64,000 bases of DNA from Patescibacteria group bacterium (GTDB lineage: Bacteria; Patescibacteriota; Patescibacteriia; JACRDY01), in assembly GCA_041650515.1 (NCBI GenBank), contig JBAZLA010000001.1:82710-146709 (forward strand). Reading direction: 5' to 3'. The stretch's first letter is position 1; every line of letters begins with the position of its first letter. This document shows, piece after piece, positions 1 to 64,000 of this stretch. A program made the translations under genes and the position numbers. The notes under the pieces are model-generated. The model was not told where the DNA came from and did no database searches. It saw nothing but the letters and a program-made list of their open reading frames with translations.

Positions 1-258
1 GATAAATCGCCTATTTTTACTGACAGACTATAAACAGCTTTTCCCCAATAAAATAAGTATGCAGTATACGGTATACAGCATATAAAATTAAATTCCACCG
101 TCCAAGAATTTAATTGCCACATACTGGATATATAATTCAAAACTATCCCAAAAATATTGACAGAAACTAGAATCTATGTTACGGTAATCAATCAACCAAA
201 AATAGGACCTAACTATAAAACTATTTTGGTTTAACGTACCCTGGGAAAGGAGGGTACC

Positions 259-573
259 ATGGACGAATTGTTCAAGGGGTTGGTGGAAACACTCAGGAGA
301 GTACTCCGAGCTGACACCACCTATCCATCACCGTCAATAATGGAAGTACTGCGTGATATCGTCTCGGTTATGATCAAAATAGCCGAGAGCCAAGAGTTGT
401 CGGAGGAGGCCAGGTTGGAAACATGCGGCTACCTTCTCCAGGTTTCCTCTGTCTTGCCAGCGCATTTTTTCGCGACGGCGACGGAACCGAAGTTTGGTTC
501 CGTTGAGTTAGATCTCGCTGCTTCGCTCATTGAATTGAGCAGAGCAGTCGCCCACATAAGTCTATCTCGCTAA
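259..573 (+). CDS. Small hypothetical protein (104 aa), moderately GC-rich
   Basis: ORF preceded by AAAGGAGGGTACC-ATG Shine-Dalgarno sequence and followed by an intrinsic terminator. No recognisable motif. Confidence 0.5.
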   Translation: MDELFKGLVETLRRVLRADTTYPSPSIMEVLRDIVSVMIKIAESQELSEEARLETCGYLLQVSSVLPAHFFATATEPKFGSVELDLAASLIELSRAVAHISLSR

Positions 574-574
574 C

Positions 575-610
575 CGACCCGGCGAGTTTAAACAATCGGG
601 TCTTTTTTTA
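575..610 (+). terminator. Rho-independent terminator
   Basis: Hairpin gacccggcgag...cgggtc followed by a T7 run. Confidence 0.6.
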
Positions 611-880
611 TTGCCTAAACCGCTAACCTTGATCAAACTAAAAATCTATGCTATCGTACGGATAGTTTAATTATTAACGATTTCCCACGGGTAGCAGATC
701 TGGGAAAATACCGACTAGCAGTTTCTGGCCAAATTAGACTAAATTTAGCTTAATTTCTCTCTTAATGACAACTATCTCTCCCAAGCTAAAACTACTTTAA
801 AATAGCAAGTAGTAGTCATTGCGGCATATTTTATTTTCGCCAAATAAACTACCTCTCTCTGGGAAGTCCGGAGAAATAAT

Positions 881-2404
881 ATGGATAGTCTCAACTATCT
901 CTTAATCCTGGCTGGCCTAATTCTCGGCGGAGCTGTGGGTTTTGCTGCTCGTCAATTAATTACTAGCCAAAGAATTGCCTCGGCAGAGCAGAGAGCAGAA
1001 AAACTCTTAACCGAAGCCAAAAATAAACAGCAGGAATTTTTGCTGAGCGCTAAAGAAAAGGCCCTAAAAATGATTGACGAGGCTAAGGCCGAAGAAACTA
1101 CCCGCCGAACCGAGCTTAAGGAAATGCAAAAAAGGCTCGAACAGCGGGAAAATAAATTTGATCAAAAACTGCTCGATTTAGAAACCCAACAACAAAAACT
1201 TTTCGACAAAGCCCAACAGATTGAAGATATCAAGAAAAAAATCCAAGAGATTAAAGAGGAGCAGATGGCTAAGCTGGAAAAAATCGCCAATCTGACCAAG
1301 GAGCAAGCAGTTGAAGTCTTGCTTAAAAACATTGAAGAAAAGAACCAGGAAACCCTAATGTCTCGCCTACGCAAACTAGATCAGGAAACTTCAGATGAAG
1401 TCGAGCGCAAAGCTAAAGAGATAATCACTGGCGCCGTCCAGCGCTGTGCCGCCTCTCACGCAACCGAGATCACAACCACCACCATTAGCCTACCCTCTGA
1501 TGAAATGAAGGGCCGAATTATCGGCCGCGAAGGTCGTAATATTAAAGTGATTGAACAACTCACTGGTACCGAAATTATTGTTGACGATACACCTAATGCC
1601 ATTACTGTTTCTGGCTTTTCACCAATCCGTCGACATATCGCTAAACAAGCGCTGGAAAAATTGATTTCTGATGGCCGCATCCACCCCGGTCGAATTGAGG
1701 AAGCGGTTGAAGAAGCCAAGAAAAATATCGCTCGCGATATCAAAAAAGCCGGCGAAGATGCTATGTATGAGCTGGGTGTCACTGGTCTCGACCCCAAATT
1801 GGTCCAAATTGTTGGTCGACTAAAATACCGGACTTCTTATGGCCAAAACGTTTTGCAGCACTCAATCGAAGTATCACACTTATCGGCATTATTAGCTGAG
1901 GAGCTAGATGCCAACGTCACCGTCGCCAAAAAAGCTGGCTTACTCCACGACATTGGTAAAGCGGTTGACCATGAAGTTCAAGGTACTCACCCCGAGATTG
2001 GCCGCGATATTGCCAAAAAGTTCGGCTTGCCTGAAGAAATTATTCAACCAATTCTAACCCACCATGAAGACAAACCACCGACACTTGAAGCGGTAATTGT
2101 TAAAGTAGCTGATGCCATTTCTGGGGCTCGGCCTGGCGCTCGTAAAGACACTTACGAAAATTATCTCCAACGATTAGAAGAACTAGAAAAAATCGCCACC
2201 AGCTTTGACGGCGTCGAGAGATCTTATGCCATTCAAGCCGGGCGAGAAATCCGCGTTTTTGTCATGCCCGAAGAATTAGACGATTCAGCCGCGGCTAAGG
2301 TTGCTCATGACGTCGCCAAAAAGATTGAAGAAGAATTAAAATATCCCGGCGAGATTAAAGTGACAGTCATCAGAGAAAAACGGGTGATCGAATATGCCAG
2401 ATAA
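881..2404 (+). CDS. rny: Ribonuclease Y
   Basis: N-terminal transmembrane segment, a long coiled-coil, a KH domain (GRIIGREGRNIK), an HD domain (LLHDIGKA...HH) and a conserved C-terminus. Confidence 0.9.
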   Translation: MDSLNYLLILAGLILGGAVGFAARQLITSQRIASAEQRAEKLLTEAKNKQQEFLLSAKEKALKMIDEAKAEETTRRTELKEMQKRLEQRENKFDQKLLDLETQQQKLFDKAQQIEDIKKKIQEIKEEQMAKLEKIANLTKEQAVEVLLKNIEEKNQETLMSRLRKLDQETSDEVERKAKEIITGAVQRCAASHATEITTTTISLPSDEMKGRIIGREGRNIKVIEQLTGTEIIVDDTPNAITVSGFSPIRRHIAKQALEKLISDGRIHPGRIEEAVEEAKKNIARDIKKAGEDAMYELGVTGLDPKLVQIVGRLKYRTSYGQNVLQHSIEVSHLSALLAEELDANVTVAKKAGLLHDIGKAVDHEVQGTHPEIGRDIAKKFGLPEEIIQPILTHHEDKPPTLEAVIVKVADAISGARPGARKDTYENYLQRLEELEKIATSFDGVERSYAIQAGREIRVFVMPEELDDSAAAKVAHDVAKKIEEELKYPGEIKVTVIREKRVIEYAR

Positions 2405-3218
2405 ACAACAAATTACTATCTTATTCTTCGGTGATATTATTGGCAAGATCGGTCGCCAAGCTCTGATCGCCGCTTTACCAAAATTAAAAGCGGAGTATCA
2501 ACCCGATCTAACTATTGCTAATGTTGAAAATCTAGCCCATGGCTTTGGCATCAACCAAAAATCATGGCAAGATATTTTAACAATTGGCATTGATTTTGGC
2601 ACCTCGGGTAATCATATCTTTGCTAAACCCGAAGGGTTAGAAATGCTAGAGAGCTCCCAAATACCAATCATCCGGCCAGCCAACTACCCCGATGGCACGC
2701 CTGGCCGCGGTTGGCAAATCGTCGACACGCCCAAGGGCCAGATATTAGTTATCAATCTTTTGGGCCGGGTTTTTATTGATAATGAAGACAAAATCGCCAA
2801 CCCTTTTCAAGTAGCTAAACAAATCATCGACGAGAATAAAAACAATCCCAAAATTAAAGCGGTAATTATTGATATCCATGCCGAAGCCACTTCGGAAAAA
2901 GTCGCTCTCGGTCTATTCTTAGATGGCCAAGTATCAGCAATTGTTGGCACTCATACCCACATCCCCACGGCTGACACTCGAGTACTTAATAACGGCACCG
3001 CTTATGTTACCGATCTGGGTATGATCGGCGCCAGAGATTCGGTGATTGGCGGCAGTGCCGGACCGATCGTCCAGGCTTTTTTTGAGACCGGTGATAAAGG
3101 CACCTACGAGGTACCCAAAAACGGTACCTGCGTTGTCAACGGCGTCTTGATTGAAATTAATCCCCAAACTAAATTAGCAACTAAAATTACTAGGGTAGAC
3201 AGTGAAATTGAAGTATAA
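2394..3218 (+). CDS. ymdB: YmdB-like metallophosphoesterase (TIGR00282 family, 2',3'-cyclic nucleotide phosphodiesterase)
   Basis: N-terminus ILFFGDIIGKIGR, plus GNH and GTHTH metal-ligand motifs. Lies immediately downstream of rny, overlapping it by 11 nt (classic synteny). Confidence 0.75.
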   Translation: MPDKQQITILFFGDIIGKIGRQALIAALPKLKAEYQPDLTIANVENLAHGFGINQKSWQDILTIGIDFGTSGNHIFAKPEGLEMLESSQIPIIRPANYPDGTPGRGWQIVDTPKGQILVINLLGRVFIDNEDKIANPFQVAKQIIDENKNNPKIKAVIIDIHAEATSEKVALGLFLDGQVSAIVGTHTHIPTADTRVLNNGTAYVTDLGMIGARDSVIGGSAGPIVQAFFETGDKGTYEVPKNGTCVVNGVLIEINPQTKLATKITRVDSEIEV

Positions 3219-3306
3219 TATAATGAGTTCAGAGAAAATCTAAGTATATACTTAAACAAATAACTATCAGCCCACTGTGGTGGCCTGAAGTAACTAAGGA
3301 GATTAT

Positions 3307-3585
3307 ATGAACAAAGCTGAATTAATCGATGTCCTGGCTCAAAAAACTAATGTTTCCAAAAAAGAAGTCGGCGATGTAGTTGAAAACATGGTCCAAACCA
3401 TCATGGACACACTTAAAGGCGGCGGCCATGTTACCTTGACTGGTTTCGGCGAATTTTCCGCCCGTACCCGCGCCGGCCGCGAAGGTATTAACCCCCGAAC
3501 TAAAGAAAAAATTACTATCCCCCCAGTCACGGTTGCTAAATTCAAAGCTGGCAAAGCGCTCAAAGATCTACTCAAAAAACAATAA
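3307..3585 (+). CDS. hup: DNA-binding protein HU
   Basis: MNKAELI...GFGEF...R.GRNP.T...I.....V.FK.GK.LKD signature. 92 aa. Confidence 0.9.
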   Translation: MNKAELIDVLAQKTNVSKKEVGDVVENMVQTIMDTLKGGGHVTLTGFGEFSARTRAGREGINPRTKEKITIPPVTVAKFKAGKALKDLLKKQ

Positions 3586-3595
3586 ATTACCTATT

Positions 3596-3630
3596 AAAAA
3601 TCAGTCCACCGCGGCGGACTGATTTTTTTA
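3596..3630 (+). terminator. Rho-independent terminator after hup
   Basis: Hairpin cagtccaccgcggcggactg followed by a T7 run. Confidence 0.7.
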
Positions 3631-3693
3631 TTTACAAATAAAAAAAGGCGGGCTAAAGATCTAGCGCCGCCGAGCACAACCCGAGAGGGTGCG

Positions 3694-4116
3694 CTATTGT
3701 GATTGTTCATCACGAAACCATTGGGTTATTAGATCTTCCCCAACGATTTCGCTGAGATCCTGGAACTGCGCGCCAACTTCCTCCAAGGAGAGTAACCCCT
3801 CCTTATAATTGGCAATAATCTGACCCACAATCACCGGGGCCACAATCTCCAGGTCTTCCTGGGACAGACGACCCATTACCCGAGCCGCCAGCTCGGGTTC
3901 CTCTTCATACATGGTAGCCAAGAGGTTTTCGAGAACATTCACCCGATGGTCGAGCTGGCCGTTTGCTTGCTGAAGACAGCGAGCGCCGGATTTTTCGACG
4001 TAAACCCAGAACGACAGCCCGAGCACTAACAGGATTAGCGCGATTGCCTTAACCGCCCAGACGACATCTGAATTTTCTTCTAAAACATCTTCGATCCAAG
4101 CATATCTACTAAACAT
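3694..4116 (-). CDS. Hypothetical membrane protein, moderately GC-rich
   Basis: ORF with TAGGAGGGGTT-ATG start (MFSRYAW...). The ORF track extends it to 4161. One transmembrane segment. A terminator hairpin lies downstream at about 3640-3675. Confidence 0.45.
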   Translation of the reverse strand: MFSRYAWIEDVLEENSDVVWAVKAIALILLVLGLSFWVYVEKSGARCLQQANGQLDHRVNVLENLLATMYEEEPELAARVMGRLSQEDLEIVAPVIVGQIIANYKEGLLSLEEVGAQFQDLSEIVGEDLITQWFRDEQSQ

Positions 4117-4384
4117 AACCCCTCCTAATTTCCAATCGTTTCCGGACCAAACGAAACACAATATTAAATGATATCACATTATTATGTTAATGTCAATAGT
4201 TACCCCAAGAAAAACACCTCTGTTGAGCAAAAAAATTAATTAGGGCGATCCAATATCATCGCATACCATTCGACTTACTTCGCTTATTTGAAGTAAACTC
4301 TGTCAAATGGTAAAAATAATTCAAAAAAGCGACCCGCCACAAAGGCGGACCGCTTACTAATTGATTATTACCAATTACTATCTA

Positions 4385-4966
4385 CTAACTACTAATCACC
4401 TTATCAATCAGTCCGTACTTCTTAGCCTCGTCTGAATCAAGATAAAAATCACGGTCAGTGTCTTTTTCAATTTTACTCAACGGCTGACTGGTGTGTTTAG
4501 CTAAAATTTTATTCATTCGATCGTGGATCTTTAAAATCCGCTCAGCGCGAATTTTAATATCCGCGGCCTGGCCTTCGGCGCCACCCATCACTTGGTGCAA
4601 CATTATTTCTGAATTAGGCAAAGTAAACCGCTTGCCTTTTTCGCCAGCGGCCAAAAGCACTGCCGCCATTGAGGCCGCTAAACCAATACAAATCGTGGTC
4701 ACCGGCGACTTAACATACTGCATCGTGTCATAAATTGCCAACCCCGCGGTGACCGAACCACCCGGACAATTAATATAGAGCTTGATATCTTTTTTCTGAT
4801 CCTGAGAATCCAAAAATAATAGCTGGGCAATCACCGTATTAGCCACACCATCATCAATCGGCGAACCCAGAAAAATGATCCGCTCTTTGAGGAGACGCGA
4901 ATAGATATCATAAGCCCGCTCGCCAAATTGGGATTTTTCAATTACCGTGGGAATTAAGTAAGGCAT
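4385..4966 (-). CDS. clpP: ATP-dependent Clp protease proteolytic subunit
   Basis: Conserved ClpP sequence around the catalytic serine (GGSVTAG) and His (MLHQ). An intrinsic terminator lies at about 4321-4360 on the minus strand. Confidence 0.9.
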
Positions 4967-5054
4967 AATTTTTAATTCTTATTTTCTAATTCTTAATTAA
5001 TATAGTAGCACCGTTTGAGTTCATAATCAAGAAAAAAGCAGGGCTGGATACCTG

Positions 5055-5294
5055 CTACCTTAGGGTGTCAACCGTCAGCTTGGACGGCACATCGGCGGTG
5101 TATACCGCCCGCTGTCTGCCAGCCACGACATCCTGGAGAACAATCATCTCGGTGCTGCCGGTGCCAAAGACAGCGCCGATCTCTCGCCCCAGGCGCAACA
5201 CCTCGGTGGGATTCTGGTAATCCGCCTGAGTCTCTAGACAGACCACCGCTTTGACGTCTTTGCCCCAATGTCGATTGGGCTCAACCTGTTTCAT
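5055..5294 (-). CDS. Small hypothetical protein (80 aa) in a GC-rich islet
   Basis: GCAGGAGGGCTGT-ATG start (MKQVEPN...). Local GC is clearly above the flanks. No recognisable motif. Confidence 0.4.
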   Translation of the reverse strand: MKQVEPNRHWGKDVKAVVCLETQADYQNPTEVLRLGREIGAVFGTGSTEMIVLQDVVAGRQRAVYTADVPSKLTVDTLR

Positions 5295-5429
5295 ACAGCC
5301 CTCCTGCGGCCAAAAATAAGTTGGTGCCAAATTGTAACACAAATATAAAAAATTTCAAATTATTTATCTCAACCTGAAAAAAATTTAGAAAAAAGTTTAA
5401 TTTTATTTAATCTACCATCTTTTATGATG

Positions 5430-5665
5430 GTGACAGGTTTGTGGGACTGTGTCCGGTGATGAAACTTATGTTTGACACTCAAGTTTAGGGAGCCTGTCCT
5501 GAGGAGCCCGCCACAAGCGGACGACGAAGGATTCGACTCTCCCCGGTTCCACACCCTTAAAGAGTCTTTAACCAATTATAAAAACTTTGCTACAATCTAA
5601 ATACCAAGTGTCAAGTTTGGATATATTATTCACAAATCCGCCTGTCTGGCGGATTTGTTTTTTGA
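5430..5665 (+). ncRNA. Candidate small noncoding RNA ending at an intrinsic terminator
   Basis: Non-coding stretch of about 235 nt, with long-range complementarity gtttgtggg...cccgccacaagcgg and a GGATTCGAC motif. It ends at hairpin aaatccgcctgtctggcggattt plus a T-run on the plus strand (5632-5665). Its identity is unknown. Confidence 0.25.
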
Positions 5666-5713
5666 TTAAAATAAAAAAACCAGTTGTTAGGGACAACCGG
5701 AAAACCCCAAATA

Positions 5714-6031
5714 CTATTTTTGGTCAGACCATTCGATGTCGCCTTCGGCTTCAACCCACCTTACACAGTTTTTCTGTAGAACCGAGGGATGATGCCGATC
5801 GTTCTCCAAACGGGGTTGCTCGATTCGGCCCTCGGCGAGCAGTCGGCGGACAATCTTTTCCGCCAGATCGGGGTTGGCACCCCAACACTGATCTCGATAC
5901 CGCTGAATCACCCTATCCCAATCAACGGGATTGGGGCAACGGGTGCCAGCAATGATTTTGTCTAAGGCATCGAGGGCTACTTTCCCCTCAATAATGTCTT
6001 GAATACACCACGAAAGACTTAGTCCAATCAT
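5714..6031 (-). CDS. Hypothetical protein (105 aa), moderately GC-rich
   Basis: TGGAGGGTTGTC-ATG ribosome-binding site. No recognisable motif. Confidence 0.45.
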   Translation of the reverse strand: MIGLSLSWCIQDIIEGKVALDALDKIIAGTRCPNPVDWDRVIQRYRDQCWGANPDLAEKIVRRLLAEGRIEQPRLENDRHHPSVLQKNCVRWVEAEGDIEWSDQK

Positions 6032-6203
6032 GACAACCCTCCATATATTCCAATTACATACAACGCGATAATACGATCTTACTTTGTATCATGCCATGAC
6101 TAAAAAGTCAAATATACTCACCAAAAAAATTAACAAAAAAATAGCCATTCTAGGCTACTCATTCCGCGTCGGCTGCTGGGTACTAGGTACTAAGTACTAG
6201 GCA

Positions 6204-7235
6204 CTATTCCACTATTTTCCACCCTTTATCTGTTTCCACAATATGTCCAGGAATGGTAAACCCAGCGGCTTTTTTGTGGCCACCGCCGCCAAACTTTTTA
6301 GCAATCTCGGCCACATCAACATCATCGCTAGTAGTTCGTAGGCTACCCTTAACTTTGCCGCCTTCTTCTTCGCGCAGAACCAAAATGGCTTTACTCGTGC
6401 CCAGACTGTTGAGAAAATTAGCCACACCCTCAGCGGCTTCTGGTAAGAGATGCTCTTCTTCCAAATCTTTGAGCGTAATCACGGTCGTTGCCAGACTAGT
6501 CTCGGGATCTTCTTGCAACCGGAGCAAAACTTTACCCCAAAGCCGCAAGATCGGCAGTTCTTTATTCTGCCAAGTGTTAGCCGTAATTTGCTGTAACCTA
6601 GCGCCTAGACGTAATAGTTCGGAACCGACTTCCATGGCGGTAAAAGTCGTTGCTGGATTGGTAAAATTTTGGGTGTCGGTCAAAATACCAGTTAATAAAC
6701 AAGTGGCCATATCTTTATTGACCTCGGCGCGCATTGCTACTAATAAATTATACAAAATCTCTGAAGTCGAAGAAGCCATTGGCACGACCAAAGAAATATC
6801 TTTAGCTTCATCCTGATTAGGATGGTGATCAATATTAATAAAAGTTGTCCCTTGCTTTTTAGCTTGATCTAATTTTTCCGCTAGACCAGAATTTTTAAAC
6901 TCACCAAAATCCAAGAGAAAAATTAAATCATAATCATTAATCTTAATTCGTTCTGGCTCGATTTCTAATTCCAACACCGCCGGCAGATAAGCCAAGCTCT
7001 GAGGAAAATAGTATAGAGAAAAAACCGTGCATTTTTTGCCCAGTGATTTTAAATATAAAGACAAAGCTAAAACACTCCCCGCCGAGTCGCCATCAGGCCG
7101 CGGATTACTATGACCCAAAATTAAAATATTCTTCGCTGCTTTAATTTTTTGGTTTACTTTTTGAGCTAAGTCCTTTTTAACCATAGATTTATTCAGTCTC
7201 TTTTTCGGCCTTAATCTCTTGAAGCAGCTGCTCAA
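6204..7235 (-). CDS. nrnA: DHH/DHHA1 phosphoesterase (NrnA-like oligoribonuclease/pAp phosphatase)
   Basis: DHH motif (IDHHPNQD), N-terminal DGDSAGS, and C-terminal GGGH motif (GGGGHKKAAG). Confidence 0.75.
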   Translation of the reverse strand: MSSCFKRLRPKKRLNKSMVKKDLAQKVNQKIKAAKNILILGHSNPRPDGDSAGSVLALSLYLKSLGKKCTVFSLYYFPQSLAYLPAVLELEIEPERIKINDYDLIFLLDFGEFKNSGLAEKLDQAKKQGTTFINIDHHPNQDEAKDISLVVPMASSTSEILYNLLVAMRAEVNKDMATCLLTGILTDTQNFTNPATTFTAMEVGSELLRLGARLQQITANTWQNKELPILRLWGKVLLRLQEDPETSLATTVITLKDLEEEHLLPEAAEGVANFLNSLGTSKAILVLREEEGGKVKGSLRTTSDDVDVAEIAKKFGGGGHKKAAGFTIPGHIVETDKGWKIVE

Positions 7236-7539
7236 CCTCGGCTACCTTAATCGCAGTTTTATCTAGACGCAATAATAGTTGTGGTGCGAACTGTAAATCG
7301 ATTTCTTCTGCCAATAGTCGCCGCAACTCTCGATAGTTACCTCGGACTAAACCATAAGCCACGCCAGTAGCGGCGGTCGGAGTGACGGTCAGCCAAATCT
7401 TGGCATATTTCAAATCCGCCGAAGTTTCAACTTTAACTACGGTTATCAAAACGTTTTTGGGTAATTCAATCTCGCGGATGATAATTTCACCCAGCTTTTG
7501 ACGAATCAGCTCGCTAACTTGTTCAGTTCGTTTAGACAT
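7189..7539 (-). CDS. rbfA: Ribosome-binding factor A
   Basis: RbfA-like sequence (MSKRTEQVSELIRQ...ITVVKVETSADLKYAKIW). The frame extends at the C-terminus and overlaps nrnA; the true stop may be earlier. Confidence 0.7.
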   Translation of the reverse strand: MSKRTEQVSELIRQKLGEIIIREIELPKNVLITVVKVETSADLKYAKIWLTVTPTAATGVAYGLVRGNYRELRRLLAEEIDLQFAPQLLLRLDKTAIKVAEVEQLLQEIKAEKETE

Positions 7540-7620
7540 AAGAATTAGTCATATTATAACATAAATTGCTAAATGTCCAGCTATCGGCTTTACTGACAGA
7601 CGACTGGCTGATATTATAAT

Positions 7621-7747
7621 GTCATTGCGAGGAGCTCCGACGTAAAGTCGGAGCGACGAAGCAATCTGGTAAATATCAGGAGATTGCTTCGTCACTCCAC
7701 TTCGTGGAGTTTACCCTGAGCGAAGCCGAAGGGCTCCTCGCAATGAC
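7621..7747. repeat. Family-B palindromic repeat (gtcattgcgaggagc ... gctcctcgcaatgac)
   Basis: Perfect 15-bp terminal inverted repeats enclose the internal hairpin gacgaagcaatct...agattgcttcgtc. It abuts the start codon of the next gene. Confidence 0.8.
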
Positions 7748-7749
7748 AT

Positions 7750-9081
7750 ATGAAAAAACTACTCAAAAAAATTCTACCTAAATCAATTCTTTCCACTTAC
7801 CATTATTGTTTGGCTTGGTTAGCCGCTTTGGTTTATGGTTTTCCCGCTCGAAAATTGATTATTATCGGCGTGACTGGCACCTACGGCAAAACAACAACTA
7901 GTTATCTAACGGCTCAACTACTGGAACTAGCTGGTTTTGAAGTTGGCCTAACCTCCACTGCTTTGTTTAAAGTTGGGCCAAAGGTTTGGCTTAATGACAA
8001 AAAAATGACCATGCTTGGCCGCGCCCAAACCCATCGTCTGCTACGCCAAATGGTCAAAGCCGGCTGCCGCTACGCAATTGTCGAGACCTCCTCCGAGGGT
8101 ATTCTACAACATCGCCAGATTGGCATTCATTATGATATCTTAATTTTTACCAATCTCTCGCCCGAACATCTCGAAGCCCATGGCGGTTTTGCCAATTACA
8201 AAGCAACTAAACTCAAGTTATTCAAAAATTTTGCCAAGACACCAACCAAAGAAATCTACGGCCAACCAGTTCCTAAGGTGTTAATCGGTAATTTAGATAA
8301 TGAACATTCGCCAGACTTTTTACAATTTAGAATTAATCATAAAATCGGTTTTGGCATCACGCCGGTCCAGCCCAACCTCGCGCCAGAAACCCTAATCGGC
8401 ACTGACATCCAAGCTGATCTAGCTGGCCTAAAATTTAAAATTAACCAACGTCAGTTTGCTTCACCACTACTAGGTGAATTTAATATTTATAATAACTTAG
8501 GCGCAATCGCCGCGGTCTATTCTCAAGGCGTGACTTTAGAAAAAATTTCTGAACTCTTGCCTCAGACTAAACCCTGTCCGGGCCGGTTGGACCTGATTAA
8601 TGAGGGCCAGCCTTTTACGGTGATTGTCGATTTTGCCTTCGAACCAAAATCCCTAGAAAAACTTTACAGCGTCGTTAAACTTTTTAAAAAACCCGATTCT
8701 AAAATTATCAATTTATTAGGTAGCGGCGGCGGCGGCCGCGACAAGGCACGTCGACCAATCCTTGGTGGGTTAGTTGCTCAGAATGCCGACCAAGTTGTTA
8801 TTACCAATGAAGATCCCTATGATGAAGATCCGTTGGAGATTATCAACCAAATCGCTGCGGGAGCTAGAGCCAAAGGCAAAGTTGAGAATCAAAATCTCTG
8901 GCTAATCTTGGATCGACGCGAGGCCATTAACCAGGCCTTAAGTCTAGCCCAAAAAGATGATATAGTTCTAATATCAGGCAAGGGCTGCGAACAAGCGATC
9001 GTGACTAAAAATGACCAACTAATCCCCTGGGACGATCGCCAGGTGGCCCGCGAAGAACTCAAAAAAATCGCTAACAGCTAA
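7750..9081 (+). CDS. Mur ligase family protein (MurE-like UDP-N-acetylmuramoyl-tripeptide synthetase)
   Basis: P-loop GVTGTYGKTTT, NLSPEHLEAHGGFANY, and C-terminal GSGGGGRDKARRP...ITNEDP motifs. Confidence 0.65.
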   Translation: MKKLLKKILPKSILSTYHYCLAWLAALVYGFPARKLIIIGVTGTYGKTTTSYLTAQLLELAGFEVGLTSTALFKVGPKVWLNDKKMTMLGRAQTHRLLRQMVKAGCRYAIVETSSEGILQHRQIGIHYDILIFTNLSPEHLEAHGGFANYKATKLKLFKNFAKTPTKEIYGQPVPKVLIGNLDNEHSPDFLQFRINHKIGFGITPVQPNLAPETLIGTDIQADLAGLKFKINQRQFASPLLGEFNIYNNLGAIAAVYSQGVTLEKISELLPQTKPCPGRLDLINEGQPFTVIVDFAFEPKSLEKLYSVVKLFKKPDSKIINLLGSGGGGRDKARRPILGGLVAQNADQVVITNEDPYDEDPLEIINQIAAGARAKGKVENQNLWLILDRREAINQALSLAQKDDIVLISGKGCEQAIVTKNDQLIPWDDRQVAREELKKIANS

Positions 9082-9087
9082 AACTAT

Positions 9088-9738
9088 ATGGAACAAAATA
9101 ACCCCAGATCTGATTATGGGTTTAAATCCAGACTCTGGCTCTGGTTGCTTATTTTTGCGGCTATCGTTTTTTTGCCGCTCGGCGGCCTAACCCTTTGGCT
9201 TTGGCTAAGCCAAACACCGGCCCCAACACCAGAACTAATAGTTAATGAGCAACTAGTTGACGAAAATATTAACGCCCCCACCTTTGGCGGCGGTTTGTCA
9301 CTAGCTGGCGAACGTGAAGCTCAGACCGAAGAGGAAGCTGAGACGTTCTTGGGCTATATCACCAGTATGGAAGAAAAGTTCGGCGTCTATTATCTTTATA
9401 TTGATTATATTCAATGGCTAACTGGTGATGAGGCTAAAGAAGCCGCTTTAGAAGATGGCGACTGTACTATCTTAGAAGCTTGTGCGCCCAATAATTTTTA
9501 TATTCGTAATGACAGTAAAAAGGTCCGCCGCTTAGAACTAGCCCCAGATATTGACATCCGTATGCAGACTTACAGCTACACTCCCGATGGTAATTATAAT
9601 ATCAGCGAAAAAATCGATGCGGTAACTTTTAAAGCCATTTTTGATAAAGAATCAGAGTCACTTCTTAAAAATAGCCCCTACCGAGTCGAAATTAAGGACG
9701 GCAAAATATTCAGAATCATTGAAAAATACGTCCCTTAG
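9088..9738 (+). CDS. Hypothetical membrane-anchored protein
   Basis: N-terminal transmembrane segment. No recognisable motif. Confidence 0.4.
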   Translation: MEQNNPRSDYGFKSRLWLWLLIFAAIVFLPLGGLTLWLWLSQTPAPTPELIVNEQLVDENINAPTFGGGLSLAGEREAQTEEEAETFLGYITSMEEKFGVYYLYIDYIQWLTGDEAKEAALEDGDCTILEACAPNNFYIRNDSKKVRRLELAPDIDIRMQTYSYTPDGNYNISEKIDAVTFKAIFDKESESLLKNSPYRVEIKDGKIFRIIEKYVP

Positions 9739-10202
9739 ATTAGCTAATTTTTCCCTCCCTGGGACAACCTGTGTATAACATCCGAATAAAAACAGCCTAT
9801 TTTAACCTCGGCTGTTTTTGATTATATCACCAATATCAGCCGACTAGTCTAAAAATTTAGCTAAAATAGGCTAAATTATCTATATTTTATCCACAGATGG
9901 CTAGCCCCTTGACAAGCCAGGCCTTTACCGCTTGACAGCTTTTTGGTGAACTGTTAATATATTGATTACTTTTGTACCTATTTTAGCTGATTATCTTCCC
10001 CTCGCAGGATCAAACTCCGAGGGAAAATTTTTGGCCATTTAGGACAAGAATCTTCTGTTTGCAGGTCAAATCCCCCGCTATTATAAGTCATTAATTTTAG
10101 AGTGGTGGGTAAAAGTTATTAAAAACTTTAAACAATTAAATAAAACCTCTAACTGGTCCACCGTAACCTAGTAGGTAGACCATCAAGAGAGGCCAATTTT
10201 TT

Positions 10203-13200
10203 ATGCTTGCTAAAAAAATCATTGACAAAAGCCAACCTCGTAAAACCTTTACGCCAGTCAAAGACGCGATGGAGCTGCCTAATTTAATTCAAATCCAAAA
10301 AGATTCTTATAACTGGTTTTTAAAACAAGGCCTCAAAGAACTGTTTGAAGAAGTCTCACCGATCAAAGATAATTTTGGCCGCAGCCTGGAACTTTATTTT
10401 ACCGATTATTATTTAGACGAGCCTAAATTTGATGAGGTAACTTCTAAGGAAAAAAACATTACCTACGAAGCACCCCTCCGAGCCAAAACTAAATTAGTTA
10501 ACAAAAAAATTAATAAAACCCAACAGCAAGAAATCTATTTGGGTGATTTTCCGTTGATGACCGACCGCGGTACTTTTATTATCAACGGCATCGAACGGGC
10601 CGTTGTTTCCCAGCTAATTCGTTCAGCTGGTGTCTTTTTTACTTCTGAAGCCTCACGCGGTCGACGTTGTTACGGTGCCAAAGTTATCCCTAACCGTGGC
10701 GCTTGGCTCGAACTAGAAACCGACGCCAATAATGTTATCTGGATCAAAATCGATCGCAAAAGAAAAGTAGCCGTCACCTCGCTGCTCCGTGCTTTCGGCT
10801 ATAGCAGCAATGAAGAAATCCATGATCTATTCAAAGAAGTTGATACTGATCCCGATATTAAATACATTGCTAAAACATTAGAAAAAGATACCGCCAAGGA
10901 TGTTAATGACGGATTAATTGAGGTCTACAAAAGAATTCGTCCGGGCGATCTCGCTACCCCGGACAACGCCCGATCATTACTTTATGCCATGTTTTTTAAT
11001 TTTGACCGCTACGATTTTGGCTCAGTTGGCCGCTATAAACTAAACGAACGATTTGGCTTTAAAATTCCTAATAATAAAGAAACTAGAATTTTACGCCGCG
11101 AAGATCTAATTGAAATTATCAAAGAAATCATCCGCTTAAATCTGTCCCAACGCGAACCAGATGACATTGATCACTTAGGCAACCGTCGCGTTCGCGCCGT
11201 TGGTGAGTTGATCCAAAATAAATTCCGCATTGGTTTGGCCCGGATGGAACGTATCGTTCGCGATCGTATGAGTACTCTCGACCCTCAGAGTATGATGCCC
11301 AGTCGTCTGATCAATGCCCGACCAGTTATTGGCTCAGTCAAAGAATTTTTTATGTCCTCACAGCTCTCCCAGTTTATGGATCAAACCAATCCACTGTCTG
11401 AGCTAGAACATAAACGCCGATTGTCCGCCATGGGTCCTGGCGGTTTATCTCGCGAACGAGCCGGCTTTGATGTCCGCGATGTTCACACTACCCACTACGG
11501 CCGTATCTGCCCAATCGCGACACCCGAAGGCCCAAACATTGGTCTCGTCGGTCATCTAGCAACCTACGCCCGAATCAATGATTATGGTTTTATCGAGACA
11601 CCCTACCGCAAAATTGAGCACATCGCGCTGGAAGAAATAAAAGACAAGGGTGGCAAAACGCTAGCCAAAAAAGGCGAAGCCGTTACTGGCGATAACTGGA
11701 AATTAATCAAAGAAAAATATCCTGAGTTAACTAACAAAACTAAACCGCTAGCTAGCGGCGAGGTGGTTTATCTCAACGCTTTAGCTGAAGAAAAGGCAGT
11801 TACTACTTCAGCCACCACACCAATCGACGATAGCGGCAACTTTTTGGCTGAAAAGGCCGAAGTTCGACGTTATGGCGAACCGGAGATGGATTTTGCCTAC
11901 AATATCGACTACATGGATGTTTCATCTCAACAAATTGTTAGTATTGCTACCGCCTTGATTCCTTTTCTAGAACACGACGATGCTATTCGCGCCCTAATGG
12001 GCACTAATATGCAACGCCAGGCTATACCTTGTATTAGATCCAATGCGCCGATTGTTGGTACTGGCGTCGAGAGACGGGCGGCCGTTGACTCTGGCCACCT
12101 GATCACAGCTGAGAACGACGGTAAAATTACCGAAGTTGATGCTAGCCATATCGAGATTCAAGAAACCAAGGGCCATTTAAAAAAATATCAGCTTAACAAA
12201 TTTATCCGCTCTAACTCTTCTACCTGTATTACTCAAAATCCCTTAGTTAAAAAAGGTGAAAAAGTCAAAAAAGGACAAGTCTTGGCTGATGGTCCAGCCA
12301 CTGATCATGGCGAACTGGCGCTGGGTCAAAATATTCTGGTCGCTTTTATGGCTTGGGAAGGTTATAACTACGAAGACGCTATTATTATTTCCCAAAGAGT
12401 AATGAGTGAAGATTCTTTTACTTCTATTTACATTGAAAACTATTCAATCGATGTCCGCGATACCAAGCTCGGACCAGAGTTAGTCACCTCGGATATTCCT
12501 AATGTTTCTGAAGAAAAATTAAAAAATCTGGATGCCGAAGGTATTATCCGCATCGGCGCTGAAGTTTCTTCGGGCGATATTCTGGTGGGTAAAATCACTC
12601 CCAAAGGAGAGACCGAACTCTCGGCTGAAGAAAAATTGCTTCGGGCGATCTTTGGCGAAAAAGCCCGCGATGTTCGCGACAGCTCGCTCTATCTTGAACA
12701 TGGTGAACATGGCAAAGTAATCGATATTAAATTATTTTCTCGTGAAGCTGGCGACAAGCTACCGTCTGGCGTCATCAAAACTATTCAGGTAACCATTGCC
12801 AATCTGCGCAAGGTCCAAGCTGGCGACAAACTCTCTGGTCGACATGGCAATAAAGGTGTAATTTCCAGAATTGTTCCGATCGAAGATATGCCTTTCTTAG
12901 AGGATGGCACGCCGATTGATATTATTCTCAGCCCTCTAGGTGTCGCCAATCGTATGAATTTGGGCCAAATTTTGGAAACCCACTTGGGTCTAGCCGCTAA
13001 GGCGCTAGGCTATCGTTTGGTCACCCCAGTCTTAAACGGCGTTACTGAAGAACAAATCAGAACTGAACTTAAAAAAGCCAACCTCCCTGAAGATGGTCAG
13101 CTTGTTCTTTACGACGGCCGAACAGGCAAATCATTTGATAATAAAATCACCGTTGGTATCCACTATATCCTTAAGCTTAATCATATGGTGGAGGATAAAA

Positions 13201-13550
13201 TCCATCAACGATCAATCGGCCCCTACTCCCTCATCACTCAACAACCACTAGGCGGTAAAGCCCAATTTGGTGGTCAACGATTTGGTGAGATGGAAGTCTG
13301 GGCATTAGAAGCCTATGGCGCGTCTAATATGCTGCAAGAAATATTAACCATTAAATCAGACGATGTTCCTGGACGCAGCAAAGCCTACGAATCGATAATC
13401 AAAGGTGAACCAATTAAACGTTTAAATATTCCCGAATCGTTCAACGTCTTGGTCCGTGAGTTAAAAGGGCTCTGCTTAGATGTAGAATTACTCAAAAATA
13501 TTGAGGAAGAAGATTCTCGAGCTGACAAAAAAGCAGACCATAAAAAATAG
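10203..13550 (+). CDS. rpoB: DNA-directed RNA polymerase beta subunit
   Basis: Full-length RpoB (1115 aa) with conserved regions, for example GDKLSGRHGNKGV and NMQRQA. Confidence 0.95.
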   Translation: MLAKKIIDKSQPRKTFTPVKDAMELPNLIQIQKDSYNWFLKQGLKELFEEVSPIKDNFGRSLELYFTDYYLDEPKFDEVTSKEKNITYEAPLRAKTKLVNKKINKTQQQEIYLGDFPLMTDRGTFIINGIERAVVSQLIRSAGVFFTSEASRGRRCYGAKVIPNRGAWLELETDANNVIWIKIDRKRKVAVTSLLRAFGYSSNEEIHDLFKEVDTDPDIKYIAKTLEKDTAKDVNDGLIEVYKRIRPGDLATPDNARSLLYAMFFNFDRYDFGSVGRYKLNERFGFKIPNNKETRILRREDLIEIIKEIIRLNLSQREPDDIDHLGNRRVRAVGELIQNKFRIGLARMERIVRDRMSTLDPQSMMPSRLINARPVIGSVKEFFMSSQLSQFMDQTNPLSELEHKRRLSAMGPGGLSRERAGFDVRDVHTTHYGRICPIATPEGPNIGLVGHLATYARINDYGFIETPYRKIEHIALEEIKDKGGKTLAKKGEAVTGDNWKLIKEKYPELTNKTKPLASGEVVYLNALAEEKAVTTSATTPIDDSGNFLAEKAEVRRYGEPEMDFAYNIDYMDVSSQQIVSIATALIPFLEHDDAIRALMGTNMQRQAIPCIRSNAPIVGTGVERRAAVDSGHLITAENDGKITEVDASHIEIQETKGHLKKYQLNKFIRSNSSTCITQNPLVKKGEKVKKGQVLADGPATDHGELALGQNILVAFMAWEGYNYEDAIIISQRVMSEDSFTSIYIENYSIDVRDTKLGPELVTSDIPNVSEEKLKNLDAEGIIRIGAEVSSGDILVGKITPKGETELSAEEKLLRAIFGEKARDVRDSSLYLEHGEHGKVIDIKLFSREAGDKLPSGVIKTIQVTIANLRKVQAGDKLSGRHGNKGVISRIVPIEDMPFLEDGTPIDIILSPLGVANRMNLGQILETHLGLAAKALGYRLVTPVLNGVTEEQIRTELKKANLPEDGQLVLYDGRTGKSFDNKITVGIHYILKLNHMVEDKIHQRSIGPYSLITQQPLGGKAQFGGQRFGEMEVWALEAYGASNMLQEILTIKSDDVPGRSKAYESIIKGEPIKRLNIPESFNVLVRELKGLCLDVELLKNIEEEDSRADKKADHKK

Positions 13551-13570
13551 ATAATCAATTATATAATATA

Positions 13571-16500
13571 GTGAATAACTTTATGTATAAAACAACCACG
13601 GCTGTTGACTTCGACGCTATTAAACTCAAATTGGCCTCGCCCGAAACTATCATCGGTTGGTCACATGGTGAAGTAATCCGACCAGAAACTATTAACTATC
13701 GCACCCAAAAACCCGAAAAAGATGGCCTCTTTTGCGAACGCATCTTCGGCCCTTCTAAAGATTGGGAATGCTACTGCGGCAAGTACAAAAAAATCCGCTA
13801 CAAAGGCATCGTCTGCGATAAATGCGGCGTCGAGGTTACTCGTTCTTTAGTGCGACGTGAACGCATGGGCCATATCAAGCTAGCCGCCCCAGTTTCTCAT
13901 ATTTGGTTTTTGCGTAGCGTCCCTTCCAAGATTGGTCTGGCCATCAATATGTCACCGCAAGCGTTAGAAAAAGTTATTTACTTTGCTAATTTTATTATTA
14001 CCAAAGTAAATGATGAGATTAAAGAACAGATTCTTGATCAGCTTAAAAAAGAATTCAAAGAAGCCAAAAAAACCATTGAAAACAAATTTATTAAAGATGT
14101 CGAAAAAGTTAAAAACGACCTAAAAGATAAATCAGAAACCACCGTCGACGAAGCAATCAAAAAAACTAACGAGCTGCGAGACGGCGATCTAGCTAAACTG
14201 CAGGAAGAGTTTAGCGAAACCGAAAAAGAAATTAAAGACATCAAAAAATTAAGAATAATTTCGGAGCACGAATATCAACAGCTCTCGCTCAAGTATGGCC
14301 CACTTTTCGAAGCAGCCATCGGCGCCGAAGCGGTCCAACAATTACTCAAGGAGATTAACGCCACTCAACTAATCGCTCAACTAGAAAAAGAAAAGGAAAA
14401 CACCCAGGGGGCCAAAAAAGACAAACTAGTCAAAAGAATAAAATTGCTTCGTAGCTTGGAAAAAAACCGGATCCGTTCAGAATGGATGATTTTGGATGTC
14501 GTGCCAGTAATTCCACCCGATCTCCGGCCAATGGTACCCCTAGACGGCGGCCGTTTTGCTACCTCCGATCTTAATGATTTGTATCGTCGGGTAATCAACC
14601 GCAACAACCGTTTAAAAAGGTTGCAAGATCTAAACGCGCCAGAAGTTATTGTCCGCAATGAAAAGAGAATGTTGCAAGAAGCGGTTGACGCGCTAATCGA
14701 TAATTCTGCTCGCCATAGTAAAACTGTTGTTGCCTCGACTGGTCAAAAAAGACAGCTCAAATCGATTGCCGATATTTTAAAAGGTAAACAAGGCCGTTTC
14801 CGCCAAAACCTCCTAGGCAAACGTATTGATTACTCCGGCCGTTCAGTTATTATCGTCGGTCCTGATCTAAAGATTAACCAATGCGGGCTGCCGAAAAAAA
14901 TGGCTTTGGAACTGTTCAAGCCCTTTATTATCTCCCGTTTGATTAAAGACGGTTTTGTCCATAATATTCGCTCAGCCAATAGATTTATTGAGAGTGAACG
15001 GCCAGAAGTTTGGGATATTCTAGAAGAGGTGACTCAAAATGCTCATGTTCTACTAAACCGCGCTCCAACTCTGCACCGTTTGGGTATTCAAGCTTTTCAG
15101 CCAGTCTTGGTTGAAGGTAAGGCGATCCAGCTCCATCCATTGGTCTGCTCGCCATTTAATGCTGACTTTGATGGTGACCAAATGGCGGTTCATGTACCCT
15201 TAACCGAAGAAGCAAAAAACGAAGCCAAAAACCTTTTACTCTCGACTCAAAACTTACTTAAACCAGCCACTGGCAAACCATCAACTCAACCAAATAAAGA
15301 TATCGTCCTGGGTATTTATTACTTAACTGCCCAACTCGATAAACCACGAACGAAATATTTCAGCTCTGCCAAAGAAGCCCAATTGGCTTACCAAAATGAC
15401 ATCATTGATCTCCGTGAACTGATTTTAGTTAAAGATAAATTCCGATCCAAGAAAGAAGAAAAGATTGAGACGACCGTTGGCCGGATTATTTTTAGTTCTA
15501 TTGTCCCCGCCAAACTGCCGTTCTATAACCAAACGGTTGATAGCAAAACAATCACTAAGATAATTTCTCTGATTATGGAAACTCAGCCCAGAGAAATGGC
15601 AGTTGATTTTTTGGATAAAATTAAAAAACTAGGTTTTAAGTACCTCACTCGCTCCGGCTATTCGTGGGGAATGGATAATCTACCAACGCTAGAAGAAAAG
15701 AGAGCAATCATTGAAGAGGGTGACCGCGTTACCGACGAAATCGAAGATCAATACCAGGCCGGTTTATTAACTAGCAAAGAGCGCCACAGTAAAATTATTG
15801 AGACCTGGACTTCGCTTAAAGATAAAATCGTTCATCTAGCAACTCAAAAACTCGATAAGAAAAGCCCCGTTTATGCCATGATTACTTCTGGCGCCCGTGG
15901 TAGCTGGGGCCAATTAACCCAAATGGTCGGTATGAAAGGTTTAGTTTCTAATCCGGCTGGTGAAATTATCGAGCTACCGGTCAAAAGTGCTTTTAAAGAA
16001 GGTTTTAATGTTTTGGAATTCTTTATCTCCACTCACGGCAGCCGAAAGGGTCTATCCGATACCGCTCTAAGAACTGCTAACGCTGGCTATCTAACTCGAC
16101 GTTTGGTTGACGTTGTTCAAGATGTAGTAATTAAGGAGCAAGACTGCGGTGATAGAGAAGGCGTTATTATTACTAAAAAAGAGAGCGAAGAGATGGTGGA
16201 AACCCTGGCTGAACGCGTCTTGGGCCGCTATTGTCTCGAAGATATCAAGGGTCCCAAAGGGAAATTAATTGCCAAAAAGAATGAAATTATCACCGAAGAG
16301 ATTGCCCGCCAATTAGAAGAGAACGACATCGAGCAAATCCGCGTTCGCTCGGTCCTCTCTTGTCATCTTAATAAATGTCTCTGCCAAAAATGCTACGGCT
16401 ATGATTTAGGTCATAACAAACTGGTTGAACCAGGTACGGCTGTCGGCATTATCGCCGCTCAGTCAATCGGCGAACCAGGCACCCAGCTAACGATGAGAAC

Positions 16501-17479
16501 TTTTCACACTGGTGGCGTCGCTGGCAAAGATATCACTCAAGGTTTACCACGAGTTGAAGAATTATTTGAAGCTCGACCACCAAAACACAAGGCCTTTGTC
16601 ACTGACGTTGATGGCATCGTCTCGATTGAAGAAATGCCCAAAACTGTAACCGATGCTTCAGGCAAGGTAGTACTCGCTGGCCGATTTGGTCAAAAAGTAG
16701 TTAAAGTCAATTTTAATCAAGTTGAAGAGGATGAATACAAACTAGAAAAAAACTGCCAAATAAAAGCCGAGGACAACAAAGTTATAGTAAAGGGTGGTCT
16801 GCTCTATATCGATAATGAAGGTAAAAAAGTGTCTGCCCGCCGAGAAGGTATTGTTAAACTCGAAAAAAACAAAATTAAAGTTGTCGTCGACAGTCTCAAG
16901 AGTAAAGAATTTATTATTCCCAGTGAATATTCAATCCTAGTCAAAAATGGCGATTTAATCGGCAAAGGTGATGTCTTAACCGATGGCAGTCTTGATCTTC
17001 AACAACTCTTTAAGCTTAAGGGTAAAGAAGCGGTCCAAAAATACATGCTTAAAGAAATTCAGCATATTTACTCTTCTCAAGGACAAAAATTAAACGACAA
17101 ACATGTCGAGATTATCCTTCGACAACTCTTCTCGCGCGTTTATATCCGCGATGCCGGCGATACTGAACTTTTGCCCGGCGAAATTATTGAGCTTGCCGAA
17201 ATTGACGAAGCTAATGATGAAGTAGAAGATAGTGGCAAACAATTAGCCAAATACGATGAATTATTCTTAGGCGTATCCAAAGTATCACTCTCCACTTCTA
17301 GCTGGCTATCGGCTGCCTCTTTTCAAGAAACTGCCCGAGTCTTAATTAATGCCGCTATCACTGGTAAGGTAGACCGGCTAGAGGGACTAAAGGAAAATGT
17401 TATCATCGGCCGTCGTATCCCCGCAGGTACTGGTTTTATTAATGATCAAGATGTCCCAACCGAAACACCCGAGGAATAA
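13571..17479 (+). CDS. rpoC: DNA-directed RNA polymerase beta' subunit
   Basis: Full-length RpoC (1302 aa) with zinc-finger CYCGKYKK...C.KCG and NADFDGDQM catalytic motif. Confidence 0.95.
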   Translation: MNNFMYKTTTAVDFDAIKLKLASPETIIGWSHGEVIRPETINYRTQKPEKDGLFCERIFGPSKDWECYCGKYKKIRYKGIVCDKCGVEVTRSLVRRERMGHIKLAAPVSHIWFLRSVPSKIGLAINMSPQALEKVIYFANFIITKVNDEIKEQILDQLKKEFKEAKKTIENKFIKDVEKVKNDLKDKSETTVDEAIKKTNELRDGDLAKLQEEFSETEKEIKDIKKLRIISEHEYQQLSLKYGPLFEAAIGAEAVQQLLKEINATQLIAQLEKEKENTQGAKKDKLVKRIKLLRSLEKNRIRSEWMILDVVPVIPPDLRPMVPLDGGRFATSDLNDLYRRVINRNNRLKRLQDLNAPEVIVRNEKRMLQEAVDALIDNSARHSKTVVASTGQKRQLKSIADILKGKQGRFRQNLLGKRIDYSGRSVIIVGPDLKINQCGLPKKMALELFKPFIISRLIKDGFVHNIRSANRFIESERPEVWDILEEVTQNAHVLLNRAPTLHRLGIQAFQPVLVEGKAIQLHPLVCSPFNADFDGDQMAVHVPLTEEAKNEAKNLLLSTQNLLKPATGKPSTQPNKDIVLGIYYLTAQLDKPRTKYFSSAKEAQLAYQNDIIDLRELILVKDKFRSKKEEKIETTVGRIIFSSIVPAKLPFYNQTVDSKTITKIISLIMETQPREMAVDFLDKIKKLGFKYLTRSGYSWGMDNLPTLEEKRAIIEEGDRVTDEIEDQYQAGLLTSKERHSKIIETWTSLKDKIVHLATQKLDKKSPVYAMITSGARGSWGQLTQMVGMKGLVSNPAGEIIELPVKSAFKEGFNVLEFFISTHGSRKGLSDTALRTANAGYLTRRLVDVVQDVVIKEQDCGDREGVIITKKESEEMVETLAERVLGRYCLEDIKGPKGKLIAKKNEIITEEIARQLEENDIEQIRVRSVLSCHLNKCLCQKCYGYDLGHNKLVEPGTAVGIIAAQSIGEPGTQLTMRTFHTGGVAGKDITQGLPRVEELFEARPPKHKAFVTDVDGIVSIEEMPKTVTDASGKVVLAGRFGQKVVKVNFNQVEEDEYKLEKNCQIKAEDNKVIVKGGLLYIDNEGKKVSARREGIVKLEKNKIKVVVDSLKSKEFIIPSEYSILVKNGDLIGKGDVLTDGSLDLQQLFKLKGKEAVQKYMLKEIQHIYSSQGQKLNDKHVEIILRQLFSRVYIRDAGDTELLPGEIIELAEIDEANDEVEDSGKQLAKYDELFLGVSKVSLSTSSWLSAASFQETARVLINAAITGKVDRLEGLKENVIIGRRIPAGTGFINDQDVPTETPEE

Positions 17480-17491
17480 ATCTATAGTCTC

Positions 17492-17521
17492 AAAACCCTC
17501 CGCTTCGGCGGAGGGTTTTTG
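17492..17521 (+). terminator. Rho-independent terminator after rpoC
   Basis: aaaccctccgcttcggcggagggttttt. Confidence 0.8.
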
Positions 17522-17715
17522 TTTAGTCAATAAAAAAACCGCTCACTAGAGGAGCGGGTCCAAGGATAAACACAAAGCAAGCTATTTTCCCAAGCGGGGT
17601 TTTATTCAGCACATCCCAGACCACAATCAAATCTATTTTTTAGAAACACTAAAACAATAAAACCAGCGGGGGCTTGAGGGCGTTGCGGCGCCGAGTCCCG
17701 TTCCAGCCTCTCTAA

Positions 17716-17844
17716 TTTGTCATCCTGAGTGTAGCCCCTAACCCATGTGTCAGGGGCGAAGCGAAGGATCAGCCTAATTAACATAATATCATTAGGACAC
17801 CCAGCTGATCCTTCGTCCCGCCACGCGGGACTCAGGATGACAAA
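17716..17844. repeat. Family-B palindromic repeat (tttgtcatcctgagt ... actcaggatgacaaa)
   Basis: Terminal inverted repeats of 15 bp. The internal hairpin ctgatccttcg... is shared with other copies. Confidence 0.75.
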
Positions 17845-17973
17845 TTGAAATGGTCTCACGGAGTTTATCTTAAATGAAGTGAATGACTTAGAATAAAAAG
17901 ACAGAAAAAGTAATAACTCTAGCAAAACTTACCTCAAAATGATATAATATTATAGTAAAAAATAGTTTTAAAT

Positions 17974-20409
17974 ATGGCTAGAAGAAAAAGACCAGGTCGC
18001 CCCAAAGGCACAACCAAACATCGCTCTCGCAACGAAAAAAACTACGACCAAAAAGAGTACGAGCCGCTCCTCTCGGCCGAAACCAAACGTGGCATTGCCA
18101 TTATTTTTTTGCTGGCTCTAGGAGCCATCTCTTTGCTTGGATTGTTCGGCTTAGCCGGCACGGCCGGTATCTATATCAAAATCTGGGTCACCCATCTTTT
18201 CGGCTGGGCAATTTGGCTCTTCCCAATTATCCTATTCTTATCAGCTTATTTTTTAATTGTTGCTTCACGCTATTCGACCGGCTTCATCAACTATTTTGGG
18301 CTGCTGATATTCACCCTAAGTTTTAATGGACTGCTCCACTTGCGTATCCCCCTAGAAGAAGCGGGGCAGGCCGTTACTACTGGCCGGGGCGGCGGCTATT
18401 TGGGATTATTTTTATCTTATCCGCTGCAAAAAATAATGGGCTTTTGGGCGACGCTAGTTGCCCTAGTTGCCCTATTACTGATCGCCTTGCTTTTAACCTT
18501 TAACACCTCCTTATCTGATATTGCTGAAAAAAGTTTTATTTTTAACTCAGTTTTTAAAAAGATCGGCGGACTATTCCATCGACGGGCCGTAACCGAAAAT
18601 AATGAAGAAGATGAGGAATATTATGGCGATGAAGAAGATGAGGAAGGATCACCAACTAAAACCGAAGAAAAAACTACTGAACCAGAACGGATAGAAACTG
18701 AAGCCGCCAAGATTTTTTCAGCTAAAAAAATAATTGATAAACCTCAGCCAATTTTGGCTAAAAAATTCAAAAAAATCGACATTCCGCTAGATTTGCTAGC
18801 TGACCGCAAGGAAAAACCAACCAGCGGTGACATCCGTGTCAATCAAGAAAGGATTAAAAAAACTTTGGAAAATTTTGGTATTCAGGTAGAAATGGGCGAA
18901 GTTAGTGTCGGGCCAACCGTTACTCAATATACCCTTAAACCATCCGAGGGGGTCAAACTATCACAAATCACCACTTTGCATAATGATTTAGCTCTAGCTC
19001 TGGCGGCCCACCCGATCCGAATTGAAGCACCAATCCCCGGCAAGTCTTTAGTGGGTATTGAGGTACCTAATCAGACTATCGCCACGGTCAGCCTGCGCGA
19101 GATCCTCTCTTCCAAAGAGTTTGCCTTGCGCAAATCTAACCTAACCATGGCATTGGGTAAAGACGTCGCTGGCAAATCCTGGGTTGCTAATTTAGACGCA
19201 ATGCCCCACCTGTTGATTGCCGGCTCGACCGGCTCGGGTAAAACTGTTTGCGTTAATTCGATTATCGTTAGTCTACTCTTCCAAAATAGTCCCAACACCT
19301 TGCGTCTAATCCTCGTTGACCCCAAAAGAGTCGAACTACCAACCTACAACGGCATCCCCCATTTACTCACTCCAGCGATTACGGATGTTAAAAAAACAAT
19401 CAACGCTTTAAAGTGGACAATCGGCGAAATGGATCGTCGGTTTGAGCTACTCGCCAAAGTTGGCCAACGCGATATCCATAGTTATAACCGAACCTATGGC
19501 GAAAAGATGCCCTATTTAGTAATGGTAATCGACGAATTAGCGGATCTAATGACTTCCGCCGGCTCAGAAATCGAGAATTATATTATTCGTTTAGCCCAAA
19601 TGGCTCGCGCCGTTGGTATCCACCTAATCCTAGCTACTCAAAGACCATCGGTCGATATTATCACCGGCTTAATCAAGGCTAATATCACCTCCCGTATTGC
19701 TTTTGCGGTTGCTTCAGCGGTTGATTCCCGCACTATTCTAGACCATTCGGGGGCAGAAAAATTACTCGGTCGTGGTGATATGCTTTATGTTTCAGCCAAC
19801 CTATCCAAGCCAAAACGACTACAAGGAACCATGGTATCTGACGATGAGATCCGCCGAATTGTTGAATATATCAAAAGCCAAAACGGTGAACCAGAATATA
19901 ATGACAATATTACCGAGAGACAATCAGCTCTAGTCGGCGGCTTAAACTATAGCGACGAAGGCGGCGACGAACTGCTCGAAGATGCTAAGGATATGATTGT
20001 CAAAACTGGCAAAGCTTCAGCCTCTTACCTCCAACGTCGATTTAAAATTGGCTACGCTCGGGCAGCCAGAATTTTAGACCTGCTAGAAGAACAAGGTATT
20101 ATTGGCCCATCTGATGGCGCCAAGCCACGCGAAATTCTGGTCACCGAAATTGATGAAGAAGATGTACCCGATGATTTTATTGAAGACGATGGCAGTGAAG
20201 CTGAAGGTGGTGAGGTCCAAGAATCGGCAGTGGTTGAAGAAAAAACTGAGGAGATAATCGAAACCGAAAAGAATGAAGAAGAAGTTGAAGAAGAAAGTAA
20301 AGAAGAAGTTGAAGAAGAAGTTGAACCAATAAAAACCAAAACTCAAAATAAAAAAGCTGAAGATAAGGTCAACAAGATAACTGAGGTTAACGAGGACGAA
20401 TTGATTTAA
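17974..20409 (+). CDS. ftsK: DNA translocase FtsK/SpoIIIE
   Basis: N-terminal polytopic membrane domain, an acidic linker, Walker A (AGSTGSGKT), and a C-terminal gamma/winged-helix domain. Confidence 0.9.
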   Translation: MARRKRPGRPKGTTKHRSRNEKNYDQKEYEPLLSAETKRGIAIIFLLALGAISLLGLFGLAGTAGIYIKIWVTHLFGWAIWLFPIILFLSAYFLIVASRYSTGFINYFGLLIFTLSFNGLLHLRIPLEEAGQAVTTGRGGGYLGLFLSYPLQKIMGFWATLVALVALLLIALLLTFNTSLSDIAEKSFIFNSVFKKIGGLFHRRAVTENNEEDEEYYGDEEDEEGSPTKTEEKTTEPERIETEAAKIFSAKKIIDKPQPILAKKFKKIDIPLDLLADRKEKPTSGDIRVNQERIKKTLENFGIQVEMGEVSVGPTVTQYTLKPSEGVKLSQITTLHNDLALALAAHPIRIEAPIPGKSLVGIEVPNQTIATVSLREILSSKEFALRKSNLTMALGKDVAGKSWVANLDAMPHLLIAGSTGSGKTVCVNSIIVSLLFQNSPNTLRLILVDPKRVELPTYNGIPHLLTPAITDVKKTINALKWTIGEMDRRFELLAKVGQRDIHSYNRTYGEKMPYLVMVIDELADLMTSAGSEIENYIIRLAQMARAVGIHLILATQRPSVDIITGLIKANITSRIAFAVASAVDSRTILDHSGAEKLLGRGDMLYVSANLSKPKRLQGTMVSDDEIRRIVEYIKSQNGEPEYNDNITERQSALVGGLNYSDEGGDELLEDAKDMIVKTGKASASYLQRRFKIGYARAARILDLLEEQGIIGPSDGAKPREILVTEIDEEDVPDDFIEDDGSEAEGGEVQESAVVEEKTEEIIETEKNEEEVEEESKEEVEEEVEPIKTKTQNKKAEDKVNKITEVNEDELI

Positions 20410-20446
20410 ATTTACTACAAATTTACGAATCTTTGCGAATATACGT

Positions 20447-21166
20447 ATGATTAGTTTTACCGCTAAAAAAATCAAAGACACTCAGACCATAGCCGAAATT
20501 CTGACCCAAAGTCGTAAAGAAAAAAATTTTGATCTGGCTAAAGTTGAAAAAGAAACCAAAATCAACAAAAAATATCTACTGGCGCTAGAAAACGGCGAAT
20601 ACCAAAAACTACCCAGCGCAGTTTATATCCAAAATTTTATTAAAAGCTATGCTCGTTATCTTGGTCTAAATACCGAGCAAATTCTACAAATTCTCGGCCA
20701 AGAACTAGAAATTTTCTCTAAAATTAAAGAGGGCAAAGAAAAAAGTAATCAAGAAAAGGTTAAACCAACTAAAATTCTGATTACACCCAAGAGTTTACAA
20801 CGTCTAGCAGCTATCGTCTTAATCGTCGCTTGCCTAGCCTACCTTGGCTGGGAAATTAACAAGATATTCTTACCACCCGAGCTAAACATCGAAACACCAA
20901 CACCCGATTTAGTAACATCAGAAAAATCAGTTATAGTTAGAGGGACCACTGACTCGGGGGTCAGGATTACTATCAACAGCCAAGAAATTTTGGCTGACCA
21001 AAACGGCCAATTTGAAAAAGAGATTGATTTACAAGCGGGTTTGAATACAATCCAGATTAGTGCCAAAAAAAGACTCAGCCGGTCTCAAATTGTGACTAGA
21101 CAAATATTGGTCCCGGAGAATAAACCTTTAGAAATTATTGAGGGACAAGCGCCGACCAACCAATAA
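20447..21166 (+). CDS. RodZ-like helix-turn-helix membrane protein
   Basis: N-terminal XRE-like helix-turn-helix (KKYLLALENGEY...IKSYARYLGL), then one transmembrane segment and an extracellular domain. Confidence 0.5.
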   Translation: MISFTAKKIKDTQTIAEILTQSRKEKNFDLAKVEKETKINKKYLLALENGEYQKLPSAVYIQNFIKSYARYLGLNTEQILQILGQELEIFSKIKEGKEKSNQEKVKPTKILITPKSLQRLAAIVLIVACLAYLGWEINKIFLPPELNIETPTPDLVTSEKSVIVRGTTDSGVRITINSQEILADQNGQFEKEIDLQAGLNTIQISAKKRLSRSQIVTRQILVPENKPLEIIEGQAPTNQ

Positions 21167-21240
21167 AAGTTTAGATAATTTTAATCTAAGACCTAGTAGA
21201 GTACAGCTAACAATTAATACTTAATCCCTAATCAAAATAT

Positions 21241-22251
21241 ATGGCTAAAAAAACAACTGAGGAAAAAGCTAACAGATCCCAAGCCGCCGAAGAAGCAATT
21301 ATGCAAATTAAACAACGCTTTGGCGACGGCTCAATTATGAAACTAGGCGAGGCTAAAACAATGAATGTCGAAGCAATCAGTACCGGCTGTCTCTCACTTG
21401 ATATCGCTCTAGGAGTCGGCGGAGTACCACGCGGTCGGATTATTGAAGTCTACGGCCCAGAGTCTTCCGGCAAAACCACCTTAGCACTGCACGTCGTTGC
21501 TGAAGTACAAAAACTAGGTGGTATTGCGGCTTTTGTTGATGCCGAGCACGCTCTAGACCCAAGCTACGCCAGCAAAATCGGCGTAAATATCGATAACCTA
21601 CTCATTTCCCAGCCGGATACTGGTGAACAAGCATTGGAGATCGTTGAGACTCTGGTTCGATCCAACGGTGTTGATGTAATTGTGATCGACTCAGTCGCTG
21701 CGCTTACTCCTCGAGCAGAAATTGAAGGCCAAATGGGCGATCAACACATGGCACTGCAAGCTCGGCTAATGTCACAAGCGCTGCGTAAACTAGCCGCCAT
21801 CGTTGGTAAAACAAAAACCGTAGTTATTTTTATTAACCAAATTAGACACAAAATCGGCGTTTTCTTCGGTAATCCCGAAACGACCACCGGTGGCACCGCC
21901 CTCAAATTTTACTCCTCGCTGCGGGTCGAAATCCGCCGCGCCGAACAAATTAAACTGGCCGACAGTGTTATTGGTAATCGCGTAAAAATAAAAGTAGTCA
22001 AAAATAAAGTCGCGCCGCCGTTCCGAACTTGCGAATTTGATATTATGTATAACGAAGGTATCTCGCTCAGCGGCGATATCTTAGATACCGGCATCGAACA
22101 AAAAGTAATTATCAAGAACGGTAACACCTATCAATATGGCGTTAACAAATTAGGAGTGGGTCGAGAAAATGCTAAACAATTTTTACGCGATAACCCTAAG
22201 ATGATGCAAGAGATTAGACAAAAGATTTGGGCAGAATTTAAAAAAGAATAG
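21241..22251 (+). CDS. recA: Recombinase RecA
   Basis: GPESSGKTT Walker A, IDAEHALD, and the rest of the conserved RecA core. Confidence 0.95.
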
Positions 22252-22355
22252 TCCATGATGCCTGGTAGGGGCGGCTCTAGAGCCGCCCCTACTTTTGATA
22301 ATAAAAAAAGGCGGAAGTGGGGTTTACCCTCTCCCGCCAGCCGTTATAAAACGGC

Positions 22356-24899
22356 CTACTCCTCACAGGTTAAGACGATAGCATCAAGCCAAAAGTCAGC
22401 GGCTTGATCACCAAACTCAAATGTCAGTTTAGCCGATGCATCATCGCCTAGAACCGTGAAGTCGTGACTATAGGTTTGCCAGCCACTACTCAGATTGACG
22501 CTCTGCCAGAGACCAAGGCCTTGATAGGGGCTATGGTCTTGCTCCAGCGAGATAATCAACGGTAAGCTGTTGCTGGCCGCGGCAGCATAGCTGAGCTGAC
22601 ACTGCCAACCGACCTGGACCGACAAACTCTGTTTGAATTGACCTTGCCAAGCGTACTGATTAGCAGTGGCGTTTGATAGCCACCAGCTACAGTCGCCACT
22701 GAAAGCGCTGGAGCAATCCTGGCTGATTTCCACTGTATTGTTGTGGTCTTCTACTTGCCACGGATATAGGCCGCCGATCTCGGCACCGCCATTACCAAGC
22801 AGATTATTTGGGTCGTCCAGCGGCTCATCAATCACCGACAGATGTAAGCCGTCGAAATAATAAGTGCCGGTCTGACCACTGAGATAGAAGACCAACTTGG
22901 CGTTGGTGTCAGTCTGCGCTGGTGAAAAACGGTAACGATAGCGATGCCACTCTGGCATCAGGGCAAAAGTGTAGCCGCTATCCAGATTCTGCCCAGGTGA
23001 ATGGTTTTGGATCACCGTTACCTTGGGAGTCTGATAAGCGCTACCTTTAGCCCAGAAGATCAGTTCATAGACCTGACCAGCCTGGAGTGATTGCGTCTGG
23101 TAAAGCTGAACGCCGCTGATCGCGCCGCTCTTGCTAACCAGAACTTGGTAAGCCCGCCGACCATCAACGGCACCAATAGTGGTCACCTGACCAGTACCCG
23201 TACCCTGAGTACCGCCGGCGCTGCGGAAAGCCCAACTAGTTGCCCCACTCTCAAAGCTGGGATTACGCAACAAGTTGATAGTTGGACTAGGCACGATGCC
23301 GACTATCTCAAAGTAGAGGTTATCGAAGCTCAAATCGCCGACAGCGTCACCGTAGAAAAAACGGATGGCCGCCGTTGAATCACTGCGACGAGTGGTGAAG
23401 TACCCACTAAACTGTTGCCACTGCCGGTTGATTTGGAAAGTCTGTTCTGGCGCTAGAACGTCACCCAGGCTAATGATGTAACCGTAGTGATCGTAGGTCC
23501 GACGCGGGGTCAAGGCGATGGTAACGTTGCGCTCGGCCACACCGCTAGTCGTCCGAGCTTCGGCCTCCCAGTAGTAGATAGCATTGGCTTCGATCTGTAG
23601 CGGCCAATCCTCATGATTGGTAAGCTGGGCGTGATAACGCGAAACCTGGGTACCGAGTTTGGTGGTCCCACTACCAATAGCGCAGTTATCGGGTCGCAGA
23701 TCATCATTGCAACTAGCGGCCAAACGTGGACCGCCAGTATCACAATAGTAAGTCTGCCAACCCCAAGCGCCGCAGATATCGCTCCGGCCATTAAGTAACG
23801 CACCAGCGTAGAAATTCTCCCAGCCCCAATCGCGAGCTTGGATCCGATCAACGCAGGTGAGAGCAACCGGCGGAACTTCTTCCTGTTCCTCCATTTCGGC
23901 GCGAAAATCGCCAAAAAAGACTTCAATCGGACTAGCATAGCGCAGTTTGCCCAACTCGAAGTATTGGCAAGTACCACCATCAGGGCAAGCAACTTCATTG
24001 CTGATCGGTGGACCCAGATCAATTGGGCCGAAGAGACTAGGCGAGGCGGAATAGCAGGTATAAGGACTCGCTCCCTTATAGACGCACCAGAAACCTTCCT
24101 TAATTAGAAAGGCTTTTTTTTCTTCCGGGCTCCAAACTAAGGCTGTCTGGCCGTCAGTGCCGTAGTATAAGCCCTGCAGATCCTGGAGCCAAACCCCATA
24201 CCAATCGTGGACGTATTCTCCGCCCCCATTGTTAGATGGTAAGCCAAGTTTGGCATAACCACCAGCATCGAGGTAAACATCCAGAAAAGCTGGGGAGATT
24301 TCCTCATCCCAACCGTCTGGGAAGAAACCGGGGCCGTGGGGGGTATTCCCGGAGACGTAACGATGCGCACCATCGTCTTCGGAACAATCGCAGCCAGTAG
24401 GTACGCCGCCGTTTGGCACATCCACAAACGACGAGGGAATCGAATTGCCAGATACACTACCTTGCACCTGGTAGTGAATATGGGCCCCGGTTGATCGTCC
24501 CGTAGTGCCGCACGTCCCAAGGATGTATCCTTGCGGCACTTCTTGATCTATCACCACAAGCACATCTTCCAGATGAGCTACGCGGCTATAGAACCCATCG
24601 CTATGCTTCACTACTACGGTGTTTCCCCAGCCACTATTGTAGCTACCGTCGTTCGAAACGGCTACTACAGTCCCAGCTACCGAAGTCAGTACCGGGCGAC
24701 CGGGATCATTATTACTGTTAAAATCCCAACCATACTTCAAGACGTCTGAAGTATGGCCACCCTGATTGTTGCCTTGGGTTACCCACCAGGTTTCACTGAC
24801 TGAGAAAGGCAGTTTGAACGCGGGGGCCGCACTACCCTGGCTGACGCTTAGGAGTAATGCAACAGCCACCAACCACAAACTGATGCTGAACCGTTTCAT
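22356..24899 (-). CDS. Secreted M23-family peptidase with large C-terminal (carbohydrate-binding-like) extension
   Basis: Signal peptide, then an M23/LytM core (HSDGFYSRVAHL...GTTGRSTGAHIHYQV), then about 650 aa of Trp/Gly/Cys-rich extracellular sequence. GC is modestly above the core. Confidence 0.65.
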   Translation of the reverse strand: MKRFSISLWLVAVALLLSVSQGSAAPAFKLPFSVSETWWVTQGNNQGGHTSDVLKYGWDFNSNNDPGRPVLTSVAGTVVAVSNDGSYNSGWGNTVVVKHSDGFYSRVAHLEDVLVVIDQEVPQGYILGTCGTTGRSTGAHIHYQVQGSVSGNSIPSSFVDVPNGGVPTGCDCSEDDGAHRYVSGNTPHGPGFFPDGWDEEISPAFLDVYLDAGGYAKLGLPSNNGGGEYVHDWYGVWLQDLQGLYYGTDGQTALVWSPEEKKAFLIKEGFWCVYKGASPYTCYSASPSLFGPIDLGPPISNEVACPDGGTCQYFELGKLRYASPIEVFFGDFRAEMEEQEEVPPVALTCVDRIQARDWGWENFYAGALLNGRSDICGAWGWQTYYCDTGGPRLAASCNDDLRPDNCAIGSGTTKLGTQVSRYHAQLTNHEDWPLQIEANAIYYWEAEARTTSGVAERNVTIALTPRRTYDHYGYIISLGDVLAPEQTFQINRQWQQFSGYFTTRRSDSTAAIRFFYGDAVGDLSFDNLYFEIVGIVPSPTINLLRNPSFESGATSWAFRSAGGTQGTGTGQVTTIGAVDGRRAYQVLVSKSGAISGVQLYQTQSLQAGQVYELIFWAKGSAYQTPKVTVIQNHSPGQNLDSGYTFALMPEWHRYRYRFSPAQTDTNAKLVFYLSGQTGTYYFDGLHLSVIDEPLDDPNNLLGNGGAEIGGLYPWQVEDHNNTVEISQDCSSAFSGDCSWWLSNATANQYAWQGQFKQSLSVQVGWQCQLSYAAAASNSLPLIISLEQDHSPYQGLGLWQSVNLSSGWQTYSHDFTVLGDDASAKLTFEFGDQAADFWLDAIVLTCEE

Positions 24900-24990
24900 C
24901 TTCGTATCCTTTCCTGTTGGAGTTTGATGTGAATGAACTAATTTGGAGTATAAAGAAAGACCCCTTATCAGGGTCTAAAATAATTATGAA
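24897..24990. repeat. Leader repeat, copy 1 (5' region of the M23 peptidase gene)
   Basis: About 90% identical to 26305-26400. It includes the ATG, the AGGAAAGG ribosome-binding site, and a hairpin agaccc...gggtct. Confidence 0.7.
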
Positions 24991-25032
24991 AAATTATTAA
25001 ATTAAAAATTAAATATTATTTTTATTTGATTG

Positions 25033-26238
25033 TTAATTATCAAAAACAAACCAACAAAAAGAATACTTCTCGCCAACATCTATAAGTTGATTAGTATCAC
25101 GGTTAAAAAGAAAACTTTTTGGTTCACCTTGGTCATATTCTCTAAAAGTCAAAAAATCACCATCGGGCGAAAAAGATAAATCACGCAAACCCCATCGACT
25201 CTTATAAATTTCTTTTATATTTTCACCAGATAGATCAGAAATAAAAATAGCTTCGTTAATAATTTCATTATTTTCTTTTTGGTCACCAATAAAAATACTA
25301 TAAGCTAACAGATTTTCATCGCTGGAGATCGCAACATTAAAAGCACTATTATTAATAACCCTAATAAATTTCTTCAAATTTTTATCTAAAAAATAAATAC
25401 CTTTTTTGCTACCTGAATCAAGTCCATAGAAAAGGAACTGTCCATCTTTAAGCCATTGAACACTAGAGCCGGAAATATTTTTTTCAATCTGACCAGTTTT
25501 AGCTCTGATAATCTTAATCAACCCATAAGGATTAAGGGGACTGCCGCCTAGATCAAAGGCTAAATATTGACCATCGGGCGATTCTTTACCTATCACCCAT
25601 TCATCAATATATATATTATTATTTAATGGGCTGAAATAAATTTTATTTATATCTTCCAACTCAACTCTATCGAAATCAACCTTTAAATTAGCCTGATAAA
25701 TATCTGTGCCCCGTTCTATATCTTTATTATTCTTACGATAGCCAAATAATATTCGATTAGGGTATTTAACACTAACAACCTCAATAAATTCTACTCCTAA
25801 CAATTGATTAAGGTTAATCTCTTTGCTACCTCTGGGTCCAGTAGATGATCTAATTAGATAATAAATGTTATTTGCCCGCTTCTGAGCTTTCACTACCAGC
25901 CAATCTCCTGCGCTGTCTAACCAACCGATAATTCTCTCAATTCTAATTGCCGTATCGATCTCCGCCACCTCTGATGTATTATTCTCGGAATCGACTACAT
26001 ATAAACGGTCATTCTTTAAATAAGCCAATTTAAATCTTTTATCTTCTTTCAATCTTTTTTCTTCCAAAATATCAGAAAGATATAAATCATTGACACTGCT
26101 AGTATTGATAACATCGTCAACCACCGATTGATTAATATTGGTTGAATGGAGATAGCTAAACAGCCAATATAATAAAACCCCGCCGCAAACAATTGCAGCG
26201 ACTAAGGTGCTAAAGAATATTTTTTTGTTCTTATCCAT
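25033..26238 (-). CDS. Hypothetical membrane-anchored protein, probable beta-propeller (TolB/PD40-like repeats), AT-rich
   Basis: N-terminal transmembrane segment. It has repeated DG.YLAF / SPDGD.L.F-type motifs. GC is about 32%. Confidence 0.4.
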   Translation of the reverse strand: MDKNKKIFFSTLVAAIVCGGVLLYWLFSYLHSTNINQSVVDDVINTSSVNDLYLSDILEEKRLKEDKRFKLAYLKNDRLYVVDSENNTSEVAEIDTAIRIERIIGWLDSAGDWLVVKAQKRANNIYYLIRSSTGPRGSKEINLNQLLGVEFIEVVSVKYPNRILFGYRKNNKDIERGTDIYQANLKVDFDRVELEDINKIYFSPLNNNIYIDEWVIGKESPDGQYLAFDLGGSPLNPYGLIKIIRAKTGQIEKNISGSSVQWLKDGQFLFYGLDSGSKKGIYFLDKNLKKFIRVINNSAFNVAISSDENLLAYSIFIGDQKENNEIINEAIFISDLSGENIKEIYKSRWGLRDLSFSPDGDFLTFREYDQGEPKSFLFNRDTNQLIDVGEKYSFCWFVFDN

Positions 26239-26304
26239 ACAAACAATATAACATATTAAATCTAAAATATTTCTAAACTTTTGGCAATGACAGAATGGCT
26301 AAAA

Positions 26305-26400
26305 TAAGACACTTTTCATCTTCGTACCCCTTCCTGTTGGAGTTTGATGTGAATGAACTATTTTGGAGTATAAAAAAAGACCTATTATCTGGGTCTAAAA
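26305..26400. repeat. Leader repeat, copy 2
   Basis: Duplicate of 24897-24990. It carries a vestigial ATG-AAA-AGT start followed by a stop. Confidence 0.65.
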
Positions 26401-26439
26401 AAATTGTTAAATTATTCTAAAGAAAAGATTAAGTTAGAT

Positions 26440-27231
26440 CTAGTCAATAAATTGGAAGGAATCCATTATTTCAGAATCAAAACACTTAGGAAATTTTAAG
26501 CCAATAATACATTCTTGGCCCATGCTCCAATAAGCAATCTTTTCGTTCGCAGGATTAGATTTAATAGCAATTGAATAATTAATTGGACATTCAGTTAGGC
26601 TTAAATCTTTTCCATCCCCGTTCACAATAACATCATAAGTGACAGAATCATCAACCTTCCTTTTGCCGCCATAACTACAACCTGAACCATATTTTTCTTT
26701 GATAAAATGGTCTAGATTATTTTCTGCTATCTTCTGAATAGTTATGTACCAAGAGTTATTTTCGGATATACCACTATCATCAATTGAATTAATAATTTTT
26801 ACACATTGGTTATTATATTTTTTATAATAATAAGCTTCTCTTATAAAAATATTATTGCCGCGACTAAGAGTTGTGTAGGGTACTAAAATATAATCACTAT
26901 CAACGTTTTCGCATTCAAAATAATTACCATCATAATAATGAAAATAAGGAACAGCCAATACGGGGAACTTAAATGTGATTCCCAATTTCGTATTCCGATA
27001 AGTATTCCAGCACTCCGTATCCAGCTCGTCAGCACAGTCGGTTTTAGTCGGCGGAATAATCTGACCGCTCAGTGACGCTGATTGGTTAGTTGGTTGATTA
27101 ACATCAATACTATTAACCGCCAACGGCTGACCTGAAAAAAAAGCAGTCTTAATAAACCAAACAACGCTAGCCAAACCAAAAAGCATCAGAAAGATGAGGA
27201 CCGCGAAGATAAGTTTTGTTTTGAGATTCAT
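26440..27231 (-). CDS. Hypothetical secreted/membrane-anchored Cys-containing protein, AT-rich
   Basis: N-terminal signal/transmembrane segment. No recognisable motif. Confidence 0.4.
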   Translation of the reverse strand: MNLKTKLIFAVLIFLMLFGLASVVWFIKTAFFSGQPLAVNSIDVNQPTNQSASLSGQIIPPTKTDCADELDTECWNTYRNTKLGITFKFPVLAVPYFHYYDGNYFECENVDSDYILVPYTTLSRGNNIFIREAYYYKKYNNQCVKIINSIDDSGISENNSWYITIQKIAENNLDHFIKEKYGSGCSYGGKRKVDDSVTYDVIVNGDGKDLSLTECPINYSIAIKSNPANEKIAYWSMGQECIIGLKFPKCFDSEIMDSFQFID

Positions 27232-27305
27232 ATGTTCATTATTGATTAACCGCCATTATAATAAAAAAAGTTAGATTAAAAAAATCTAAACTTTTTCTTA
27301 AGCGG

Positions 27306-28994
27306 TTACATCTCCTCAACGGTCTCAATCCCTAGAAGCGCTAAGCCACTTTGAATGGTGCTGGCCACCTTATCAATCAAAACCAACCGGGCCGACATTA
27401 ATTTGGGCTGGGTTTGGTCAATTACCTTACAAGCGTGATAAAAATGGTTAAATTCTGAGGCTAAATTTAGCAAATAATTGGCAATTAGCGATGGCCGATA
27501 TTCATCGGCGGCTTTAGTGATAACATTGGAAAAACGGCTCAACACTTTAATTAACCGCCGTTCTTCAATGTTGGCTAACAGACTATAATCAACTTTGGCC
27601 ACTAATTTTTTATGACCAGACTTGCGGCTAATCGATCTAATCCGCGCATAAGTATATTGCAAATATGGCCCAGTATCACCTTCAAAATCAAGTACGGCGT
27701 CCCAATCAAATTTAATTGGCCGAGTATTGTCGACACTGAGCATCGCAAATTTGATCGCGCCAAAAGCCACCACCTCAGCCACTTTGGCCTTATTTTTTAA
27801 ACTAGCGTTGCGCTTATTAATCTCCGCCAAAACGCGTTTGATTGTTTCATTACGCAAATCTTCATAAACAATTACATTACCCAGGCGCGAAGCCATCTTA
27901 CCATCTTGGAGCGAAACCAAACCATGCGCCACGTGATAATTTCTATCCCAACCGGGATAGCCGAGCACGGCCATTGACTTAAACAGCTGGCGAAAATAGA
28001 ATTCCTGCTCCGAGCCAACCACAAAAAGCAACTTAGTAAAATTGGACACTTTCTTCCGACGTAGCTCAGCTAAGCCATAATCTTTGGTTTGATAGAGCGC
28101 TGTACCATCGGACTTAAGCAAAATAAAAACGCCCAAATCGTATTTATCCAGATCAATAACCCAAGCGCCCTGATCTTTTTTGAGTTTGCCGGCTTTAATC
28201 TGGGCTTGAACGTATTTCTTACCTGGCGCTTCACAAACACTCTCGGGGAAAAAATAATCCACCTGGCAATTTAGCTCTTTTTTAATCTCTTGCGAACCAG
28301 CATAGCTCTGGGCGCACAGCTTTTTCCAAATCTTAACCAATTTAGGGTCCCGCTGATCCAGCCGGCGATTGTACTCTTGGCACTCGGCTTCATATTCTGG
28401 CTTCTCCGCTACCTTTTGTGCAGCCTGGGCGTAGATTTCACCAGCCCATTTATTAAAACCGGCTTTGGGCACAGCGCCTTGGTAAAATTTCTCAAAATAC
28501 CATAGCCAACGCGCAATATTAATGCCCACATCGCCATAGTAACTATAAGTTTTGGTTTTATAGCCGACAAAAGCCAAAATCCGCCGGATTGATTCACCCA
28601 AAGCGGCATTACGCACATGACCAATATGGAAAGCCTTAAGTGAATTAGCCTGAAAAACATCCATCAGTACCGTACCGCGTGAGCCCTTAAAACTAACCGG
28701 ACCAGATAAAACTTGGGTGGTTATCTTTTCTTGATCAATAAAAAAATTAAGATACGGACCAACAGCCTGCACCTCCCGCACCAAACCCTGAGGCGACAAA
28801 CTAGCCACAATTTTTTCCCGCAACACTGCGGCTAGCTGAACAGGATTTTGTTTGGCTGCTTTAGCCAGCTCAAAACAAGCAAAAGAAAAATCGCCCATCT
28901 CAATCTGCGGCGGCTCACTCAGCTCAACCTCAATCCCCGGCCCGAGATTGGTCTGTAAAATTCGAATAATTTCGTCTCTAACTTTATGCAACAT
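27306..28994 (-). CDS. argS: Arginine--tRNA ligase
   Basis: HIGH motif (FHIGHVRNA), a class I core, and a C-terminal DALR anticodon-binding region. Confidence 0.9.
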   Translation of the reverse strand: MLHKVRDEIIRILQTNLGPGIEVELSEPPQIEMGDFSFACFELAKAAKQNPVQLAAVLREKIVASLSPQGLVREVQAVGPYLNFFIDQEKITTQVLSGPVSFKGSRGTVLMDVFQANSLKAFHIGHVRNAALGESIRRILAFVGYKTKTYSYYGDVGINIARWLWYFEKFYQGAVPKAGFNKWAGEIYAQAAQKVAEKPEYEAECQEYNRRLDQRDPKLVKIWKKLCAQSYAGSQEIKKELNCQVDYFFPESVCEAPGKKYVQAQIKAGKLKKDQGAWVIDLDKYDLGVFILLKSDGTALYQTKDYGLAELRRKKVSNFTKLLFVVGSEQEFYFRQLFKSMAVLGYPGWDRNYHVAHGLVSLQDGKMASRLGNVIVYEDLRNETIKRVLAEINKRNASLKNKAKVAEVVAFGAIKFAMLSVDNTRPIKFDWDAVLDFEGDTGPYLQYTYARIRSISRKSGHKKLVAKVDYSLLANIEERRLIKVLSRFSNVITKAADEYRPSLIANYLLNLASEFNHFYHACKVIDQTQPKLMSARLVLIDKVASTIQSGLALLGIETVEEM

Positions 28995-29047
28995 AATAGT
29001 TTAATCTTACTGTAATTTAGGCTAAAAATCAATTGTCTTCACCCTGT

Positions 29048-29200
29048 GTCATTGCGAGGAGCAAAGCGACGAAGCAATCTCCTGAATAATCCACCAGATT
29101 GCTTCGTCGCTCCGCCAGTTGGCGGAACTCGCTTGGGGCTGGCTCCTTATATTGTCATCCTGACCCCCTCGGCAAAGTTTATCCTGAACGCAGCGAAAGT
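29048..29200. repeat. Family-B composite repeat
   Basis: Left arm gtcattgcgaggagc with hairpin gacgaagcaatctcctgaataatccaccagattgcttcgtc, then a second module ttgtcatcctga... Confidence 0.7.
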
Positions 29201-29251
29201 ATAAAAAAAGTGGTCACGTCGACCACTGGTCCTCCAAATCCTCCTGCATTC

Positions 29252-30397
29252 CTAACCGATGTACGACAGCGTATGGCAGCTAGAACAAACCACGATTCGC
29301 CGCCAATCGACGTCGCCGCTCCGGAATGGCTGCAGCGTTTTCTGATCACACTGCTGACAGCGACCATCATAACTGAAGCCGTTAATGTCGTCCCGCGTCG
29401 CCGCAGACATTGGATCAGAAGCAAAAGTCACGTGGCAGTCAGCACACTCCGCCACTCGCCGAGGTCCTTCTTGGGTGATAATCACCCGGGTACGGGGGAA
29501 GTCACAGCCGCCCCAACACCGACACTTAATCGGAAACTCCCGGACACTCTGCAAGCCGTTAGTGGGTGGCTCGTCAGCTTCCTCGGGCTGATCAGTGTCC
29601 GGCTCCTCCGAATCTTCATCGGCCCAGGGACGAAACTTGTGACTACGCCAACAGGTGATCACCGGTCGACGACCTTGTTTGGTCGCCTCCTCACTGATGC
29701 CACCCTGACCGACCCGTTCACCACATTGAGGGCAACGATGGTTATGGGTCTGGCCAGAATCAGACATCGGCAAGGCCAACCAATCAATCAGCTCAACCGG
29801 GCGATCACCTTGCTTGCGGTAGATTTTGCCGCAACTACCGCAGACGACGACGTCACGCTCGCCCTGCTGAGTCTCAATCCGCCGGACCTTGTTGGCCCGA
29901 CTGTCCCAACTGTTGGGACCGTTACTGCAGTAAGGACACTCGTGCCGTGGTTCCCGGCTGGCGGCTGTGGCCAGACTATTCCAATCCGGCCGAGCGTCGG
30001 CTCTGCGGTAATCACGTTTACAACGACCACAGCGCCGAACCGGTTGGTAACCGGTTAACGTCATGGCATTGGCTTCGTGATTACCTTTCCAGTTGCCGCA
30101 GTAGGGGCAACTGTCACAGAACGGCCCATCGGTCTTGCCCAGCGGCAAGTCCTCAAGCCGTATACCTGCCGGCTTGTTAACCGGTGCCGAAGCGGCGAAC
30201 CGGCTAACCCGTGCCGACTCGCTGCGACGATCACCGTGAGCATGAGCCGGCCAAGCCTGGCCCGGGTAGTTTTTCCGCCAGAACGCCTGCATCTGACGCT
30301 TGCGTCCTGACTTCTGCGACCGCTGAACTTTCCAGCCACGCCGCTTATTACACCCCTTCTCGCTGTACCGGTTACACCGGTGTTTTTTGGATTTCAA
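29252..30397 (-). CDS. Cysteine-rich zinc-ribbon-repeat protein with basic N-terminus (GC-rich island)
   Basis: At least nine CxxC-type pairs at regular spacing (CDSCPYC, CGRC, CPYC, CGSCG, CPQCG, CADCH, CQQCD, CSSCH). Start is TTG, preceded by GAGAGGAGGAATC. GC is about 60% against a flank of about 42%. The antisense 319-aa ORF is compositionally implausible. Confidence 0.55.
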   Translation of the reverse strand: MKSKKHRCNRYSEKGCNKRRGWKVQRSQKSGRKRQMQAFWRKNYPGQAWPAHAHGDRRSESARVSRFAASAPVNKPAGIRLEDLPLGKTDGPFCDSCPYCGNWKGNHEANAMTLTGYQPVRRCGRCKRDYRRADARPDWNSLATAASREPRHECPYCSNGPNSWDSRANKVRRIETQQGERDVVVCGSCGKIYRKQGDRPVELIDWLALPMSDSGQTHNHRCPQCGERVGQGGISEEATKQGRRPVITCWRSHKFRPWADEDSEEPDTDQPEEADEPPTNGLQSVREFPIKCRCWGGCDFPRTRVIITQEGPRRVAECADCHVTFASDPMSAATRDDINGFSYDGRCQQCDQKTLQPFRSGDVDWRRIVVCSSCHTLSYIG

Positions 30398-30467
30398 GAT
30401 TCCTCCTCTCCGGCCTGGCCGGTGAAATTAGACAATAGGTTTACTCTTTCTTAACACAATCAAATCC

Positions 30468-30620
30468 AAAAAGCAAGAAAGCATACGACCCGGCAGGCCT
30501 AAACAAGAAAACAAAAAAACATACGCGCCTCCCCCGTAGGTCTTTGACCTTTTACGGGGTCGGCGCTAAACAAAAAACAAGATTTGTTTTCTTGTTTTCT
30601 TGTTTTCTTGCTTTTTTGAT
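30468..30620. repeat. Family-D element (catacg-hairpin units plus ttttcttg microsatellite)
   Basis: Two units aagcatacg.cc[hairpin]ctaaacaa.aaaac, then (ttttcttg)x4. Related to 61361-61530. Confidence 0.65.
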
Positions 30621-31186
30621 TATTCGCTCACCCGTTCTAAATAATCATTGGTCTCGGTATTGATCCGAATCAAATCGCCTTGTTTAACAAACAACGGGAC
30701 ATTAACGGTTAAGCCGGTTTCCACAACAGCTGGTTTAAGCACTTTGCCTTGAGCGGTGTCACCACGCGCCCCATCAACCGTATCGGTTACTTGGAGAACG
30801 ATTTTTTTGGGTATATCAATACTCACCGGCCGATCTTCAAAATATAAAACATCAACCTCAACACCTTCTTTTAGATAACCAACTTTTTCAGCGCTCACAT
30901 CCAAACCTAGATCAAACTGCTCATAGGTCTGGGTATTCATAAAATAAGCGGCATTTTCATCTTTGTATAGATAACTGGCTTTACCGCGCTCCAAATCAGC
31001 CTCTTCGGCCTTATCCGTGCCCTTAAAAGTTTTTTCCAAAACAATACCGGTGACCAAATTTTTAATTTTAAAACGCAAAATACTCCCACCGCGGCCCATA
31101 TGAACCTGCTGAGTGTAGATAACCACATAAGGCTGATTATCCACCTTCATCACGGTGCCCATTTTGATATCACTTATCTGAAGCAT
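30620..31186 (-). CDS. efp: Elongation factor P
   Basis: EF-P three-domain sequence (KMGTVMKV...GRGGSILRFK...). The ORF track extends it upstream to 31219. Confidence 0.85.
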   Translation of the reverse strand: MLQISDIKMGTVMKVDNQPYVVIYTQQVHMGRGGSILRFKIKNLVTGIVLEKTFKGTDKAEEADLERGKASYLYKDENAAYFMNTQTYEQFDLGLDVSAEKVGYLKEGVEVDVLYFEDRPVSIDIPKKIVLQVTDTVDGARGDTAQGKVLKPAVVETGLTVNVPLFVKQGDLIRINTETNDYLERVSE

Positions 31187-31222
31187 AAGGTTCAAAAAAG
31201 CAAGAAAGCAAGAAAACAAGTC

Positions 31223-31594
31223 TTACTTTTTACTTTTGTCTATTTTATTATTTAAATTATTAATTTCTCGCCAAAGCATGGCGCCGATCTCTCCTGCTAA
31301 CTTACAGACTAAATCGTAATCACTATTCTTTAAATAGCCCTCAACTAAAGAAAAATGCAACAAATATTTTGATTCCTTAAGCGAACCGTAGGAGCTCTCT
31401 AAAAAATTTAAGCGAATTAACGGCCGGCGACGGGCATACCCTTCAATATAGTTGAGAATAACCGACAGGGCGGCCCGCCTTAATTGAGAAACCGACCCAA
31501 AGAGTTCACTTTTAGGAAATAGACTGCTCAAGCGATAAGCCGAATGAACGTATTTATCCATCTTGATCTTCAAATTTTCCTGATACTCATTCAT
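31223..31594 (-). CDS. Four-helix-bundle protein (TIGR02436 / bAvd-like)
   Basis: FG..SQLRRAA.SV..N..EGY.R and GYL...DYD signature. The ORF track extends it upstream (to 31717) across a lysine-rich repeat-encoded stretch that overlaps rpsR. Confidence 0.55.
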   Translation of the reverse strand: MNEYQENLKIKMDKYVHSAYRLSSLFPKSELFGSVSQLRRAALSVILNYIEGYARRRPLIRLNFLESSYGSLKESKYLLHFSLVEGYLKNSDYDLVCKLAGEIGAMLWREINNLNNKIDKSKK

Positions 31595-31632
31595 ATTGTT
31601 TTCTGGCTTTTTTGCTTTCTTGTTTTCTTGAT

Positions 31633-31896
31633 CTACCGGCTGGTAAATGGCAAGATACACATCACCCGAGCGCGCTTGATAGCCATCGCTAGCTTCCGCT
31701 GATGAGTGGCGCAACAACCGCTCCGACGCTGAGGGGCAATTTTACCATAAGAGGAAATAAACCGACGTAGTAACTGAGCATCTTTGTAATCAATATCAGT
31801 GTAAGTATTGAGACAAAAATAACATTCCTTCTTCTCCGGCGCTTTTTCCTGTCGTTTGTTTGATCGATTGTTTGATCTAGTATTTGGTCTAGGCAT
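31633..31896 (-). CDS. rpsR: 30S ribosomal protein S18
   Basis: CYFC...IDYKD..LLRRFIS..GKI..RR.SG.CA..QRKLA.AIKRAR. Confidence 0.8.
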   Translation of the reverse strand: MPRPNTRSNNRSNKRQEKAPEKKECYFCLNTYTDIDYKDAQLLRRFISSYGKIAPQRRSGCCATHQRKLAMAIKRARVMCILPFTSR

Positions 31897-32039
31897 AATT
31901 TAGTCTGCGGGTCTTAGTACGCAGTCTGCAGGTGAGGTATGCCGTACTTAGGTATTAAACCCTACAGACTGCATACCGTGACCTGCCTACTGGATAAAAA
32001 CTCCACTAATATGAATTATTAATTGAAAGTTTTAGCAAG

Positions 32040-32474
32040 TTAAAAGGGGATATCTTCCACTTTAATTTCTTCTTCAATCACTTCGTCAGCTGGCGCGGCT
32101 TCAGCCTTGGGGGCTGGACTAAAAGTCGCGTTACTACCACTCTGACCAGCGCGATCGAGCATAATCATGTTGTCCAAAATAATCTCAGTGCGATAACGGC
32201 GAACGCCATCTTGGCCTTCCCAGTCGCGAGTCTGCAATCGACCTTCAACATAAACTTTGCTGCCCTTTTTTAGATACTGACCGCAGATCTCGGCTAGCTT
32301 TCGCCAAGCCACAATATTGTGGTACTCGGTTTTTTCTTGTCGCTGACCAGAGGCGTCTTTCCAGACAAAGCTGGTAGCAACGCTAAAAGAAACAGTCGCT
32401 GTCCCCTGTGGCGTAGTCCGCATCTCGGGGTCGCGGGTGAGGTTGCCAATGATCATGGCCTTGTTGAGATTCAT
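32040..32474 (-). CDS. ssb: Single-stranded DNA-binding protein
   Basis: OB-fold core (NKAMIIGNLTRDPE...) and C-terminal acidic tail ending in DIPF. Confidence 0.9.
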   Translation of the reverse strand: MNLNKAMIIGNLTRDPEMRTTPQGTATVSFSVATSFVWKDASGQRQEKTEYHNIVAWRKLAEICGQYLKKGSKVYVEGRLQTRDWEGQDGVRRYRTEIILDNMIMLDRAGQSGSNATFSPAPKAEAAPADEVIEEEIKVEDIPF

Positions 32475-32535
32475 ATTTTTTGCCTTTCGCTAGACCAACT
32501 AGTTGGATCGGTCGATCTAGCTAACTGGTCTTTAT

Positions 32536-33045
32536 TTATAAGATTGAATCGTCAATTAACTCATCCAGTTTTTTGTCCAAATCTTCTAGGCTCACCTTGC
32601 CTGGCTTCTCGGCTTCTTTTTTCTCTTCTTCTTTTTTATCGACTTTTTCTTCGGCGACGATCTCGGCTTTCAGCTTATCTTCGATCACCTTTAGCTCACG
32701 ATCTTTGCGTTCTTTCTCGGCAATCTTCTCCTCAGCGGTTTTTTCATGTTTGGCAACAATTAAATAACGTAATACCTCGGGAGCTAGTTTGAGAGAACCG
32801 TGCAATTTCTTCAGCTCTTCTGGTAATAAATTAAACTCACAGAGCCAATAATAACCGTGGAAAACTTGTTTGATAGCATAAGACAATTTTTTCTTGCCCA
32901 GATTCTCCTCCAAAGTTATCCGACCGTTATGCTCGGCTAAGATCCCTTTAATCTTATTGATTACGCCGGGCATCTCGTCATCGGTGTATTGCGCCGGAAT
33001 AATTGTCAACATCTCGTAGTGCTTTTGATTTTGCTCTTCGATCAT
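32536..33045 (-). CDS. rpsF: 30S ribosomal protein S6 with K/E-rich C-terminal extension
   Basis: S6 core (YEMLTII...KKKLSYAIK...GYYWLCEF). Part of the rpsF-ssb-rpsR operon. Confidence 0.8.
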   Translation of the reverse strand: MIEEQNQKHYEMLTIIPAQYTDDEMPGVINKIKGILAEHNGRITLEENLGKKKLSYAIKQVFHGYYWLCEFNLLPEELKKLHGSLKLAPEVLRYLIVAKHEKTAEEKIAEKERKDRELKVIEDKLKAEIVAEEKVDKKEEEKKEAEKPGKVSLEDLDKKLDELIDDSIL

Positions 33046-33327
33046 AATATAATTTGATTATTAATTATCTAAACTTTTTATTAATAAGATCTAAAAAACT
33101 CCCCAGTGTTCTATGGGAAGCTAAAATAAGCCCTCAGAACACCTTTAATTTACTCGCATATTGCTGTAAATTTAGCCAAATTTGGCCAGTGGAAAAGGTA
33201 GGTTCAAGTTGAATAACCCTAGATTATCACACTCAAGCAGATTTTTCAAGGGTCCCGTAGCGACAATTTATGAATTGCCGCTACCTTTTGTTTTCTTGTT
33301 TTTTGGCTTTCTTGTTATAATACCCCC

Positions 33328-34512
33328 ATGCTATATTATTTTATTCTCGGCAAAAATCCAACCCTGTCCACCTTGGAAATCACCGCTTGGCTCAAAAAAG
33401 AAAAGTGGGAATTTAAAATAAACCAAAATTCCGCCGAAGTTTTGTTAATGGAGATTAAAACCCCATTTGAACCAGCTAAGCTACTCGACCAGCTTGGTGG
33501 CACAATCAAAATCGGCCGGGTGCTAACTGAGGCCGAAATCAACAAAATCACCCCAGAGCTGATAGCGAGTCAGCTCACCCCAGTCGCCGGCAAATTCCAT
33601 TTTGGTTTTTCTACCTATACTCTAGCTAAATCTAACTTCCACCTACCCAAAAACTTTGGTCTAGAAGTTAAACGTCTACTAAAAGAAAAAAACATCTCCT
33701 GCCGCTTAGTTACCTCCAAAGAAAAAAATCTCTCCTCGGTGGTTGTCCAAACCAATAATCTACTCAAGAACGGTGCGGAGATTTGTCTCTTAACTGACTG
33801 GGACAAAGTTTATATTGGGCAAACTCTAACAATCCAAAAATTCGCTGAGTATTCTCAGTTCGATTATGGCCGCCCGGGCCGCGATGCCCACTCCGGCATG
33901 TTGCCACCAAAAATTGCTAAAATGATGATCAACTTAGCCCAGCTGCCGACATCAGCTATAATACTCGACCCCTTCTGTGGCAGCGGCACTATTTTGCAGC
34001 AAGCTAGCTTGATGGGTTACCAAAACTTAGTCGGCTCGGATATCTCAGCTAAGGCAACCGTTGACACTCAAAAAAATTTTGAATTTACTAATAGCCCCGA
34101 ACCGACTCTTTATCAACTTGATTCCCGAACACTCTCCACTAGGCTCAAACCAAAATCGACTGTCGCTATTATAACCGAGCCTTATCTTGGTCCCACGCTT
34201 GGCGGCCACGAACCAATGTCTAAAATTAAAAAAATTATTAGTGAACTATCAGACCTCTATTTAAAATCATTTATTGAGTTTAAAAAAATTCTCCAACCAG
34301 GCGGTCGAGTGATTATTATTTTCCCAATCATCAATGGCCTGCCAGCAATGAATAATGAACAGCTAGAGCAAATTCAAAAATTAGGTTTTAAAAATACTCT
34401 CGAAATACCAGCCGAGCTGAATAATCTAACCATTACCCCTCGCCACTCCATTATTTATGCTCGCCCCGACCAAAAAGTGCAGCGGGAAATCTTTGTCTTT
34501 ACTCAAAAATAA
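33328..34512 (+). CDS. THUMP-domain RNA methyltransferase (Trm11/RlmL-like, N2-guanine class)
   Basis: N-terminal THUMP-like region, then DPFCGSGTI motif I and a D.S motif of UPF0020 methylases. Confidence 0.6.
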   Translation: MLYYFILGKNPTLSTLEITAWLKKEKWEFKINQNSAEVLLMEIKTPFEPAKLLDQLGGTIKIGRVLTEAEINKITPELIASQLTPVAGKFHFGFSTYTLAKSNFHLPKNFGLEVKRLLKEKNISCRLVTSKEKNLSSVVVQTNNLLKNGAEICLLTDWDKVYIGQTLTIQKFAEYSQFDYGRPGRDAHSGMLPPKIAKMMINLAQLPTSAIILDPFCGSGTILQQASLMGYQNLVGSDISAKATVDTQKNFEFTNSPEPTLYQLDSRTLSTRLKPKSTVAIITEPYLGPTLGGHEPMSKIKKIISELSDLYLKSFIEFKKILQPGGRVIIIFPIINGLPAMNNEQLEQIQKLGFKNTLEIPAELNNLTITPRHSIIYARPDQKVQREIFVFTQK

Positions 34513-34592
34513 GTAAGGGCAATTCATGCCTGCCCGCCTCTGGTGGGAATTGCCCCAACAAAAAAAGCCGACCTCGCTGGTCAGTTTTTATT

Positions 34593-34759
34593 CTGTCATC
34601 CCGAGCTGACCTCGAGCGACCCTGAGCAAAGTGAAGGGAAGTCGAGAGGGAAGTCGAGGGATCTAATCTAAGGTACCAGCCAAAGTTTAATGTTGTTTTA
34701 GATTCCTCCACTCGTCCCGTAAAGGTGCTTCGCGCCCACGGGACTCGGTCGGAATGACA
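34593..34759. repeat. Family-B repeat (tgtcatcccgag ... ctcggtcggaatgaca subtype)
   Basis: Inverted termini. Internal gagggatctaa...tagattcctccactcg shared with copies at 41626 and 52407. Confidence 0.7.
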
Positions 34760-34769
34760 AACAAAAAAT

Positions 34770-34815
34770 GCCCTAAAATAAAAAAAGGAGGCTGATGGCG
34801 CAAGTGCCGGCCTCC
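34770..34815 (-). terminator. Rho-independent terminator (minus strand)
   Basis: ggaggccggcacttgcgccatcagcctcc followed by a T7 run on the minus strand. Confidence 0.65.
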
Positions 34816-34854
34816 GTAAATGACCATTTGGGGCTGGTCAAAGCCCTGCCGTGT

Positions 34855-35298
34855 TCAGTCGGCGCGGACGTCTTCCCGGCCCGGGAAAAACTTGAGCTCC
34901 GAGGGCACAGAAAGTGTCGGCGTCACGATGGTGGTCATAAACCCAAACTGCCGGCTCTTGGCGATGTGCCGGGCGATGAAGTACATCATCGCCGAATTGA
35001 ACTGGCTGGCCAGTTCCGCCAGCTTGTCTTCCGGCACGGGTACTTCCTCGGTGTGGAGTTCGACCCAGACCATCGCCTGTTCGCCGTGGTCGCCGAGACT
35101 GACGATCGGCGGATCGACACAGATGTCTTCCGCCTTGCACGGCATTTCCACAACATCGTTGCCCTGATCGTCATCAACCATGGCGAAGATGTCGTTGGTC
35201 TCGATCAGCGTCCTGGCCAGGCCCCCCAGCTCATGGGGGCGGTGTACCAGACCGGTATCACGCGCCGCAATGCTGGACATACGAATTACGATACGCAT
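34855..35298 (-). CDS. Acidic hypothetical protein (147 aa) in a GC-rich island
   Basis: AAGGAGGAAACC-ATG. Plausible composition. The overlapping plus-strand 215-aa ORF is R/H-rich antisense noise. Confidence 0.5.
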   Translation of the reverse strand: MRIVIRMSSIAARDTGLVHRPHELGGLARTLIETNDIFAMVDDDQGNDVVEMPCKAEDICVDPPIVSLGDHGEQAMVWVELHTEEVPVPEDKLAELASQFNSAMMYFIARHIAKSRQFGFMTTIVTPTLSVPSELKFFPGREDVRAD

Positions 35299-35640
35299 TG
35301 GTTTCCTCCTTGGTTATCACATTTCGACCACCTGAAATCAAACTCTCAAGCCATTGCTGGCTCAATTATCCGACTCCGCCTAAAAAACCCGGAAAAAAGT
35401 AGCCCTATTTACTCTTTTCCCGCTCTTTTAGGTACTAATTGAGAGCGTTGAATAATTATGAAACGCTCTCATCCTGAGCAAAGCGAAGGATCTCTTACGG
35501 TTTGACTACCACGATAATCACTTAGCTCGGTATGAGATAATTAAATCATTCAATAGTTAAAATTAGGAACTTTAGACCTTAACATATTTTCCATTATCTG
35601 TCAACAATTCTCTTTGCCCAAGGAAAATATTACCATCTTC

Positions 35641-35720
35641 CTCCCCTTACCAAGGGGAGGGTTGGGGTGGGGTCGTCCCTCCCCTTACCAAGGGGAGGGC
35701 AGGGTGGGGTTGCCGGGGAA
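35641..35720. repeat. Tandem direct repeat, 2 x 40 bp, each with hairpin ctcccc-ttaccaa-ggggag
   Basis: cctccccttaccaaggggagggttggggtggggtcgtc repeated twice, then the terminator-like ggccgggaaactgatcggcc. Confidence 0.6.
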
Positions 35721-35810
35721 ATAAAAAAGGCCGGGAAACTGATCGGCCCATGGGGCTTAGCAGCGCCCGGCGAGATTAGATCACGATGACGCAATTACTG
35801 CCCCTCCTTC

Positions 35811-36023
35811 CTACCGATGTTTTGGTACCGGTCCGTCAGCAAACATTAGCCAAAAGAAAGGTAATAAACAAATTGCCCCTCCCATTTTGGCCATCTCGCG
35901 ACCGCCATTATATGCCCAGCGGCTAAGGCGCCAGAGCGTCAGCCAATAAAGCACATAAAGCGTCGGCGGCGGTAAGATAATCAACCAGTACACCCAGTAA
36001 TTGGTAAAGACATCTGTCTTCAT
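35811..36023 (-). CDS. Small hydrophobic protein (about 70 aa), GC-rich
   Basis: GGGGGGAGCT-ATG start. Two predicted transmembrane segments. Confidence 0.3.
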   Translation of the reverse strand: MKTDVFTNYWVYWLIILPPPTLYVLYWLTLWRLSRWAYNGGREMAKMGGAICLLPFFWLMFADGPVPKHR

Positions 36024-36135
36024 AGCTCCCCCCAAGTTAGAAGACCCTACTTATATTGTAGCCCCTTTAAAAAGAAAAAGAAGAGACAGTTTCTAATCTT
36101 GTCGATAATATTCAAAAAAAACAAAATACTAGATA

Positions 36136-36325
36136 CCCCTGGGGTCTGGGGCGAATATGGCGCCAAGTCCCGCTCCAACCTTTCTTGATTACGCCGAGGG
36201 GTGGGACGGGTAAATCCGTAGGCGGATTAACAATGAATTGCGCCTTATAAGCCCCAGGGCTTTTTTGCCCGCCTAGACTCGCTAGGCGAGGCTGGCTACT
36301 TTTTTAGTCATAAAAAAGTAGACAA
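36136..36325 (+). repeat. Family-A structured repeat, copy 1
   Basis: Closing stem ccctggggtctgggg...gccccaggg followed by a T6 run. Conserved blocks are ggcgccaagtcccgc, ttgattacgcc and gggacgggtaaa. It ends with a covarying palindrome ctactttttta-gtca-taaaaaagtag. Confidence 0.6.
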
Positions 36326-36526
36326 CTTCATAGACGGGAGAGGAATCCCTCCGCTCGGATTTCACCCCGAGCCCTTCGGCGGAGTTCATCAACAAACTGA
36401 TTCTTCGCCTCGCCCTGCGGGCTCGCTCAGAATGATGAAATAAAAGAAAACAAAAAAACCACCAATATCCTATCCGCGGCTTTTTTATTCTTAATGATGT
36501 TCCTATCCTCCTACCGTCCTATCCTC

Positions 36527-37615
36527 CTAATTACTAAACCTAAAATAAACCGTATCCCCATCTTGCACTACATAGTCTTTACCCTCGAGGCGGACCAGAC
36601 CGCGCTCTTTACAACCCGCTTCACCGTATTGAACAAAATCCTGCCAATTGCAAACTTCCGCCCGGATAAAACCTTGCTGGATATCCGTGTGAATTTTCCC
36701 CGCGGCCTCGGGCGCCTTAGCTCCCCGCGTCACGGTCCAAGCGCGCGTTTCGTCTGGACCAGTAGTCAGGAAAGTAATTAAATTCAAAATCTGATAACTT
36801 TTTTTGATCAATTTATCCAAACCGCTTTCATTCATGCCTAATTCTTTGAGATACTCCTTTCTTTCCTCATCATCTAGCTCTGCCAACTCCGCTTCAATTT
36901 TGGCTGAGATACAAACCACTCGCTCTGGATCAAGGCCTTCTAGTACGGGCAGGGCAGTGCCCTGCCCCCTACCCACCGCTGATTCGTCAACATTCATCAC
37001 ATAAATCACCGGCTTGTTGGTCAATAAATTCAAATCATGCAACGACTTTTTTTCTTCCTCATTTAAACCCAAATCGCTGACTAATTTACCCTGATTCAAA
37101 CCATCTTTAACGCGATTAACCAATTCAATATTAAATTCATCTTCTTTACTCGCGCCGCTCTTGGCTTTTTTATTTAATTCCGATAACCGGTGGGACACCG
37201 TTTCCAGATCTTTAATTGCTAACTCAGTATTAATCGTGGCAATATCCGACTGCGGGTCAACCTTATTATTAACGTGAATAATATTGGGATCAAAAAAATC
37301 GCGCACCACTTGGACAATCGCGTCCACCTCGCGAATATTAGCCAAAAATTTATTGCCTAGTCCTTCGCCAACGCTGGCGCCTTTGACCAATCCGGCGATA
37401 TCCACAAACTCAATCACCGTCGGCACAATTTTGGCTGACTTGGCCACCATGGCTAATTTTTCCAGCCGTTCGTCCGGCACCGCCACCACGCCAACGTTTG
37501 GTTCGATGGTGCAAAAAGGATAATTAGCAATATCAATTTGTTTTTTGGTCAGCGCTTTAAATAACGTTGATTTACCAACGTTGGGCAGGCCGACAATTCC
37601 GATGGCCAAAGACAT
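36527..37615 (-). CDS. ychF: Ribosome-binding ATPase YchF
   Basis: GIVGLPNVGKSTLF, NxxD, and a C-terminal TGS domain. The ORF track extends it upstream to 37672. Confidence 0.85.
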   Translation of the reverse strand: MSLAIGIVGLPNVGKSTLFKALTKKQIDIANYPFCTIEPNVGVVAVPDERLEKLAMVAKSAKIVPTVIEFVDIAGLVKGASVGEGLGNKFLANIREVDAIVQVVRDFFDPNIIHVNNKVDPQSDIATINTELAIKDLETVSHRLSELNKKAKSGASKEDEFNIELVNRVKDGLNQGKLVSDLGLNEEEKKSLHDLNLLTNKPVIYVMNVDESAVGRGQGTALPVLEGLDPERVVCISAKIEAELAELDDEERKEYLKELGMNESGLDKLIKKSYQILNLITFLTTGPDETRAWTVTRGAKAPEAAGKIHTDIQQGFIRAEVCNWQDFVQYGEAGCKERGLVRLEGKDYVVQDGDTVYFRFSN

Positions 37616-37626
37616 AAATAATAATT

Positions 37627-39315
37627 TTAATCGCTTAGAATTCTCCAGCCAGAAACAGTATAATGCTGCCAAATATAATTATCTGCTCCTTTTTCTTCCC
37701 GTTGTTTTTTCAGCCAATCTTCAACTGCAAACCAGTTGATGCCTTCTTCTTCTGTTGGACAGAATTTTGCATCCCAAACACTTTCGGTAGTAGACATCAT
37801 CTCACCATTATAAAGTTGCTTTTGAACTATTTCTTGTCTGTAATTTTTGTACCAACAGCTCCAATGGGCTAACTCAATACGCTTATAACCTTCCGCCTCA
37901 AAACCATTCACCCATTTATTTATTTCCGGCTCCAGTCTGGAAATCTGTTCATAAGCATCGGCCGAGAAACTATGTAAATATTCAATGTCTAATTCTGTGG
38001 TCTGATCAGCCAGATAACGGTCAATGTTAGTCTTGGCGATTTTAGCTTCCATATTTATGCCGGTCATAAACATCAAATAAATAATGGAGATAACCAAACC
38101 CGCTTTGACATAAGAATGATAATTCTTCTTGGCTAAACTAAAGACGGCCAAAGTGATCAGAATCAGGGCGAGATAAATGATAAAATGCCAAACTAAAAAT
38201 CGGAGATGTGTCAGGCCATAGACTTCTTGATAAAGCCACAGACGCTTGAGAGCGGAAGCCACGATCACCATGGTTTGCAGAATAAAAACCAAGATTAATA
38301 TCACCACCCGATCAACCTCATGATTTTCTTTTTTTCTATAGATAATGTAGCTGATCAGCAAAACTAAAGCGGTAACAAAAGCCAGCTGAAAAAATCCTTG
38401 ATGAACATACTCGGCGTAAGTGATGCCCCGTTGAGTGATAATCTCGTGACCGCCGAAAAAAAACATCATCTGAGCCATGATAAAAGTCAGAAAGAATAAA
38501 TTTAAAATCACCAAAAAAACCGTCGTGACTAGATTATCTTTAGACAAAGTATCGCCGGCAGAGGTTTCTGTCGCTAAATTTTTGGCATGATCTTCTTTGA
38601 ACCGAGGCTGAGACGCAAAAGCATAAAATATTCCACCAGCAAATAACAAGACCAACAAGTCTCTAAAAACTTCCCCGATTAGACGTTCGTCCAGTTTAAA
38701 GTCAAAAATACTTGTTACCCATTCTCTATATAATAAATCAGCTTCAATAAATAACGAGCCAAAAATAAAAATAAAGGGAACGCTGATCAAAATAGCCAGG
38801 ATAATTTTTTTAGTGGTTTCCTCTTTTTTGGAACCAGCCTGACTTTTAATAATTCCTTTCCAGGGTGCGGTGATTTTCGCCAGCCAATAGCTGACAAAAA
38901 TCAAAATTTCTTTAGGAAAAATTGATCTTACTTTTTTGAGCGGATAGTGCTCCGGCGCTAGCCAGAAAAGTAGCAAAACAGTCAAAAAAATACTGGCCAA
39001 AGGCGCGACAACATGAACAAAAGCATTCTCATAAACAAAAACCGACCCGGCATACCAAAGAATAGGCAGACAAAACCACATCGGCCAGAGAGTAACTAGA
39101 GACTTGGTGTTAACTAGTCTAAGAATTAGAATAATAAAGATAAACAGAGCGACAAATAGAAAAAAATTAAGGCCTAATTGGTTGCCCGTGTCTATGATGG
39201 GAAACAAAAGGTGGCAAGCAACAGCCGTCATCAAAGCCATTAAAGCGATAACATAATTGTTGATTCGAGTCATATAAACATATTTAATACTACATTTAAT
39301 TATTTGACGGTTCAA
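37627..39315 (-). CDS. Large polytopic membrane protein (about 12 transmembrane segments) with C-terminal soluble domain
   Basis: Hydrophobicity pattern only. No catalytic motif recognised. Confidence 0.45.
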   Translation of the reverse strand: MNRQIIKCSIKYVYMTRINNYVIALMALMTAVACHLLFPIIDTGNQLGLNFFLFVALFIFIILILRLVNTKSLVTLWPMWFCLPILWYAGSVFVYENAFVHVVAPLASIFLTVLLLFWLAPEHYPLKKVRSIFPKEILIFVSYWLAKITAPWKGIIKSQAGSKKEETTKKIILAILISVPFIFIFGSLFIEADLLYREWVTSIFDFKLDERLIGEVFRDLLVLLFAGGIFYAFASQPRFKEDHAKNLATETSAGDTLSKDNLVTTVFLVILNLFFLTFIMAQMMFFFGGHEIITQRGITYAEYVHQGFFQLAFVTALVLLISYIIYRKKENHEVDRVVILILVFILQTMVIVASALKRLWLYQEVYGLTHLRFLVWHFIIYLALILITLAVFSLAKKNYHSYVKAGLVISIIYLMFMTGINMEAKIAKTNIDRYLADQTTELDIEYLHSFSADAYEQISRLEPEINKWVNGFEAEGYKRIELAHWSCWYKNYRQEIVQKQLYNGEMMSTTESVWDAKFCPTEEEGINWFAVEDWLKKQREEKGADNYIWQHYTVSGWRILSD

Positions 39316-40351
39316 CCGTTAGACCCAACCTTTGCTTGACCCGTGTCAAAGTATAATCAACATCCTTCACCGTTGCTCCCTTACTCGTGCCCCAGATTTT
39401 AGTGCCCAGTTCTAAATTAACTACATTGAAGCGACTATCGGCCACTTTACTATTTTTGACCAGAAAGTCAACCAAATCCAACCATTTTTCTTTTTCCTCA
39501 ACTGGCTGACCCAATAAACCGGCATGATTATCACCTTGATAAAATAATAAGATACTCAAGATATCGGCGATGAAAAACCGATGTTGGCGGCCAAGGGCTA
39601 TTGGTCGAGCCAGATAACCTATTGCTGGCACAGTAATATGGAGATAATTAATCAATGGTAATAAATTATTTTTGATCAAATCGGCTTTTATTTTCTGGTA
39701 ATCACCATAATAGCAAACTAAACTATGAGCCAAATCAAACGTTAGGCCAACGCTATCAAGACTTTTTAACTGCGAAAAAAATTCGCCAAAATCATTTAAA
39801 TCTGAGCCAAGTTCATAATAACCATTAGCAAACCGAGGTAAACTTTCAAAATTAATAATTACCCTTTTAGCTTGAGTCAGAGGCGCAATCTCGTTTATGA
39901 CCTGTGCTAAACGCGCCAGCTCGGCTTTTTTATCACCCCGGCTGTGACCGATATGGAGTGTCAGGATAGATGGATACTTTTGATCATCAACTTGACCAAT
40001 CTGCGCTAGTTGACTAGTTAAATCAATCTGATCCGCAATTAGTGCTAGACTAGTTTTTGATTCTTGAGCATAGTTAATCCGATTAAACTGAAAATCAAAA
40101 TCGGTCAAACCATGCAGTCGGATGCCATGAGTGCCATTAGTTAATGGCATTCGATGATTAATATAGGTCTGCAAAAATTTTGCCACTCGTTGTGGCTTTA
40201 ATTGCAAAGTAGGCCAATCAATCACCGGCCGACCAACAAAAGGCCGTGGTTCCACTCCGCTGATTTGCGCTAAAATCTGAGGCACACGCCTAGATATCAA
40301 TGAATAAAGCTGAAGTGATTTATAGGTTGACGAGGGTAAAATAATATTCAT
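39296..40351 (-). CDS. Hypothetical protein, possibly TIM-barrel (weak UvdE/xylose-isomerase-like motifs)
   Basis: LHIGHS..D, FDLAHS and NYLHIT resemble the metal-binding motifs of UV-damage endonuclease / AP-endonuclease-2 folds. The resemblance is weak. Confidence 0.3.
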   Translation of the reverse strand: MNIILPSSTYKSLQLYSLISRRVPQILAQISGVEPRPFVGRPVIDWPTLQLKPQRVAKFLQTYINHRMPLTNGTHGIRLHGLTDFDFQFNRINYAQESKTSLALIADQIDLTSQLAQIGQVDDQKYPSILTLHIGHSRGDKKAELARLAQVINEIAPLTQAKRVIINFESLPRFANGYYELGSDLNDFGEFFSQLKSLDSVGLTFDLAHSLVCYYGDYQKIKADLIKNNLLPLINYLHITVPAIGYLARPIALGRQHRFFIADILSILLFYQGDNHAGLLGQPVEEKEKWLDLVDFLVKNSKVADSRFNVVNLELGTKIWGTSKGATVKDVDYTLTRVKQRLGLTVEPSNN

Positions 40352-40401
40352 ATTGGTCTATATTGTAACTGACTTCCAATAAAAACAAAAGTTTATACTA
40401 A

Positions 40402-41166
40402 CTACTCAATTGACTTCGAACTAATTCCCCACAAAAATTCAAACAGCTGCTTGAGGCTAAACGCCAAATCGGGTGAAAAAATAATAAAAGCAGCGTTCTC
40501 CTTGGAAGTAGAGATTACCCCAATATTATTTTCATAAACATAAATACTGGATTGAAGATCAACATATTCTGGTAAATATTTTATCTGCCGCAGATATTCT
40601 TGTTCTTGCACAAAAACAGCCGGGATATCAATCGATTTAGATTTTATTCTGAGCGAACGGCATTTCAAACCCTTGCTAACGCGCCTCTTGACCCAGCTCT
40701 CCATCCACTTAGGATCAACGGTCTGCAAAGTCAATTGCGGCGGCGAGAAATAAACGTATTCCTTTTTAGTCGTGGCCAAGATATCTTCATAAACTTCACG
40801 AGCGGAAAAAGGACCACTATGTATTTGGACAAATGGCTTTTTGTTTTTAGCAGCGTAGATAGCCAAAAAATCCGGCAATAAATCCTTTAATTGCTCTTTC
40901 TGGTGCTCAACCTTTTTGTAGAGCTCTTTAGGATGAGTCGGAATGAAAATCTTCCTTTTACCCTGCAGAATTGAGGTAATGTAGCCTCGTTCAGCTAAAA
41001 CCCGCAAATTATCGTAAATAGCGGTCCGACCCAGCTTTAAATCAACCGCTAATTCATAGGCGGTCGCTTCGCCGCGACTAAGCGCGGCCAAATAAATTTG
41101 GGCTCTTTGTTCGTCTAAACCAGTGGCTAAAAGCCAAGCCAAAAGATTGTTATTCATATATTTCAA
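40402..41166 (-). CDS. TrmB-family transcriptional regulator
   Basis: N-terminal winged helix-turn-helix (QIYLAALSRGEATAYELAVDLKLGRTAIYDNLRVLAERGYI) plus a C-terminal TrmB-like domain. Confidence 0.6.
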   Translation of the reverse strand: MKYMNNNLLAWLLATGLDEQRAQIYLAALSRGEATAYELAVDLKLGRTAIYDNLRVLAERGYITSILQGKRKIFIPTHPKELYKKVEHQKEQLKDLLPDFLAIYAAKNKKPFVQIHSGPFSAREVYEDILATTKKEYVYFSPPQLTLQTVDPKWMESWVKRRVSKGLKCRSLRIKSKSIDIPAVFVQEQEYLRQIKYLPEYVDLQSSIYVYENNIGVISTSKENAAFIIFSPDLAFSLKQLFEFLWGISSKSIE

Positions 41167-41625
41167 TTATTTTTGACAAAATTACTGTTTATTTATGTCT
41201 AAATTAAGCCAAATATATACTCCTATCGCCTATTATTTAAATATATTTTACCAAATATCCAGCTTTTAGTATAGTCAAATTAGTAAAGTAATTTTTAAAA
41301 TAAACACGGTCTGATTAAAACCTAAGAATATGAACGCAATTCATTCGCCTAAAATCCAATTCTTTACCTATATGAGCTCGCCTAGGCGGCAGAAGTCGCG
41401 CTGATTTTTATGGTTGGGTGTGTCCGAAGCCCTAAATAATAGATCCGCCTTCTGCTGGCGATTTTTTGTTGCCTCGGAAACATCCTAACAATCATTTAAG
41501 TGTTAAGCCATTGGCACCAACACTCACTCAGGGGGGGACAATAAAAACAAGAATTTATTCTGGGAGATGAGACAGCCATCATCTCCCTCTTTTTTTCTAA
41601 ACTAAAGAGACCTATATTTATTCAC

Positions 41626-41752
41626 ATCATCTCGAGCGAGCCCACGGGACGAGTCGAGAGATCTAAAGGGATATTTCCAATTATGTACTATCGAATAGAC
41701 AGATCCCTCCACTCCGCCCCGACATACGTCGAGGCTTCGGTCGGGATGACAG
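41626..41752. repeat. Family-B repeat (ctcgagcgag...ggtcgggatgaca subtype)
   Basis: Shares gagtcgagagatctaa...agatccctccactccgccccgac..gtcg.ggcttcggtcgggatgaca with the copy at 52407. Confidence 0.7.
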
Positions 41753-41787
41753 ACAAAAAACACCATTGATTTCTCAATGATGTTCTT

Positions 41788-41864
41788 TGGTGGACCCGAG
41801 GGGATTCGAACCCCTGACCTTCTCCATGCCATGGAGACGCGCTAGCCAGCTACGCTACGGGCCC
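41788..41864 (-). tRNA. tRNA-Ala (anticodon GGC), CCA encoded
   Basis: Cloverleaf folds. G3:U70 Ala identity pair. Anticodon loop aUGGCau. T-loop GGTTCGAATCC. Confidence 0.85.
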
Positions 41865-41869
41865 ATGCT

Positions 41870-42652
41870 TTAATCTTGTTTTTCGCGATAAACTTTTTCG
41901 ATGGCTCTAAAAGAACGTGAATTAAACGGCTTAAACTCATAATCTTCTGCTAACCAAGCCGGGCGAGCAAGATTATCGGGTGCGTCAGGTATATTCAACC
42001 GAGCTAAACTTGCCTGATACCTAGTCTCTACACCATGACGATAATCAACCATTAAACCAACTAAGGCTTTTCTCAACTCATCAAAGTTATTGCCACTAAA
42101 CAATTGCTCAATTGCTTGATAGGTATCCTTAACTGCTGGAATATCCAAATATTTTTGAAACTCTTCTGGCCTAAGTATATAACAAGCGATCAAATCCGCT
42201 TGATACTGGCAACCCGGTCCGCTAGATGGCAAAAGCTCTTTCCCATCCTGATGGGCAATACTAGCCAACTGATCCTCGAGAGAATGCCCGACTTCATGAA
42301 AAAAACAATCCGGTAATTCGTTACCATCCCAATAATCCATATTAATCGTCACCATGTCAAAATCAATCTGCATATCCGGTCGTCGAGGAGTATTACCGCC
42401 TGGGTTATAGCTATCGTTATGGTCCAACCAAACTTTAACCGGGTGATCCAAAAATGGCGCTAAGTGATCAGCCATTTTGGTAAAAAGCGCCCGTGTCTCT
42501 GGCTGATTATGATATTCCTTAAAACGCAGCTCGGCCTGACCGTTCTGATAGACTGATGCCTCTCCTTGCTCTGGGGCCTTGGCCTGATCGCTACCACCTC
42601 GGGCCTCAGGGTGAAAGAATCGACCAAACAATCCTCGTCCTGCTTCGCGCAT
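41870..42652 (-). CDS. Putative zinc metallopeptidase (HExxH)
   Basis: FFHEVGHSLED motif. Start codon uncertain (no clear Shine-Dalgarno sequence). Moderately GC-rich. Confidence 0.45.
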   Translation of the reverse strand: MREAGRGLFGRFFHPEARGGSDQAKAPEQGEASVYQNGQAELRFKEYHNQPETRALFTKMADHLAPFLDHPVKVWLDHNDSYNPGGNTPRRPDMQIDFDMVTINMDYWDGNELPDCFFHEVGHSLEDQLASIAHQDGKELLPSSGPGCQYQADLIACYILRPEEFQKYLDIPAVKDTYQAIEQLFSGNNFDELRKALVGLMVDYRHGVETRYQASLARLNIPDAPDNLARPAWLAEDYEFKPFNSRSFRAIEKVYREKQD

Positions 42653-42764
42653 ATCTTATATTATTTTAGTAATAGCTATTTTAGCAGACTTTTAAAAAAA
42701 ATCAACTCAGTTGACAGAATAAGTGATTAATCTACAATAACAACAATCCAAGGAGGTTTTAGTT

Positions 42765-43100
42765 ATGAATGCCGGTATTGAAAATCCGGAAATATATCTC
42801 GCGTTGTTGCGAGCTACGGCTAATGCGCAAATTCTATACAATCGGGCGGTCTTCTGCCTGATGCACCACGCCTGTAGCCACAGCCACCAACCAAAATTAG
42901 AAACTCCCATGATGGCTTTTGCCGATCTCTGGCAAACTGCCAACACTACGCTCCGGCGGCAAAAAGCTCGAGAGTTTCTACAAGCCGCCACCCGGCTCGA
43001 ACTCGGCTGGGTCTGGCCGGATCAACCGACCGAGGAAGAACCAACCGAGAGGCAACTGGCCGATGCTTTCGCCAATCTGCTTAAGCATCTCAATCATTAG
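42765..43100 (+). CDS. Hypothetical protein (111 aa), GC-rich island
   Basis: AAGGAGGTTTTAGTT-ATG, with a terminator gacccatccgggtc followed by a T8 run downstream. Confidence 0.5.
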   Translation: MNAGIENPEIYLALLRATANAQILYNRAVFCLMHHACSHSHQPKLETPMMAFADLWQTANTTLRRQKAREFLQAATRLELGWVWPDQPTEEEPTERQLADAFANLLKHLNH

Positions 43101-43293
43101 ACCCATCCGGGTCTTTTTTTATACCCCTACGAATTTTTATCATGTCATTGCGAGCGTAGCCCCCGACCCGTGTGTCGGGGGCGGAGCGAGTCGAAGGATA
43201 GTTTATAAAAAAGACCCGGAAGAAAGAGCCCCAATGGGTTTTCTCCGGGTGGCGAATCTTTACGATCCGCTAGTTTTCAGTTGTCCGTGTGCT

Positions 43294-43728
43294 TCAGCAG
43301 TTGAGCACGGTGACGATCCCCACGGAGGAGTTGAAGCCCAGGCTGGACAGGTAGCTTTCGTCCACGGCGGCGACTTCCTCACGGATTTCCTTCGAATTGA
43401 CGTCGTTCTCGTTGACGGCAATATCGTTGGAAACGCACTCCGTTCCTTGATCCATCGGCGCGACGTCGTTGTTCGCATCCTTCGACTGTGCGGCGGTGAT
43501 CACGTTGACCAGGGAAGCGGGCGGCGACACATCAACGGTCGCCGAGAGATTGGGCGCCGCGTAGTTCGCAGCCAACCCGAAGATAATCGCCTGATGGTTC
43601 GCAACGACGGCCGGAGTCTCATCGGTGGCCTCGTTCGCGACCTGAACCGGAGCGGCCTGCGCGACGGTCAGCCCGACCATCAGCACCGCCAAACAACACA
43701 ACGCAATGCACAAAAACAGTTTTCTCAT
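43294..43728 (-). CDS. Secreted hypothetical protein (signal peptide), GC-rich island
   Basis: AAAGGAGAAGAACCG-ATG and an N-terminal signal peptide (MRKLFLCIALCCLAVLMVGLTVAQA). Confidence 0.5.
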   Translation of the reverse strand: MRKLFLCIALCCLAVLMVGLTVAQAAPVQVANEATDETPAVVANHQAIIFGLAANYAAPNLSATVDVSPPASLVNVITAAQSKDANNDVAPMDQGTECVSNDIAVNENDVNSKEIREEVAAVDESYLSSLGFNSSVGIVTVLNC

Positions 43729-44168
43729 CGGTTCTTCTCCTTTTCGAAGAATTTTTGCCCCACCCTGGCTGATTGAAACCCTAGGGTTCCGAATCTGATA
43801 CCAAAGCGGTGCGCCTCCTGATTACCCTAGCAATCCCCTACCGATCGATCCAAATTAACCAAACTAGCTGTCATGGGGGTTGACTACTTCCCACTGACTA
43901 GCTCCCAAGGGTTAGTTGGGTCTCATGCTTGTTGAGGGATAACAGATCTAGTGCTAGTCTGGCTAGCAGTTTGATCAATCGTGATCGAATCGGTTTTGAA
44001 GGTTGCTTTTGGGTTATCATAATAATACTAATTTTATTTTTATTTAGCAAATAAAAAATTGCTTCGGCCGCCGGTAACCAATTGACAGAATGATTTATAA
44101 ATAATAAAGTGAGTTATTCGGTCTAATTTTGGAATTTGGAATTTTCAACTTTCTTGGAGGGCAGTAAA

Positions 44169-44645
44169 ATGACGACCTTTTCATCTTTAGTTGACTCTTT
44201 GGTTGGCTCGGTGGTGGGCACCAAGTCGTTTGGTATGGCCGTGGCGGATCTGTTGGCCTACCTGGCCAAAATGCAGCCGCTGCAGGATCCCAAACAACAG
44301 CGGTTGCTGCAGGCCGCCGAAGCATCCTTCCGCGACGCACCAGCAATGAAACCCTGGCTCGCCTGCGTCGCAACTTGGCAAATTCTCGAGGATATTTTCA
44401 CCGAATTGGCTGACACCCAATCAGCCTTTGAGGATTCGCACCCTGGCTCCGAAGAAGAGACCAGGGTAGATCAAGTCACCAGTGATCTATCAGATGTCCT
44501 GAACGATCTACACGATCTAAAGGGGATCGACGATCTCCAAGACGACCAACTAATGGCCGAGGAGGTTCGCCGCTTGACTCACAAATGTTTCCTGGCGATC
44601 AACGCCTGGCTGGAAATCATGGGTTGGTTACCTCAGGAGGGATAA
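44169..44645 (+). CDS. Hypothetical acidic protein (paralog pair member 1)
   Basis: TGGAGGGCAGTAAA-ATG. Followed by terminator gagggtaaccatcccctc-T7, which is nearly identical to the one after 44751..45197. Confidence 0.5.
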   Translation: MTTFSSLVDSLVGSVVGTKSFGMAVADLLAYLAKMQPLQDPKQQRLLQAAEASFRDAPAMKPWLACVATWQILEDIFTELADTQSAFEDSHPGSEEETRVDQVTSDLSDVLNDLHDLKGIDDLQDDQLMAEEVRRLTHKCFLAINAWLEIMGWLPQEG

Positions 44646-44750
44646 CCAACCGACGTCACAACCCCGAGGGTAACCATCCCCTCTTTTTTTATTGACAAAT
44701 CACTAAAAATAATATTAGATAAGCATAACTTTAACTGCGAGGTCACGAGA

Positions 44751-45197
44751 ATGGAAGAAGGGTTTAGCCGGTTACTCAATACCCTGCGGCAATCCGCCGC
44801 CGCACTCGAGCGCAGGGACGCGCTTATGGAGATCATGGGAATATTCCAACGCTTGGAAATATTCCAATCCTGCCAGAACTTATTGGCAGGACTCATAGCG
44901 TGTTTTGGTCTCTGTCCCCGACTACCGGGACTTGGCCAGCGGCTGTTTCTCCGCCACCTCTTCGTGGCACTCAGCCAGCACCTCGGCACCGAGGTCCAAA
45001 AGCGGGAAGCGGCAACCCCGCCGACCTGGGAAGAACCAGCGGGCTACCCCGATATGGTGGTCGCCCTCACCAAGGCCATGCAGGTCCTGGAAAAGGATGC
45101 CAACCTGGAAACCATCCACGGAGCAGCCGCAGACGGCTTTGCCGCTCTGTTCCAATGGCTCGGTTGGCTCGGAGCCTTTTCCGGCACAACAGACTGA
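44751..45197 (+). CDS. Hypothetical protein (paralog pair member 2)
   Basis: Followed by gagggtacccactccctc-T7 terminator, a duplicate of the upstream one. Weak Shine-Dalgarno sequence. Confidence 0.4.
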   Translation: MEEGFSRLLNTLRQSAAALERRDALMEIMGIFQRLEIFQSCQNLLAGLIACFGLCPRLPGLGQRLFLRHLFVALSQHLGTEVQKREAATPPTWEEPAGYPDMVVALTKAMQVLEKDANLETIHGAAADGFAALFQWLGWLGAFSGTTD

Positions 45198-45350
45198 CTA
45201 GCACCACGTTGCTGGCCAGCGAGGGTACCCACTCCCTCTTTTTTTATTGCTAAACGACGCAGGTTATATAACCTAAATTTATTTTACGACACAAAATCTA
45301 ATTTAAATATAAACAAATAATCAAATAACCAGCAGAAATTATCAACCAAT

Positions 45351-45400
45351 TGTTCCACGTGGAACATTCCGTAGGGGCAGGTCGCGACCTGCCCCTACGG
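45351..45400. promoter_or_regulatory. Perfect palindromes: TGTTCCACGTGGAACA (16 bp) + ccgtaggggcaggtcgcgacctgcccctacgg (32 bp)
   Basis: The first palindrome recurs at 47355-47372. Candidate operator/recombination site upstream of the cupin-like pair. Confidence 0.45.
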
Positions 45401-45459
45401 ATTTGACATCCACCAACCGATGTCCTAAAGTTAAAAATCAACCCAGGAGGATTTTCAAA

Positions 45460-45852
45460 ATGTTTAAACGGGAAGTTTTTCTCAAAGAAAAGTTGGCTGG
45501 CTGTCAGCCAACTGATCTGAGGATCTATTACTCTGGCGGGATTGTCAGCGCCCACATGAGCAAAGACAACCGCCGCTTCAGCCACGGGGCAGTCACCAGC
45601 CTCATGCCGGAATATGAGATTGAGGTCGGGGAGAAAGAAACCGTGGTTGTCCTGAAAGGGACTCTCAAGGTTCGCTTTCTTCACAAGAACGCTCCGGCGG
45701 ATGAGCCACGCTTTGACGAACGCTGGACCAAGGTCCATACCGGCGAAACCGTGGTCTTCGAAGCCGGAACTGGCGTCATTCTCGCCTGCGATCAGGAAGA
45801 GCCAGTCGAATTCTGGTGCGAATACGGCGACGCGCCAACCAACTCGGAGTAA
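45460..45852 (+). CDS. Small beta-barrel (cupin-like?) protein, paralog 1
   Basis: CAGGAGGATTTTCAAA-ATG. Shares GTL.IRF ... K.H.G..V...AG..V motifs with the 45968 gene. Followed by a terminator. Confidence 0.5.
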   Translation: MFKREVFLKEKLAGCQPTDLRIYYSGGIVSAHMSKDNRRFSHGAVTSLMPEYEIEVGEKETVVVLKGTLKVRFLHKNAPADEPRFDERWTKVHTGETVVFEAGTGVILACDQEEPVEFWCEYGDAPTNSE

Positions 45853-45967
45853 ACCCTTTTCTGGTAAACTCCACCTACCCCCCCCCACCTCGTGGGGTTT
45901 TTTATTTCTATTGACATTAAAGCTATTAAAAATTAAAGTTAAATTAACAAATAGGAGGTTGCAAAAA

Positions 45968-46354
45968 ATGGGAAGTTTCTTGGATCCAGAAATAAACACC
46001 AAGCCGGAAATTAAGAACAACGGTGGACTAATTAAAGTCTACTACTTCAATCAGTCTCAGTGTTATTTAGGGATCGTGACAGGGGGAGCTGAATATCAGT
46101 ACACCCCGGATAAAGATGAACCCATCGAAGTCACGGTCGGAACTCTTCAAATTCGCTTCCCACTAAAATACCCTAAACCACGTCAGTACCCGTGGTGCCA
46201 AAGGCTCCGAAAATACCACGTCGGCCAGAGAGTTACACTTCAAGCTGGCGTAACTGTCTGCCTATCAACGCTGGAACTTTCAGGAGCCGCTTTCAATGCC
46301 CATATTGGGCCCTATCCAACCATCGTCAAAGAGGATGGGCCTCAAAAGGGCTAA
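45968..46354 (+). CDS. Small beta-barrel (cupin-like?) protein, paralog 2
   Basis: TAGGAGGTTGCAAAAA-ATG. Paralog of 45460..45852. Followed by terminator atcccccatcgggga-T7. Confidence 0.5.
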   Translation: MGSFLDPEINTKPEIKNNGGLIKVYYFNQSQCYLGIVTGGAEYQYTPDKDEPIEVTVGTLQIRFPLKYPKPRQYPWCQRLRKYHVGQRVTLQAGVTVCLSTLELSGAAFNAHIGPYPTIVKEDGPQKG

Positions 46355-46485
46355 ATATAGGCAAATATCCCCCATCGGGGATTTTTTTATTCCCTCCCCC
46401 TGCTAAGGGGGAGGTGGCCGCAGGCCGGAGGGGGTCTTTGGGGTGGGAGGAGTATCAAAAAACACCCCATTTCTAGAGTGATCTT

Positions 46486-46562
46486 TGGTGGGCGTAAGTG
46501 GGCTCGAACCACTGACCTCTGCAATGTGAATGCAGCGCTCTAACCAGCTGAGCTATACGCCC
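46486..46562 (-). tRNA. tRNA-Val (anticodon CAC), CCA encoded
   Basis: Acceptor gggcgta/tacgccc. Anticodon loop uUCACau. T-arm agtggTTCGAGCccact. Confidence 0.85.
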
Positions 46563-46823
46563 TTATTTATCGTCTTTTTTAATTGCTTTGCTTAAATAAA
46601 CTGTAACTAAAACCACTACTACAGTTATTACTACAGCATAAATAAACTTCGCTACTAGCGAACCACCATTTTCTAAAGGAAAAATATAGTCAATCAGACC
46701 CTTAATTGCTTCGTTCCAGGCTAAACCCGCAACTAAGCCAAAAGCCGCAATAACATAGCTCAAGGTCCGCTGGCGGATCTCCTGCCTCAAATTTGGATCT
46801 TTTGGTGCTTGTTCTTCAGCCAT
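46563..46823 (-). CDS. Small membrane protein (about 86 aa)
   Basis: Start MAEEQAPK... The upstream part of the tracked ORF overlaps tRNA-Ala. C-terminal transmembrane segment. Confidence 0.35.
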   Translation of the reverse strand: MAEEQAPKDPNLRQEIRQRTLSYVIAAFGLVAGLAWNEAIKGLIDYIFPLENGGSLVAKFIYAVVITVVVVLVTVYLSKAIKKDDK

Positions 46824-46845
46824 AAATTTTTGTTCAGCGCTTTTT

Positions 46846-46919
46846 TGGACTCGAGGGGGATCGAACCCCTGATCTCCGCAATGCGAATGCGGCGCTCTAC
46901 CAACTGAGCTACGAGCCCT
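46846..46919 (-). tRNA. tRNA-Ala (anticodon CGC)
   Basis: G3:U70. Anticodon loop uUCGCau. T-arm aggggTTCGATCcccct. Confidence 0.85.
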
Positions 46920-47023
46920 CAAAAAGAGCTAAACAGATTAATAATTAAATACTCGGGCATTGTCTCCGCCTTACCACTAGAAATGACCACAAATCTGGCC
47001 TTAAGCTTATCCAACTCGTCTAA

Positions 47024-47095
47024 CGTCCCCGATAGGAATTGAACCTATATCTAGGGCTTAGGAGTCCCTTGTTCTATCCGTTGAACTACGGGGAC
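47024..47095 (-). tRNA. tRNA-Arg (anticodon CCU)
   Basis: Acceptor gtccccg/cggggac. Anticodon loop cUCCUaa with one A:G mismatch at the stem base. T-arm ataggTTCAATTcctat. Confidence 0.75.
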
Positions 47096-47107
47096 ATCAG
47101 GCGAATT

Positions 47108-47151
47108 GGGCTTAGGAGTCCCTTGTTCTATCCGTTGAACTATTGGGGCAT
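47108..47151 (-). pseudogene. tRNA-Arg(CCU) 5'-half duplicate (fragment)
   Basis: Copies acceptor-5', D-arm and anticodon arm of the adjacent gene. Flanked by inverted ggcgaat/attcgcc. Confidence 0.7.
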
Positions 47152-47215
47152 ATTCGCCTCTATGAGGAATGAAATCCTTCGCTCCGCTCAGGACGGAGCC
47201 TACTTATTTTCTTAC

Positions 47216-47264
47216 CGCCCCCATGAGGAATCCCACCCTCACGGGTGGTGGCCCGTTAGGGCCA
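47216..47264 (-). repeat. tRNA-Arg(CCG) 3'-end duplicate (cgcccccatgaggaatc) + double mini-hairpin module
   Basis: 17-nt copy of the tRNA 3' end, followed by ccaccc-tcac-gggtgg and tggccc-gtta-gggcca hairpins. Confidence 0.7.
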
Positions 47265-47278
47265 GAACCTTAAATATC

Positions 47279-47350
47279 CGCCCCCATGAGGAATCGAACC
47301 TCAATTTTGGGATCCGGAATCCCACGTCCTATCCATTAAACGATGAGGGC
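47279..47350 (-). tRNA. tRNA-Arg (anticodon CCG)
   Basis: Acceptor gccctca/tgggggc (one G:U pair). Anticodon loop uUCCGga with G37. T-arm tgaggTTCGATTcctca. Confidence 0.8.
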
Positions 47351-47548
47351 CGAGTTGTTCCACGTGGAACAATTTGTATGGAAAATTCATGAATTGCCAA
47401 TGCACAAACTAAGTTTTTGTTTATAATTAGATTAAATCTAGCGTCGTAAAATTATTTAATCTACTTTTTAAATAATTTTAATCTAATTTTGGCTAAACAA
47501 ATTATTAGTGGTATAATTCTAGCTGATAATTAATAGAAAATCAATTTT

Positions 47549-48595
47549 ATGGAACTGCTTTTTGGTCTGGTTGTCCTAGCATTAACTGGCGCCGTTGTTA
47601 TTTTAATTTATCTTTTGCTGAAAAAAAAGCCGGCTAACCAAAACGACAGTGGTTTAGTGTTGATTCAAAATCAATTAAATGAGCTAACCCGCACAATTGA
47701 TACGCGAATTGGCGAATCATCAAAATTAATGCACGACTCCGTCCGGACTCAGTTTACCGAATCGCAAAAACTAATTAAAGAGATCACTCAAGAGCTCTCA
47801 CTGGTTAAAGAAACTGGCAAACGCGTTGAGGGCTTTGCCGATCAACTGCAGAATCTTCAAGATATTCTCAAAAATCCAAAACAGCGTGGCATCCTGGGCG
47901 AATATTATTTAGAAACTGTTCTTAAAAACATTTTACCACCAGCCTCGTATCAAATGCAATATAAATTCAAGAATGGCGAAATCGTTGACGCGGTAATTTT
48001 TATTAAAGAAAAAATTATTCCCATTGATTCTAAATTCTCACTAGAAAATTATAATAAAATTTTGGAAGAACGCGACGTTAGCAAAAAAGAAGAACTAGAA
48101 AAAATATTTAAACAAGATCTCAAAAACCGGATTGACGAAACGGCAAAATATATTCGACCAAATGAAAACACGATGGATTTTGCTTTTATGTTTATTCCAT
48201 CCGAAGGAGTTTTTTATGATCTATTGATTAACCAAGTCGGCGCGATCAAAGTTAATACTGCTGATTTGATTGAATACGCTTTTAAACAAAGACACGTCAT
48301 TATTGTTTCACCAACTTCCTTTTTTGCTTATCTACAAACTGTTTTACAGGGTCTGCGCGCGCTGCAGGTTGAAGAAAAAACGCAAGAAATTATTAAGCAG
48401 GTTAATAAACTAGGAAAACATCTTAGCAACTATCAAACTTATTGGGATTCACTAGGCAAAAACTTAACTACCACCGTATCAGCTTATAACAAAGGTTCGC
48501 ACGAGTTTCGCCAGATTGATAAAGACATCATCAAAATTGCTGGGCAGGGGACTGAAACGGAAATTCCGGAGATTGATAAACCCAAGGAAGAATAA
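47549..48595 (+). CDS. rmuC: DNA recombination protein RmuC
   Basis: N-terminal transmembrane segment, a coiled coil, and an RmuC core (DFAFMFIPSEGVFYDLL). Confidence 0.75.
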   Translation: MELLFGLVVLALTGAVVILIYLLLKKKPANQNDSGLVLIQNQLNELTRTIDTRIGESSKLMHDSVRTQFTESQKLIKEITQELSLVKETGKRVEGFADQLQNLQDILKNPKQRGILGEYYLETVLKNILPPASYQMQYKFKNGEIVDAVIFIKEKIIPIDSKFSLENYNKILEERDVSKKEELEKIFKQDLKNRIDETAKYIRPNENTMDFAFMFIPSEGVFYDLLINQVGAIKVNTADLIEYAFKQRHVIIVSPTSFFAYLQTVLQGLRALQVEEKTQEIIKQVNKLGKHLSNYQTYWDSLGKNLTTTVSAYNKGSHEFRQIDKDIIKIAGQGTETEIPEIDKPKEE

Positions 48596-48821
48596 TATAA
48601 ATAAATAGTAAAATAATTTTAAAAGCTATAAAAATCAAAGTGCTAATAACCAAGCCACCCACTTTGTGAAAGTTGCTCCCAGCTGCTAACTAATTAAAAC
48701 CTACTGATTTAAATCTTGACTGAATAGAATAAATCCGCTAAACTAAGCCTACTTTATACTATTAAAAAACTAACTATTTCCGGCTGCTGGGCACTAACCA
48801 CTAGCCACTAACCACTAGCAT

Positions 48822-49091
48822 ATGCCAATTAAAGAAGCTTCCAAAAAAGATCGACGTCAAACAGTCAAACGCACTACCCATAATCTTCAGATCAAAACCA
48901 AGATTGAGCTCTTAGGTAAACAGATCAAGAAGGCCCTGGGTAACAAAAACATCGCTGAAGCAGAAAAAATATTTAAAGAATTGCAAAAATCAGTCGATAA
49001 AGCGGTTAAAATCAAGATTTTTAAAAAGAATAAAGTTAACCGGATAAAATCGCAAGTAACCAAAAGAATAAACACCCTCAAGAAGAAATAA
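48822..49091 (+). CDS. rpsT: 30S ribosomal protein S20
   Basis: Basic alpha-helical S20 signature (MPIKEASKKDRRQTVKRTTHN...). A terminator lies at 49100-49140. Confidence 0.85.
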   Translation: MPIKEASKKDRRQTVKRTTHNLQIKTKIELLGKQIKKALGNKNIAEAEKIFKELQKSVDKAVKIKIFKKNKVNRIKSQVTKRINTLKKK

Positions 49092-49099
49092 ACTACCAA

Positions 49100-49140
49100 A
49101 AAATGTAGAGGTACGTCTACTAAACGCCTCTACATTTTTA
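49100..49140 (+). terminator. Rho-independent terminator after rpsT
   Basis: aaaaatgtagaggtacgtctactaaacgcctctacattttt. Confidence 0.7.
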
Positions 49141-49161
49141 TTTCTCTAAAAATCAATTAAA

Positions 49162-49602
49162 CTACTCAATAATCGGCTCAGCCAAATCTATCTCCGGATA
49201 ATTTCTAAATTGAGCTGCCAGGTCCTCAGCGTTTTTCATCAAAGGTACTGCTACTCGATACCAACTTTTAAATTCGTCCATATCCGGAAAAGCTAACTCA
49301 TAATTATCAACCCCTAGCTCTTTTAGGATTTCCTGCATCCTCTGCTGACTAGTTGCTTCTTTAAATTGAACCGCCAAATAACCAGCCCGCTGCTCAGTCT
49401 TTACCTCGCTTTGCGACTGGTCTTGATTAAGACTAGTTTCGACATACTGGATCTCATTAGTGCCACTTTTAGATGTTGGCCAAGTAATCTGATAAAACAT
49501 CAGCCCAGCCACAACCACCAAAAAAATCAGAATTAAAGATAATAAAACAGTATTAACGAGCGACGGTTTAATAAAATGCGATTTGATTTTTTGTAAACAC
49601 AT
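49162..49602 (-). CDS. Hypothetical membrane-anchored protein
   Basis: One N-terminal transmembrane segment. No recognisable motif. Confidence 0.4.
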   Translation of the reverse strand: MCLQKIKSHFIKPSLVNTVLLSLILIFLVVVAGLMFYQITWPTSKSGTNEIQYVETSLNQDQSQSEVKTEQRAGYLAVQFKEATSQQRMQEILKELGVDNYELAFPDMDEFKSWYRVAVPLMKNAEDLAAQFRNYPEIDLAEPIIE

Positions 49603-49604
49603 AG

Positions 49605-50567
49605 TTAATTTATTATTTTACTTAATAAAAGATCAAAAATTACCGGCACAGTGGCGTAATTAGTCTTTATTCTAACATCAGCGTCTAACAATTGTCTATA
49701 GATATCTTTTAACTTAGCCGCCGAAAAATTTTTGATTTGGCCAAGAGCCTTCTGGGCAACAAACGGGTGTACACCCAGCTGACTAGCCACCTGAGTTTTA
49801 GTTATTTGACGATTGGCTTCCGCTAGCTCCCGAGTCTGAAGCAAAATCCGAAACTGTCTGGTGAGCATGGTCAGAATATAAAGCTCATCAGCGCCAGAAT
49901 CAAACTGTTCCGACAGCAGCTGGTGGGCTAATCGACTATTTTTGGCAGCAATCGCATCAATTAGATGAAAAATATTATCATCGAATCTACCCCTAACTAA
50001 TTCGGTGACATCTTTTTCTTCAATAGAATTATCACCAGCGTAAGCTATTAATTTATCAATCTCTGAATTAAGCTGCCACAAGTCATTACCAACCAGACCA
50101 GCTAACCGTTCTAAAGCCGTCGAGCTAATCTTACCACCACGATTTCTAAACTCCACCCGCAACCAATTACGAAGCTCACTGTCTTTTAATAACTCAAACT
50201 CCTGAGCATATTTTTCTTTGATTAAACGCTTGGATAGAACACCGTCTCTTTTAAAATCATCAGTCTCTAAAAATATTAACAAAATATCTTTAATCAAATC
50301 TTCCTTACCCAGAATTTCCAAAATCTGTTTGGTCAATTCCTGGTCCGGCTCGTTGGATAATAAATTATCAATAATCACCATCCGCTTACGCGCCAAAAAC
50401 GGGGGAGTGGCGACCGCCTGGTTAAATTGAGCAATATCCAAATTTTTGCCTGACAAATAAGTTAAATTTAAAGACGATTCGTCAACCTCTTTGACGAACT
50501 TCTCTTTGAGCTCATTTAATTTTTGCCGCGCCCGGAAGGTATCCGGCCCGTAGAGGAAGAAAATCAT
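49605..50567 (-). CDS. holA: DNA polymerase III delta subunit
   Basis: MIFFLYGPD..F...KL... N-terminus, with delta-subunit helical domains. The upstream extension in the ORF track runs into a family-B repeat. Confidence 0.8.
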   Translation of the reverse strand: MIFFLYGPDTFRARQKLNELKEKFVKEVDESSLNLTYLSGKNLDIAQFNQAVATPPFLARKRMVIIDNLLSNEPDQELTKQILEILGKEDLIKDILLIFLETDDFKRDGVLSKRLIKEKYAQEFELLKDSELRNWLRVEFRNRGGKISSTALERLAGLVGNDLWQLNSEIDKLIAYAGDNSIEEKDVTELVRGRFDDNIFHLIDAIAAKNSRLAHQLLSEQFDSGADELYILTMLTRQFRILLQTRELAEANRQITKTQVASQLGVHPFVAQKALGQIKNFSAAKLKDIYRQLLDADVRIKTNYATVPVIFDLLLSKIIN

Positions 50568-50578
50568 ATTTGGTTGAC

Positions 50579-50669
50579 CGTCATTGCGAGCGTAGCGAAG
50601 CAATCTCCTGAATAATCCACCAGATTGCTTCGTCGCCCCCCGATAAATCGGGGAGCTCCTCGCAATGAC
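50579..50669. repeat. Family-B repeat (gtcattgcgagcg...gctcctcgcaatgaca)
   Basis: Carries hairpin gacgaagcaatctcctgaataatccaccagattgcttcgtc, identical to copies at 29070 and 54310. Confidence 0.8.
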
Positions 50670-50732
50670 AATAACAACAGTTTAGCTCAAAATCTAGCGA
50701 AAATCAACTAAATATGCTAGGTTAAACTAAGT

Positions 50733-52409
50733 ATGCCTAAATGTTTAATCTGCCAATCTAACTTTACCATCGAGCCTGACGACCGGATTTTTTATCAAAA
50801 AATCAATGTACCCGAGCCGGTCGAGTGCCCAGCTTGCCGCCAGCAGCTGCGCCTTTGTTGGCGTTGCGAACGCAGCCTGCACTTCCGACCCTGCGACCTT
50901 TGTGGTAGACAGCATATGTCTAGCTATGGTGCTCACACTACCTTTCCGGTTTATTGCCTAGACTGTTGGTATGGCGACAGCTGGAATCAACTTCAAAACG
51001 GCCGCGATTTTGACTTCTCTCGCCCGTTTTTTGAACAATGGGGTGAACTCCAAAAAATATCAGCTCGACCGAGCCTTTTTATTACTCAAGGTACGGTTTT
51101 TAACAGCGACTATTGTAACGCCGTCACGGCGATTAAAAACTGCTACCTGGTTTTTAGCGCTTTTGAATGCGAAGATTGTTATTATTCCAGCTTTATTCGC
51201 GAATCGTATAATCTTTTTGATTGCACTGAGGTATATTCGTCTGAACGATGTTACGATTGCATCAATTGCGACCAATGTTATGGCGTAATTGCTAGCGATA
51301 ACTGCAAAGTCTGCCGCGACTCGGCTTTTCTCTGGGATTGCCACGGCTGCAGTGACTGTTTGTTGTGTACCAATCTACGTAATCAAAAATTCTGTATCAA
51401 TAACCAGCAACTAACCGAAGCCGACTATCGCGCCAAAAGAGCCCAGATTGATCTGCGGTCCAAAACAATCTATGACCAGAGCACTCAAAAATTAAAGGAG
51501 CTCAAAAAACAAGCGATTCATAAATACTGCCAAGGATTTAATAATATTAATTGCTCTGGCGATTATTTGACTCGCTGTAAAAATTCTAAATACGCCTATG
51601 ACTGCTTCGAAAATGAGGATTGCAAATACGTCACCCGGCTTAATAGCGGCAAAGATTGTTTTGATGTCGACCATTTTGGCTCAGATGGAATAGAGCTAGT
51701 CTACTATACTGCCAGTTCTGGCACCCGCTCGTTTAATAATAAGTTCTGCAACCAAGTCTGGAGCACTGTCCAGAATATGGAATACTGCGATATGTGTCAG
51801 AACGGCTCGCATGACTGTTTCGGCTGCGCCTGTCTAAATAAAAAGCAATATTGCATCCTCAATAAACAATACTCACCAGAAGAATACGCCAAGCTTAAAG
51901 AAAAAATAATCGCCCACATGCGCCAAACCCCGTATAACGGAACGGGGCAAGCCGGTGAATATGGCCGTTTTTTCCCGCCCCACCTTTCCCACGTTCCTTA
52001 TACTGATTCATTTGCGCAAGACTATTACCCACTAACTAAGGAAAAGGCGCTAAAACTTGGCTTTCGCTGGGAAGACGATGACTCTAAATACCAACCCGCT
52101 TCCTGCCCATTGCCAGATGATTTGAATGAAATCAAGAATGATATTACCAAAGAAATTTTAGTCTGCACCAACTGCGGCAAGAATTACAAAATCATTAGTC
52201 AGGAATTGGAGTTTTATAAAACCCTCAATCTGCCCCTACCCGACCAATGTTTTAACTGCCGACTACTGGTTCGTTTGGCTCGCAAAAATCCCCGCGTACT
52301 CTATGATCATACCTGTTCTAAATGCGGCAAGATGCTAAAAACTACTTATTCTCCAAACCGGCCAGAAAAAGTTTATTGTGAAGAGTGTTATCAGAAGGAA
52401 ATATATTAA
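50733..52409 (+). CDS. Cysteine-rich repeat protein, tandem paralog A (558 aa)
   Basis: N- and C-terminal zinc-ribbon pairs (CxxC...CxxC). Internal repeats have the form xCxxCxxSxxxx(N/D)C. C-terminus is VYCEECYQKEIY. Confidence 0.6.
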   Translation: MPKCLICQSNFTIEPDDRIFYQKINVPEPVECPACRQQLRLCWRCERSLHFRPCDLCGRQHMSSYGAHTTFPVYCLDCWYGDSWNQLQNGRDFDFSRPFFEQWGELQKISARPSLFITQGTVFNSDYCNAVTAIKNCYLVFSAFECEDCYYSSFIRESYNLFDCTEVYSSERCYDCINCDQCYGVIASDNCKVCRDSAFLWDCHGCSDCLLCTNLRNQKFCINNQQLTEADYRAKRAQIDLRSKTIYDQSTQKLKELKKQAIHKYCQGFNNINCSGDYLTRCKNSKYAYDCFENEDCKYVTRLNSGKDCFDVDHFGSDGIELVYYTASSGTRSFNNKFCNQVWSTVQNMEYCDMCQNGSHDCFGCACLNKKQYCILNKQYSPEEYAKLKEKIIAHMRQTPYNGTGQAGEYGRFFPPHLSHVPYTDSFAQDYYPLTKEKALKLGFRWEDDDSKYQPASCPLPDDLNEIKNDITKEILVCTNCGKNYKIISQELEFYKTLNLPLPDQCFNCRLLVRLARKNPRVLYDHTCSKCGKMLKTTYSPNRPEKVYCEECYQKEIY

Positions 52410-52543
52410 ACTTCCCGTCATCGCGAACGAAGCGTAAGCGGAGTCGAGGGATCTAATGGTTAATTACCAATATTCTCGGAATATCCCATTAGATCCCTCC
52501 ACTCCGCCCCGACGATTACGTCGGGGCTTCGGTCGGGATGACA
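52407..52543. repeat. Family-B repeat between the Cys-rich paralogs
   Basis: gtcatcgcgaacgaagcg...gtcgggatgaca. Same subtype as 41626. Confidence 0.75.
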
Positions 52544-52553
52544 ATAAAGACCT

Positions 52554-54212
52554 ATGCCCAATTGTAAAAACTGCCAACAAAATTTCACCATTACCGAGGC
52601 CGATCGGCAGTTTTATCGCAAAATGGAAGTGCCAGAACCAACTATGTGTTTTCCCTGCCGACTGCAAAACCTCATGGCCTATCGCAATGAGAGAGTTCTT
52701 TATCCAGCTATTTGTGGTCTGTGCAAAAAATCTATTCTCGCTGCTTATCCGCCGACCCATCCTACACCTATTTATTGCTATGAATGTTGGCACACGGATA
52801 AATGGGACTCTACCACTTATGGTCAAGATTATGATTCTGACCGATCATTTTTTGAGCAATATGAAAAACTGCAAAATACAGTACCGCCCTTTGCCTTATC
52901 GGTTTTTGGCAGTATCAACTCCGACTATACCAATTGCGCCTCTTGGAATAAAAACAGCTATTTGGTCTCCGGCGCTAATTATAACGAAGACGTACTGTAC
53001 GGCAACTACGTCAACTATGATAAATATTCTTTGGATATTTCTTTTACTCATAAATCTGAGCTTTGCTACGAGATTACCGACGGCGAAAACAATTACCATG
53101 TTCGTTTTGCTACTGATAGCTCTAATTGCTCCGACTGCTCCTTTATCCACGACTGCCGCAATTGCGTCGATTGTTTTTGTTGCACTAATCTGCGCAATGC
53201 TAAATATTGTATTCTCAATAAACCATATAATGAAGCAGACTACCGGAAAAAAATGGCAGCCATCGATCTGGGCAGCTACCAAACCGTGCAACAATATCTT
53301 GGGGAATTTAAACAGCTCAAACTGCTGGCAGTTTATCAATATTATCATGGCAGTAAAAACGAAAACTCAACCGGTGATTATTTTTACTATACCAAAGACT
53401 GCCATTATTGCTTCGACGCCACCGAAGTTGAGGGTTGCGCTTATTTACAATGGTTTCATAAAGCGCGAAATTGTTACGACATCTTGGCTTGGGGTTTTGG
53501 TGCGGAAAATTGCTATAGTGGAGTAGAAGTCGGTGACAACGTTACCTTTTTAAAATTTACCCGCACCTGCCGCACTGGCTCAAGTAATCTGGAATATTGC
53601 CAAAATTGCATCGGTTGCACCGATTGTTTTGGCTGTTACTGCATGCACAATGTCAAATATTGTATTTTAAATAAACAATATTTGGAAAAAGAATACCGAG
53701 AATTAAAAGAAAAAATTATTGCCAAAACGAAAAGTAGCGGCGAATACGGCGAGTTTTTTCCAACTAAATATTCTTATTTTGGCTATAATGAAACTATCGC
53801 CAATGACTATTTTCCTTTAACTCGCGAGGAAGTACTCAAACGCGGCTGGCACTGGCAGGATAAAATGCCCGGAATTTATGACAAAGGCACCTTAACCGCC
53901 GACCAATTACCAAACAATATTAAAGAAGTTGAGGATAATATCACTAAAGAGATTCTGGTTTGTGCTAGCTGTGGCAAAAATTACAAAATTACTCTAGCCG
54001 AATTAAAACTCTATAAACAGATTACTGTGCCCTTACCTCGGCAATGTTTTGATTGTCGGCATTTAGCTAGACTAAAACAAAGAAACCCCCGACAATTATG
54101 GCACCGCCAGTGCCTGCGTCCCGGCTGCAAAAATGAATTTGAAACCACTTATGCTCCCGATCGCTCGGAGAAAGTTTATTGTGAGGAGTGCTATCAAAAA
54201 GAGATCTACTGA
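52554..54212 (+). CDS. Cysteine-rich repeat protein, tandem paralog B (552 aa)
   Basis: Same architecture and termini (MPNCKNCQ... / ...VYCEECYQKEIY) as paralog A. Confidence 0.6.
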   Translation: MPNCKNCQQNFTITEADRQFYRKMEVPEPTMCFPCRLQNLMAYRNERVLYPAICGLCKKSILAAYPPTHPTPIYCYECWHTDKWDSTTYGQDYDSDRSFFEQYEKLQNTVPPFALSVFGSINSDYTNCASWNKNSYLVSGANYNEDVLYGNYVNYDKYSLDISFTHKSELCYEITDGENNYHVRFATDSSNCSDCSFIHDCRNCVDCFCCTNLRNAKYCILNKPYNEADYRKKMAAIDLGSYQTVQQYLGEFKQLKLLAVYQYYHGSKNENSTGDYFYYTKDCHYCFDATEVEGCAYLQWFHKARNCYDILAWGFGAENCYSGVEVGDNVTFLKFTRTCRTGSSNLEYCQNCIGCTDCFGCYCMHNVKYCILNKQYLEKEYRELKEKIIAKTKSSGEYGEFFPTKYSYFGYNETIANDYFPLTREEVLKRGWHWQDKMPGIYDKGTLTADQLPNNIKEVEDNITKEILVCASCGKNYKITLAELKLYKQITVPLPRQCFDCRHLARLKQRNPRQLWHRQCLRPGCKNEFETTYAPDRSEKVYCEECYQKEIY

Positions 54213-54286
54213 GGGAGTACTTGCCCCGTGATCCGCCTTAGGCGGATTTTATGGGGCTATCAGAAGGAAATATATTAAATTCCACT

Positions 54287-54385
54287 GTCATTGCGAGCCC
54301 GCCGCAGGCGGACGAAGCAATCTCCTGGGTAAACCACCAGATTGCTTCGTCGCTCCCGCCTAAAGGCGGTCGCTCCTCGCAATGA
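54287..54385. repeat. Family-B repeat after paralog B
   Basis: Preceded by a duplicated gene-end fragment atcagaaggaaatatattaaa. Carries hairpin gacgaagcaatctcctgggtaaaccaccagattgcttcgtc. Confidence 0.8.
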
Positions 54386-54507
54386 CGCTAAAAAACTATA
54401 CCCACCTGCCAAAACTGCCAACCAGCAGTTTTTTGATTTGACATTATTTCTAAAAAGGCTAAGCTTAAACATACTCTCAATAGTTCTTTACCAAGTAGGA
54501 GGGGTTT

Positions 54508-54873
54508 ATGAAACCCAAACGCGGCAGCCAGAAGATCGAGGTGGATTTTCTGTACGTGGTGATGCCACGGGCACATCGAGTGGTCTTCGTTGCCACTCAA
54601 GACGTGCCCCACGGAGTCAACCTCGAAAAAGTGGTCCAAAAATATGTTTTAAATGAACTCAAAAAAGCGGGGGAAGGACATCGTTTCTTCTGGTATCGTC
54701 TCGACAACCACATGAGGCCGCCGAGGAACCGCCCTCGTCCAGGCGATTTCCATGTACTCCAGGTCTATTACGGATCGACGGCAAATCGGGACGCAACCAA
54801 GGATATGTCTCAACCAGATTCCAAATGGCTGCGACAGGCTGTCCATGCCCTGCTGCGGCAACTGGCGGCCTAG
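54508..54873 (+). CDS. Hypothetical protein (121 aa), GC-rich islet
   Basis: AGGAGGGGTTT-ATG. Has a downstream hairpin and T-run. Confidence 0.5.
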   Translation: MKPKRGSQKIEVDFLYVVMPRAHRVVFVATQDVPHGVNLEKVVQKYVLNELKKAGEGHRFFWYRLDNHMRPPRNRPRPGDFHVLQVYYGSTANRDATKDMSQPDSKWLRQAVHALLRQLAA

Positions 54874-54969
54874 CCGCTATCAGACACGCTGTGTCCAACC
54901 CAGTCATTACGACTGGTTTTTTATTAAAAAAAGTCGCGAAGCGACACCTTTATTTTTAATTCTTAATTT

Positions 54970-57789
54970 TTAATTTTTAATTTCTTTAGTCTCGCCCCAA
55001 TTATCTCCCACCTCGATTTTAACCTCAATCGGCACCCGGAGTTTATAAACATTCTCCATCGTTTCTTGAATCAATCTAGCCGCTTTTTTAACCACGCTAT
55101 TTTTGACTTCAAACACTAGTTCGTCGTGCACCTGCAAAACCATTTTAACTTCGTCGGGCTGGAATTCTTGCTTTAACTTCTGATCAACTTGAATCATGGC
55201 TAGTTTGATTAAATCAGCCGCCGTACCCTGGATCGGTGCGTTAATGGCCATCCGCTCGGCGGCGTTGCGCACCTGTGCCAGACCAGAACTGATCTCAGGC
55301 AAATAGCGCACTCGGCCAAAAAGCGTTTCCACATAACCATGCTCACGCGCCGAGGCTAAAGTCTCACGGATAAACTGCTCGACACCGCTAAAAGCCGAAA
55401 AATATTTGGTGATAAACTCCTGAGCTTGCTCGCGTGAAATACCAGTCCGCCAAGCTAGGCCGTAAGCACCCATGCCATAAAGCACACCAAAATTAACTTC
55501 TTTAGCATTGCGGCGCATCTCTTTGGTGACCTCCGAGAGCTTAACTCCATTGATCTCAGCCGCGGTGGCAGTATGAATGTCTTCATTATTTTGAAAAATC
55601 TCCAACATTTTCTTGTCCTCAGCTAAAGAAGCCACAATCCGCAGCTCAATTTGCGAATAGTCAGCCGCCAGGATCTGATAACCTTTTTCGGCCACAAACG
55701 CCCGACGGATCTGTCCACCCAATTCAGTCCGAATGGGAATATTCTGGAGATTAGGTTCAGACGAAGACAGGCGACCCGTTGAGGTAACAGTTTGATTAAA
55801 ACTAGTGTGCACCCGGCCAGTAATCGAATCAACTAGATCGGGCAGAGCTTGAGTATAGGTACTCTGGAGCTTAGCGAGCTCGCGGTGCTGGGAAATATAA
55901 TCAATTATTTCGTGCCGACCACGCAGTTTTTCCAGTTCGGCCGCAGCCGTCGAGATACCGGTCTTGAGTTTTTTTAGTCCACCAGTAGAGATTTTAAGCT
56001 TATCAAACAATACTTCTTTAAGCTGCAACGGCGAATCAATATTAAAGTCGGTACCAGCCAACTGATGAATTTTTTGGTCCGCGATCAGACGCTCTTTTTC
56101 AATCCGAGCATCAAGCTTAGCCAAAAATTTAGGATCAATTTTAACTCCGGTTAATTCCATTTGAACTAAAATCGGAATCAACGGCATCTCAATTTTTTCC
56201 ATCAGGCCCAAAATATTTTTGCGCTCCACTTCATTACTTAATTTTTGGTAAAGCTGATAGGTATAATCAGCATCTTCGCAACAATATTCAGCTACTCGCT
56301 CAACTGGCACTTGGTCTAACGTCAGCTGGTCTTTGCCTTTGGGACCGATTAAACTTTCAATCGGGATCATCTCATGCCCCAGCTCCGTAAAAGCCAAGGT
56401 ATCCAAATCATGCGCCCGGCTACCGGAGTTAAGTAGGTAAGAAGCAATCATGGTGTCGAAATAAACTCCTTGGACATCAATCCCAGCCTGCTGCAGAATC
56501 TCTAAATCATATTTCAAGTTGTGACCGATTTTTTGGACGTTCTTATCTTCTAAAATCTTTTTAATTTCATCGCCGATGGCCGGTAGCCGATGGCCGATGG
56601 CTAAATACCAACCCTCTCCAGCTCGCCAGCTAAACCCAATGCCAACCAACTTAGCTTCCAAGGTATTTAAACCAGTGGTTTCGGTATCAATCGCTATTAC
56701 TGCTTGTTTCTTTAATTCAACCAAAAAACTTTTTAAACTCTTGGCATCATCAACCAAATGATAACCTTTGGGCATTTTAAAATCACTGCGGGCACCAGAC
56801 TCCTGCACGGGCAGGGCACTGCCCTGACCCCTACCGACTGCAAATAAATCTCCCTGCTTTTGTTGCTGTTTACCACTCAGCTCGGGCAATCGATTTAATA
56901 GCGATTTAAACCCCAAATGTTGAAAAAGCATAAACACCGCTTGATTATCAAATCCGCGCACCGCCGCTTCCTGAAGATTAAACTTGATCGGCGCATCAGT
57001 CACAATCGTCGCTAAGTGCTTGGATAATAAGGCATCTTTCTCATGTTCTAACAGCAGTTCTTTGATCCGTGGCTTAATTTCTTCACCTTCTTGTTTTCTT
57101 GCTTTTTTGTTTTCTTGCTTTTTTGTTTTCTTGATTTCTTGATACAGGTTCTCCAACGTACCAAACTGTTGCAGCAATTCCGTAGCAGTTTTTTCACCCA
57201 CACCCTTGACCCCGGGCAGATTATCCGATGGATCACCCCGCAGGCCCTTATAATCAACCATCTGCGCTGGCGCTAAGCCATAACGCTCCTTGACGGCCGC
57301 GGCATCGTAGATAACCGTATCGTTAATGCCTTTTTTGAGCGTAAAAACGGCGGTGTCATCGTTAATCAACTGCAATGTATCCATGTCGCCAGTAACAATA
57401 ATATTTTCTACCTGCCCATCTGTCTGACGACAAATTGTGCCAATCAAATCATCGGCCTCATAATTATCTTCTTTGTAAATCGGAATATTAAACGCCCGAG
57501 CTAACTGCTCTACTACCGGAATCTGGGCATAGAGCTCGTCCGGCTGTTTTTGGCGGGTGGCTTTATACTCGGTATATTCTTGATGACGAAAAGTTTTTTT
57601 GCCTTTGTCTAAAGTCAGGACAACATAATCCGGCTTAAGATCTTTATAAATTTTGAGCAAAATCAAAGCAAAGCCGTAAACAGCATTAACCAACATCCCG
57701 TCTTTACTGGTCAGCGGCGGCAAAGCGTGGAACGCCCGATGGATCAGGGCATTGCCGTCAATAACAATTAGTTTTCCTTTCTTAGACAT
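54970..57789 (-). CDS. polA: DNA polymerase I
   Basis: 5'-3' exonuclease, 3'-5' exonuclease and polymerase (motif A DYSQIELR, motif C QVHDE) domains. A repeat-encoded K/Q/E-rich in-frame insertion sits in the inter-domain linker (57085-57145). Confidence 0.95.
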   Translation of the reverse strand: MSKKGKLIVIDGNALIHRAFHALPPLTSKDGMLVNAVYGFALILLKIYKDLKPDYVVLTLDKGKKTFRHQEYTEYKATRQKQPDELYAQIPVVEQLARAFNIPIYKEDNYEADDLIGTICRQTDGQVENIIVTGDMDTLQLINDDTAVFTLKKGINDTVIYDAAAVKERYGLAPAQMVDYKGLRGDPSDNLPGVKGVGEKTATELLQQFGTLENLYQEIKKTKKQENKKARKQEGEEIKPRIKELLLEHEKDALLSKHLATIVTDAPIKFNLQEAAVRGFDNQAVFMLFQHLGFKSLLNRLPELSGKQQQKQGDLFAVGRGQGSALPVQESGARSDFKMPKGYHLVDDAKSLKSFLVELKKQAVIAIDTETTGLNTLEAKLVGIGFSWRAGEGWYLAIGHRLPAIGDEIKKILEDKNVQKIGHNLKYDLEILQQAGIDVQGVYFDTMIASYLLNSGSRAHDLDTLAFTELGHEMIPIESLIGPKGKDQLTLDQVPVERVAEYCCEDADYTYQLYQKLSNEVERKNILGLMEKIEMPLIPILVQMELTGVKIDPKFLAKLDARIEKERLIADQKIHQLAGTDFNIDSPLQLKEVLFDKLKISTGGLKKLKTGISTAAAELEKLRGRHEIIDYISQHRELAKLQSTYTQALPDLVDSITGRVHTSFNQTVTSTGRLSSSEPNLQNIPIRTELGGQIRRAFVAEKGYQILAADYSQIELRIVASLAEDKKMLEIFQNNEDIHTATAAEINGVKLSEVTKEMRRNAKEVNFGVLYGMGAYGLAWRTGISREQAQEFITKYFSAFSGVEQFIRETLASAREHGYVETLFGRVRYLPEISSGLAQVRNAAERMAINAPIQGTAADLIKLAMIQVDQKLKQEFQPDEVKMVLQVHDELVFEVKNSVVKKAARLIQETMENVYKLRVPIEVKIEVGDNWGETKEIKN

Positions 57790-57941
57790 GGGTATATTTT
57801 ACCATTTCGGACCAAATAAAAAAACCGCCTAACTTCTCTAATTTGTCATCCTAAGCCCTTCGGAATGACAATTAAAAATACTTTATCCCTAACAACATTA
57901 AATTTTTCTAAACAAAAAATCACCCTTCAAGGTGGTTTGGA

Positions 57942-57990
57942 GGCCAGGAGGGGATTTGTCTCCCTACGGGAGATCCCCCATAGGGGGACA
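57942..57990 (-). repeat. tRNA-Cys 3'-end duplicate (ggccaggaggggatttg) + double mini-hairpin module
   Basis: 17-nt identity to 58313-58329, followed by tctccc-tac-gggaga and tccccc-ata-ggggga hairpins. Confidence 0.7.
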
Positions 57991-57997
57991 CCCCTGA

Positions 57998-58279
57998 TTA
58001 TCCAACTGAGTGATTACCTATTCTTAATTTAATAATTTCTTTCTGCTGGCTATTGTGTTTCAACTCATATTCTCTTTTAGCAGCTACCAAATTACTAACA
58101 TAAGCCTCATAATAAACAAGAGCTAACGGCCTTTTGTCTTTTGTTGATTTTACTTCACCCTGATTATGTTTTAAAAAACGGGAACTCAAATCAGAAGAAT
58201 AGCCAATATATAACCACCTCGGATCTCTTATACTCTGTAGGGCATAGACATAAAACATGCCATAAGTATAAAAAACCAA
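57998..58279 (-). CDS. GIY-YIG nuclease domain protein (small, about 86-93 aa)
   Basis: FYVYAL...YIGYSSDL..R...H..G. Likely start is MFYVYAL at 58258. Confidence 0.7.
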   Translation of the reverse strand: MVFYTYGMFYVYALQSIRDPRWLYIGYSSDLSSRFLKHNQGEVKSTKDKRPLALVYYEAYVSNLVAAKREYELKHNSQQKEIIKLRIGNHSVG

Positions 58280-58311
58280 AAGTTAAATATTTCTAAACTT
58301 ATCAAACCAAA

Positions 58312-58383
58312 AAGGCCAGGAGGGGATTTGCACCCCTGCATAGAGGTTTTGCAGACCTCTGCCTTACTACTTGGCTACCTGGC
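58312..58383 (-). tRNA. tRNA-Cys (anticodon GCA)
   Basis: Acceptor ggccagg/cctggcc. Anticodon loop cUGCAaa. T-arm aggggTGCAAATcccct. Confidence 0.8.
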
Positions 58384-58413
58384 CGAAAAAGAAAAAAAAA
58401 TTTAAACAATGAT

Positions 58414-58503
58414 CAGGTTTTGTCTCCCTACGGGAGATCCCCCACAGGGGGACAGACCTCTGCCTGGATTTTATCCGCCTTGGGCGGAACTTGGCTACCT
58501 GGC
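58414..58503 (-). pseudogene. Degenerate tRNA-Cys copy with insertions in D-loop and anticodon loop
   Basis: Shares ggccaggtagccaagt...aggcagaggtctg...caaaacct with the intact gene. There is a 30-nt double mini-hairpin inserted after anticodon position 34 and a hairpin ccgcccaaggcgg in the D-loop. The 3' half is missing. Confidence 0.6.
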
Positions 58504-58600
58504 CGAAATTATTAAATCTCACCCTATAATAACAAAACAACTATCAAAAATCAACCTTACTTTTTTATTATTACTCAAACAATATAGAATAATAAACCCA

Positions 58601-58793
58601 ACTGGGGTTTGGGGCGCCCGCCTAGACTCGACGTCTAGTCGAGGCTGGAATACGGCGCGCAGCCGAGCTCCGACCTTTTTTGATTACGCCAAGGAGCGAG
58701 GCGGGTAAAACGAGCTGGGGATGAACAACGAATCGCGCCTGATGAGTCCCAAAGCTTTTTTGTGTTACTTTTTTAGTTATAAAAAAGTAACAA
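58601..58793 (+). repeat. Family-A structured repeat, copy 2
   Basis: ggggtttggggcg...agtcccaaagc-T6 closing stem. Has ttttttgattacgcc and gcgggtaaaacgag blocks, and the terminal palindrome gttactttttta-gtta-taaaaaagtaac. Confidence 0.6.
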
Positions 58794-58902
58794 CCACTAT
58801 TTTTCCAAAAAAAAGAAGCAGGTGGGCTTCTGTCTAGTGTTGTATCCTCCTTGGAAAACACTAGCTAGAAGCTTCCTGCTTTTGGGGGTATATTGCAACC
58901 CC

Positions 58903-59718
58903 TTAGGCGTCATCCTCCTCCCACGGATACCGGTTGTCCGGTTCGGACTCGGGAACGTGTGGCCCCCGCCGTGGCGGTTCCTCGCATTGCTGCTCGGTCC
59001 GCCCGCGACGCCGGCGGCGGCGGATGATCAGCCAAACGACCAGCAACAGCACCGGGATGCCAATCCGCAGCGCCCAGGTCTTGATCGCCAGATTCCGCTG
59101 GTCCGATTTGGCCTTGGCGTGGCTGGCATTGATCATTTCCATCGCCGCTTGGATGTCAGCCGGCGTGGCTTCGACTGCGGCGTCCTCCTTGAGCCGACGG
59201 TTTTCGGCCAGCGCCGTTTCCAGCGCTGCAGCCTGATCAGCCTGCGCCTGAGCGAGCTGGCCAGCCGGGCTGTCGGGCAACGGATCCGCTTGGTCTTCCA
59301 AGCCCCGCGGATACCAGACCGACGCCGAAGCGCCGGAACTGGCACCCATCAGCTTGTAGCGACCAGAAGCGGACACGTTCCAGGTGGATTCACCGGGAGG
59401 CAATTCGGTCTTTTCTCCAGATCCCTGAAGGGCAAAGACCTTGCCCGAATGGACCGACACCGTCAGCTTGGGTGCCCGCAACGGGTCCATCCAGACGGTC
59501 CGCACGACTTCGTTTTTGGGCAAGCTGTACGGCCCGTTCCAGACGGGGTTTGGGGTTTGTGTTGCTGTCTGCTTCGCCGCGGAGTTGGTCTTGAGCGACT
59601 CGAGCTGCTTTTTGGCCAGCTCGATCAGCTTATCCAGACCAATCTTGGCTTCACCGGTCAGACCGCCGGCCGTCCGTTCGAGAAGCTCAATCTCCTCTTC
59701 GGACAGCGGCTGGCCCGC
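58903..59718 (-). CDS. Hypothetical protein with C-terminal transmembrane segment and poly-Arg tract; continuous in frame with the upstream gene across a TAG
   Basis: Open frame from the codon after TAG(59719-59721) to 58903. The post-stop sequence is coiled-coil-like (EEEIELLERTAGGLTGEAKIGLDKLIELAKKQLESL). The ORF track starts at a TTG (59523). GC-rich. Confidence 0.4.
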   Translation of the reverse strand, partial: AGQPLSEEEIELLERTAGGLTGEAKIGLDKLIELAKKQLESLKTNSAAKQTATQTPNPVWNGPYSLPKNEVVRTVWMDPLRAPKLTVSVHSGKVFALQGSGEKTELPPGESTWNVSASGRYKLMGASSGASASVWYPRGLEDQADPLPDSPAGQLAQAQADQAAALETALAENRRLKEDAAVEATPADIQAAMEMINASHAKAKSDQRNLAIKTWALRIGIPVLLLVVWLIIRRRRRRGRTEQQCEEPPRRGPHVPESEPDNRYPWEEDDA

Positions 59719-60414
59719 CTAGATCTTGGTGCGGATTGCCTCGAGCCGGACAATCTTCAGCGCCTGCTCGTAGTCGGCGTACTCCGCCGCGATCTCGGTT
59801 GCCACCGTCTGGGCCGGATTAACTTGATCAGTTGCCCACCAGAACGGGGTGTTGTGGCCACAGACCCGGACCCAAATCCCCGAAGGAAAAAGGCCGAGAA
59901 TCAGGATCACCAGGACCAACCGGACGCCGGACGCCGCGAGGCGTTTGGGCCACATGCCCGTGGGCAGGCCCCACGCACGGCCGATTGCCCAAAGGCAAAG
60001 TAGCACCAGAAACAGACCGACGATAAAGGTGACGCTGAAGTGGAGCGGGGTGAGGGTCAGCCCGATGATGATAATCAACGGGTAGACCAGGATGGTCGCG
60101 AGAGTCAGGGTCACCGCCCCCCAACCGCGCTTGGCGATTCGCGCCGCCAGATCGGCCAGGTAGAGGGAGATGCCTTTGACCTTGTCCTCGGTAAGACCGA
60201 GGAGTGCGCCCAGCTCCTTGACGACCTTGGTCACCTTTTCCTCGAGAAACAGGGCCAAAACACCGCCGACCAACCAGGCGAGTACTTTCTGCTTGCGGGT
60301 CATCGGCTTGTCGTCTTCGATTCCGAGCCAGGCGAGGAGCATGGTGAAAAACTGAACGTACGGATCTTTCGTTTCGCCGAGGGGATCGGCTGTGGGCTTG
60401 ATGTTCTCGGACAT
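59719..60414 (-). CDS. Polytopic membrane protein (231 aa), GC-rich operon
   Basis: GAAGGAGTACTGCC-ATG. About 5 transmembrane segments. Ends at an in-frame TAG. Confidence 0.5.
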   Translation of the reverse strand: MSENIKPTADPLGETKDPYVQFFTMLLAWLGIEDDKPMTRKQKVLAWLVGGVLALFLEEKVTKVVKELGALLGLTEDKVKGISLYLADLAARIAKRGWGAVTLTLATILVYPLIIIIGLTLTPLHFSVTFIVGLFLVLLCLWAIGRAWGLPTGMWPKRLAASGVRLVLVILILGLFPSGIWVRVCGHNTPFWWATDQVNPAQTVATEIAAEYADYEQALKIVRLEAIRTKI

Positions 60415-60456
60415 GGCAGTACTCCTTCGTTCGTTGCTATCGAGTTGATTCGTTGG

Positions 60457-61110
60457 TTACTTCTTCTTGGGCATTAGCGCGGACATCATGGACGACTGCA
60501 AATGATTGGACATGGCCGTCGCGAAACCCCGCAAGGGAGACCGCTTGATCCAGCCGTGGTCCAAACAATACTGCGTTCGTTGCCAATCGTCCTGCCGCTC
60601 CTTGCCCCAACTTCCCATGAGCAGATACAAATACGGCAAGTCGTCGCGACTCTTGGTCGCAGCGACTACCTGCCGGAAATGATCCTGCGCCCAGGTTGGG
60701 AGATGGGTATACCAGTTGTTGAAAGCCTCATCGGCCGCTTTCAGAGCCGCTTCATCAAGTTTAAAGACTTTGACGGTCTCTTTTTTGGTTCTCAGCTGAG
60801 CACCTTCACGCGCCGGCGGAAGCTCTTTGTCCACGATAACGCTTCCCTCCATGAGGGTATGCGCTTTCTTGGCTTCAACCTCCATCGAGGCGGCTTCGTC
60901 TCCGAAACCGAGTCCGCCAACAGTACCAACCGCTTGCGCTTTTCCGGCGCCAGCGATTGTCTGTTTTATGCCGAATAGGCGATCAAGTACGAAGGCGGCA
61001 ATAGCCGCTACCGTGAAATCGCCAGCATCCGGTACAAAATGACGCAGAAAGCTCTGGACACCAGACGCAGGTTCACTTGCCGCCGAAGCGGTTTTCTTGT
61101 CCTCGGACAT
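60457..61110 (-). CDS. Hypothetical protein (217 aa), first gene of GC-rich operon
   Basis: ACGGAGGATACGAAA-ATG. No recognisable motif. Confidence 0.5.
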   Translation of the reverse strand: MSEDKKTASAASEPASGVQSFLRHFVPDAGDFTVAAIAAFVLDRLFGIKQTIAGAGKAQAVGTVGGLGFGDEAASMEVEAKKAHTLMEGSVIVDKELPPAREGAQLRTKKETVKVFKLDEAALKAADEAFNNWYTHLPTWAQDHFRQVVAATKSRDDLPYLYLLMGSWGKERQDDWQRTQYCLDHGWIKRSPLRGFATAMSNHLQSSMMSALMPKKK

Positions 61111-61360
61111 TTTCGTATCCTCCGTTTCTATCCTGTTATAAACTCTGAAACGACCAAAGGACCACCCTCTAGCCGTTATATTCTCACGCTTATATATTTA
61201 GCAGATTAAAAAGTCGTCGAAACGACCCAAAATCCGCCTTTTTCAAGGGACAGTCAGACTCGCTTTAGCCCGAAAGCTAATTTGAGACTAACTTTATATG
61301 ATAGCATATTTAGAGATAAAAGTCAATGATTTAAACCAAAAAATGGCCAAAATTAGCAAA

Positions 61361-61530
61361 AAAACAAAAAAGCATACGCCCCGACATAACATCGGGGCTA
61401 AACAAAAAAGCAAGGTTATCAGCCTTGTTTTCTTGCTTTTTTGTTTTCTTGTTTTATTTTTTAGGCCGAGTGATCCGCCAATTCGGCGAAAAACGAGGCC
61501 GTATGCTTTCTTGTTTTATTGCTTTATTGA
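61361..61530. repeat. Family-D MITE-like element with terminal inverted repeats aaagcatacgcc / ggccgtatgcttt and internal (ttttcttg)n
   Basis: Inverted termini, internal hairpin ccccgacataacatcgggg, and a microsatellite ttgttttcttgcttttttgttttcttg. Confidence 0.65.
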
Positions 61531-61590
61531 CCTAAAAAACCGCCCGACCAGGCGGCCTTTTAATTTTTATTTGATATCTATCACTTACTA

Positions 61591-62010
61591 CTAACCGCTA
61601 CCAGTAATAGTTTTAAACACTAAAGTTAAAATAGCATAGCTAGAAAAAACCACTATAATTCCAATAATCGACCAAACCATAATTTCACGACCTTTTTTGA
61701 CTCGCTCCTCATTGCCACCGGAAAAAATCCAATAAAAACCACCCAGCACAAAAGCCAAAAAGGCTAACGCGCCAATTGGAAAGATCATAAAATAAGCAAC
61801 CTGAGCAGCAAAACCGGTTAGCCGCGCCGCCGTGTCATCACTAGCCGAGTCATTATAACTGCGATAGCCCATAGGATCGCCTAAACAGATCGTTCCATCT
61901 GGTGTGCCTTCTGGACATTTCACCTCATCAGCCGCTAGAACCGCTAAACTATTGAATAATAAAATAGCTAAACAAGCTGAAAATAAGATCAATTTGATTT
62001 TGTTTTGCAT
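61591..62010 (-). CDS. TrbC/VirB2-like pilin family protein (candidate)
   Basis: Signal peptide plus two hydrophobic helices (FAAQVAYFMIFPIGALAFLAFVLGGFYW, MVWSIIGIIVVFSSYAIL), arranged as in conjugative pilin. Size 139 aa. Confidence 0.4.
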   Translation of the reverse strand: MQNKIKLILFSACLAILLFNSLAVLAADEVKCPEGTPDGTICLGDPMGYRSYNDSASDDTAARLTGFAAQVAYFMIFPIGALAFLAFVLGGFYWIFSGGNEERVKKGREIMVWSIIGIIVVFSSYAILTLVFKTITGSG

Positions 62011-62139
62011 ATGGATTTTAAAATGATTCTAATCTAATTATAGGATATTTTAGAAAAAAGGGATAGGGGAGAAGGACATCCATCATCGCAAGCGAGCTCA
62101 CCAGATTTATTATTTTAAAGCTCTGGGGTAATAGATCCA

Positions 62140-62301
62140 ATGGGGGTTTGGGGGTGTTTGCGGCGCCAAGTCCCGCCCCGGCCTTTTTGATCTTTCCCCA
62201 GGGGCGGGACGGGTAGAACGGAATAAAAATGAACAACGCCCGCGCCTCAAACGCCCCCAAAACTTTTTTGATTACTTTTTTAGTTATAAAAAAGTAACAA
62301 C
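62140..62301 (+). repeat. Family-A structured repeat, copy 3
   Basis: gggggtttggggg...cgcccccaaaac-T6. Has ggcgccaagtcccgcccc and gggcgggacgggtagaacgg blocks, and the terminal palindrome gttactttttta-gtta-taaaaaagtaac. Confidence 0.6.
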
Positions 62302-62353
62302 TTTAAAAAACCGCCTCAACGGCGGTTTTAATCTTAATATTTTTTTCTAAGGG

Positions 62354-62911
62354 TTAATAAATCTCCACTCTCAACCGACGAACACCAAACGCTTTAGCCG
62401 CCTCACGGCTCTTCATCCAGACATCAACTCGATAATCATAGCGGGCATTCATCCGGTCTTGGACAGTAAAAACTTGGTCGCCGAAGTAATCCGGCATTTT
62501 GATCTCGGTGCCAAAGGGTAAAAAATTAGCCGCCACCACGTCCTCTTGATCATGGAGACAAACGTTAAAACCATTGGCGGTTCGACACGGATCATCATCA
62601 CACTGATCAACCGTGCTGGAATAAGCCGTGACCGTCACCCAAATCACCCGTTTAGGCTTAGGCGCGGCTTCTGGCAGAGAATTAACGAACTCTTCTGGCT
62701 CAGCCGCTAAGGCGGGAGTAAATAAACTTAGCTCCAAAACCGGGGTATCAGCATCAATCGCACCGGTCTGCCGAAGCGAGTGGGCGAGGCTCACTTGCGG
62801 AAAGGCAAACTCAAAGATAACTATCGCCAAAACCCCAATCTCCAAATGCTTATTTTGAGCTATTTTTAGGTATTTTTTGGCTGTTTTAACAAAACGTCTC
62901 AGGTATTCCAT
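62354..62911 (-). CDS. 3D-domain protein (RlpA/MltA-like double-psi beta-barrel)
   Basis: VTVTAYSS..DQCDDDPC.TANG ... FGT.I..P ... VQDRMNARY...VDVWM motifs. N-terminal transmembrane segment. Confidence 0.55.
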   Translation of the reverse strand: MEYLRRFVKTAKKYLKIAQNKHLEIGVLAIVIFEFAFPQVSLAHSLRQTGAIDADTPVLELSLFTPALAAEPEEFVNSLPEAAPKPKRVIWVTVTAYSSTVDQCDDDPCRTANGFNVCLHDQEDVVAANFLPFGTEIKMPDYFGDQVFTVQDRMNARYDYRVDVWMKSREAAKAFGVRRLRVEIY

Positions 62912-63118
62912 AATTTTATTTAAAAACCCCTAATATACCTTAGGGATTTTCTGATCCGCTATCTTAGCAGAACCAGCCAAAATTGTCAAGGGTAACAAAA
63001 CAACCGCGGCTTTTTCTAGCCACGGCTGCTAATTAGTTTTTGATAATAGTTTTAACCCTTTTTAGGCATCAATTCACCCAACTTTACCTTGATTATCCCT
63101 TAATAACACCCGACTGAC

Positions 63119-63168
63119 TGGAGCGGGTAATGGGAATCTCCCCCTACGGGGGATCACCCGTTAGGGTG
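63119..63168 (-). repeat. tRNA-Gly 3'-end duplicate (tggagcgggtaatgggaatc) + double mini-hairpin module
   Basis: 19/20 identity to 63231-63250, followed by tccccc-tac-ggggga and tcaccc-gtta-gggtga hairpins. Confidence 0.7.
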
Positions 63169-63230
63169 AGAACCCACCTTATCAGTTTACCGGCCCGCAT
63201 CTAAGAACTGGATAATTAGATCAATTTAGC

Positions 63231-63305
63231 TGGAGCGGGTAACGGGAATCGAACCCGTATTTTCAGTTTGGAAAACTGATGCACTAGCCGTTGTGCTATA
63301 CCCGC
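63231..63305 (-). tRNA. tRNA-Gly (anticodon UCC), CCA encoded
   Basis: Acceptor gcgggta/tacccgc. Anticodon loop uUUCCaa. T-arm acgggTTCGATTcccgt. Confidence 0.85.
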
Positions 63306-63497
63306 AAAATGGCTACCAATCTTTTATAAAGGCAGACGACACTCGCTCAAATAAATGAGCTCAAATTCTATTCTAGAAAGCTATTCCAAAATATCACAAA
63401 ATATGACAAGACACAATATATTATCAAAACATCGCACCTAGTGAAACAAAAATCCACCAACGAACATTGGCGGATTTTTTTAGGCAAAGCTGTTAAT

Positions 63498-63998
63498 CTA
63501 CTCTTTAACTAGTTTGATAAACTTAGCTACGGCTTCGTCTTGAGCCTGCTTCCGAATACCGACAATATGCTCTTTAACCCCTTTTCTGACCGTGGCTGGA
63601 TCGTCTTTAATATTAGTATAAAATCGATTAATAACATCCATGCCCATCGCCGCAATTGCCTGCATGCCGGCCCGCGCATCAGTCACTTGATATTTATCAC
63701 CCGCCGGCACCAATACCTGCCGGTCCAACAACTCTTTAATTATCGCCACGGCCGAATAATAATAGCGTTCGCCTTCGCTACCCTTTTCACCCGAGTTGGT
63801 GAGTAGATACTCTTCCAAGGCGGCTATTTTAGCTAATAACTGCTGCTCAATAATTTTATCAGCATCAGCTGGCTTATCTTGTTCCAGCTTACGCATTAAT
63901 AAAGCCACACCCACGGTTTCGGCTTTTAGTTCTTCAACTACTGCCGCTTCATCACTAACGCCCCGCCGCCTTTTGACGTGGCTATCTTCTTCGGCCAT
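63498..63998 (-). CDS. Hypothetical protein (166 aa)
   Basis: Complete ORF. The start codon lies 2 nt from the window edge. No recognisable motif. Confidence 0.4.
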   Translation of the reverse strand: MAEEDSHVKRRRGVSDEAAVVEELKAETVGVALLMRKLEQDKPADADKIIEQQLLAKIAALEEYLLTNSGEKGSEGERYYYSAVAIIKELLDRQVLVPAGDKYQVTDARAGMQAIAAMGMDVINRFYTNIKDDPATVRKGVKEHIVGIRKQAQDEAVAKFIKLVKE

Positions 63999-64000
63999 CA

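Follow-up and report, generated by a model that had tools for sequence, protein, structure and literature searches.

The region studied here lies on the chromosome of a member of the Patescibacteria (CPR), a group whose genomes are tiny and commonly regarded as streamlined. We analyzed one 64-kb stretch of it (hereafter the window; overall GC 44.0%), in which core genes including rpoBC, ftsK, recA, argS and polA are interspersed with short GC-rich islets. A sequence-only reading had put these islets at 55–62% GC. All of the segments it listed exceed the core-gene mean of 0.42, but its figure holds for only three of them, at 5055-5294 (0.58), 29200-30430 (0.58) and 58800-61130 (0.59), and is too high for the others, which lie at 50–53%: 259-573 (0.505), 3694-4116 (0.50), 5714-6031 (0.52), 34770-36030 (0.52), 54480-54900 (0.53) and 42700-46400 (0.50 overall, with AT-rich spacers between six peaks of 0.47-0.59, each the size of an ORF). 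The islets consist of one or more monocistronic units, at least 17 of which sit between the housekeeping genes, and these share a common plan: a near-consensus sigma-70 promoter (TTGAC[A/T], 16-18 nt, TAnnnT), a leader, a Shine-Dalgarno (SD) sequence, an ORF and an intrinsic terminator. The units, with one further GC-rich gene and a neighboring tRNA cluster, are as follows.

157-610, plus strand: isl1; promoter TTGACA-N17-TACGGT at 157-185, AGGAGG at 248-253, ORF 259-573 (104 aa), hairpin + T7 terminator at about 576-610
3640-4196, minus strand: isl2; promoter TTGACA-17-TATCAT with TG at 4196-4168, AGGAGG at 4126-4121, ORF 4116-3694 (140 aa), double hairpin terminator
5037-5358, minus strand: isl3; promoter TTGAAA-16-TACAAT at 5358-5331, AGGAGG at 5305-5300, ORF 5294-5055 (79 aa, GC3 0.70), terminator 5056-5037
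5680-6111, minus strand: isl4; promoter TTGACT-17-TACAAA at 6111-6083, GGAGG, ORF 6031-5714 (105 aa), terminator 5700-5680
22356-24899, minus strand: gene for a secreted M23 peptidase with CBM_4_9 (847 aa, GC 0.53, GC3 0.55)
29200-30410, minus strand: isl5; GAGGAGG, TTG start at 30397, ORF 30397-29252 (381 aa, GC 0.58), terminator GTGGTC..GACCAC + T7
34790-35310, minus strand: isl6m; AAGGAGG at 35310-35305, ORF 35298-34855 (147 aa, GC3 0.76), terminator GGAGGC..GCCTCC + T7 at about 34830-34790
35811-36060, minus strand: isl6b; small membrane protein (70 aa) from an ATG at 36023, TACAAT -10 box upstream, GC-rich hairpin repeats downstream at 35640-35709
42711-43125, plus strand: isl7a; promoter TTGACA-16-TACAAT at 42711-42738, AGGAGG at 42751-42756, ORF 42765-43100 (111 aa), terminator 43099-43121
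43205-43745, minus strand: isl7b; AAGGAG, ORF 43728-43294 (144 aa, GC3 0.78), terminator 43232-43211
44082-44695, plus strand: isl7c; promoter 44082-44110, GGAGG, ORF 44169-44645 (158 aa, acidic), terminator 44666-44690
44692-45250, plus strand: isl7d; promoter 44692-44721, GAGG, ORF 44751-45197 (148 aa), terminator 45221-45245
45403-45905, plus strand: isl7e; promoter 45403-45431, AGGAGG at 45445-45450, ORF 45460-45852 (130 aa), terminator 45883-45903
45911-46390, plus strand: isl7f; promoter 45911-45939, AGGAGG at 45953-45958, ORF 45968-46354 (128 aa, GC3 0.47), terminator 46367-46389
46486-47350, minus strand: tRNA cluster Val(CAC), Ala(CGC), Arg(CCT), Arg(CCG), adjoining islet 7; all carry C34 and read G-ending codons
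54438-54935, plus strand: isl8; promoter TTGACA-16-TAAGCT at 54438-54465, AGGAGG at 54497-54502, ORF 54508-54873 (121 aa, basic), hairpin + T terminator
58860-61326, minus strand: islet 9 operon; promoter TTGACT-17-TATCAT at 61326-61298, leader of about 190 nt, GC 0.55-0.65, bidirectional terminator at its end
61110-60457, minus strand: isl9a, first in the islet 9 operon; GGAGG, 217 aa
60414-59719, minus strand: isl9b; AGGAG, 231 aa, three TM-like hydrophobic stretches
down to 58903, minus strand: isl9c, following the in-frame TAG that ends isl9b; C-terminal TM segment and Arg run

About half of the cassette products carry TM or signal segments; isl2, for example, has one N-terminal TM segment, and the N-terminus of isl7b resembles a signal peptide. 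The isl1 protein is acidic and helical-looking (GC 0.50, GC3 0.57; a singleton cluster), and isl5 contains 23 cysteines in about five CxxC...CxxC zinc-ribbon pairs. Two annotated plus-strand ORFs were rejected as shadows of minus-strand genes. The ENA ORF at 34795-35442 is antisense to isl6m, which NCBI annotation likewise places on the minus strand, and its supposed SD is the reverse complement of the isl6m terminator stem. The gene at 43294-43728, isl7b, again lies on the minus strand, as in the Logan and NCBI annotations, and the plus-strand call there is its shadow. In these two islets Prodigal-type callers were misled about the strand, since a terminator taken in the reverse direction can pass for an SD, which calls for caution among annotators.

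The compositional contrast between islet and core genes is much larger in GC3 (0.64 against 0.41; Mann-Whitney p=2e-8) than in overall GC, and GC1, GC2 and GC3 are all elevated. Relative to the genome, the islets have an excess of 0.14 in GC and of 0.23 in GC3, with individual cassette ORFs ranging from 0.47 to 0.79 in GC3. GC2 was the lowest codon position in 17 of 17 islet ORFs (p=8e-9), that is, they show coding periodicity. Enrichment is confined to the ORF and terminator stem; promoters and leaders are 31–35% GC. Relative synonymous codon usage (RSCU) correlates at 0.44-0.78 among four islet groups and at 0.07-0.35 between islet groups and core genes, with CGG, GCG, GTG, AGG and AAG enriched in the islets; the alternative first offered, a gene class set apart by its codon usage, is apt as a description. 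Altogether, GC-rich accessory DNA makes up about 16% of the window; the orphan cassettes contribute about 12% and the M23-CBM gene, absent from the original list of segments, about 4%.

Islet and core genes also differ in how their translation appears to be specified. [quoted passage not shown] When the genes of the window are ranked by predicted anti-SD duplex energy, islet genes take the first 14 places, and a blind search for the pattern GGAGG-N3-10-start leading into an ORF of 60 aa or more returned 13 ORFs, each within an islet. The 16S rRNA of the organism, encoded 3 kb beyond the window, ends in ...GGATCACCTCCTTTCT, the canonical anti-SD, which some Parcubacteria have lost (PMC9297842). 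Even the highly expressed core genes rpoB, rpsF, rpsT and efp have neither an SD nor high GC3. We rejected the idea that core genes are strictly leaderless; their upstream regions are merely AT-rich, and because the -10 box shows no sharp positional peak we refer to these genes as SD-less. The arrangement resembles SD-poor systems that retain an anti-SD, as in Bacteroidota, in its SD-less core genes, AT-rich upstream regions and canonical 16S 3' tail, but differs in that consensus SDs do occur in the GC-rich orphans, which form a sizeable minority of the genes. We found no description in the literature of such a split between an SD-less core and SD-bearing, GC-rich orphans.

The remaining signals mark the cassettes as the compact, self-contained units that had been proposed. 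The motif TTGACA-N17-TAnnnT has eight occurrences in the window where 0.46 would be expected, and six of the eight precede islet genes. Leaders are AT-rich and span 26-75 nt in most units and about 190 nt in isl9a. Nearly all islet genes have their own hairpin terminator, a feature also present at many core operons.

The surroundings of the islets bear out part of the claim that they are flanked by repeats or tRNAs. Islet 7 adjoins the four tRNAs listed above, with a partial 44-nt copy of tRNA-Arg(CCT) at 47108-47151, islet 9 lies by a tRNA-Cys, and GC-rich intergenic repeats stand beside islets 5, 6, 7a and 8 but are found elsewhere too. The C34 anticodons of the four tRNAs may be functionally linked to the G-ending codons of the islets. 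Islet 9 neighbors a T4SS-pilin gene and a phage-type peptidase, a repeated element of about 200 nt lies on both sides of the islet plus pilin gene, and the in-frame TAG between isl9b and isl9c suggests decay. No integrase or transposase domain and no shared att-like or direct-repeat ends of cassettes were found in the window, the partial tRNA-Arg copy and the element of about 200 nt being the sole hints of mobility. Integron gene cassettes, which are promoterless ORFs followed by attC in an array beside intI, do not fit, as the units here have their own promoters and no integrase, and their sole shared 3' element is a generic hairpin + T terminator.

Searches for relatives of the cassette proteins returned almost exclusively the proteins themselves. 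In a collection of 15 billion proteins, the clusters of all 16 islet proteins looked up contained only the organism's own copies, as did that of a flanking cassette (L001 1648-1953). Comparison with Pfam, PHROGs, PADLOC and PDB sequences gave nothing significant save a weak cupin/PpnP match of isl7e; a marginal PHROG match of isl2 (phrog_10723, E=0.0037) was discounted. A word-indexed search of 5.8 billion sequences with isl9a found only isl9a itself, for which a single-sequence AF2 model was poor (pLDDT 44). There was no PDB, PHROG or viral match for isl5, no match in viral-contig scans with isl5 and isl9b, no plasmid DNA similarity for islet 9 and no phage DNA similarity for islet 7. For the M23-CBM gene, whose leader ends 'GGATACGAAG ATG' and is similar to that of isl9a, the nearest homologs share 36-37% identity across 38% of the length; these distant matches, some with a Bacteroidota-type Por tail, point to no donor.

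One pair of cassettes gave a fold. Of two proposed tandem paralog pairs, the one at 45460/45968 (isl7e/isl7f) stood (27% identity, E=7e-8), with a similar layout of promoter, leader and SD. The pair at 44169/44751 (isl7c/isl7d) found weak support, as a 30-nt stretch of the two terminators shows 90% identity and the proteins share one 21-aa match, but protein similarity is not significant; nor is it for isl1, isl7a, isl7c and isl7d as one family. The isl7e and isl7f proteins are predicted to adopt a cupin fold similar to PpnP and show weak sequence similarity to the PpnP family, below the gathering score of Pfam PF06865 (PpnP/DUF1255). An exhaustive search of 1.84 billion representatives with their profile recovered only its own two members at E<1e-10, and a marginal 556-aa match (E=4.3e-4) was discounted.

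Two of the cassettes interrupt a gene order that is compact in relatives. In two of these (L009 and L012), rbfA, DHH, clpP and rny are closely packed, with 69-170 bp between DHH and clpP; here this gap measures 1238 bp and holds isl4 and isl3. The insertion is thus seen for isl3 and isl4 against distant genomes (RNase Y 65% identity, polA at best 50%), and because of this distance absence from the relatives cannot date the insertions; scanning metagenomes with PolA likewise turned up no close relative (best identity 50%). No cassette homolog occurred in the RNase-Y loci of 80 genomes, about 20 of them from Patescibacteria. Cassettes of the same type are, however, present in other Patescibacteria (L016, L022, L035 and L036). 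Across other Patescibacteria loci, the GC3 difference (dGC3) averages +0.10 for SD-led ORFs and +0.01 for other ORFs (p=0.005), and in 57 non-Patescibacteria control loci it is about 0 for SD-led ORFs.

We propose, with about an even chance of being right, that the islets are accessory, lineage-specific genes accreted in the manner of phage morons, as autonomous expression units from a GC-richer, SD-using pool. Morons of lambdoid phages, reportedly described by Hendrix, Juhala and colleagues, are single genes with their own promoter and terminator that lie between genes adjacent in relatives. The cassettes resemble them as autonomous promoter-ORF-terminator units, in the insertion of isl3 and isl4 between genes that are neighbors elsewhere, in a composition unlike that of adjacent genes and in mostly unknown or accessory function. 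Unlike morons, they sit not in a prophage but in the core chromosome among rny, clpP, rpoBC, argS and polA, are GC-richer than the host, and differ from their neighbors in mode of translation initiation. They likewise share with genomic islands and islets the deviation at all codon positions, codon usage off that of the core, lineage-specific presence and, for some cassettes, a nearby tRNA or partial tRNA duplicate, but most are single genes of 240-450 bp, and they show no integrase, direct-repeat ends or identifiable donor. Horizontally gained DNA is as a rule AT-richer than its recipient; the cassettes are GC-richer.

Under this proposal, cassettes would have entered the chromosome one or a few genes at a time. 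Core genes initiate SD-less, behind AT-rich upstream sequence, and the link between SD and GC content would reflect a filter, in which an incoming GC-rich gene is translated, and hence retained, only if a strong SD and a promoter come with it. The pool of origin may be essentially unsampled, most plausibly other Patescibacteria or their mobile elements rather than a sequenced host; horizontal transfer accounts for up to 13% of Patescibacteria genomes, mostly within the phylum (PMC12455944). The range of GC3 among cassettes is expected for acquisitions that differ in age or source. Recurrent acquisition, as first suggested, therefore remains the best-supported reading given the lineage-specific insertion, the deviation at all codon positions and the SDs that the core does not use, but the high-GC host once suggested as donor is unsupported, as no homolog of any tested islet protein and no viral, plasmid or phage match was found. 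Because no donor or homolog emerged for any tested cassette protein, the case for foreign origin draws on composition, signals and synteny, and it counts against this origin that the window shows neither an integrase nor a transposase and that the cassettes have no att-like end in common.

The strongest competitor, which we nonetheless consider doubtful, is that the cassettes form a native, vertically inherited class of fast-evolving small accessory proteins that use an SD-dependent route, with GC maintained by codon or mRNA selection or by biased repair or conversion; many would be membrane-bound or secreted and are perhaps used in host interaction. The uniform architecture of promoter, leader, SD and terminator could mark a native regulatory class, and the shared codon usage of the islets, the TM or signal segments in about half of the products, the retention of an anti-SD that core genes do not use and the recurrence of the pattern in several Patescibacteria lineages of differing genomic GC all agree with it. 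So does the isl7e/isl7f pair, still in tandem with similar control regions despite strong divergence, with a GC3 of 0.65 in isl7e: if the duplication took place at this site, high GC has persisted for very long, as would be expected of a native class under maintenance more than of passive foreign DNA. Against this, the highly expressed core genes lack both high GC3 and SD, cassette homologs are absent from the 80 RNase-Y loci, and the in-frame TAG in isl9b/c suggests dispensability. We also know of no mechanism by which some genes would retain a GC3 0.2 higher than that of the genome. The cassette genes are like bacterial ORFans (PMC11293555) in being short, without homologs and often membrane or secreted, but they exceed the genome in GC and GC3 and they alone bear an SD. 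The GC and GC3 of bacterial orphans normally follow those of the genome nearly one for one (PMC11293555), and native orphans would thus not typically show a GC3 excess of 0.23.

De novo birth, in which stop-poor GC-rich stretches of an AT-rich genome yield chance ORFs that later gain promoters and SDs, seems very unlikely to us. The short ORFs, the homologs found nowhere and the existence of GC-rich repeat elements in intergenic DNA agree with it, but the islets have no DNA similarity to intergenic repeats or to the rest of the window, the classical cupin fold of isl7e and isl7f comes with weak PpnP-family similarity, and isl5 shows a regular set of five zinc-ribbon pairs. Bacterial candidates for de novo origin, moreover, tend to lie below genome GC (PMC11293555). 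Least credible of all is an artefact, whether DNA of a high-GC organism joined in by chimeric assembly, or spurious ORFs on GC-rich repeats or non-coding RNA: although high-GC DNA gives long ORFs on both strands, as in the plus-strand shadows of islets 6 and 7b, and the second GC peak of islet 6 is partly hairpin repeats, the separate ENA (472 kb), JGI/NCBI (287 kb) and Logan assemblies agree base for base and hold the islets in identical context, each islet is edged by AT-rich host-type promoter DNA with core genes flanking it on the same contig, ORFs are closely framed by SD, start codon and terminator, codon periodicity holds in all 17 ORFs, and no islet matched Rfam even at E<=0.1.

All told, the cassettes look like genes gained time and again, whether foreign, lineage-specific or fast-evolving accessory ones. 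That about 16% of a core region is accessory DNA, with expression signals unlike those of the core, contrasts with the view of these genomes as streamlined. Should the split between SD-less core and SD-bearing cassettes extend to the whole genome and the phylum, sequence alone could mark those genes of uncultivated episymbionts that were gained recently or are translated in a special way; the split would also supply candidate small proteins, often membrane or secreted, for host-interaction studies, and explain the retention of an unused anti-SD. On a broader interpretation, which we regard as unlikely but worth stating, in Patescibacteria whose core genes have given up SD-led initiation the conserved anti-SD may chiefly serve a floating pool of autonomous, GC-rich, SD-dependent orphan cassettes, a phylum-wide class moving between or persisting in genomes; core and accessory genes would then follow two regimes of translation initiation, and C34 tRNAs may support the G-ending codons of the accessory set.

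The strongest result of our analysis is the split in ribosome-binding sites between the genes of the GC-rich orphan-gene cassettes (islets 1–9) and the window's housekeeping genes (core genes). GGAGG lies 3–10 nt upstream of the start in 12/16 islet genes and 0/39 core genes (Fisher p=4e-9), bearing out the strong Shine-Dalgarno (SD) sequences that a sequence-only reading of this DNA had described, and the 14 genes ranked highest in the window by predicted anti-SD pairing energy belong without exception to islets. To avoid circularity with that reading's selection, we also ran a blind scan of the entire window for GGAGG with a start codon 3–10 nt downstream that opens an ORF of ≥60 aa. All 13 matches fell inside islets; with permuted control pentamers, such ORFs followed 2–6 times more rarely per occurrence, and the matches were mostly internal to long genes. 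The regions upstream of core genes, including rpoB/C, rpsF, rpsT, efp and recA, are AT-rich and carry no SD. We term these genes SD-less because no sharp -10 peak, which would have proved leaderless mRNAs, was seen upstream of them. The 16S rRNA gene lies ~3 kb past the window end, at 2521–4174 of L001, a contig stretch of the same organism overlapping the flank (~window 66937–68590, minus strand); tRNA-Ile, tRNA-Phe and tRNA-Pro come after it. Its 3′ end, ...GGATCACCTCCTTTCT, is a canonical anti-SD, so this cell is able to use the SDs of islet genes.

It is the coding sequence that makes up the high-GC 'islet'. The mean GC of 14 units is 0.31–0.35 in promoter and leader and 0.53–0.59 from codon 7 on, and drops past the terminator stem. 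GC2 is the lowest codon position in 17/17 ORFs, the usual coding signature (p=8e-9), and a search against Rfam gave no match in the islets, even with the cutoff relaxed to E≤0.1. The overall GC of the window is 44.0%. The islets had been put at 55–62% GC, which holds for 5055–5294, 29200–30430 and 58800–61130 (58–59%), while the remaining segments are at 50–53%; 42700–46400, taken for a single block, is actually six ORF-sized peaks (units 7a–7f of islet 7) with AT-rich spacers between them. Mean GC and GC3 are 0.555 and 0.64 in islet genes versus 0.417 and 0.41 in the 39 other genes, with GC1 and GC2 likewise higher (every comparison p<1e-4). Codon usage correlates at 0.44–0.78 among four separate islet groups and at 0.68–0.89 among core groups, versus 0.07–0.35 between islet and core.

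Two other compositional outliers lie in the window. One, missed by the sequence-only reading, is a secreted M23 peptidase and CBM_4_9 protein (22356–24899, minus strand, 847 aa, GC 0.53), whose closest homologues show 36–37% identity over 38% of its length, some bearing a Bacteroidota-type Por secretion tail. The other is a low-GC island (25033–27231, 32–34% GC) with two SD-less orphan genes of 401 and 263 aa and duplicated 119-nt upstream regions (24894–25012 and 26314–26432, 85% identical).

The cassettes share a control architecture. TTGACA-N17-TAnnnT occurs at eight sites in the window versus 0.46 expected, six of them upstream of islet genes, and of the 15 transcription units inspected, 11 have a relaxed promoter (TTGAC[A/T], 16–18 nt spacer); there is no such match at isl5, isl6b or isl7b, and the site for isl6m lies 277 nt upstream. 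Leaders measure 26–75 nt in most units and ~190 nt in the islet 9 operon. A hairpin and T-run follow nearly every islet ORF, as had been proposed. The plus-strand gene assigned to islet 6 proved to be on the other strand: the real gene is at 34855–35298 (minus), with AAGGAGG, GC3 0.76 and its own terminator, and the apparent start 'AAAGGAGGCTG ATG' is the reverse complement of that terminator; NCBI annotation concurs. Islet 6 holds a second small membrane-protein gene (35811–36023), and 43294–43728 in islet 7 is a minus-strand gene with a signal-peptide-like N-terminus, again matching the NCBI strand. The ENA (Prodigal-type) calls at 34795–35442 (+) and 43063–43776 (+) are on the wrong strand; at 34795, the reverse-read terminator imitates 'AGGAGG-N3-ATG'. 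In islet 9, isl9b and isl9c form one reading frame broken by a single TAG (59719–59721, minus strand), the 228-nt 'spacer' between them retaining coding periodicity (0.62/0.43/0.76). This TAG in a ~503-codon gene is either a recent nonsense mutation or a site of stop-codon readthrough.

The 16 window islet proteins looked up, and that of the flanking cassette at L001 1648–1953, all fall into 90%-identity clusters that contain only this organism's copies, among roughly 15 billion proteins. A word-indexed search with isl9a returned a self-match only, and an exhaustive search of 1.84 billion representatives with a profile of 7e and 7f found only its own two members at E<1e-10; a marginal 556-aa match (E=4.3e-4) was discounted. 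No significant match to islet proteins came from Pfam, PHROGs, PADLOC or PDB, and none from viral contigs (isl5 and isl9b), plasmids (islet 9) or phages (islet 7). Even without homologues, the proteins look real: regular zinc-ribbon pairs, about five of the form CxxC...CxxC, are present in isl5, and seven products carry TM or signal segments. Of the two proposed tandem paralogue pairs, 7e/7f stands (27% identity, E=7e-8; similar -35 box, 'TAAAGTTAAA' -10 region and SD placement). The members of 7c/7d have no significant protein similarity, sharing terminators that are 90% identical and one short C-terminal match.

The window comes from the core chromosome of a CPR lineage that has been little sampled. 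Its large ORFs encode RNase Y, RpoB, RpoC, FtsK, RecA, ArgRS, PolA and a Mur ligase, and the NCBI annotation assigns its genes to a 'Patescibacteria group bacterium', under locus tags WC480_*. Among GTDB species representatives, the nearest RNase Y sequences (63–66% identity) are from Patescibacteria MAGs, e.g. Falkowbacteria and Uhrbacteria; the metagenome collection yielded no relative any closer (best PolA identity 50%). Comparison with relatives covers the insertion of isl3 and isl4. Two relatives have a compact rbfA-DHH-clpP-rny-ymdB-HU order with DHH-clpP spacings of 170 bp (L009) and 69 bp (L012); in the window DHH and clpP are 1238 bp apart, with isl4 and isl3 between them. No islet-protein homologue occurs in any of 80 RNase-Y loci.

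Islet 7 ends at a four-tRNA cluster (46486–47350: Val-CAC, Ala-CGC, Arg-CCT, Arg-CCG), all with C34; such tRNAs read G-ending codons, which are enriched in islet genes. Beside the cluster is a 44-nt partial copy of tRNA-Arg(CCT) (47108–47151, 93% identical), which may be an integration scar. Islet 9 is bordered by tRNA-Cys plus a GIY-YIG gene at one end and by a T4SS-pilin gene plus a phage-type peptidase at the other, and two copies of a structured ~200-nt element flank islet 9 and the pilin gene. The short GIY-YIG endonuclease gene (57998–58258) adjoins tRNA-Cys, and the gene adjoining the pilin gene (62354–62911) encodes a 185-aa protein similar to phage L-Ala-D-Glu peptidase (PHROG). This pair of genes hints at a remnant mobile element at 58.3–63.3 kb, between tRNA-Cys and tRNA-Gly; there is no integrase or transposase within the window. 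The repeats of the window are as follows.

Repeated elements of the window
36105–36267, 58568–58794, 62107–62301 (+): three full copies of a GC-rich element of ~170–230 nt
17633–17720: partial copy of the same element
30564–30629, 31573–31633, 33273–33314, 57063–57144, 61397–61529: arrays of 8-nt units, TTGTTTTC/TTGCTTTT, several intergenic
29070–29151, 50596–50677, 54313–54394; also 34700–34772, 41701–41764, 52491–52556: GC-rich palindromic intergenic repeats, 'GTCATTGCGAG...CGAAGCAATC' type

Full copies of the GC-rich element adjoin islet 6 and lie to either side of the block formed by islet 9 and the pilin gene. Each ends in a hairpin and T-run, and the element folds into nested stems with four compensatory pairs; it has no Rfam match and may be a small RNA or a recombination site. 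One 8-nt-unit array, within polA, codes for a Lys/Gln/Glu-rich insert. The palindromic repeats are REP- or MITE-like, some adjoining islets 5, 6 and 8 and others not. Tandem paralogous genes at 50733–52409 and 52554–54212 (558 and 552 aa) are both internally repetitive and carry a treble-clef zinc finger at the C-terminus.

Each window flank holds one further cassette: L001 1648–1953 (101 aa, GC3 0.74), which is SD-led and adjoins the 16S rRNA gene, and 18336–18596 of L007, the contig stretch overlapping the other flank. Like units, with a TTGACA promoter, GGAGG and a small GC-richer ORF, occur in other Patescibacteria loci originally fetched for synteny, with a terminator in L022 and L016.

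Cassettes in other Patescibacteria loci
L022, 3162–3800: zinc ribbons; GC 0.45 versus 0.34 for the locus; between rny and ymdB
L035, 1053–1271 and 9286–9534: two cassettes
L016, 2616–2864: one cassette
L036, 3859–4524: one cassette

Their ORFs are 0.11–0.18 GC-richer than their own locus, those looked up form singleton clusters, and in L022 the cassette sits within a 2.9-kb insertion. Across the pooled loci, GC3 relative to the own locus (dGC3) is +0.10 for SD-led ORFs versus +0.01 for others (p=0.005); SD-led ORFs are altogether absent from several lineages. Of the ORFs in 57 non-Patescibacteria control loci, a quarter are SD-led and have dGC3 about 0, which shows that the association is not a product of the method.

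The cassette pattern is real and statistically robust. Our best reading is that autonomous accessory genes would accrete, moron-like, from a GC-richer, SD-using, largely unsampled gene pool; we infer both mechanism and source. The high-GC host suggested as donor finds no support, no homologue having been found for the tested islet proteins. Published work agrees with the accretion reading in outline: horizontal transfer is common in Patescibacteria and mostly intra-phylum (PMC12455944), and bacterial orphans normally match the GC of their genome (PMC11293555), which makes the cassette orphans atypical. The main rival is a native, maintained gene class, favoured most by the great age of the 7e/7f pair, of which 7e is still GC-rich, and also by the uniform control architecture. 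De novo gene birth is unlikely. An artefact is also unlikely: the ENA contig with exact matches to window proteins (472,517 bp, ERZ27247363 k141_1064255), a 287-kb JGI/NCBI contig and Logan contigs carry the identical gene set, the Logan contigs are identical base for base over the stretches compared, and one of 8.8 kb covers islets 1–4 with their core neighbours, so the agreement of these contigs answers the concern over chimeric assembly.

The cassettes most likely belong with known phenomena, namely genomic islets, morons and ORFans. We found no description of a clean GC-tracking split in translation-initiation mode, which is the new element of the pattern; in some Parcubacteria the anti-SD has even been lost (PMC9297842). 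With accretion from a GC-richer pool, a translational filter would account for only SD-bearing GC-rich genes persisting where resident genes use no SD.

Follow-up and report, generated by a model that had tools for sequence, protein, structure and literature searches.

Between positions 7621 and 57869 of the 64,000-nucleotide stretch of Patescibacteria DNA analysed here (the window), palindromic elements recur between the genes, which raises the question of what these elements are, how they multiplied and whether they rearranged their surroundings. In our assessment they are probably pairs of units of the Ssn-related-motif (SRM)/CGTC-REP kind, gene-less miniatures of an SRM-ssnA-SRM arrangement, that have multiplied since the lineage split from its nearest sampled relatives.

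Reading the sequence by hand, we found 10 to 11 loci with palindromic elements in this range, comprising about 16 tagged hairpin units. They take the form of seven complete inverted pairs, one truncated or composite copy, one solo half and one 25-bp mini copy, all of them intergenic. The sequence-only reading had counted at least 12 copies; their existence is confirmed, and the number varies with the counting rule. The elements are listed below, with the strand where one is assigned.

E1, 7621..7747: complete head-to-head pair, both units ATTGC-type; three side hairpins; fold z = −9.6
E2, 17719..17841: complete pair of ATCCT-type units between rpoC and ftsK; fold z = −7.9
E3, 29048..29132: left unit intact and ATTGC-type, right unit truncated at ...CTCGC; apical loop common to E7 and E9
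E3b, 29154..29203, plus strand: degenerate debris of ATCCT-type units (GTCATCCTGAC..TTTATCCTGAACGCAGCGAAAG)
E4, 34595..34758: complete pair, left stem ATCCC/GGGAT, right stem ATTCC/GGAAT; fold z = −1.0
E5, 41626..41751: complete pair, left stem ATCTC/GAGAT, right stem ATCCC/GGGAT; adjoins tRNA-Ala
E6, 43144..43200, plus strand: solo half-unit, right partner missing
E7, 50580..50669: complete 90-bp pair of ATTGC-type units; fold z = −8.3
E8, 52417..52542: complete pair, ATCGC/GGGAT left and ATCCC/GGGAT right, of the GACCGA..GTGGAGGGAT type; fold z = −10.9
E9, 54287..54386: complete pair of ATTGC-type units; fold z = −8.9
E10, 57845..57869: 25-bp mini copy with no more than the two outer termini (GTCATCCTAAG..CTTCGGAATGAC)

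The 11-mer GTCATTGCGAG, allowing at most one mismatch, has 8 matches where 0.89 are expected, and none of 100 shuffles reached 8. Folded as single strands, five complete copies (E1, E2, E7, E8, E9) have z-scores of −7.9 to −10.9; E4 and the 25-bp E10 (z = −0.95) fold no better than their own shuffles. E10 is probably the remnant of an internal deletion; a mini form resembling it adjoins the ssnA gene of Spirosoma. The terminal variants quoted in the sequence-only reading were all found, as were the internal hairpins (GACGAAGCAATCT/AGATTGCTTCGTC, CCCCGAC/GTCGGGG and GAGGGATCTA/TAGATCCCTC); its description of a REP/MITE-like family with interchangeable interiors is supported. The family is also unusually dense, as had been claimed: there are 10 elements in these 64 kb, compared to 3 in rpoC loci of related bacteria that add up to 1.24 Mb.

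E1 lies between rbfA (minus strand) and a Mur-ligase gene (plus strand), ending 2 nt ahead of the Mur-ligase ATG, E7 between holA (minus) and zinc-finger paralog 1 (plus), and E8 between zinc-finger paralogs 1 and 2. Two placements given earlier, after argS and before tRNA-Ala, are correct in plus-strand coordinates only: E3 is upstream of the argS start, and E5, relative to transcription, is downstream of the tRNA.

Each complete element is a head-to-head pair of units. One unit consists of a YGTC tag, a 5-bp stem starting with AT, an internal loop, the complementary stem arm and then a C. The internal loop has a conserved GAG(GA)...(GAC)GAA around a GC-closed mini-hairpin of free length; the window units have a contiguous stem of 5 bp and modular loops of 11–55 nt. 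The canonical unit might be represented by a stem of 5 bp, two G/A mismatches, another 2 bp and a loop of GAA. By our manual tabulation, 15 of the 16 window units carry the YGTC tag, the exception being the left unit of E5 with a decayed tag, CATC; likewise, 15 of 16 have C directly after the 3' arm, with A in E6. The latter is also chimeric, with a tag-side stem arm of the ATTGC kind and an inner arm AGGAT.

The stems covary. In a scan of viral contigs that left the three free stem positions open, 151 of 164 distinct units were perfectly complementary, with 10 different triplet pairs, and the base ahead of GTC was T or C in 157 of the 164. Within the window, the two halves of E4 differ from each other and the difference is compensatory inside each half; E4, E5 and one copy at locus L272 show a double compensatory change confined to one half. 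What had been described as terminal inverted repeats correspond, in each of two inverted REP-like hairpin units, to the tag together with the outer stem, and not to ends at which the transposase of a DDE-type MITE would bind.

The elements fit a known repeat class, of which they are a long-looped form carried by an ultra-small (Patescibacteria) genome. SRM units, including Neisseria NTS with its nuclease SsnA (Chenal et al. 2025, Nat Commun, PMC11893778), resemble those of the window in having an HGTC tag 5' of a hairpin that starts with W-Y and is followed by C. Their copies, numbering tens to hundreds, are intergenic, as they are here, and inverted SRM units bracket a single-domain GIY-YIG gene of about 95 aa (PMC11893778), an arrangement that we reproduced at 12 to 18 of 22 loci, Patescibacteria included. 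The main text of that study does not mention Patescibacteria, to which the host of the window belongs. The CGTC-REP superfamily (CGTC-1 to -4, including dRS3 and Rickettsia RPE-4/RPE-6; Di Nocera et al. 2013, PMC3733652), reported from five phyla and mostly from Alphaproteobacteria, comprises repeats that now go under the name of SRMs and is defined by a terminal unpaired CGTC (or TGTC/CCTC) tag, first stem pairs A-T and T-A, and a short tail. Window units agree in all three: they share the unpaired CGTC/TGTC tag, their stem starts with AT, and their short tail, like that of CGTC-REPs, starts with C (CCA in many copies elsewhere). In both families head-to-head dimers predominate (seven of ten window loci are complete pairs) and no transposase flanks them; dimer spacers of 20–100 bp and a patchy distribution are further shared features (PMC3733652), and CGTC-3 has the ATTGC...GCAAT stem ends in common with the window units.

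The difference lies in stem and loop. SRM stems measure 7–9 bp with loops of 0–5 nt (PMC11893778) and CGTC-REP stems 8–9 bp with loops of 4–5 nt (PMC3733652), in contrast to the 5-bp stems and 11–55-nt modular loops of the window, where tandem G/A mismatches or an inserted hairpin take the place of the CGTC-REP mid-stem. Unlike SRMs, the window units moreover almost always form tight head-to-head pairs, each pair being one palindrome of 90–165 bp. Due to the shorter stem and much longer loop, the printed SRM string HGTCWYN(0-2)YYVSBRHN(0-5)WNVSBRGN(0-2)RNCYNB has no match in the window; it fits Neisseria NTS, but neither the pan-bacterial ATTGCGAG unit nor the units of Spirosoma, Planktothrix and L426.

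A gene is associated with such units elsewhere. The sequence-only reading had suggested checking for an associated transposase; the gene found is instead that of a small GIY-YIG nuclease of the ssnA type. We scored this cd10448-like type by a profile built from 16 SsnA-type sequences with a common C-terminal NPxWxDL motif; the profile's own training sequences score 121–155 bits, save one, read with the wrong genetic code, at 51. At 12 of 22 ssnA-type loci the gene lies strictly between two inward-facing window-type units, and at 18 of 22 at least one unit is found within 120 bp of it, compared to a background of 0.05 units per kb. Flanking units occur at 13 of 14 ssnA-type loci from plasmids and chromids. 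All five independent ssnA-type loci from Patescibacteria and their allies have one unit upstream and another, inverted, downstream, both of the window design (for example TGTCATTCCGACCGA..GTGGAGGAATCCC). Units of this design flank the gene in L084, L211, L426, L430, L435, L444, L445, L447, L456 and L457, and in L084 it sits inside the apical loop of an ATTGC-type element. Among loci chosen by the element, only 2 of 231 have an adjacent ssnA-type gene. Since ssnA-type genes elsewhere lie between pairs of window-type units, the window elements appear to be the gene-less miniature form.

Within the 64-kb window, the profile search found no SsnA-type gene. One candidate was considered:

57998..58279, minus strand: small single-domain GIY-YIG gene, 93 aa, 130 nt from E10; PF01541, 48 bits

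It was rejected as SsnA-type because it reaches 34.5 bits on the SsnA-type profile, where E. coli YhbQ reaches 31; this sole GIY-YIG gene of the window is YhbQ-like by score.

Have the elements moved in this lineage? The sequence-only reading had made orthologous conservation of the copies the point that would weaken its inference of mobility, and in the nearest sampled relatives they are not so conserved: the orthologous sites in L419, L422, L424, L426 and L427 are free of the elements, and L422 carries a separate one at another place. As these relatives are distant (RpoC 73–77% and PolA 71% identity), this absence demonstrates turnover rather than insertion events with paired empty sites. 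E3, E7 and E9 have a common apical loop that is unconstrained by structure. Together, the absence at orthologous sites and the non-structural loop sequence common to subfamilies point to a lineage-specific spread. E8 and E9 lie at copies of one site, the two flanks of E9 being copies of the E8 flanks, and their interiors differ.

The proposal that the elements drove the tandem duplication is contradicted by the relatives. Each of the zinc-finger paralogs is orthologous to one paralog in L419 (64% and 74% identity, compared to 42–44% between paralogs), and the L419 junctions also contain none of these elements; the duplication is therefore ancestral and older than the elements.

The family extends far beyond this lineage. 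Its 22 terminal bases have exact matches in 111 stretches of viral contigs and in the genomes of at least 120 species from more than 10 bacterial phyla, among them Alpha- and Gammaproteobacteria, Bacteroidota, Patescibacteria, Chloroflexota, Planctomycetota, Desulfobacterota, Firmicutes and others. These bases are identical from Bradyrhizobium to Patescibacteria.

Small palindromic elements of many intergenic copies would suggest classical MITEs, which derive by deletion from a DDE-type insertion sequence and move by cut-and-paste through their terminal inverted repeats, and the perfect 11–17-bp terminal repeats fit this description. Bacterial MITEs such as Correia elements, and Neisseria intergenic mosaic elements (NIMEs), which are blocks bounded by dRS3, share the size, palindromic form, intergenic location and copy number; elements of the Correia/NIME type can carry promoters or terminators. 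Nevertheless, we regard this origin as highly improbable. Target-site duplications, TA or other, which the sequence-only reading had suggested looking for, are not visible at the window copies, whose left flanks are merely rich in T and whose right flanks are rich in A. No parent element was seen either: the window ORFs of at least 80 aa, scanned against Pfam, include no transposase or insertion sequence, and in the surroundings of about 350 copies, from 231 loci, no transposase-like family turned up repeatedly. Further, the ends are structured hairpin units in which the apparent terminal repeat covaries with the inner arm of its own half, which is unexpected for the duplex end bound by a transposase. 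Mobilization of REPs or REPINs by a RAYT (TnpA-REP), the IS200-like Y1 HUH transposase, comes closer in design, as RAYTs work on folded single-strand REPs. In REP/BIME/REPIN systems, as in the SRM class, a small nuclease has tagged hairpins as its sites on single-stranded DNA, an inverted doublet is the repeating unit, intergenic mosaics form, and a single-copy gene is bracketed by its own repeats. Yet the tag is GTAG and the fold HUH Y1 in that system, as opposed to YGTC and GIY-YIG in the window-type class. A phmmer search with E. coli RayT, covering the window and about 3 Mb of loci that bear the elements, had no matches, tblastn detected no RayT on a 1.76-Mb Novosphingobium replicon with at least 40 copies, and published work states that CGTC units flank no RAYT. 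We therefore consider RAYTs very unlikely to be involved.

It is less far-fetched, albeit still unlikely, that the elements are not selfish and instead represent vertically inherited sites selected by the host, such as terminators, mRNA stabilizers or nucleoid or transformation-control sites. The related Neisseria NTS/SsnA pair modulates natural transformation, relatives have other palindromes at the same intergenic junctions, as if a hairpin were wanted there, and E. coli REPs are reported to have roles in 3'-UTRs. However, the lack of conservation at orthologous sites, the freely exchangeable interiors, the absence of a T-run after the hairpins and of any Rfam match, and the location of two copies in divergent promoter regions, with one abutting a start codon, all argue against it. 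Co-option of some copies by the host would be compatible with a spread of SRM/CGTC-REP pairs. [quoted passage not shown]

If the elements are gene-less SRM-ssnA-SRM miniatures, their mobility can be pictured from published experiments on the class. There the units serve as recognition sites, on single-stranded DNA, of small GIY-YIG Ssn nucleases; these bind the hairpin in its folded state and make their cut a few bases to the 5' side of the tag, with the GTC ahead of the palindrome critical for cutting and the C after it for binding (PMC11893778). An Ssn enzyme encoded outside the window may act on the window copies, and it may be such cuts, with copying or repair to follow while the DNA is single-stranded, that spread the elements.

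A more far-reaching version is conceivable, although we lean against it: the long-loop GAG...GAA pairs would be miniature transposons of a mobile element based on GIY-YIG, SRM-ssnA-SRM an autonomous single-strand 'insertion sequence' with Ssn as its nuclease and the gene-less pairs its MITEs, and this one element would have spread across more than 10 phyla, in part carried by phage genomes. If true, such crossing would account for the 22 identical terminal bases from Bradyrhizobium to Patescibacteria, and Ssn would be more than a host nuclease, forming the catalytic core of a transposition mechanism not recognised before.

The window carries unremarkable housekeeping genes (rnY, hupA, rbfA, a Mur ligase, rpoB/C, ftsK, recA, argS, efp, ssb, rpsF, ychF, holA, polA, rmuC), together with seven tRNAs; the proteins are labelled 'Patescibacteria group bacterium' at NCBI and their nearest named relatives are Candidatus Falkowbacteria. 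The 11-mer GTCATTGCGAG (≤1 mismatch) occurs 8 times in the window, against 0.89 expected, and by direct reading we recognized seven complete palindromic elements and several incomplete forms:

7621-7747: E1, complete
17719-17841: E2, complete
29048-29132: E3, truncated/composite, with debris at 29154-29203
34595-34758: E4, complete
41626-41751: E5, complete
43144-43200: E6, solo half
50580-50669: E7, complete
52417-52542: E8, complete
54287-54386: E9, complete
57845-57869: E10, 25-bp mini copy

In single-strand folding, five of the complete copies reached z-scores of −7.9 to −10.9; E4 (z = −1.0) and the mini copy E10 (z = −0.95) folded no better than their own shuffles. The 11-mer enrichment, the direct reading and the five strong folds confirm that the family described in the sequence-only reading exists, with exact coordinates and with every quoted variant and internal hairpin recovered; in place of its at least 12 copies we count 10 to 11 loci, with about 16 tagged half-units.

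Each element consists of two inverted, inward-facing half-units (units) with an apical spacer of about 13-40 nt between them. At its 5' end a half-unit has a Y and GTC, followed by a 5-nt arm with AT at the front (ATTGC, ATCCT, ATCCC, ATTCC, ATCGC or ATCTC in the window); then come GAG or GAC, a variable stretch, usually with a GC-closed mini-hairpin, and a 3' part formed by GAA or GA, the complement of the arm and a C. The arms pair inside a half and not only across halves, as seen where the two halves of one element differ: in E4 (left ATCCC/GGGAT vs right ATTCC/GGAAT), in E5 (left ATCTC/GAGAT vs right ATCCC/GGGAT) and in a copy from another locus, L272 (ATCGC/GCGAT vs ATTGC/GCAAT). The same holds in a scan of viral contigs that left the three free arm positions open, where perfect complementarity was seen in 151 of 164 distinct units, with ten different triplet pairs, and GTC was preceded by T or C in 157 of the 164. 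In this anatomy the apparent terminal inverted repeat of 11-17 bp is the tag plus the outer arm.

This anatomy resembles that of the CGTC-tagged REPs, which have an unpaired CGTC/TGTC tag, a stem starting with AT and a 3-nt tail, occur mostly as head-to-head dimers, comprise four families, including Neisseria dRS3 and Rickettsia RPE-4 and RPE-6, and have 'apparently no dedicated transposase' (Di Nocera 2013, PMC3733652). Tag, stem start, tail and dimer form recur in the window units; the 8-9-bp stem and the 4-5-nt loop do not.

Other known repeat classes fit less well. RAYT-type REPs are very unlikely, as searches for RayT homologs were negative in the window, in about 3 Mb of element-bearing loci and on a copy-rich Novosphingobium replicon. 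Coxiella QMITE2 consists of GTAG-type REPs and is not the window family. Rfam gave no match at gathering thresholds (window and 18 element-bearing loci) or at a permissive E-value (E1), and literature searches for the termini and the core matched only unrelated primers. Regarding a conventional transposon, no target-site duplications were seen at the window copies, and no transposase or integrase was found among the window ORFs of at least 80 aa scanned against Pfam. Furthermore, no protein family recurs beside the copies: ORF clusters near about 350 of them comprised only phage structural and common housekeeping families, and pairs about 625 bp apart in two viral contigs enclose ordinary phage genes, not transposases.

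While comparing relatives, we found in one of them (L426) a small GIY-YIG gene with an element directly 3' of it. In L084 such a gene lies within the apical loop of an ATTGC-type element, and in L211 a full element precedes it. A search with one GIY-YIG protein alone yielded only two viral loci; a fixed GIY-YIG profile was used, an iterated one having drifted into unrelated long proteins. In Magasanikbacteria, Gracilibacteria, other Patescibacteria and unnamed bacteria, every homolog of the L426 protein examined has one unit upstream and a second, inverted one downstream, both of exactly the design seen in the window and at 3-60 nt from start and stop; an example, TGTCATTCCGACCGATCCGCCAGCTGGCGGAGAGTGGAGGAATCCC, is comparable to the right halves of E4, E5 and E8. 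A strict bracket was present in 12 of 22 ssnA-type loci and at least one unit within 120 bp in 18, against a background of 0.05 units per kb.

A tblastn search with the protein against plasmids and chromids gave 33 records, covering genera listed as hosts of CGTC-REPs (Rhizobium, Sinorhizobium, Shinella, Sphingobium, Novosphingobium, Azospirillum, Neisseria) as well as Planktothrix, Spirosoma, Aeromonas and Photobacterium. In 13 of the 14 loci fetched, tagged units flank the gene, with a stem type that varies by lineage and is the same on both sides, and the gene sits between unrelated housekeeping genes, e.g. sufB|sufC or gltA|lpxB. Bracketed ssnA-type genes were seen to interrupt conserved operons in L447/L449, L456, L457, L441 and L431 (between ATP-citrate-lyase-like subunits, ATP synthase b and downstream subunits, pgk/eno, sufB/sufC and gltA/lpxB). 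Many ssnA-type homologs are located on contigs of 0.5-3 kb, as expected of assembly-breaking repeats.

The association of gene and repeat is already published: the proteins are named Ssn (cd10448) and the repeats NTS or SRM (Chenal 2025, PMC11893778). According to that study, Ssn enzymes bind only the folded single strand and cut it a few bases upstream, with cutting critically dependent on GTC and binding on the C that follows the palindrome; an SRM lies near 71% of Ssn homologs, and on both sides of 42%. Its authors note that NTS-ssnA-NTS resembles an insertion sequence (PMC11893778). The window units fail to match the SRM search string as printed. Given the bracketed ssnA-type loci, the window elements have the same topology minus the gene, and relate to SRM-ssnA-SRM as a miniature element does to its autonomous form.

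No SsnA-type gene was found in the 64-kb window, itself part of a 472.5-kb metagenome contig (ENA ERZ27247363). The sole GIY-YIG gene of the window, 130 nt from E10, lacks the C-terminal NPxWxDL motif and scored 34.5 bits against the SsnA-type profile, close to E. coli YhbQ (31 bits); 15 of the 16 sequences forming the profile score 121-155 bits by construction, and the remaining one, for which the wrong genetic code was used, 51 bits. These scores place the window gene in a different small GIY-YIG group, and it was rejected as the partner enzyme. Stand-alone GIY-YIG genes of a second clade (80-93 aa, HNxGxxxSTxxxRPW type), closer to YhbQ, are multi-copy in these Patescibacteria and occur without bracketing tagged units:

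Window 57998-58279: the sole GIY-YIG gene of the window
L422 4797-5036 and 19024-19266: two genes in a near relative
L295 2106-2394: one gene in a further locus

In the window, a split second copy of tRNA-Cys (57940-58520; 5' half at about 58430-58505, 3' end at about 57940-57960) seems to enclose the GIY-YIG gene at 57998-58279 together with an intact tRNA-Cys (58313-58384). In both parts of the split copy, a double hairpin of 30 nt, TCCCCCTRTGGGGGATCTCCCGTAGGGAGA, breaks the sequence at a TG^CAAA site. The arrangement may be a homing-type cassette with its own tRNA. A degenerate tRNA-Gly-like copy (63093-63200) adjoins tRNA-Gly (63231-63305), has the same end, ACCCGCTCCA, and carries a similar double hairpin in its T-loop region.

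The family is widely distributed. The exact pair of terminal 11-mers, spaced 60-90 nt apart, was found in 111 stretches of IMG/VR contigs and in at least 120 species genomes; the hosts among the matches listed include Bradyrhizobium and other Alphaproteobacteria, Legionellales, Coxiellaceae, Solimonas, Pedobacter, Mucilaginibacter, Flavobacterium, several Patescibacteria, Chloroflexota, Planctomycetota, Desulfobacterota, Ignavibacteriota, Zixibacteria, Margulisbacteria and Clostridiales. Elements are also present on megaplasmids, at no fewer than 40 sites in the case of a 1.76-Mb Novosphingobium replicon. As background we used 80 rpoC loci of related bacteria (1.24 Mb) from a metagenome scan with RpoC, relatives that are distant (≤61% identity); they held only three elements, and one of these likewise lies between rpoC and the gene that follows. 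The distribution is thus pan-bacterial but patchy, with an expansion of the family in the window genome. Many of the element-bearing IMG/VR contigs (L002-L112) have in common the head, portal, protease and tail genes of one tailed-phage or gene-transfer-agent-like group, and on them the elements sit between structural genes; phages may carry the repeats from host to host.

In the nearest sampled relatives (RpoC identity 73-77%, PolA 71%), gene order is kept in DHH-rbfA-mur-X-rpoB-rpoC...ftsK-HTH-recA and in polA-(paralogs)-holA-S20-rmuC. At the sites orthologous to E1, E2, E7, E8 and E10, these relatives have no family unit; the sites instead hold lineage-specific palindromes of 7-8-nt periodic repeats or plain terminator hairpins. 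The copies are therefore not conserved there, which leaves the mobility suggested in the sequence-only reading standing. Between holA and S20, where the window lacks an element, one relative carries an ATCCT-type element of its own. Three window copies (E3, E7 and E9) have in common an apical sequence, CTCCTGRRTAAWCCACCAG, that is unexplained by structural constraint, and E8 and E9 occupy two copies of one junction (left flank ATCAGAAGGAAATATATTAAA, right flank CTATRCCCA..AAAACTGCCAAC) with interiors of different stem types. Short of filled-site/empty-site proof at such a phylogenetic distance, these comparisons argue for gain, replacement and intragenomic copying of elements.

The periodic palindromes constitute a second, unrelated intergenic family, whose arms are runs with a 7-8-nt period (CTTGTTTT/CTTGCTTT in the window):

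Window: 30463-30629, 31584-31638, 33286-33314, 57063-57144, 61355-61529
L419: 12829-12890, 14640-14757, 16403-16480
L424: 13895-14030
L427: 3810-3910, 13965-14090

Each relative uses a different period word (GACTCTG, GTTCAAAG, GAAATAAA); the gene junctions involved are of the same kinds, among them those that hold E1, E2, E7 and E8 in the window. These look like lineage-specific, fast-evolving hairpins at gene boundaries.

The proposal that the elements drove the tandem duplication of the zinc-finger paralogs at 50.7-54.4 kb found no support. Identity is 64% between paralog 1 and L419_B and 74% between paralog 2 and L419_A, against only 42-44% between the paralogs themselves, and the corresponding junctions in L419 are free of family elements; the duplication therefore predates the elements. 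A copy of about 170 bp of the paralog-1/paralog-2 junction, located downstream of paralog 2 and containing an element site, is more recent than the duplication.

The window contains further repeats. A 44-nt stretch overlapping tRNA-Arg(CCT) has a second copy 54 nt away with 93% identity (47054-47151), a partial tRNA duplication. Hairpins of the form CCTCCCCTTACCAAGGGGAGGG with G-rich tails form a tandem at 35640-35709 and recur once at 46393-46424; they represent a further motif that is frequent in many bacterial phyla. At 45350-45401 a leader, TTGTTCCACGTGGAACA, precedes a perfect palindrome of 34 nt, TCCGTAGGGGCAGGTCG|CGACCTGCCCCTACGGA; the leader is found again 2 kb away (47355-47398). A 61-nt repeat with terminal palindrome GTTACTTTTTTAGTTATAAAAAAGTAAC is present at 58734-58794 and 62241-62301 (80% identity). 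Two G+C-rich stretches (42700-46400 and 58800-61100; 49-53% vs about 43% elsewhere) carry ORFs that overlap on both strands and match no Pfam family; they may be foreign DNA or non-coding sequence.

We conclude that the window repeats are of a known kind, the CGTC-tagged REP or Ssn-related motif, in a structural variant not captured by current search motifs; for this phylum we found no description of such repeats in the literature, and their mechanism of spread we infer. Thereby a family that is dense in an ultra-small Patescibacteria genome joins a class whose enzyme partner was characterized only in 2025. The published motif overlooks a large cross-phylum branch with a short stem, a long modular loop and tight inverted pairs, and genome surveys of Ssn sites would therefore undercount. 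For annotation, the elements account for many spurious small ORFs and for contig breaks in metagenome assemblies. Their varied stem triplets are a ready source of candidate enzyme/site pairs for tools that act on single-strand DNA, and the relation between forms with a gene in the loop and gene-less forms provides a concrete, testable picture of how the repeats may multiply.

Follow-up and report, generated by a model that had tools for sequence, protein, structure and literature searches.

In bacterial type IA topoisomerases, tandem zinc ribbons are found at the C-terminus (Topo_C_ZnRpt / zf-C4_Topoisom), and the array of topoisomerase I binds single-stranded DNA (PMC9369019). With several C4 ribbons in tandem, this C-terminus is the closest architectural analogue of the 381-aa orphan protein reported here, which is encoded in a 64,000-nt stretch of a Patescibacteria group bacterium contig (the window). 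Unlike the topoisomerases, the orphan has no catalytic domain, its modules follow one another at longer and irregular spacing (53-72 residues), and it carries a basic tail and an acidic linker. A topoisomerase reading was rejected, as no zf-C4_Topoisom (PF01396) match and no Toprim/Topo IA core were found in the 381 aa.

A CPxCG-type first knuckle (CPYCG, CPQCG and CPYCS in the orphan) is shared with small haloarchaeal zinc-finger proteins such as Brz (PMC2253796), and the brz-brb pair consists of a zinc-finger protein and a small basic protein (PMC3184054). The combination of a zinc finger with a very basic polypeptide is common to brz-brb and the orphan, and occurs as two adjacent small ORFs in two relatives (L020 and L026, see below). 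However, the haloarchaeal CPxCG proteins are single-domain archaeal micro-proteins, whereas the orphan is bacterial, 381 aa long and carries five modules.

The orphan can also be compared with the TFIIS/Rpb9/RPA12 ribbon (TFIIS_C, PF01096), as the layout of one module agrees with it (C-P-x-C, a beta-hairpin of ~20 residues and a Gly near the turn) and shares the second knuckle, x-V-x-x-C-x-x-C-G-x-x-[YF]-R. RPA12 was the best PDB profile match of the modules, with an E-value of 0.007 that is below significance and a pairwise hhalign alignment running end to end over 38 columns. However, the acidic hairpin tip (RSADE), the defining feature of transcript-cleavage factors, is missing from the orphan, whose tips are basic or neutral (QQGERD, KQGRRP and QEGPRR), and neither the whole protein nor any single module gave a PF01096 match in Pfam. 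TFIIS and RPA12 have one C-terminal ribbon, while the orphan has five tandem copies and a basic tail. The likeness is a resemblance of fold class that stops short of demonstrated homology. CPR and archaeal proteins often contain the generic two-knuckle ribbon CxxC-x17-CxxC (TIGR04272); its knuckle spacing of 17 differs from the 20-29 residues of the orphan modules, and module 5 scored 15.1 bits against a cut-off of 36. A TIGR04272-like protein (26.4 bits) that is unrelated to the orphan is encoded elsewhere in the window (50733-52409).

A GC-rich gene cassette between efp and argS

The orphan gene lies in a GC-rich island between efp and argS, in a neighborhood that includes an IVS-protein gene, rpsR, ssb and rpsF. 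Measured in 300-nt windows, GC content was 0.53-0.60 across ~29150-30500 and 0.42-0.46 in both flanks, and segmentation placed the island at 29211-30460 (1250 nt, 57.7% GC vs a window mean of 44.0%). The jump from ~42% to ~60% over ~1.2 kb claimed in the original prediction is thereby recovered as a rise from ~44% to 58-60%. These limits match a single minus-strand gene cassette composed of a Shine-Dalgarno (SD) site, TTG start, ORF and terminator-like hairpin. An independent ENA k141 assembly contains the island with 100% identity on a 472-kb contig (L016) that crosses both junctions, and a separate 1518-bp Logan contig (L028), equivalent to window positions 29097-30614, is likewise identical in sequence to the island. 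With identical sequence in three assemblies and both junctions crossed, an assembly chimera or artefact was rejected. The Logan assembly break falls inside the left flanking repeat.

As originally proposed, the island is bounded by repeat elements on both sides, MITE-like on the left and composite on the right (Table 1). The two belong to different families, and both are of a kind common between genes in this genome rather than specific to the ends of the island. The MITE-like repeat, whose family match spans 29065-29151, has at least four copies in the window (others at 50596-50677, 54311-54394 and 7637-7670), and a second copy of the composite element is located at ~61340-61530. A long hairpin in the composite element (30525-30566), followed by a T-run on the minus strand, is the probable efp terminator.

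Table 1 Features of the GC-rich island and its flanks, in window coordinates
Feature	Position	Strand	Basis
Left flank: palindromic MITE-like intergenic repeat (…GCGACGAAGCAATCT…AGATTGCTTCGTCGC…)	29040..29151	.	repeat search
Antisense shadow ORF, 319 aa, codon-on-codon opposite the gene	29099..30058	+	frame relation from coordinates
Intrinsic-terminator-like: 8-bp stem (AGTGGTCGACGTGACCACT) then T7, 25 nt past the stop codon	29199..29227	-	sequence
Protein-coding ORF, 381 aa, TTG start at 30397	29252..30397	-	ORF calling + CxxC pattern
Candidate zinc-ribbon module 5, residues 347-375: C347/C350 … C371/C374-H375	29273..29359	-	alignment
Candidate zinc-ribbon module 4, residues 292-322: C292/C294/C298 … C318/C321-H322	29432..29524	-	alignment
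Acidic linker, residues 257-283, ADEDSEEPDTDQPEEADEPP…	29549..29629	-	charge
Candidate zinc-ribbon module 3, residues 222-253: C222/C225 … C249/H253; CCCH variant	29639..29734	-	alignment
Candidate zinc-ribbon module 2, residues 154-189: C154/C157 … C186/C189	29831..29938	-	alignment + predicted structure
Candidate zinc-ribbon module 1, residues 94-126: C94/C97/C100 … C123/C126; CPYCG knuckle	30020..30118	-	alignment
Strongly basic N-terminal tail, residues 1-60, net +16; H6, C8, C16; predicted helix 30-43	30218..30397	-	
Shine-Dalgarno AGGAGG, 4 nt upstream of TTG	30402..30407	-	direct sequence reading
Right flank: composite intergenic element, hairpin + CTTGTTTT 8-nt tandem repeats	30476..30626	.	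repeat search

Three annotation pipelines (JGI, NCBI and ENA/Logan) predict the same 381-aa ORF, whose GenBank entry is MFA5075892.1 ("hypothetical protein WC480_00515", Patescibacteria group bacterium (MAG)). When the island was shuffled 3000 times under a first-order Markov model, stop-free runs averaged 159 codons, with a 99.9th percentile of 344 and a maximum of 403; the observed run of 391 codons lies above that percentile. GC content by codon position is flat (0.60/0.54/0.62), whereas GC3 is 0.74-0.79 in the other GC-rich genes of the window, and the two strands cannot be told apart by their composition at codon positions. No promoter was recognized upstream of the ORF. Two further observations were counted against the gene reading, namely the short distance of 4 nt between SD and start and a plus-strand terminator-like hairpin inside the 5′ end of the ORF (30365-30383).

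The antisense ORF, for which the original prediction had named homologues as counter-evidence, starts within the left flanking repeat, lacks an SD site and contains 0 CxxC motifs; no homologues and no Pfam match were found for it, and it was rejected as a real gene. The CxxC pattern, the SD site with a start codon and the terminator belong to the minus-strand ORF alone, and on that strand both the predicted 381-aa frame and the AGGAGG ribosome-binding site ahead of its TTG initiator were located as described. The minus-strand ORF, not the plus-strand ORF, is the gene, and the island is a complete monocistronic cassette with SD, TTG, 381 codons and intrinsic terminator, from which the protein would presumably be expressed.

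Module architecture of the 381-aa protein

The protein contains 23 Cys and nine overlapping CxxC motifs (residues 94/97/100, 123, 154, 186, 222, 318, 347 and 371), together with C292-x-C294-x3-C298 and C249…H253. Residue shuffling produced 1.3 CxxC on average and never more than 8, with 0 of 20,000 shuffles reaching the observed nine, and the other five reading frames hold only 0-1 CxxC each. Alignment of the cysteine-rich segments identified five modules with a shared motif, C-x2-C…G-x-R-x-V-x-x-C-x2-C, in which C, C, G and C are invariant (consensus T-x-x-G-x-R-x-V-x-x-C-x-x-C-H…RP). The regular pairing of CxxC and the conserved non-Cys positions are therefore not attributable to chance. Both the "at least nine" CxxC motifs and the "four to five zinc ribbons" of the original prediction agree with this count, and the modules have a common motif that extends beyond the cysteines. 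Knuckles are 20-29 residues apart, and module-to-module spacing is irregular (53-72 residues).

AlphaFold was used to model the protein. The full-length model was poor and unusable (pLDDT 42), and a model of module 2, generated with the five modules as alignment, produced a four-stranded beta structure (pLDDT 65, pTM 0.54). Module 2, with its four beta-strands, was the best-predicted module. Beta-hairpins were predicted between the knuckles of the modules. Five knuckle pairs bracketing predicted beta-strands fit a generic zinc-ribbon fold, for which two CxxC (or CxxH) knuckles separated by roughly 15-30 residues are required, and all five modules would be expected to bind zinc. The N-terminus is strongly basic, as foreseen, with net charges of +11 (residues 1-30), +5 (31-60) and +2 (61-90), or +18 over residues 1-90.

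Orphan status and genomic composition

No protein other than the orphan itself was recovered from 5.8 billion clusters, or from 1.84 billion representatives searched exhaustively with phmmer. Nothing significant was found in Pfam, NCBIfam, PHROGs, PADLOC or the PDB, with either the entire sequence or individual modules as query, where only sub-threshold matches to generic zinc ribbons were obtained, and no match of the module 2 model to the PDB was better than E = 0.7 in Foldseek. The profile and structure-prediction searches suggested with the original prediction thus returned a generic ribbon resemblance and no significant family, PDB or fold match. The GRF-like zinc ribbon (PF23549), for example, aligned with module 3 over the full profile length at 14.6 bits, against a threshold of 27, a likeness that is suggestive and concerns shape only. 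An HNH or His-Me finger endonuclease, defined here by a catalytic H…N…H(N) between two CxxC pairs plus a Pfam HNH match, was rejected, as there was no such Pfam match and the inter-knuckle segments are short and without a DH…N pattern; a TnpB-like reading was also rejected, with no catalytic motifs or Pfam matches in its support. As no homologue at all was found, evolutionary evidence for purifying selection on the ORF is lacking. The orphan appears to be a real singleton, and its five-fold module structure argues strongly for a real, folded, metal-binding protein.

Compositional profiling, proposed earlier as a check, shows the island to be atypical when compared with core genes. Its tetranucleotide correlation with core genes is 0.26-0.38, compared to 0.68-0.86 among core genes, and its GC content is 58% vs 44%. 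SD-like motifs are more frequent ahead of GC-rich genes (7 of 9) than ahead of core ORFs (5 of 36; Fisher p = 5e-4); unlike the orphan gene, 31 of the 36 core ORFs are without an SD site. Composition and SD usage fit a horizontally acquired genomic island. Two gene classes can be recognized in the window: core genes of ~43% GC, mostly without SD and with mRNA folding z near 0, and an accessory class of 52-64% GC that lacks family assignments, has strong SD and shows folding z between -2 and -6.

No integrase or transposase, tRNA target or direct repeats were found to mark an insertion. Phage and plasmid tblastn and a viral-contig scan with the orphan gave no match, and no donor of the island was found among phages, plasmids or viral contigs. 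The foreign origin put forward in the original prediction is partly supported, by GC content, tetranucleotides, SD and absence from the nearest relatives, whereas no donor, phage, plasmid or mobility gene was found to go with it. Horizontal origin is the most likely explanation for the cassette.

The six nearest relatives, defined by ArgRS in the protein database, share 54-61% identity in this protein, and scanning GTDB genomes and JGI metagenomes with an ArgRS pattern recovered only relatives at ≤40% identity. No orphan homologue was found in these six relatives, where argS is preceded by tyrS instead of efp. As the relatives are distant and their synteny differs, a strictly orthologous empty site is not available for comparison.

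Likely activity and alternative explanations

Overall, the evidence leans towards a monocistronic foreign or accessory five-ribbon gene between efp and argS, with a product that likely binds nucleic acids. Such a protein would be cytoplasmic, with a highly basic and probably disordered N-terminal tail followed by five divergent tandem modules (Cys4 or Cys3His), each with two knuckles predicted to bracket a beta-hairpin and with the invariant Gly at the turn, and an acidic linker separating modules 3 and 4. Its cassette belongs to the GC-rich, SD-bearing, family-less accessory class and most likely entered a repeat-rich intergenic spacer through horizontal transfer or recombination, rather than forming part of the ancestral core. 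Binding of single-stranded DNA or RNA would be the most likely activity, in which the basic tail may provide non-specific affinity and the bead-on-a-string ribbons may provide multivalent contacts. Zinc ribbons also mediate protein-protein contacts, and the fold therefore does not imply nucleic-acid binding; judged from charge and fold class together, the orphan is probably a nucleic-acid binder.

Several observations could also arise if the island were GC-rich inserted or decaying DNA, open by chance in two antisense frames and picked up by gene callers as a non-functional ORF. The protein is an orphan among 1.84 billion representatives, codon-position GC is flat, the opposite strand has a long open frame as well, and long stop-free runs are not rare at 58% GC, as the shuffles above show. 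We nevertheless regard this as distinctly unlikely, as nine CxxC paired into five modules with conserved non-Cys positions are not produced by shuffling, the SD, start and terminator are correctly placed on the same strand, and a recently decayed gene would still be expected to have homologues. GC-rich islands in AT-rich genomes are also a classic ncRNA signature, and folding z-scores of -4.9 and -6.25 for the two 600-nt minus-strand halves, with many 200-nt windows at -3 to -6 and a stronger signal on the minus than on the plus strand, could suggest a large structured RNA in which the ORF is incidental. However, a 600-nt control produced z of -2.3 to -5.8 in every GC-rich gene of the window, including a Pfam-positive M23-peptidase/CBM gene, and ~0 in core genes; as negative folding z is common to all GC-rich window genes, it is no indication of ncRNA. 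Rfam 15 returned nothing at the gathering threshold across 28900-30700, with chance-level matches only at E up to 1, and an RNA model leaves the CxxC periodicity unexplained. A structured ncRNA is barely credible, and was rejected.

If the gene is real, its product might still act other than by binding nucleic acids, as a zinc-dependent protein-protein adaptor, a zinc buffer or a Lar-like anti-defence or host-interaction factor of a mobile element. Weak single-module matches point in this direction, including the Lar restriction-alleviation family (TIGR03655; module 2, 13.3 bits vs a cut-off of 39.6), ECs_2282 CxxC, HypA and Prok-RING, as do the place of the orphan in the accessory SD-bearing GC-rich gene class and an acidic linker that could mimic DNA. 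However, none of these matches comes near its curated cut-off, PADLOC and PHROGs gave no match, no mobile-element or defence genes occur among the neighbors, and the +18 net charge of residues 1-90 would be more usual in a nucleic-acid binder; we consider such a role highly improbable. A native but very fast-evolving gene, that is, the positional descendant of a small zinc-ribbon gene upstream of argS that grew to five ribbons and acquired a basic region by fusion, is suggested by the tyrS-argS spacers of the relatives (1.0-1.25 kb). These hold small same-strand one-ribbon ORFs (L020 4956-5360, L021 2803-3129 and L026 493-714) and are locally GC-rich (0.52-0.66 in L020, 0.54-0.55 in L025 and 0.51-0.54 in L026), and in L020 and L026 a hyperbasic ORF comes after the zinc-ribbon ORF, with homology between the L020 and L026 versions of this hyperbasic ORF (E ~2e-5). 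The L021 ORF, which is not called as a gene, was the best non-self match of an HMM of the five modules among 4609 six-frame segments. Its E-value was only 0.065, however, and the L020 and L026 ORFs were not recovered; no significant match came from reciprocal phmmer with the three ORFs (the best one to the window had E = 0.25), the basic tail is not matched by the hyperbasic ORFs, and both domain order and upstream neighbor (efp in the window, tyrS in the relatives) differ. As neither the module HMM nor reciprocal phmmer was significant, positional homology remains a rival only, and one that we consider rather unlikely.

Taken on its own, the five-ribbon gene amounts to one further hypothetical protein that is already in GenBank, which is a modest finding. 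As a clean example of a true singleton, however, the orphan is useful for studying the origin of orphan genes in CPR bacteria, and the two-class pattern, if it is genome-wide, bears on gene flow and translation initiation in Patescibacteria. A more far-reaching idea, and a long shot, is that the orphan is a member of a hidden, fast-turnover pool of GC-rich accessory genes in this CPR lineage, imported from hosts or mobile elements with their own SDs and highly structured mRNAs, that the five-ribbon protein represents a new multivalent nucleic-acid-targeting class, and that a related, variable "zinc-ribbon plus hyperbasic protein" slot upstream of argS exists lineage-wide. Should the accessory-pool reading be true, the five-ribbon factor might act on host or phage DNA or RNA.

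A complete gene cassette in the GC-rich island

GC content rose to 0.53-0.60 between about 29150 and 30500, compared to 0.42-0.46 on either side (300-nt windows), and segmentation delimited an island of 1250 nt (29211-30460) whose GC content is 57.7%, the whole window averaging 44.0%. This confirmed the GC jump of the original prediction, and the minus-strand 381-aa ORF (the orphan) with its TTG initiator and AGGAGG Shine-Dalgarno (SD) site was present as described. The orphan frame forms a 391-codon stop-free run, longer than the 99.9th percentile (344 codons) when the island was shuffled 3000 times under a first-order Markov model; as the shuffle mean was already 159 codons, length by itself is only moderately strong evidence for a gene. 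An antisense plus-strand ORF overlaps the orphan codon-on-codon (computed from coordinates), a layout in which the opposite frame stays open by itself when a GC-rich gene uses few TTA, CTA or TCA codons. Conserved homologs or coding periodicity of this plus ORF had been named as grounds for abandoning the orphan; no homologue was found for it, and codon-position composition did not discriminate between the strands. With a start inside a palindromic repeat, no SD site, no CxxC motif and no Pfam match, the plus ORF was rejected as a gene. All nine CxxC motifs, the SD site and the terminator-like hairpin belong to the minus ORF, which was picked with its TTG start by all gene calls (JGI, NCBI PGAP, ENA and Logan) and has the GenBank entry MFA5075892.1, a "hypothetical protein" from a Patescibacteria group bacterium. 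The GC-rich stretch corresponds to exactly one complete cassette of SD site, ORF and terminator. Overall, the orphan is very likely a real gene.

Gene order on the same strand is rpsF, ssb, rpsR, a 23S-IVS-protein gene, efp, orphan, argS. The efp gene upstream of the orphan stops at 30620, and beyond it come a long perfect hairpin and a T-run that by inspection look like its own terminator. Because efp has this terminator-like hairpin and the orphan is a self-contained cassette, the orphan is probably monocistronic; no promoter was recognised. An assembly chimera was rejected, as the island recurred with 100% identity in a 472-kb contig of an independent ENA assembly and was recovered in the Logan assembly of SRR8542065 as its own 1518-bp contig, ending within both flanking repeats.

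A large structured RNA was also considered. The minus-strand halves of the island folded with z = -4.9 and -6.25, compared to -1.6 to +1.8 for 600-nt control segments of rpoB, rpoC, argS, polA and another core gene. GC-rich gene segments, including an M23-peptidase/CBM gene with clear Pfam domains, nearly all scored -2.3 to -5.8 (one of ten was near 0), and the orphan gave -4.6 and -5.3 in the same 600-nt control. Because the GC-rich control scored alike, the folding signal is a property of this gene class and not evidence for an ncRNA here; with Rfam also negative for the island, the RNA was dropped.

Coordinates of the orphan cassette, repeats and related features
Feature	Coordinates	Strand	Remarks
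Orphan ORF	29252..30397	minus	381 codons, TTG start
Antisense ORF	29099..30058	plus	319 codons
SD site AGGAGG	30402-30407	minus	4 nt upstream of TTG
Terminator-like hairpin	29227→29199	minus	8-bp stem + T7; starts 25 nt past orphan stop
Perfect hairpin CACCGGTGTAACCGGTAC (mRNA-strand sequence)	30365-30383		12 nt downstream of orphan start codon; scored terminator-like on plus strand
Hairpin after efp	30566→30525	minus	followed by T-run
Zinc-ribbon modules 1-5	residues 94-126, 154-189, 222-253, 292-322, 347-375		paired cysteines
Low-z GC-rich regions (mRNA strand)	22356-24899, 29230-30430, 42900-43500, 58850-60050	minus	
GC-rich gene class, examples	34855-35298, 43294-43728, 59719-60414, 60457-61110, 22356-24899	minus	
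ArgRS gene	27306-28994	minus	
Palindromic MITE-like repeats (GCGACGAAGCAATCT…AGATTGCTTCGTCGC)	29065-29151, 50596-50677, 54311-54394, 7637-7670		intergenic spacers
Tandem 8-nt CTTGTTTT/CTTGCTTT repeats	30582-30626, 31586-31638, 33286-33314, 57081-57141, 61423-61467		
Composite hairpin-plus-repeat elements	about 30476-30626, about 61340-61530		
tRNA-Cys	58313-58384		
61-nt direct repeats	58734-58794 / 62241-62301		80% identical, palindrome in each
tRNA-Arg(CCT)	47023-47096		
44-nt segment and copy	47054-47097 / 47108-47151		54 nt away, 93% identity
119-nt direct repeats	24894-25012 / 26314-26432		85% identical
Paralogous Cys-rich proteins	50733-52409, 52554-54212	plus	adjacent, about 555 aa each
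Spacer ORF loci in relatives	L020 4956-5892; L026 493-1350; L021 2803-3129		

Five zinc-ribbon modules in a singleton protein

The orphan protein contains 23 cysteines and nine CxxC matches, a number never reached in 20,000 residue shuffles (mean 1.3), and the remaining five reading frames of the island contain 0-1. The predicted architecture of at least nine regularly spaced CxxC motifs and about four to five zinc ribbons was borne out by five modules, and the predicted strongly basic N-terminus by an extreme net charge of +18 over residues 1-90; an acidic linker occupies residues 257-283. Module similarity extends beyond the cysteines (consensus C-P-x-C … T-x-x-G-x-R-x-V-x-x-C-x-x-C-(H/G)…R-P), with C, C, G and C invariant across all five and module 3 a CCCH variant. 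The full-chain AlphaFold model was poor (pLDDT 42), yet placed beta-hairpins in module 2, which was modeled with the five modules themselves as alignment input as four strands (pLDDT 65, pTM 0.54).

The best PDB sequence match to the module profile was the TFIIS-type C-terminal ribbon of the RNA polymerase I subunit RPA12, aligned end to end (E = 0.007, although only E = 0.38 for the best stretch taken alone). Because the acidic RSADE tip that defines TFIIS-type factors is missing and Pfam TFIIS_C did not match the orphan, this sequence resemblance identifies the fold class, that of the classical zinc ribbon, but no family. The best Foldseek match in the PDB had E = 0.7, and Pfam, NCBIfam and PHROGs returned sub-threshold generic ribbon families (HypA, Zn_ribbon_Nudix, SprT ribbon, GRF-like, Lar and TIGR04272), all far under curated cut-offs. 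The profile and structure searches suggested earlier yielded a fold class and no family. Only the orphan itself was retrieved from 5.8 billion clusters and by exhaustive phmmer of 1.84 billion representatives, and neither PADLOC nor phages, plasmids and viral contigs gave a match, leaving a singleton hypothetical protein of familiar fold. The paralogous Cys-rich pair in the window is unrelated to the orphan; the protein at 50733-52409 ends in a CxxC-x17-CxxC domain (TIGR04272, 26.4 bits, cut-off 36).

Repeats and other islands in the window

The predicted flanking repeats exist, but as ordinary multi-copy intergenic elements, one family per side, and not as matched island ends. Logan short-read contigs break within the palindromic MITE-like repeat. 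The tandem repeats occur at several gene ends, with one run inside polA, and both composite elements lie directly right of a GC-rich island. The largest island (58801-61130, 59% GC) adjoins tRNA-Cys, is flanked by the 61-nt direct repeats and codes for membrane-protein-like orphans with SD sites, for which reasons the 58313-62301 region may be an integrated element. The 44-nt segment overlapping tRNA-Arg(CCT) is repeated nearby, and this copy may represent a partial duplication of the tRNA such as site-specific integration leaves behind. The 119-nt direct repeats surround a 401-aa ORF (25033-26238) of about 30% GC without Pfam family, the compositional opposite of the orphan.

Origin of the orphan and the two gene classes

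Within the window, island tetranucleotides correlated with core genes at 0.26-0.38, compared to 0.68-0.86 between core genes. Core genes have about 42-45% GC and an SD motif in 5 of 36 cases, mostly 4-mers, whereas GC-rich genes (52-64% GC, nearly all without Pfam family) carry one in seven of nine, several being 5-6-mers (Fisher p = 5e-4), with AGGAGG, GGAGG or AGGAG at proper spacing. The ArgRS, named Patescibacteria by NCBI, is archaeal-like in this lineage: beyond the small clade to which it belongs (54-61% identity), best matches were about 47-50% identical and mostly from DPANN archaea (Aenigmatarchaeota, Micrarchaeota, Woesearchaeota). In all six nearest ArgRS relatives, from that clade, the upstream neighbour of argS is tyrS and an orphan homologue was absent, these relatives being too distant for a true empty site; within that limit, no GC excursion common to all orthologous loci, as an ancestral island would have, came to light. 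Atypical tetranucleotides, the SD site and the missing homologue in relatives support placing the orphan in a compositionally distinct accessory class, most simply explained by import. A foreign or accessory origin is thus likely; of the original claim, composition and SD site stood, while neither a donor nor any mobility function turned up.

Alternatively, the orphan could be a native, fast-evolving gene in a slot upstream of argS. The tyrS-argS spacers of three related Patescibacteria loci (L020, L021, L026) hold a small same-strand ORF encoding a single zinc ribbon, which gene calling passed over in L020 and L021, and in L020 and L026 a hyperbasic ORF of about 100-120 aa follows (mutual homology E about 2e-5), reminiscent of the orphan's ribbons and basic tail. 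However, when an HMM of the window's five modules alone was tried on the 4609 six-frame segments from the compared loci, it ranked the L021 ORF first at only E = 0.065 and missed the L020 and L026 ORFs, and reciprocal phmmer between spacer ORFs and orphan gave nothing significant; native descent is kept as an unlikely alternative. Islands of 60-63% GC that contain membrane orphans occur in L020 as well, at 1149-2269.

At slightly less than even odds, the orphan protein may bind nucleic acid; in architecture its ribbons come nearest to the tandem ribbons with which topoisomerase I binds ssDNA. Each module would bind one Zn, with the basic tail providing non-specific affinity and the ribbons contacts, giving multivalent binding by the product of a putatively imported gene. 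The original observation was accurate, and its reading reasonable and only partly demonstrable: a self-contained, imported or accessory five-ribbon gene with a nucleic-acid-binding product is, as a whole, marginally favoured. The two-class gene pattern of this CPR genome is a more general by-product than the orphan itself.
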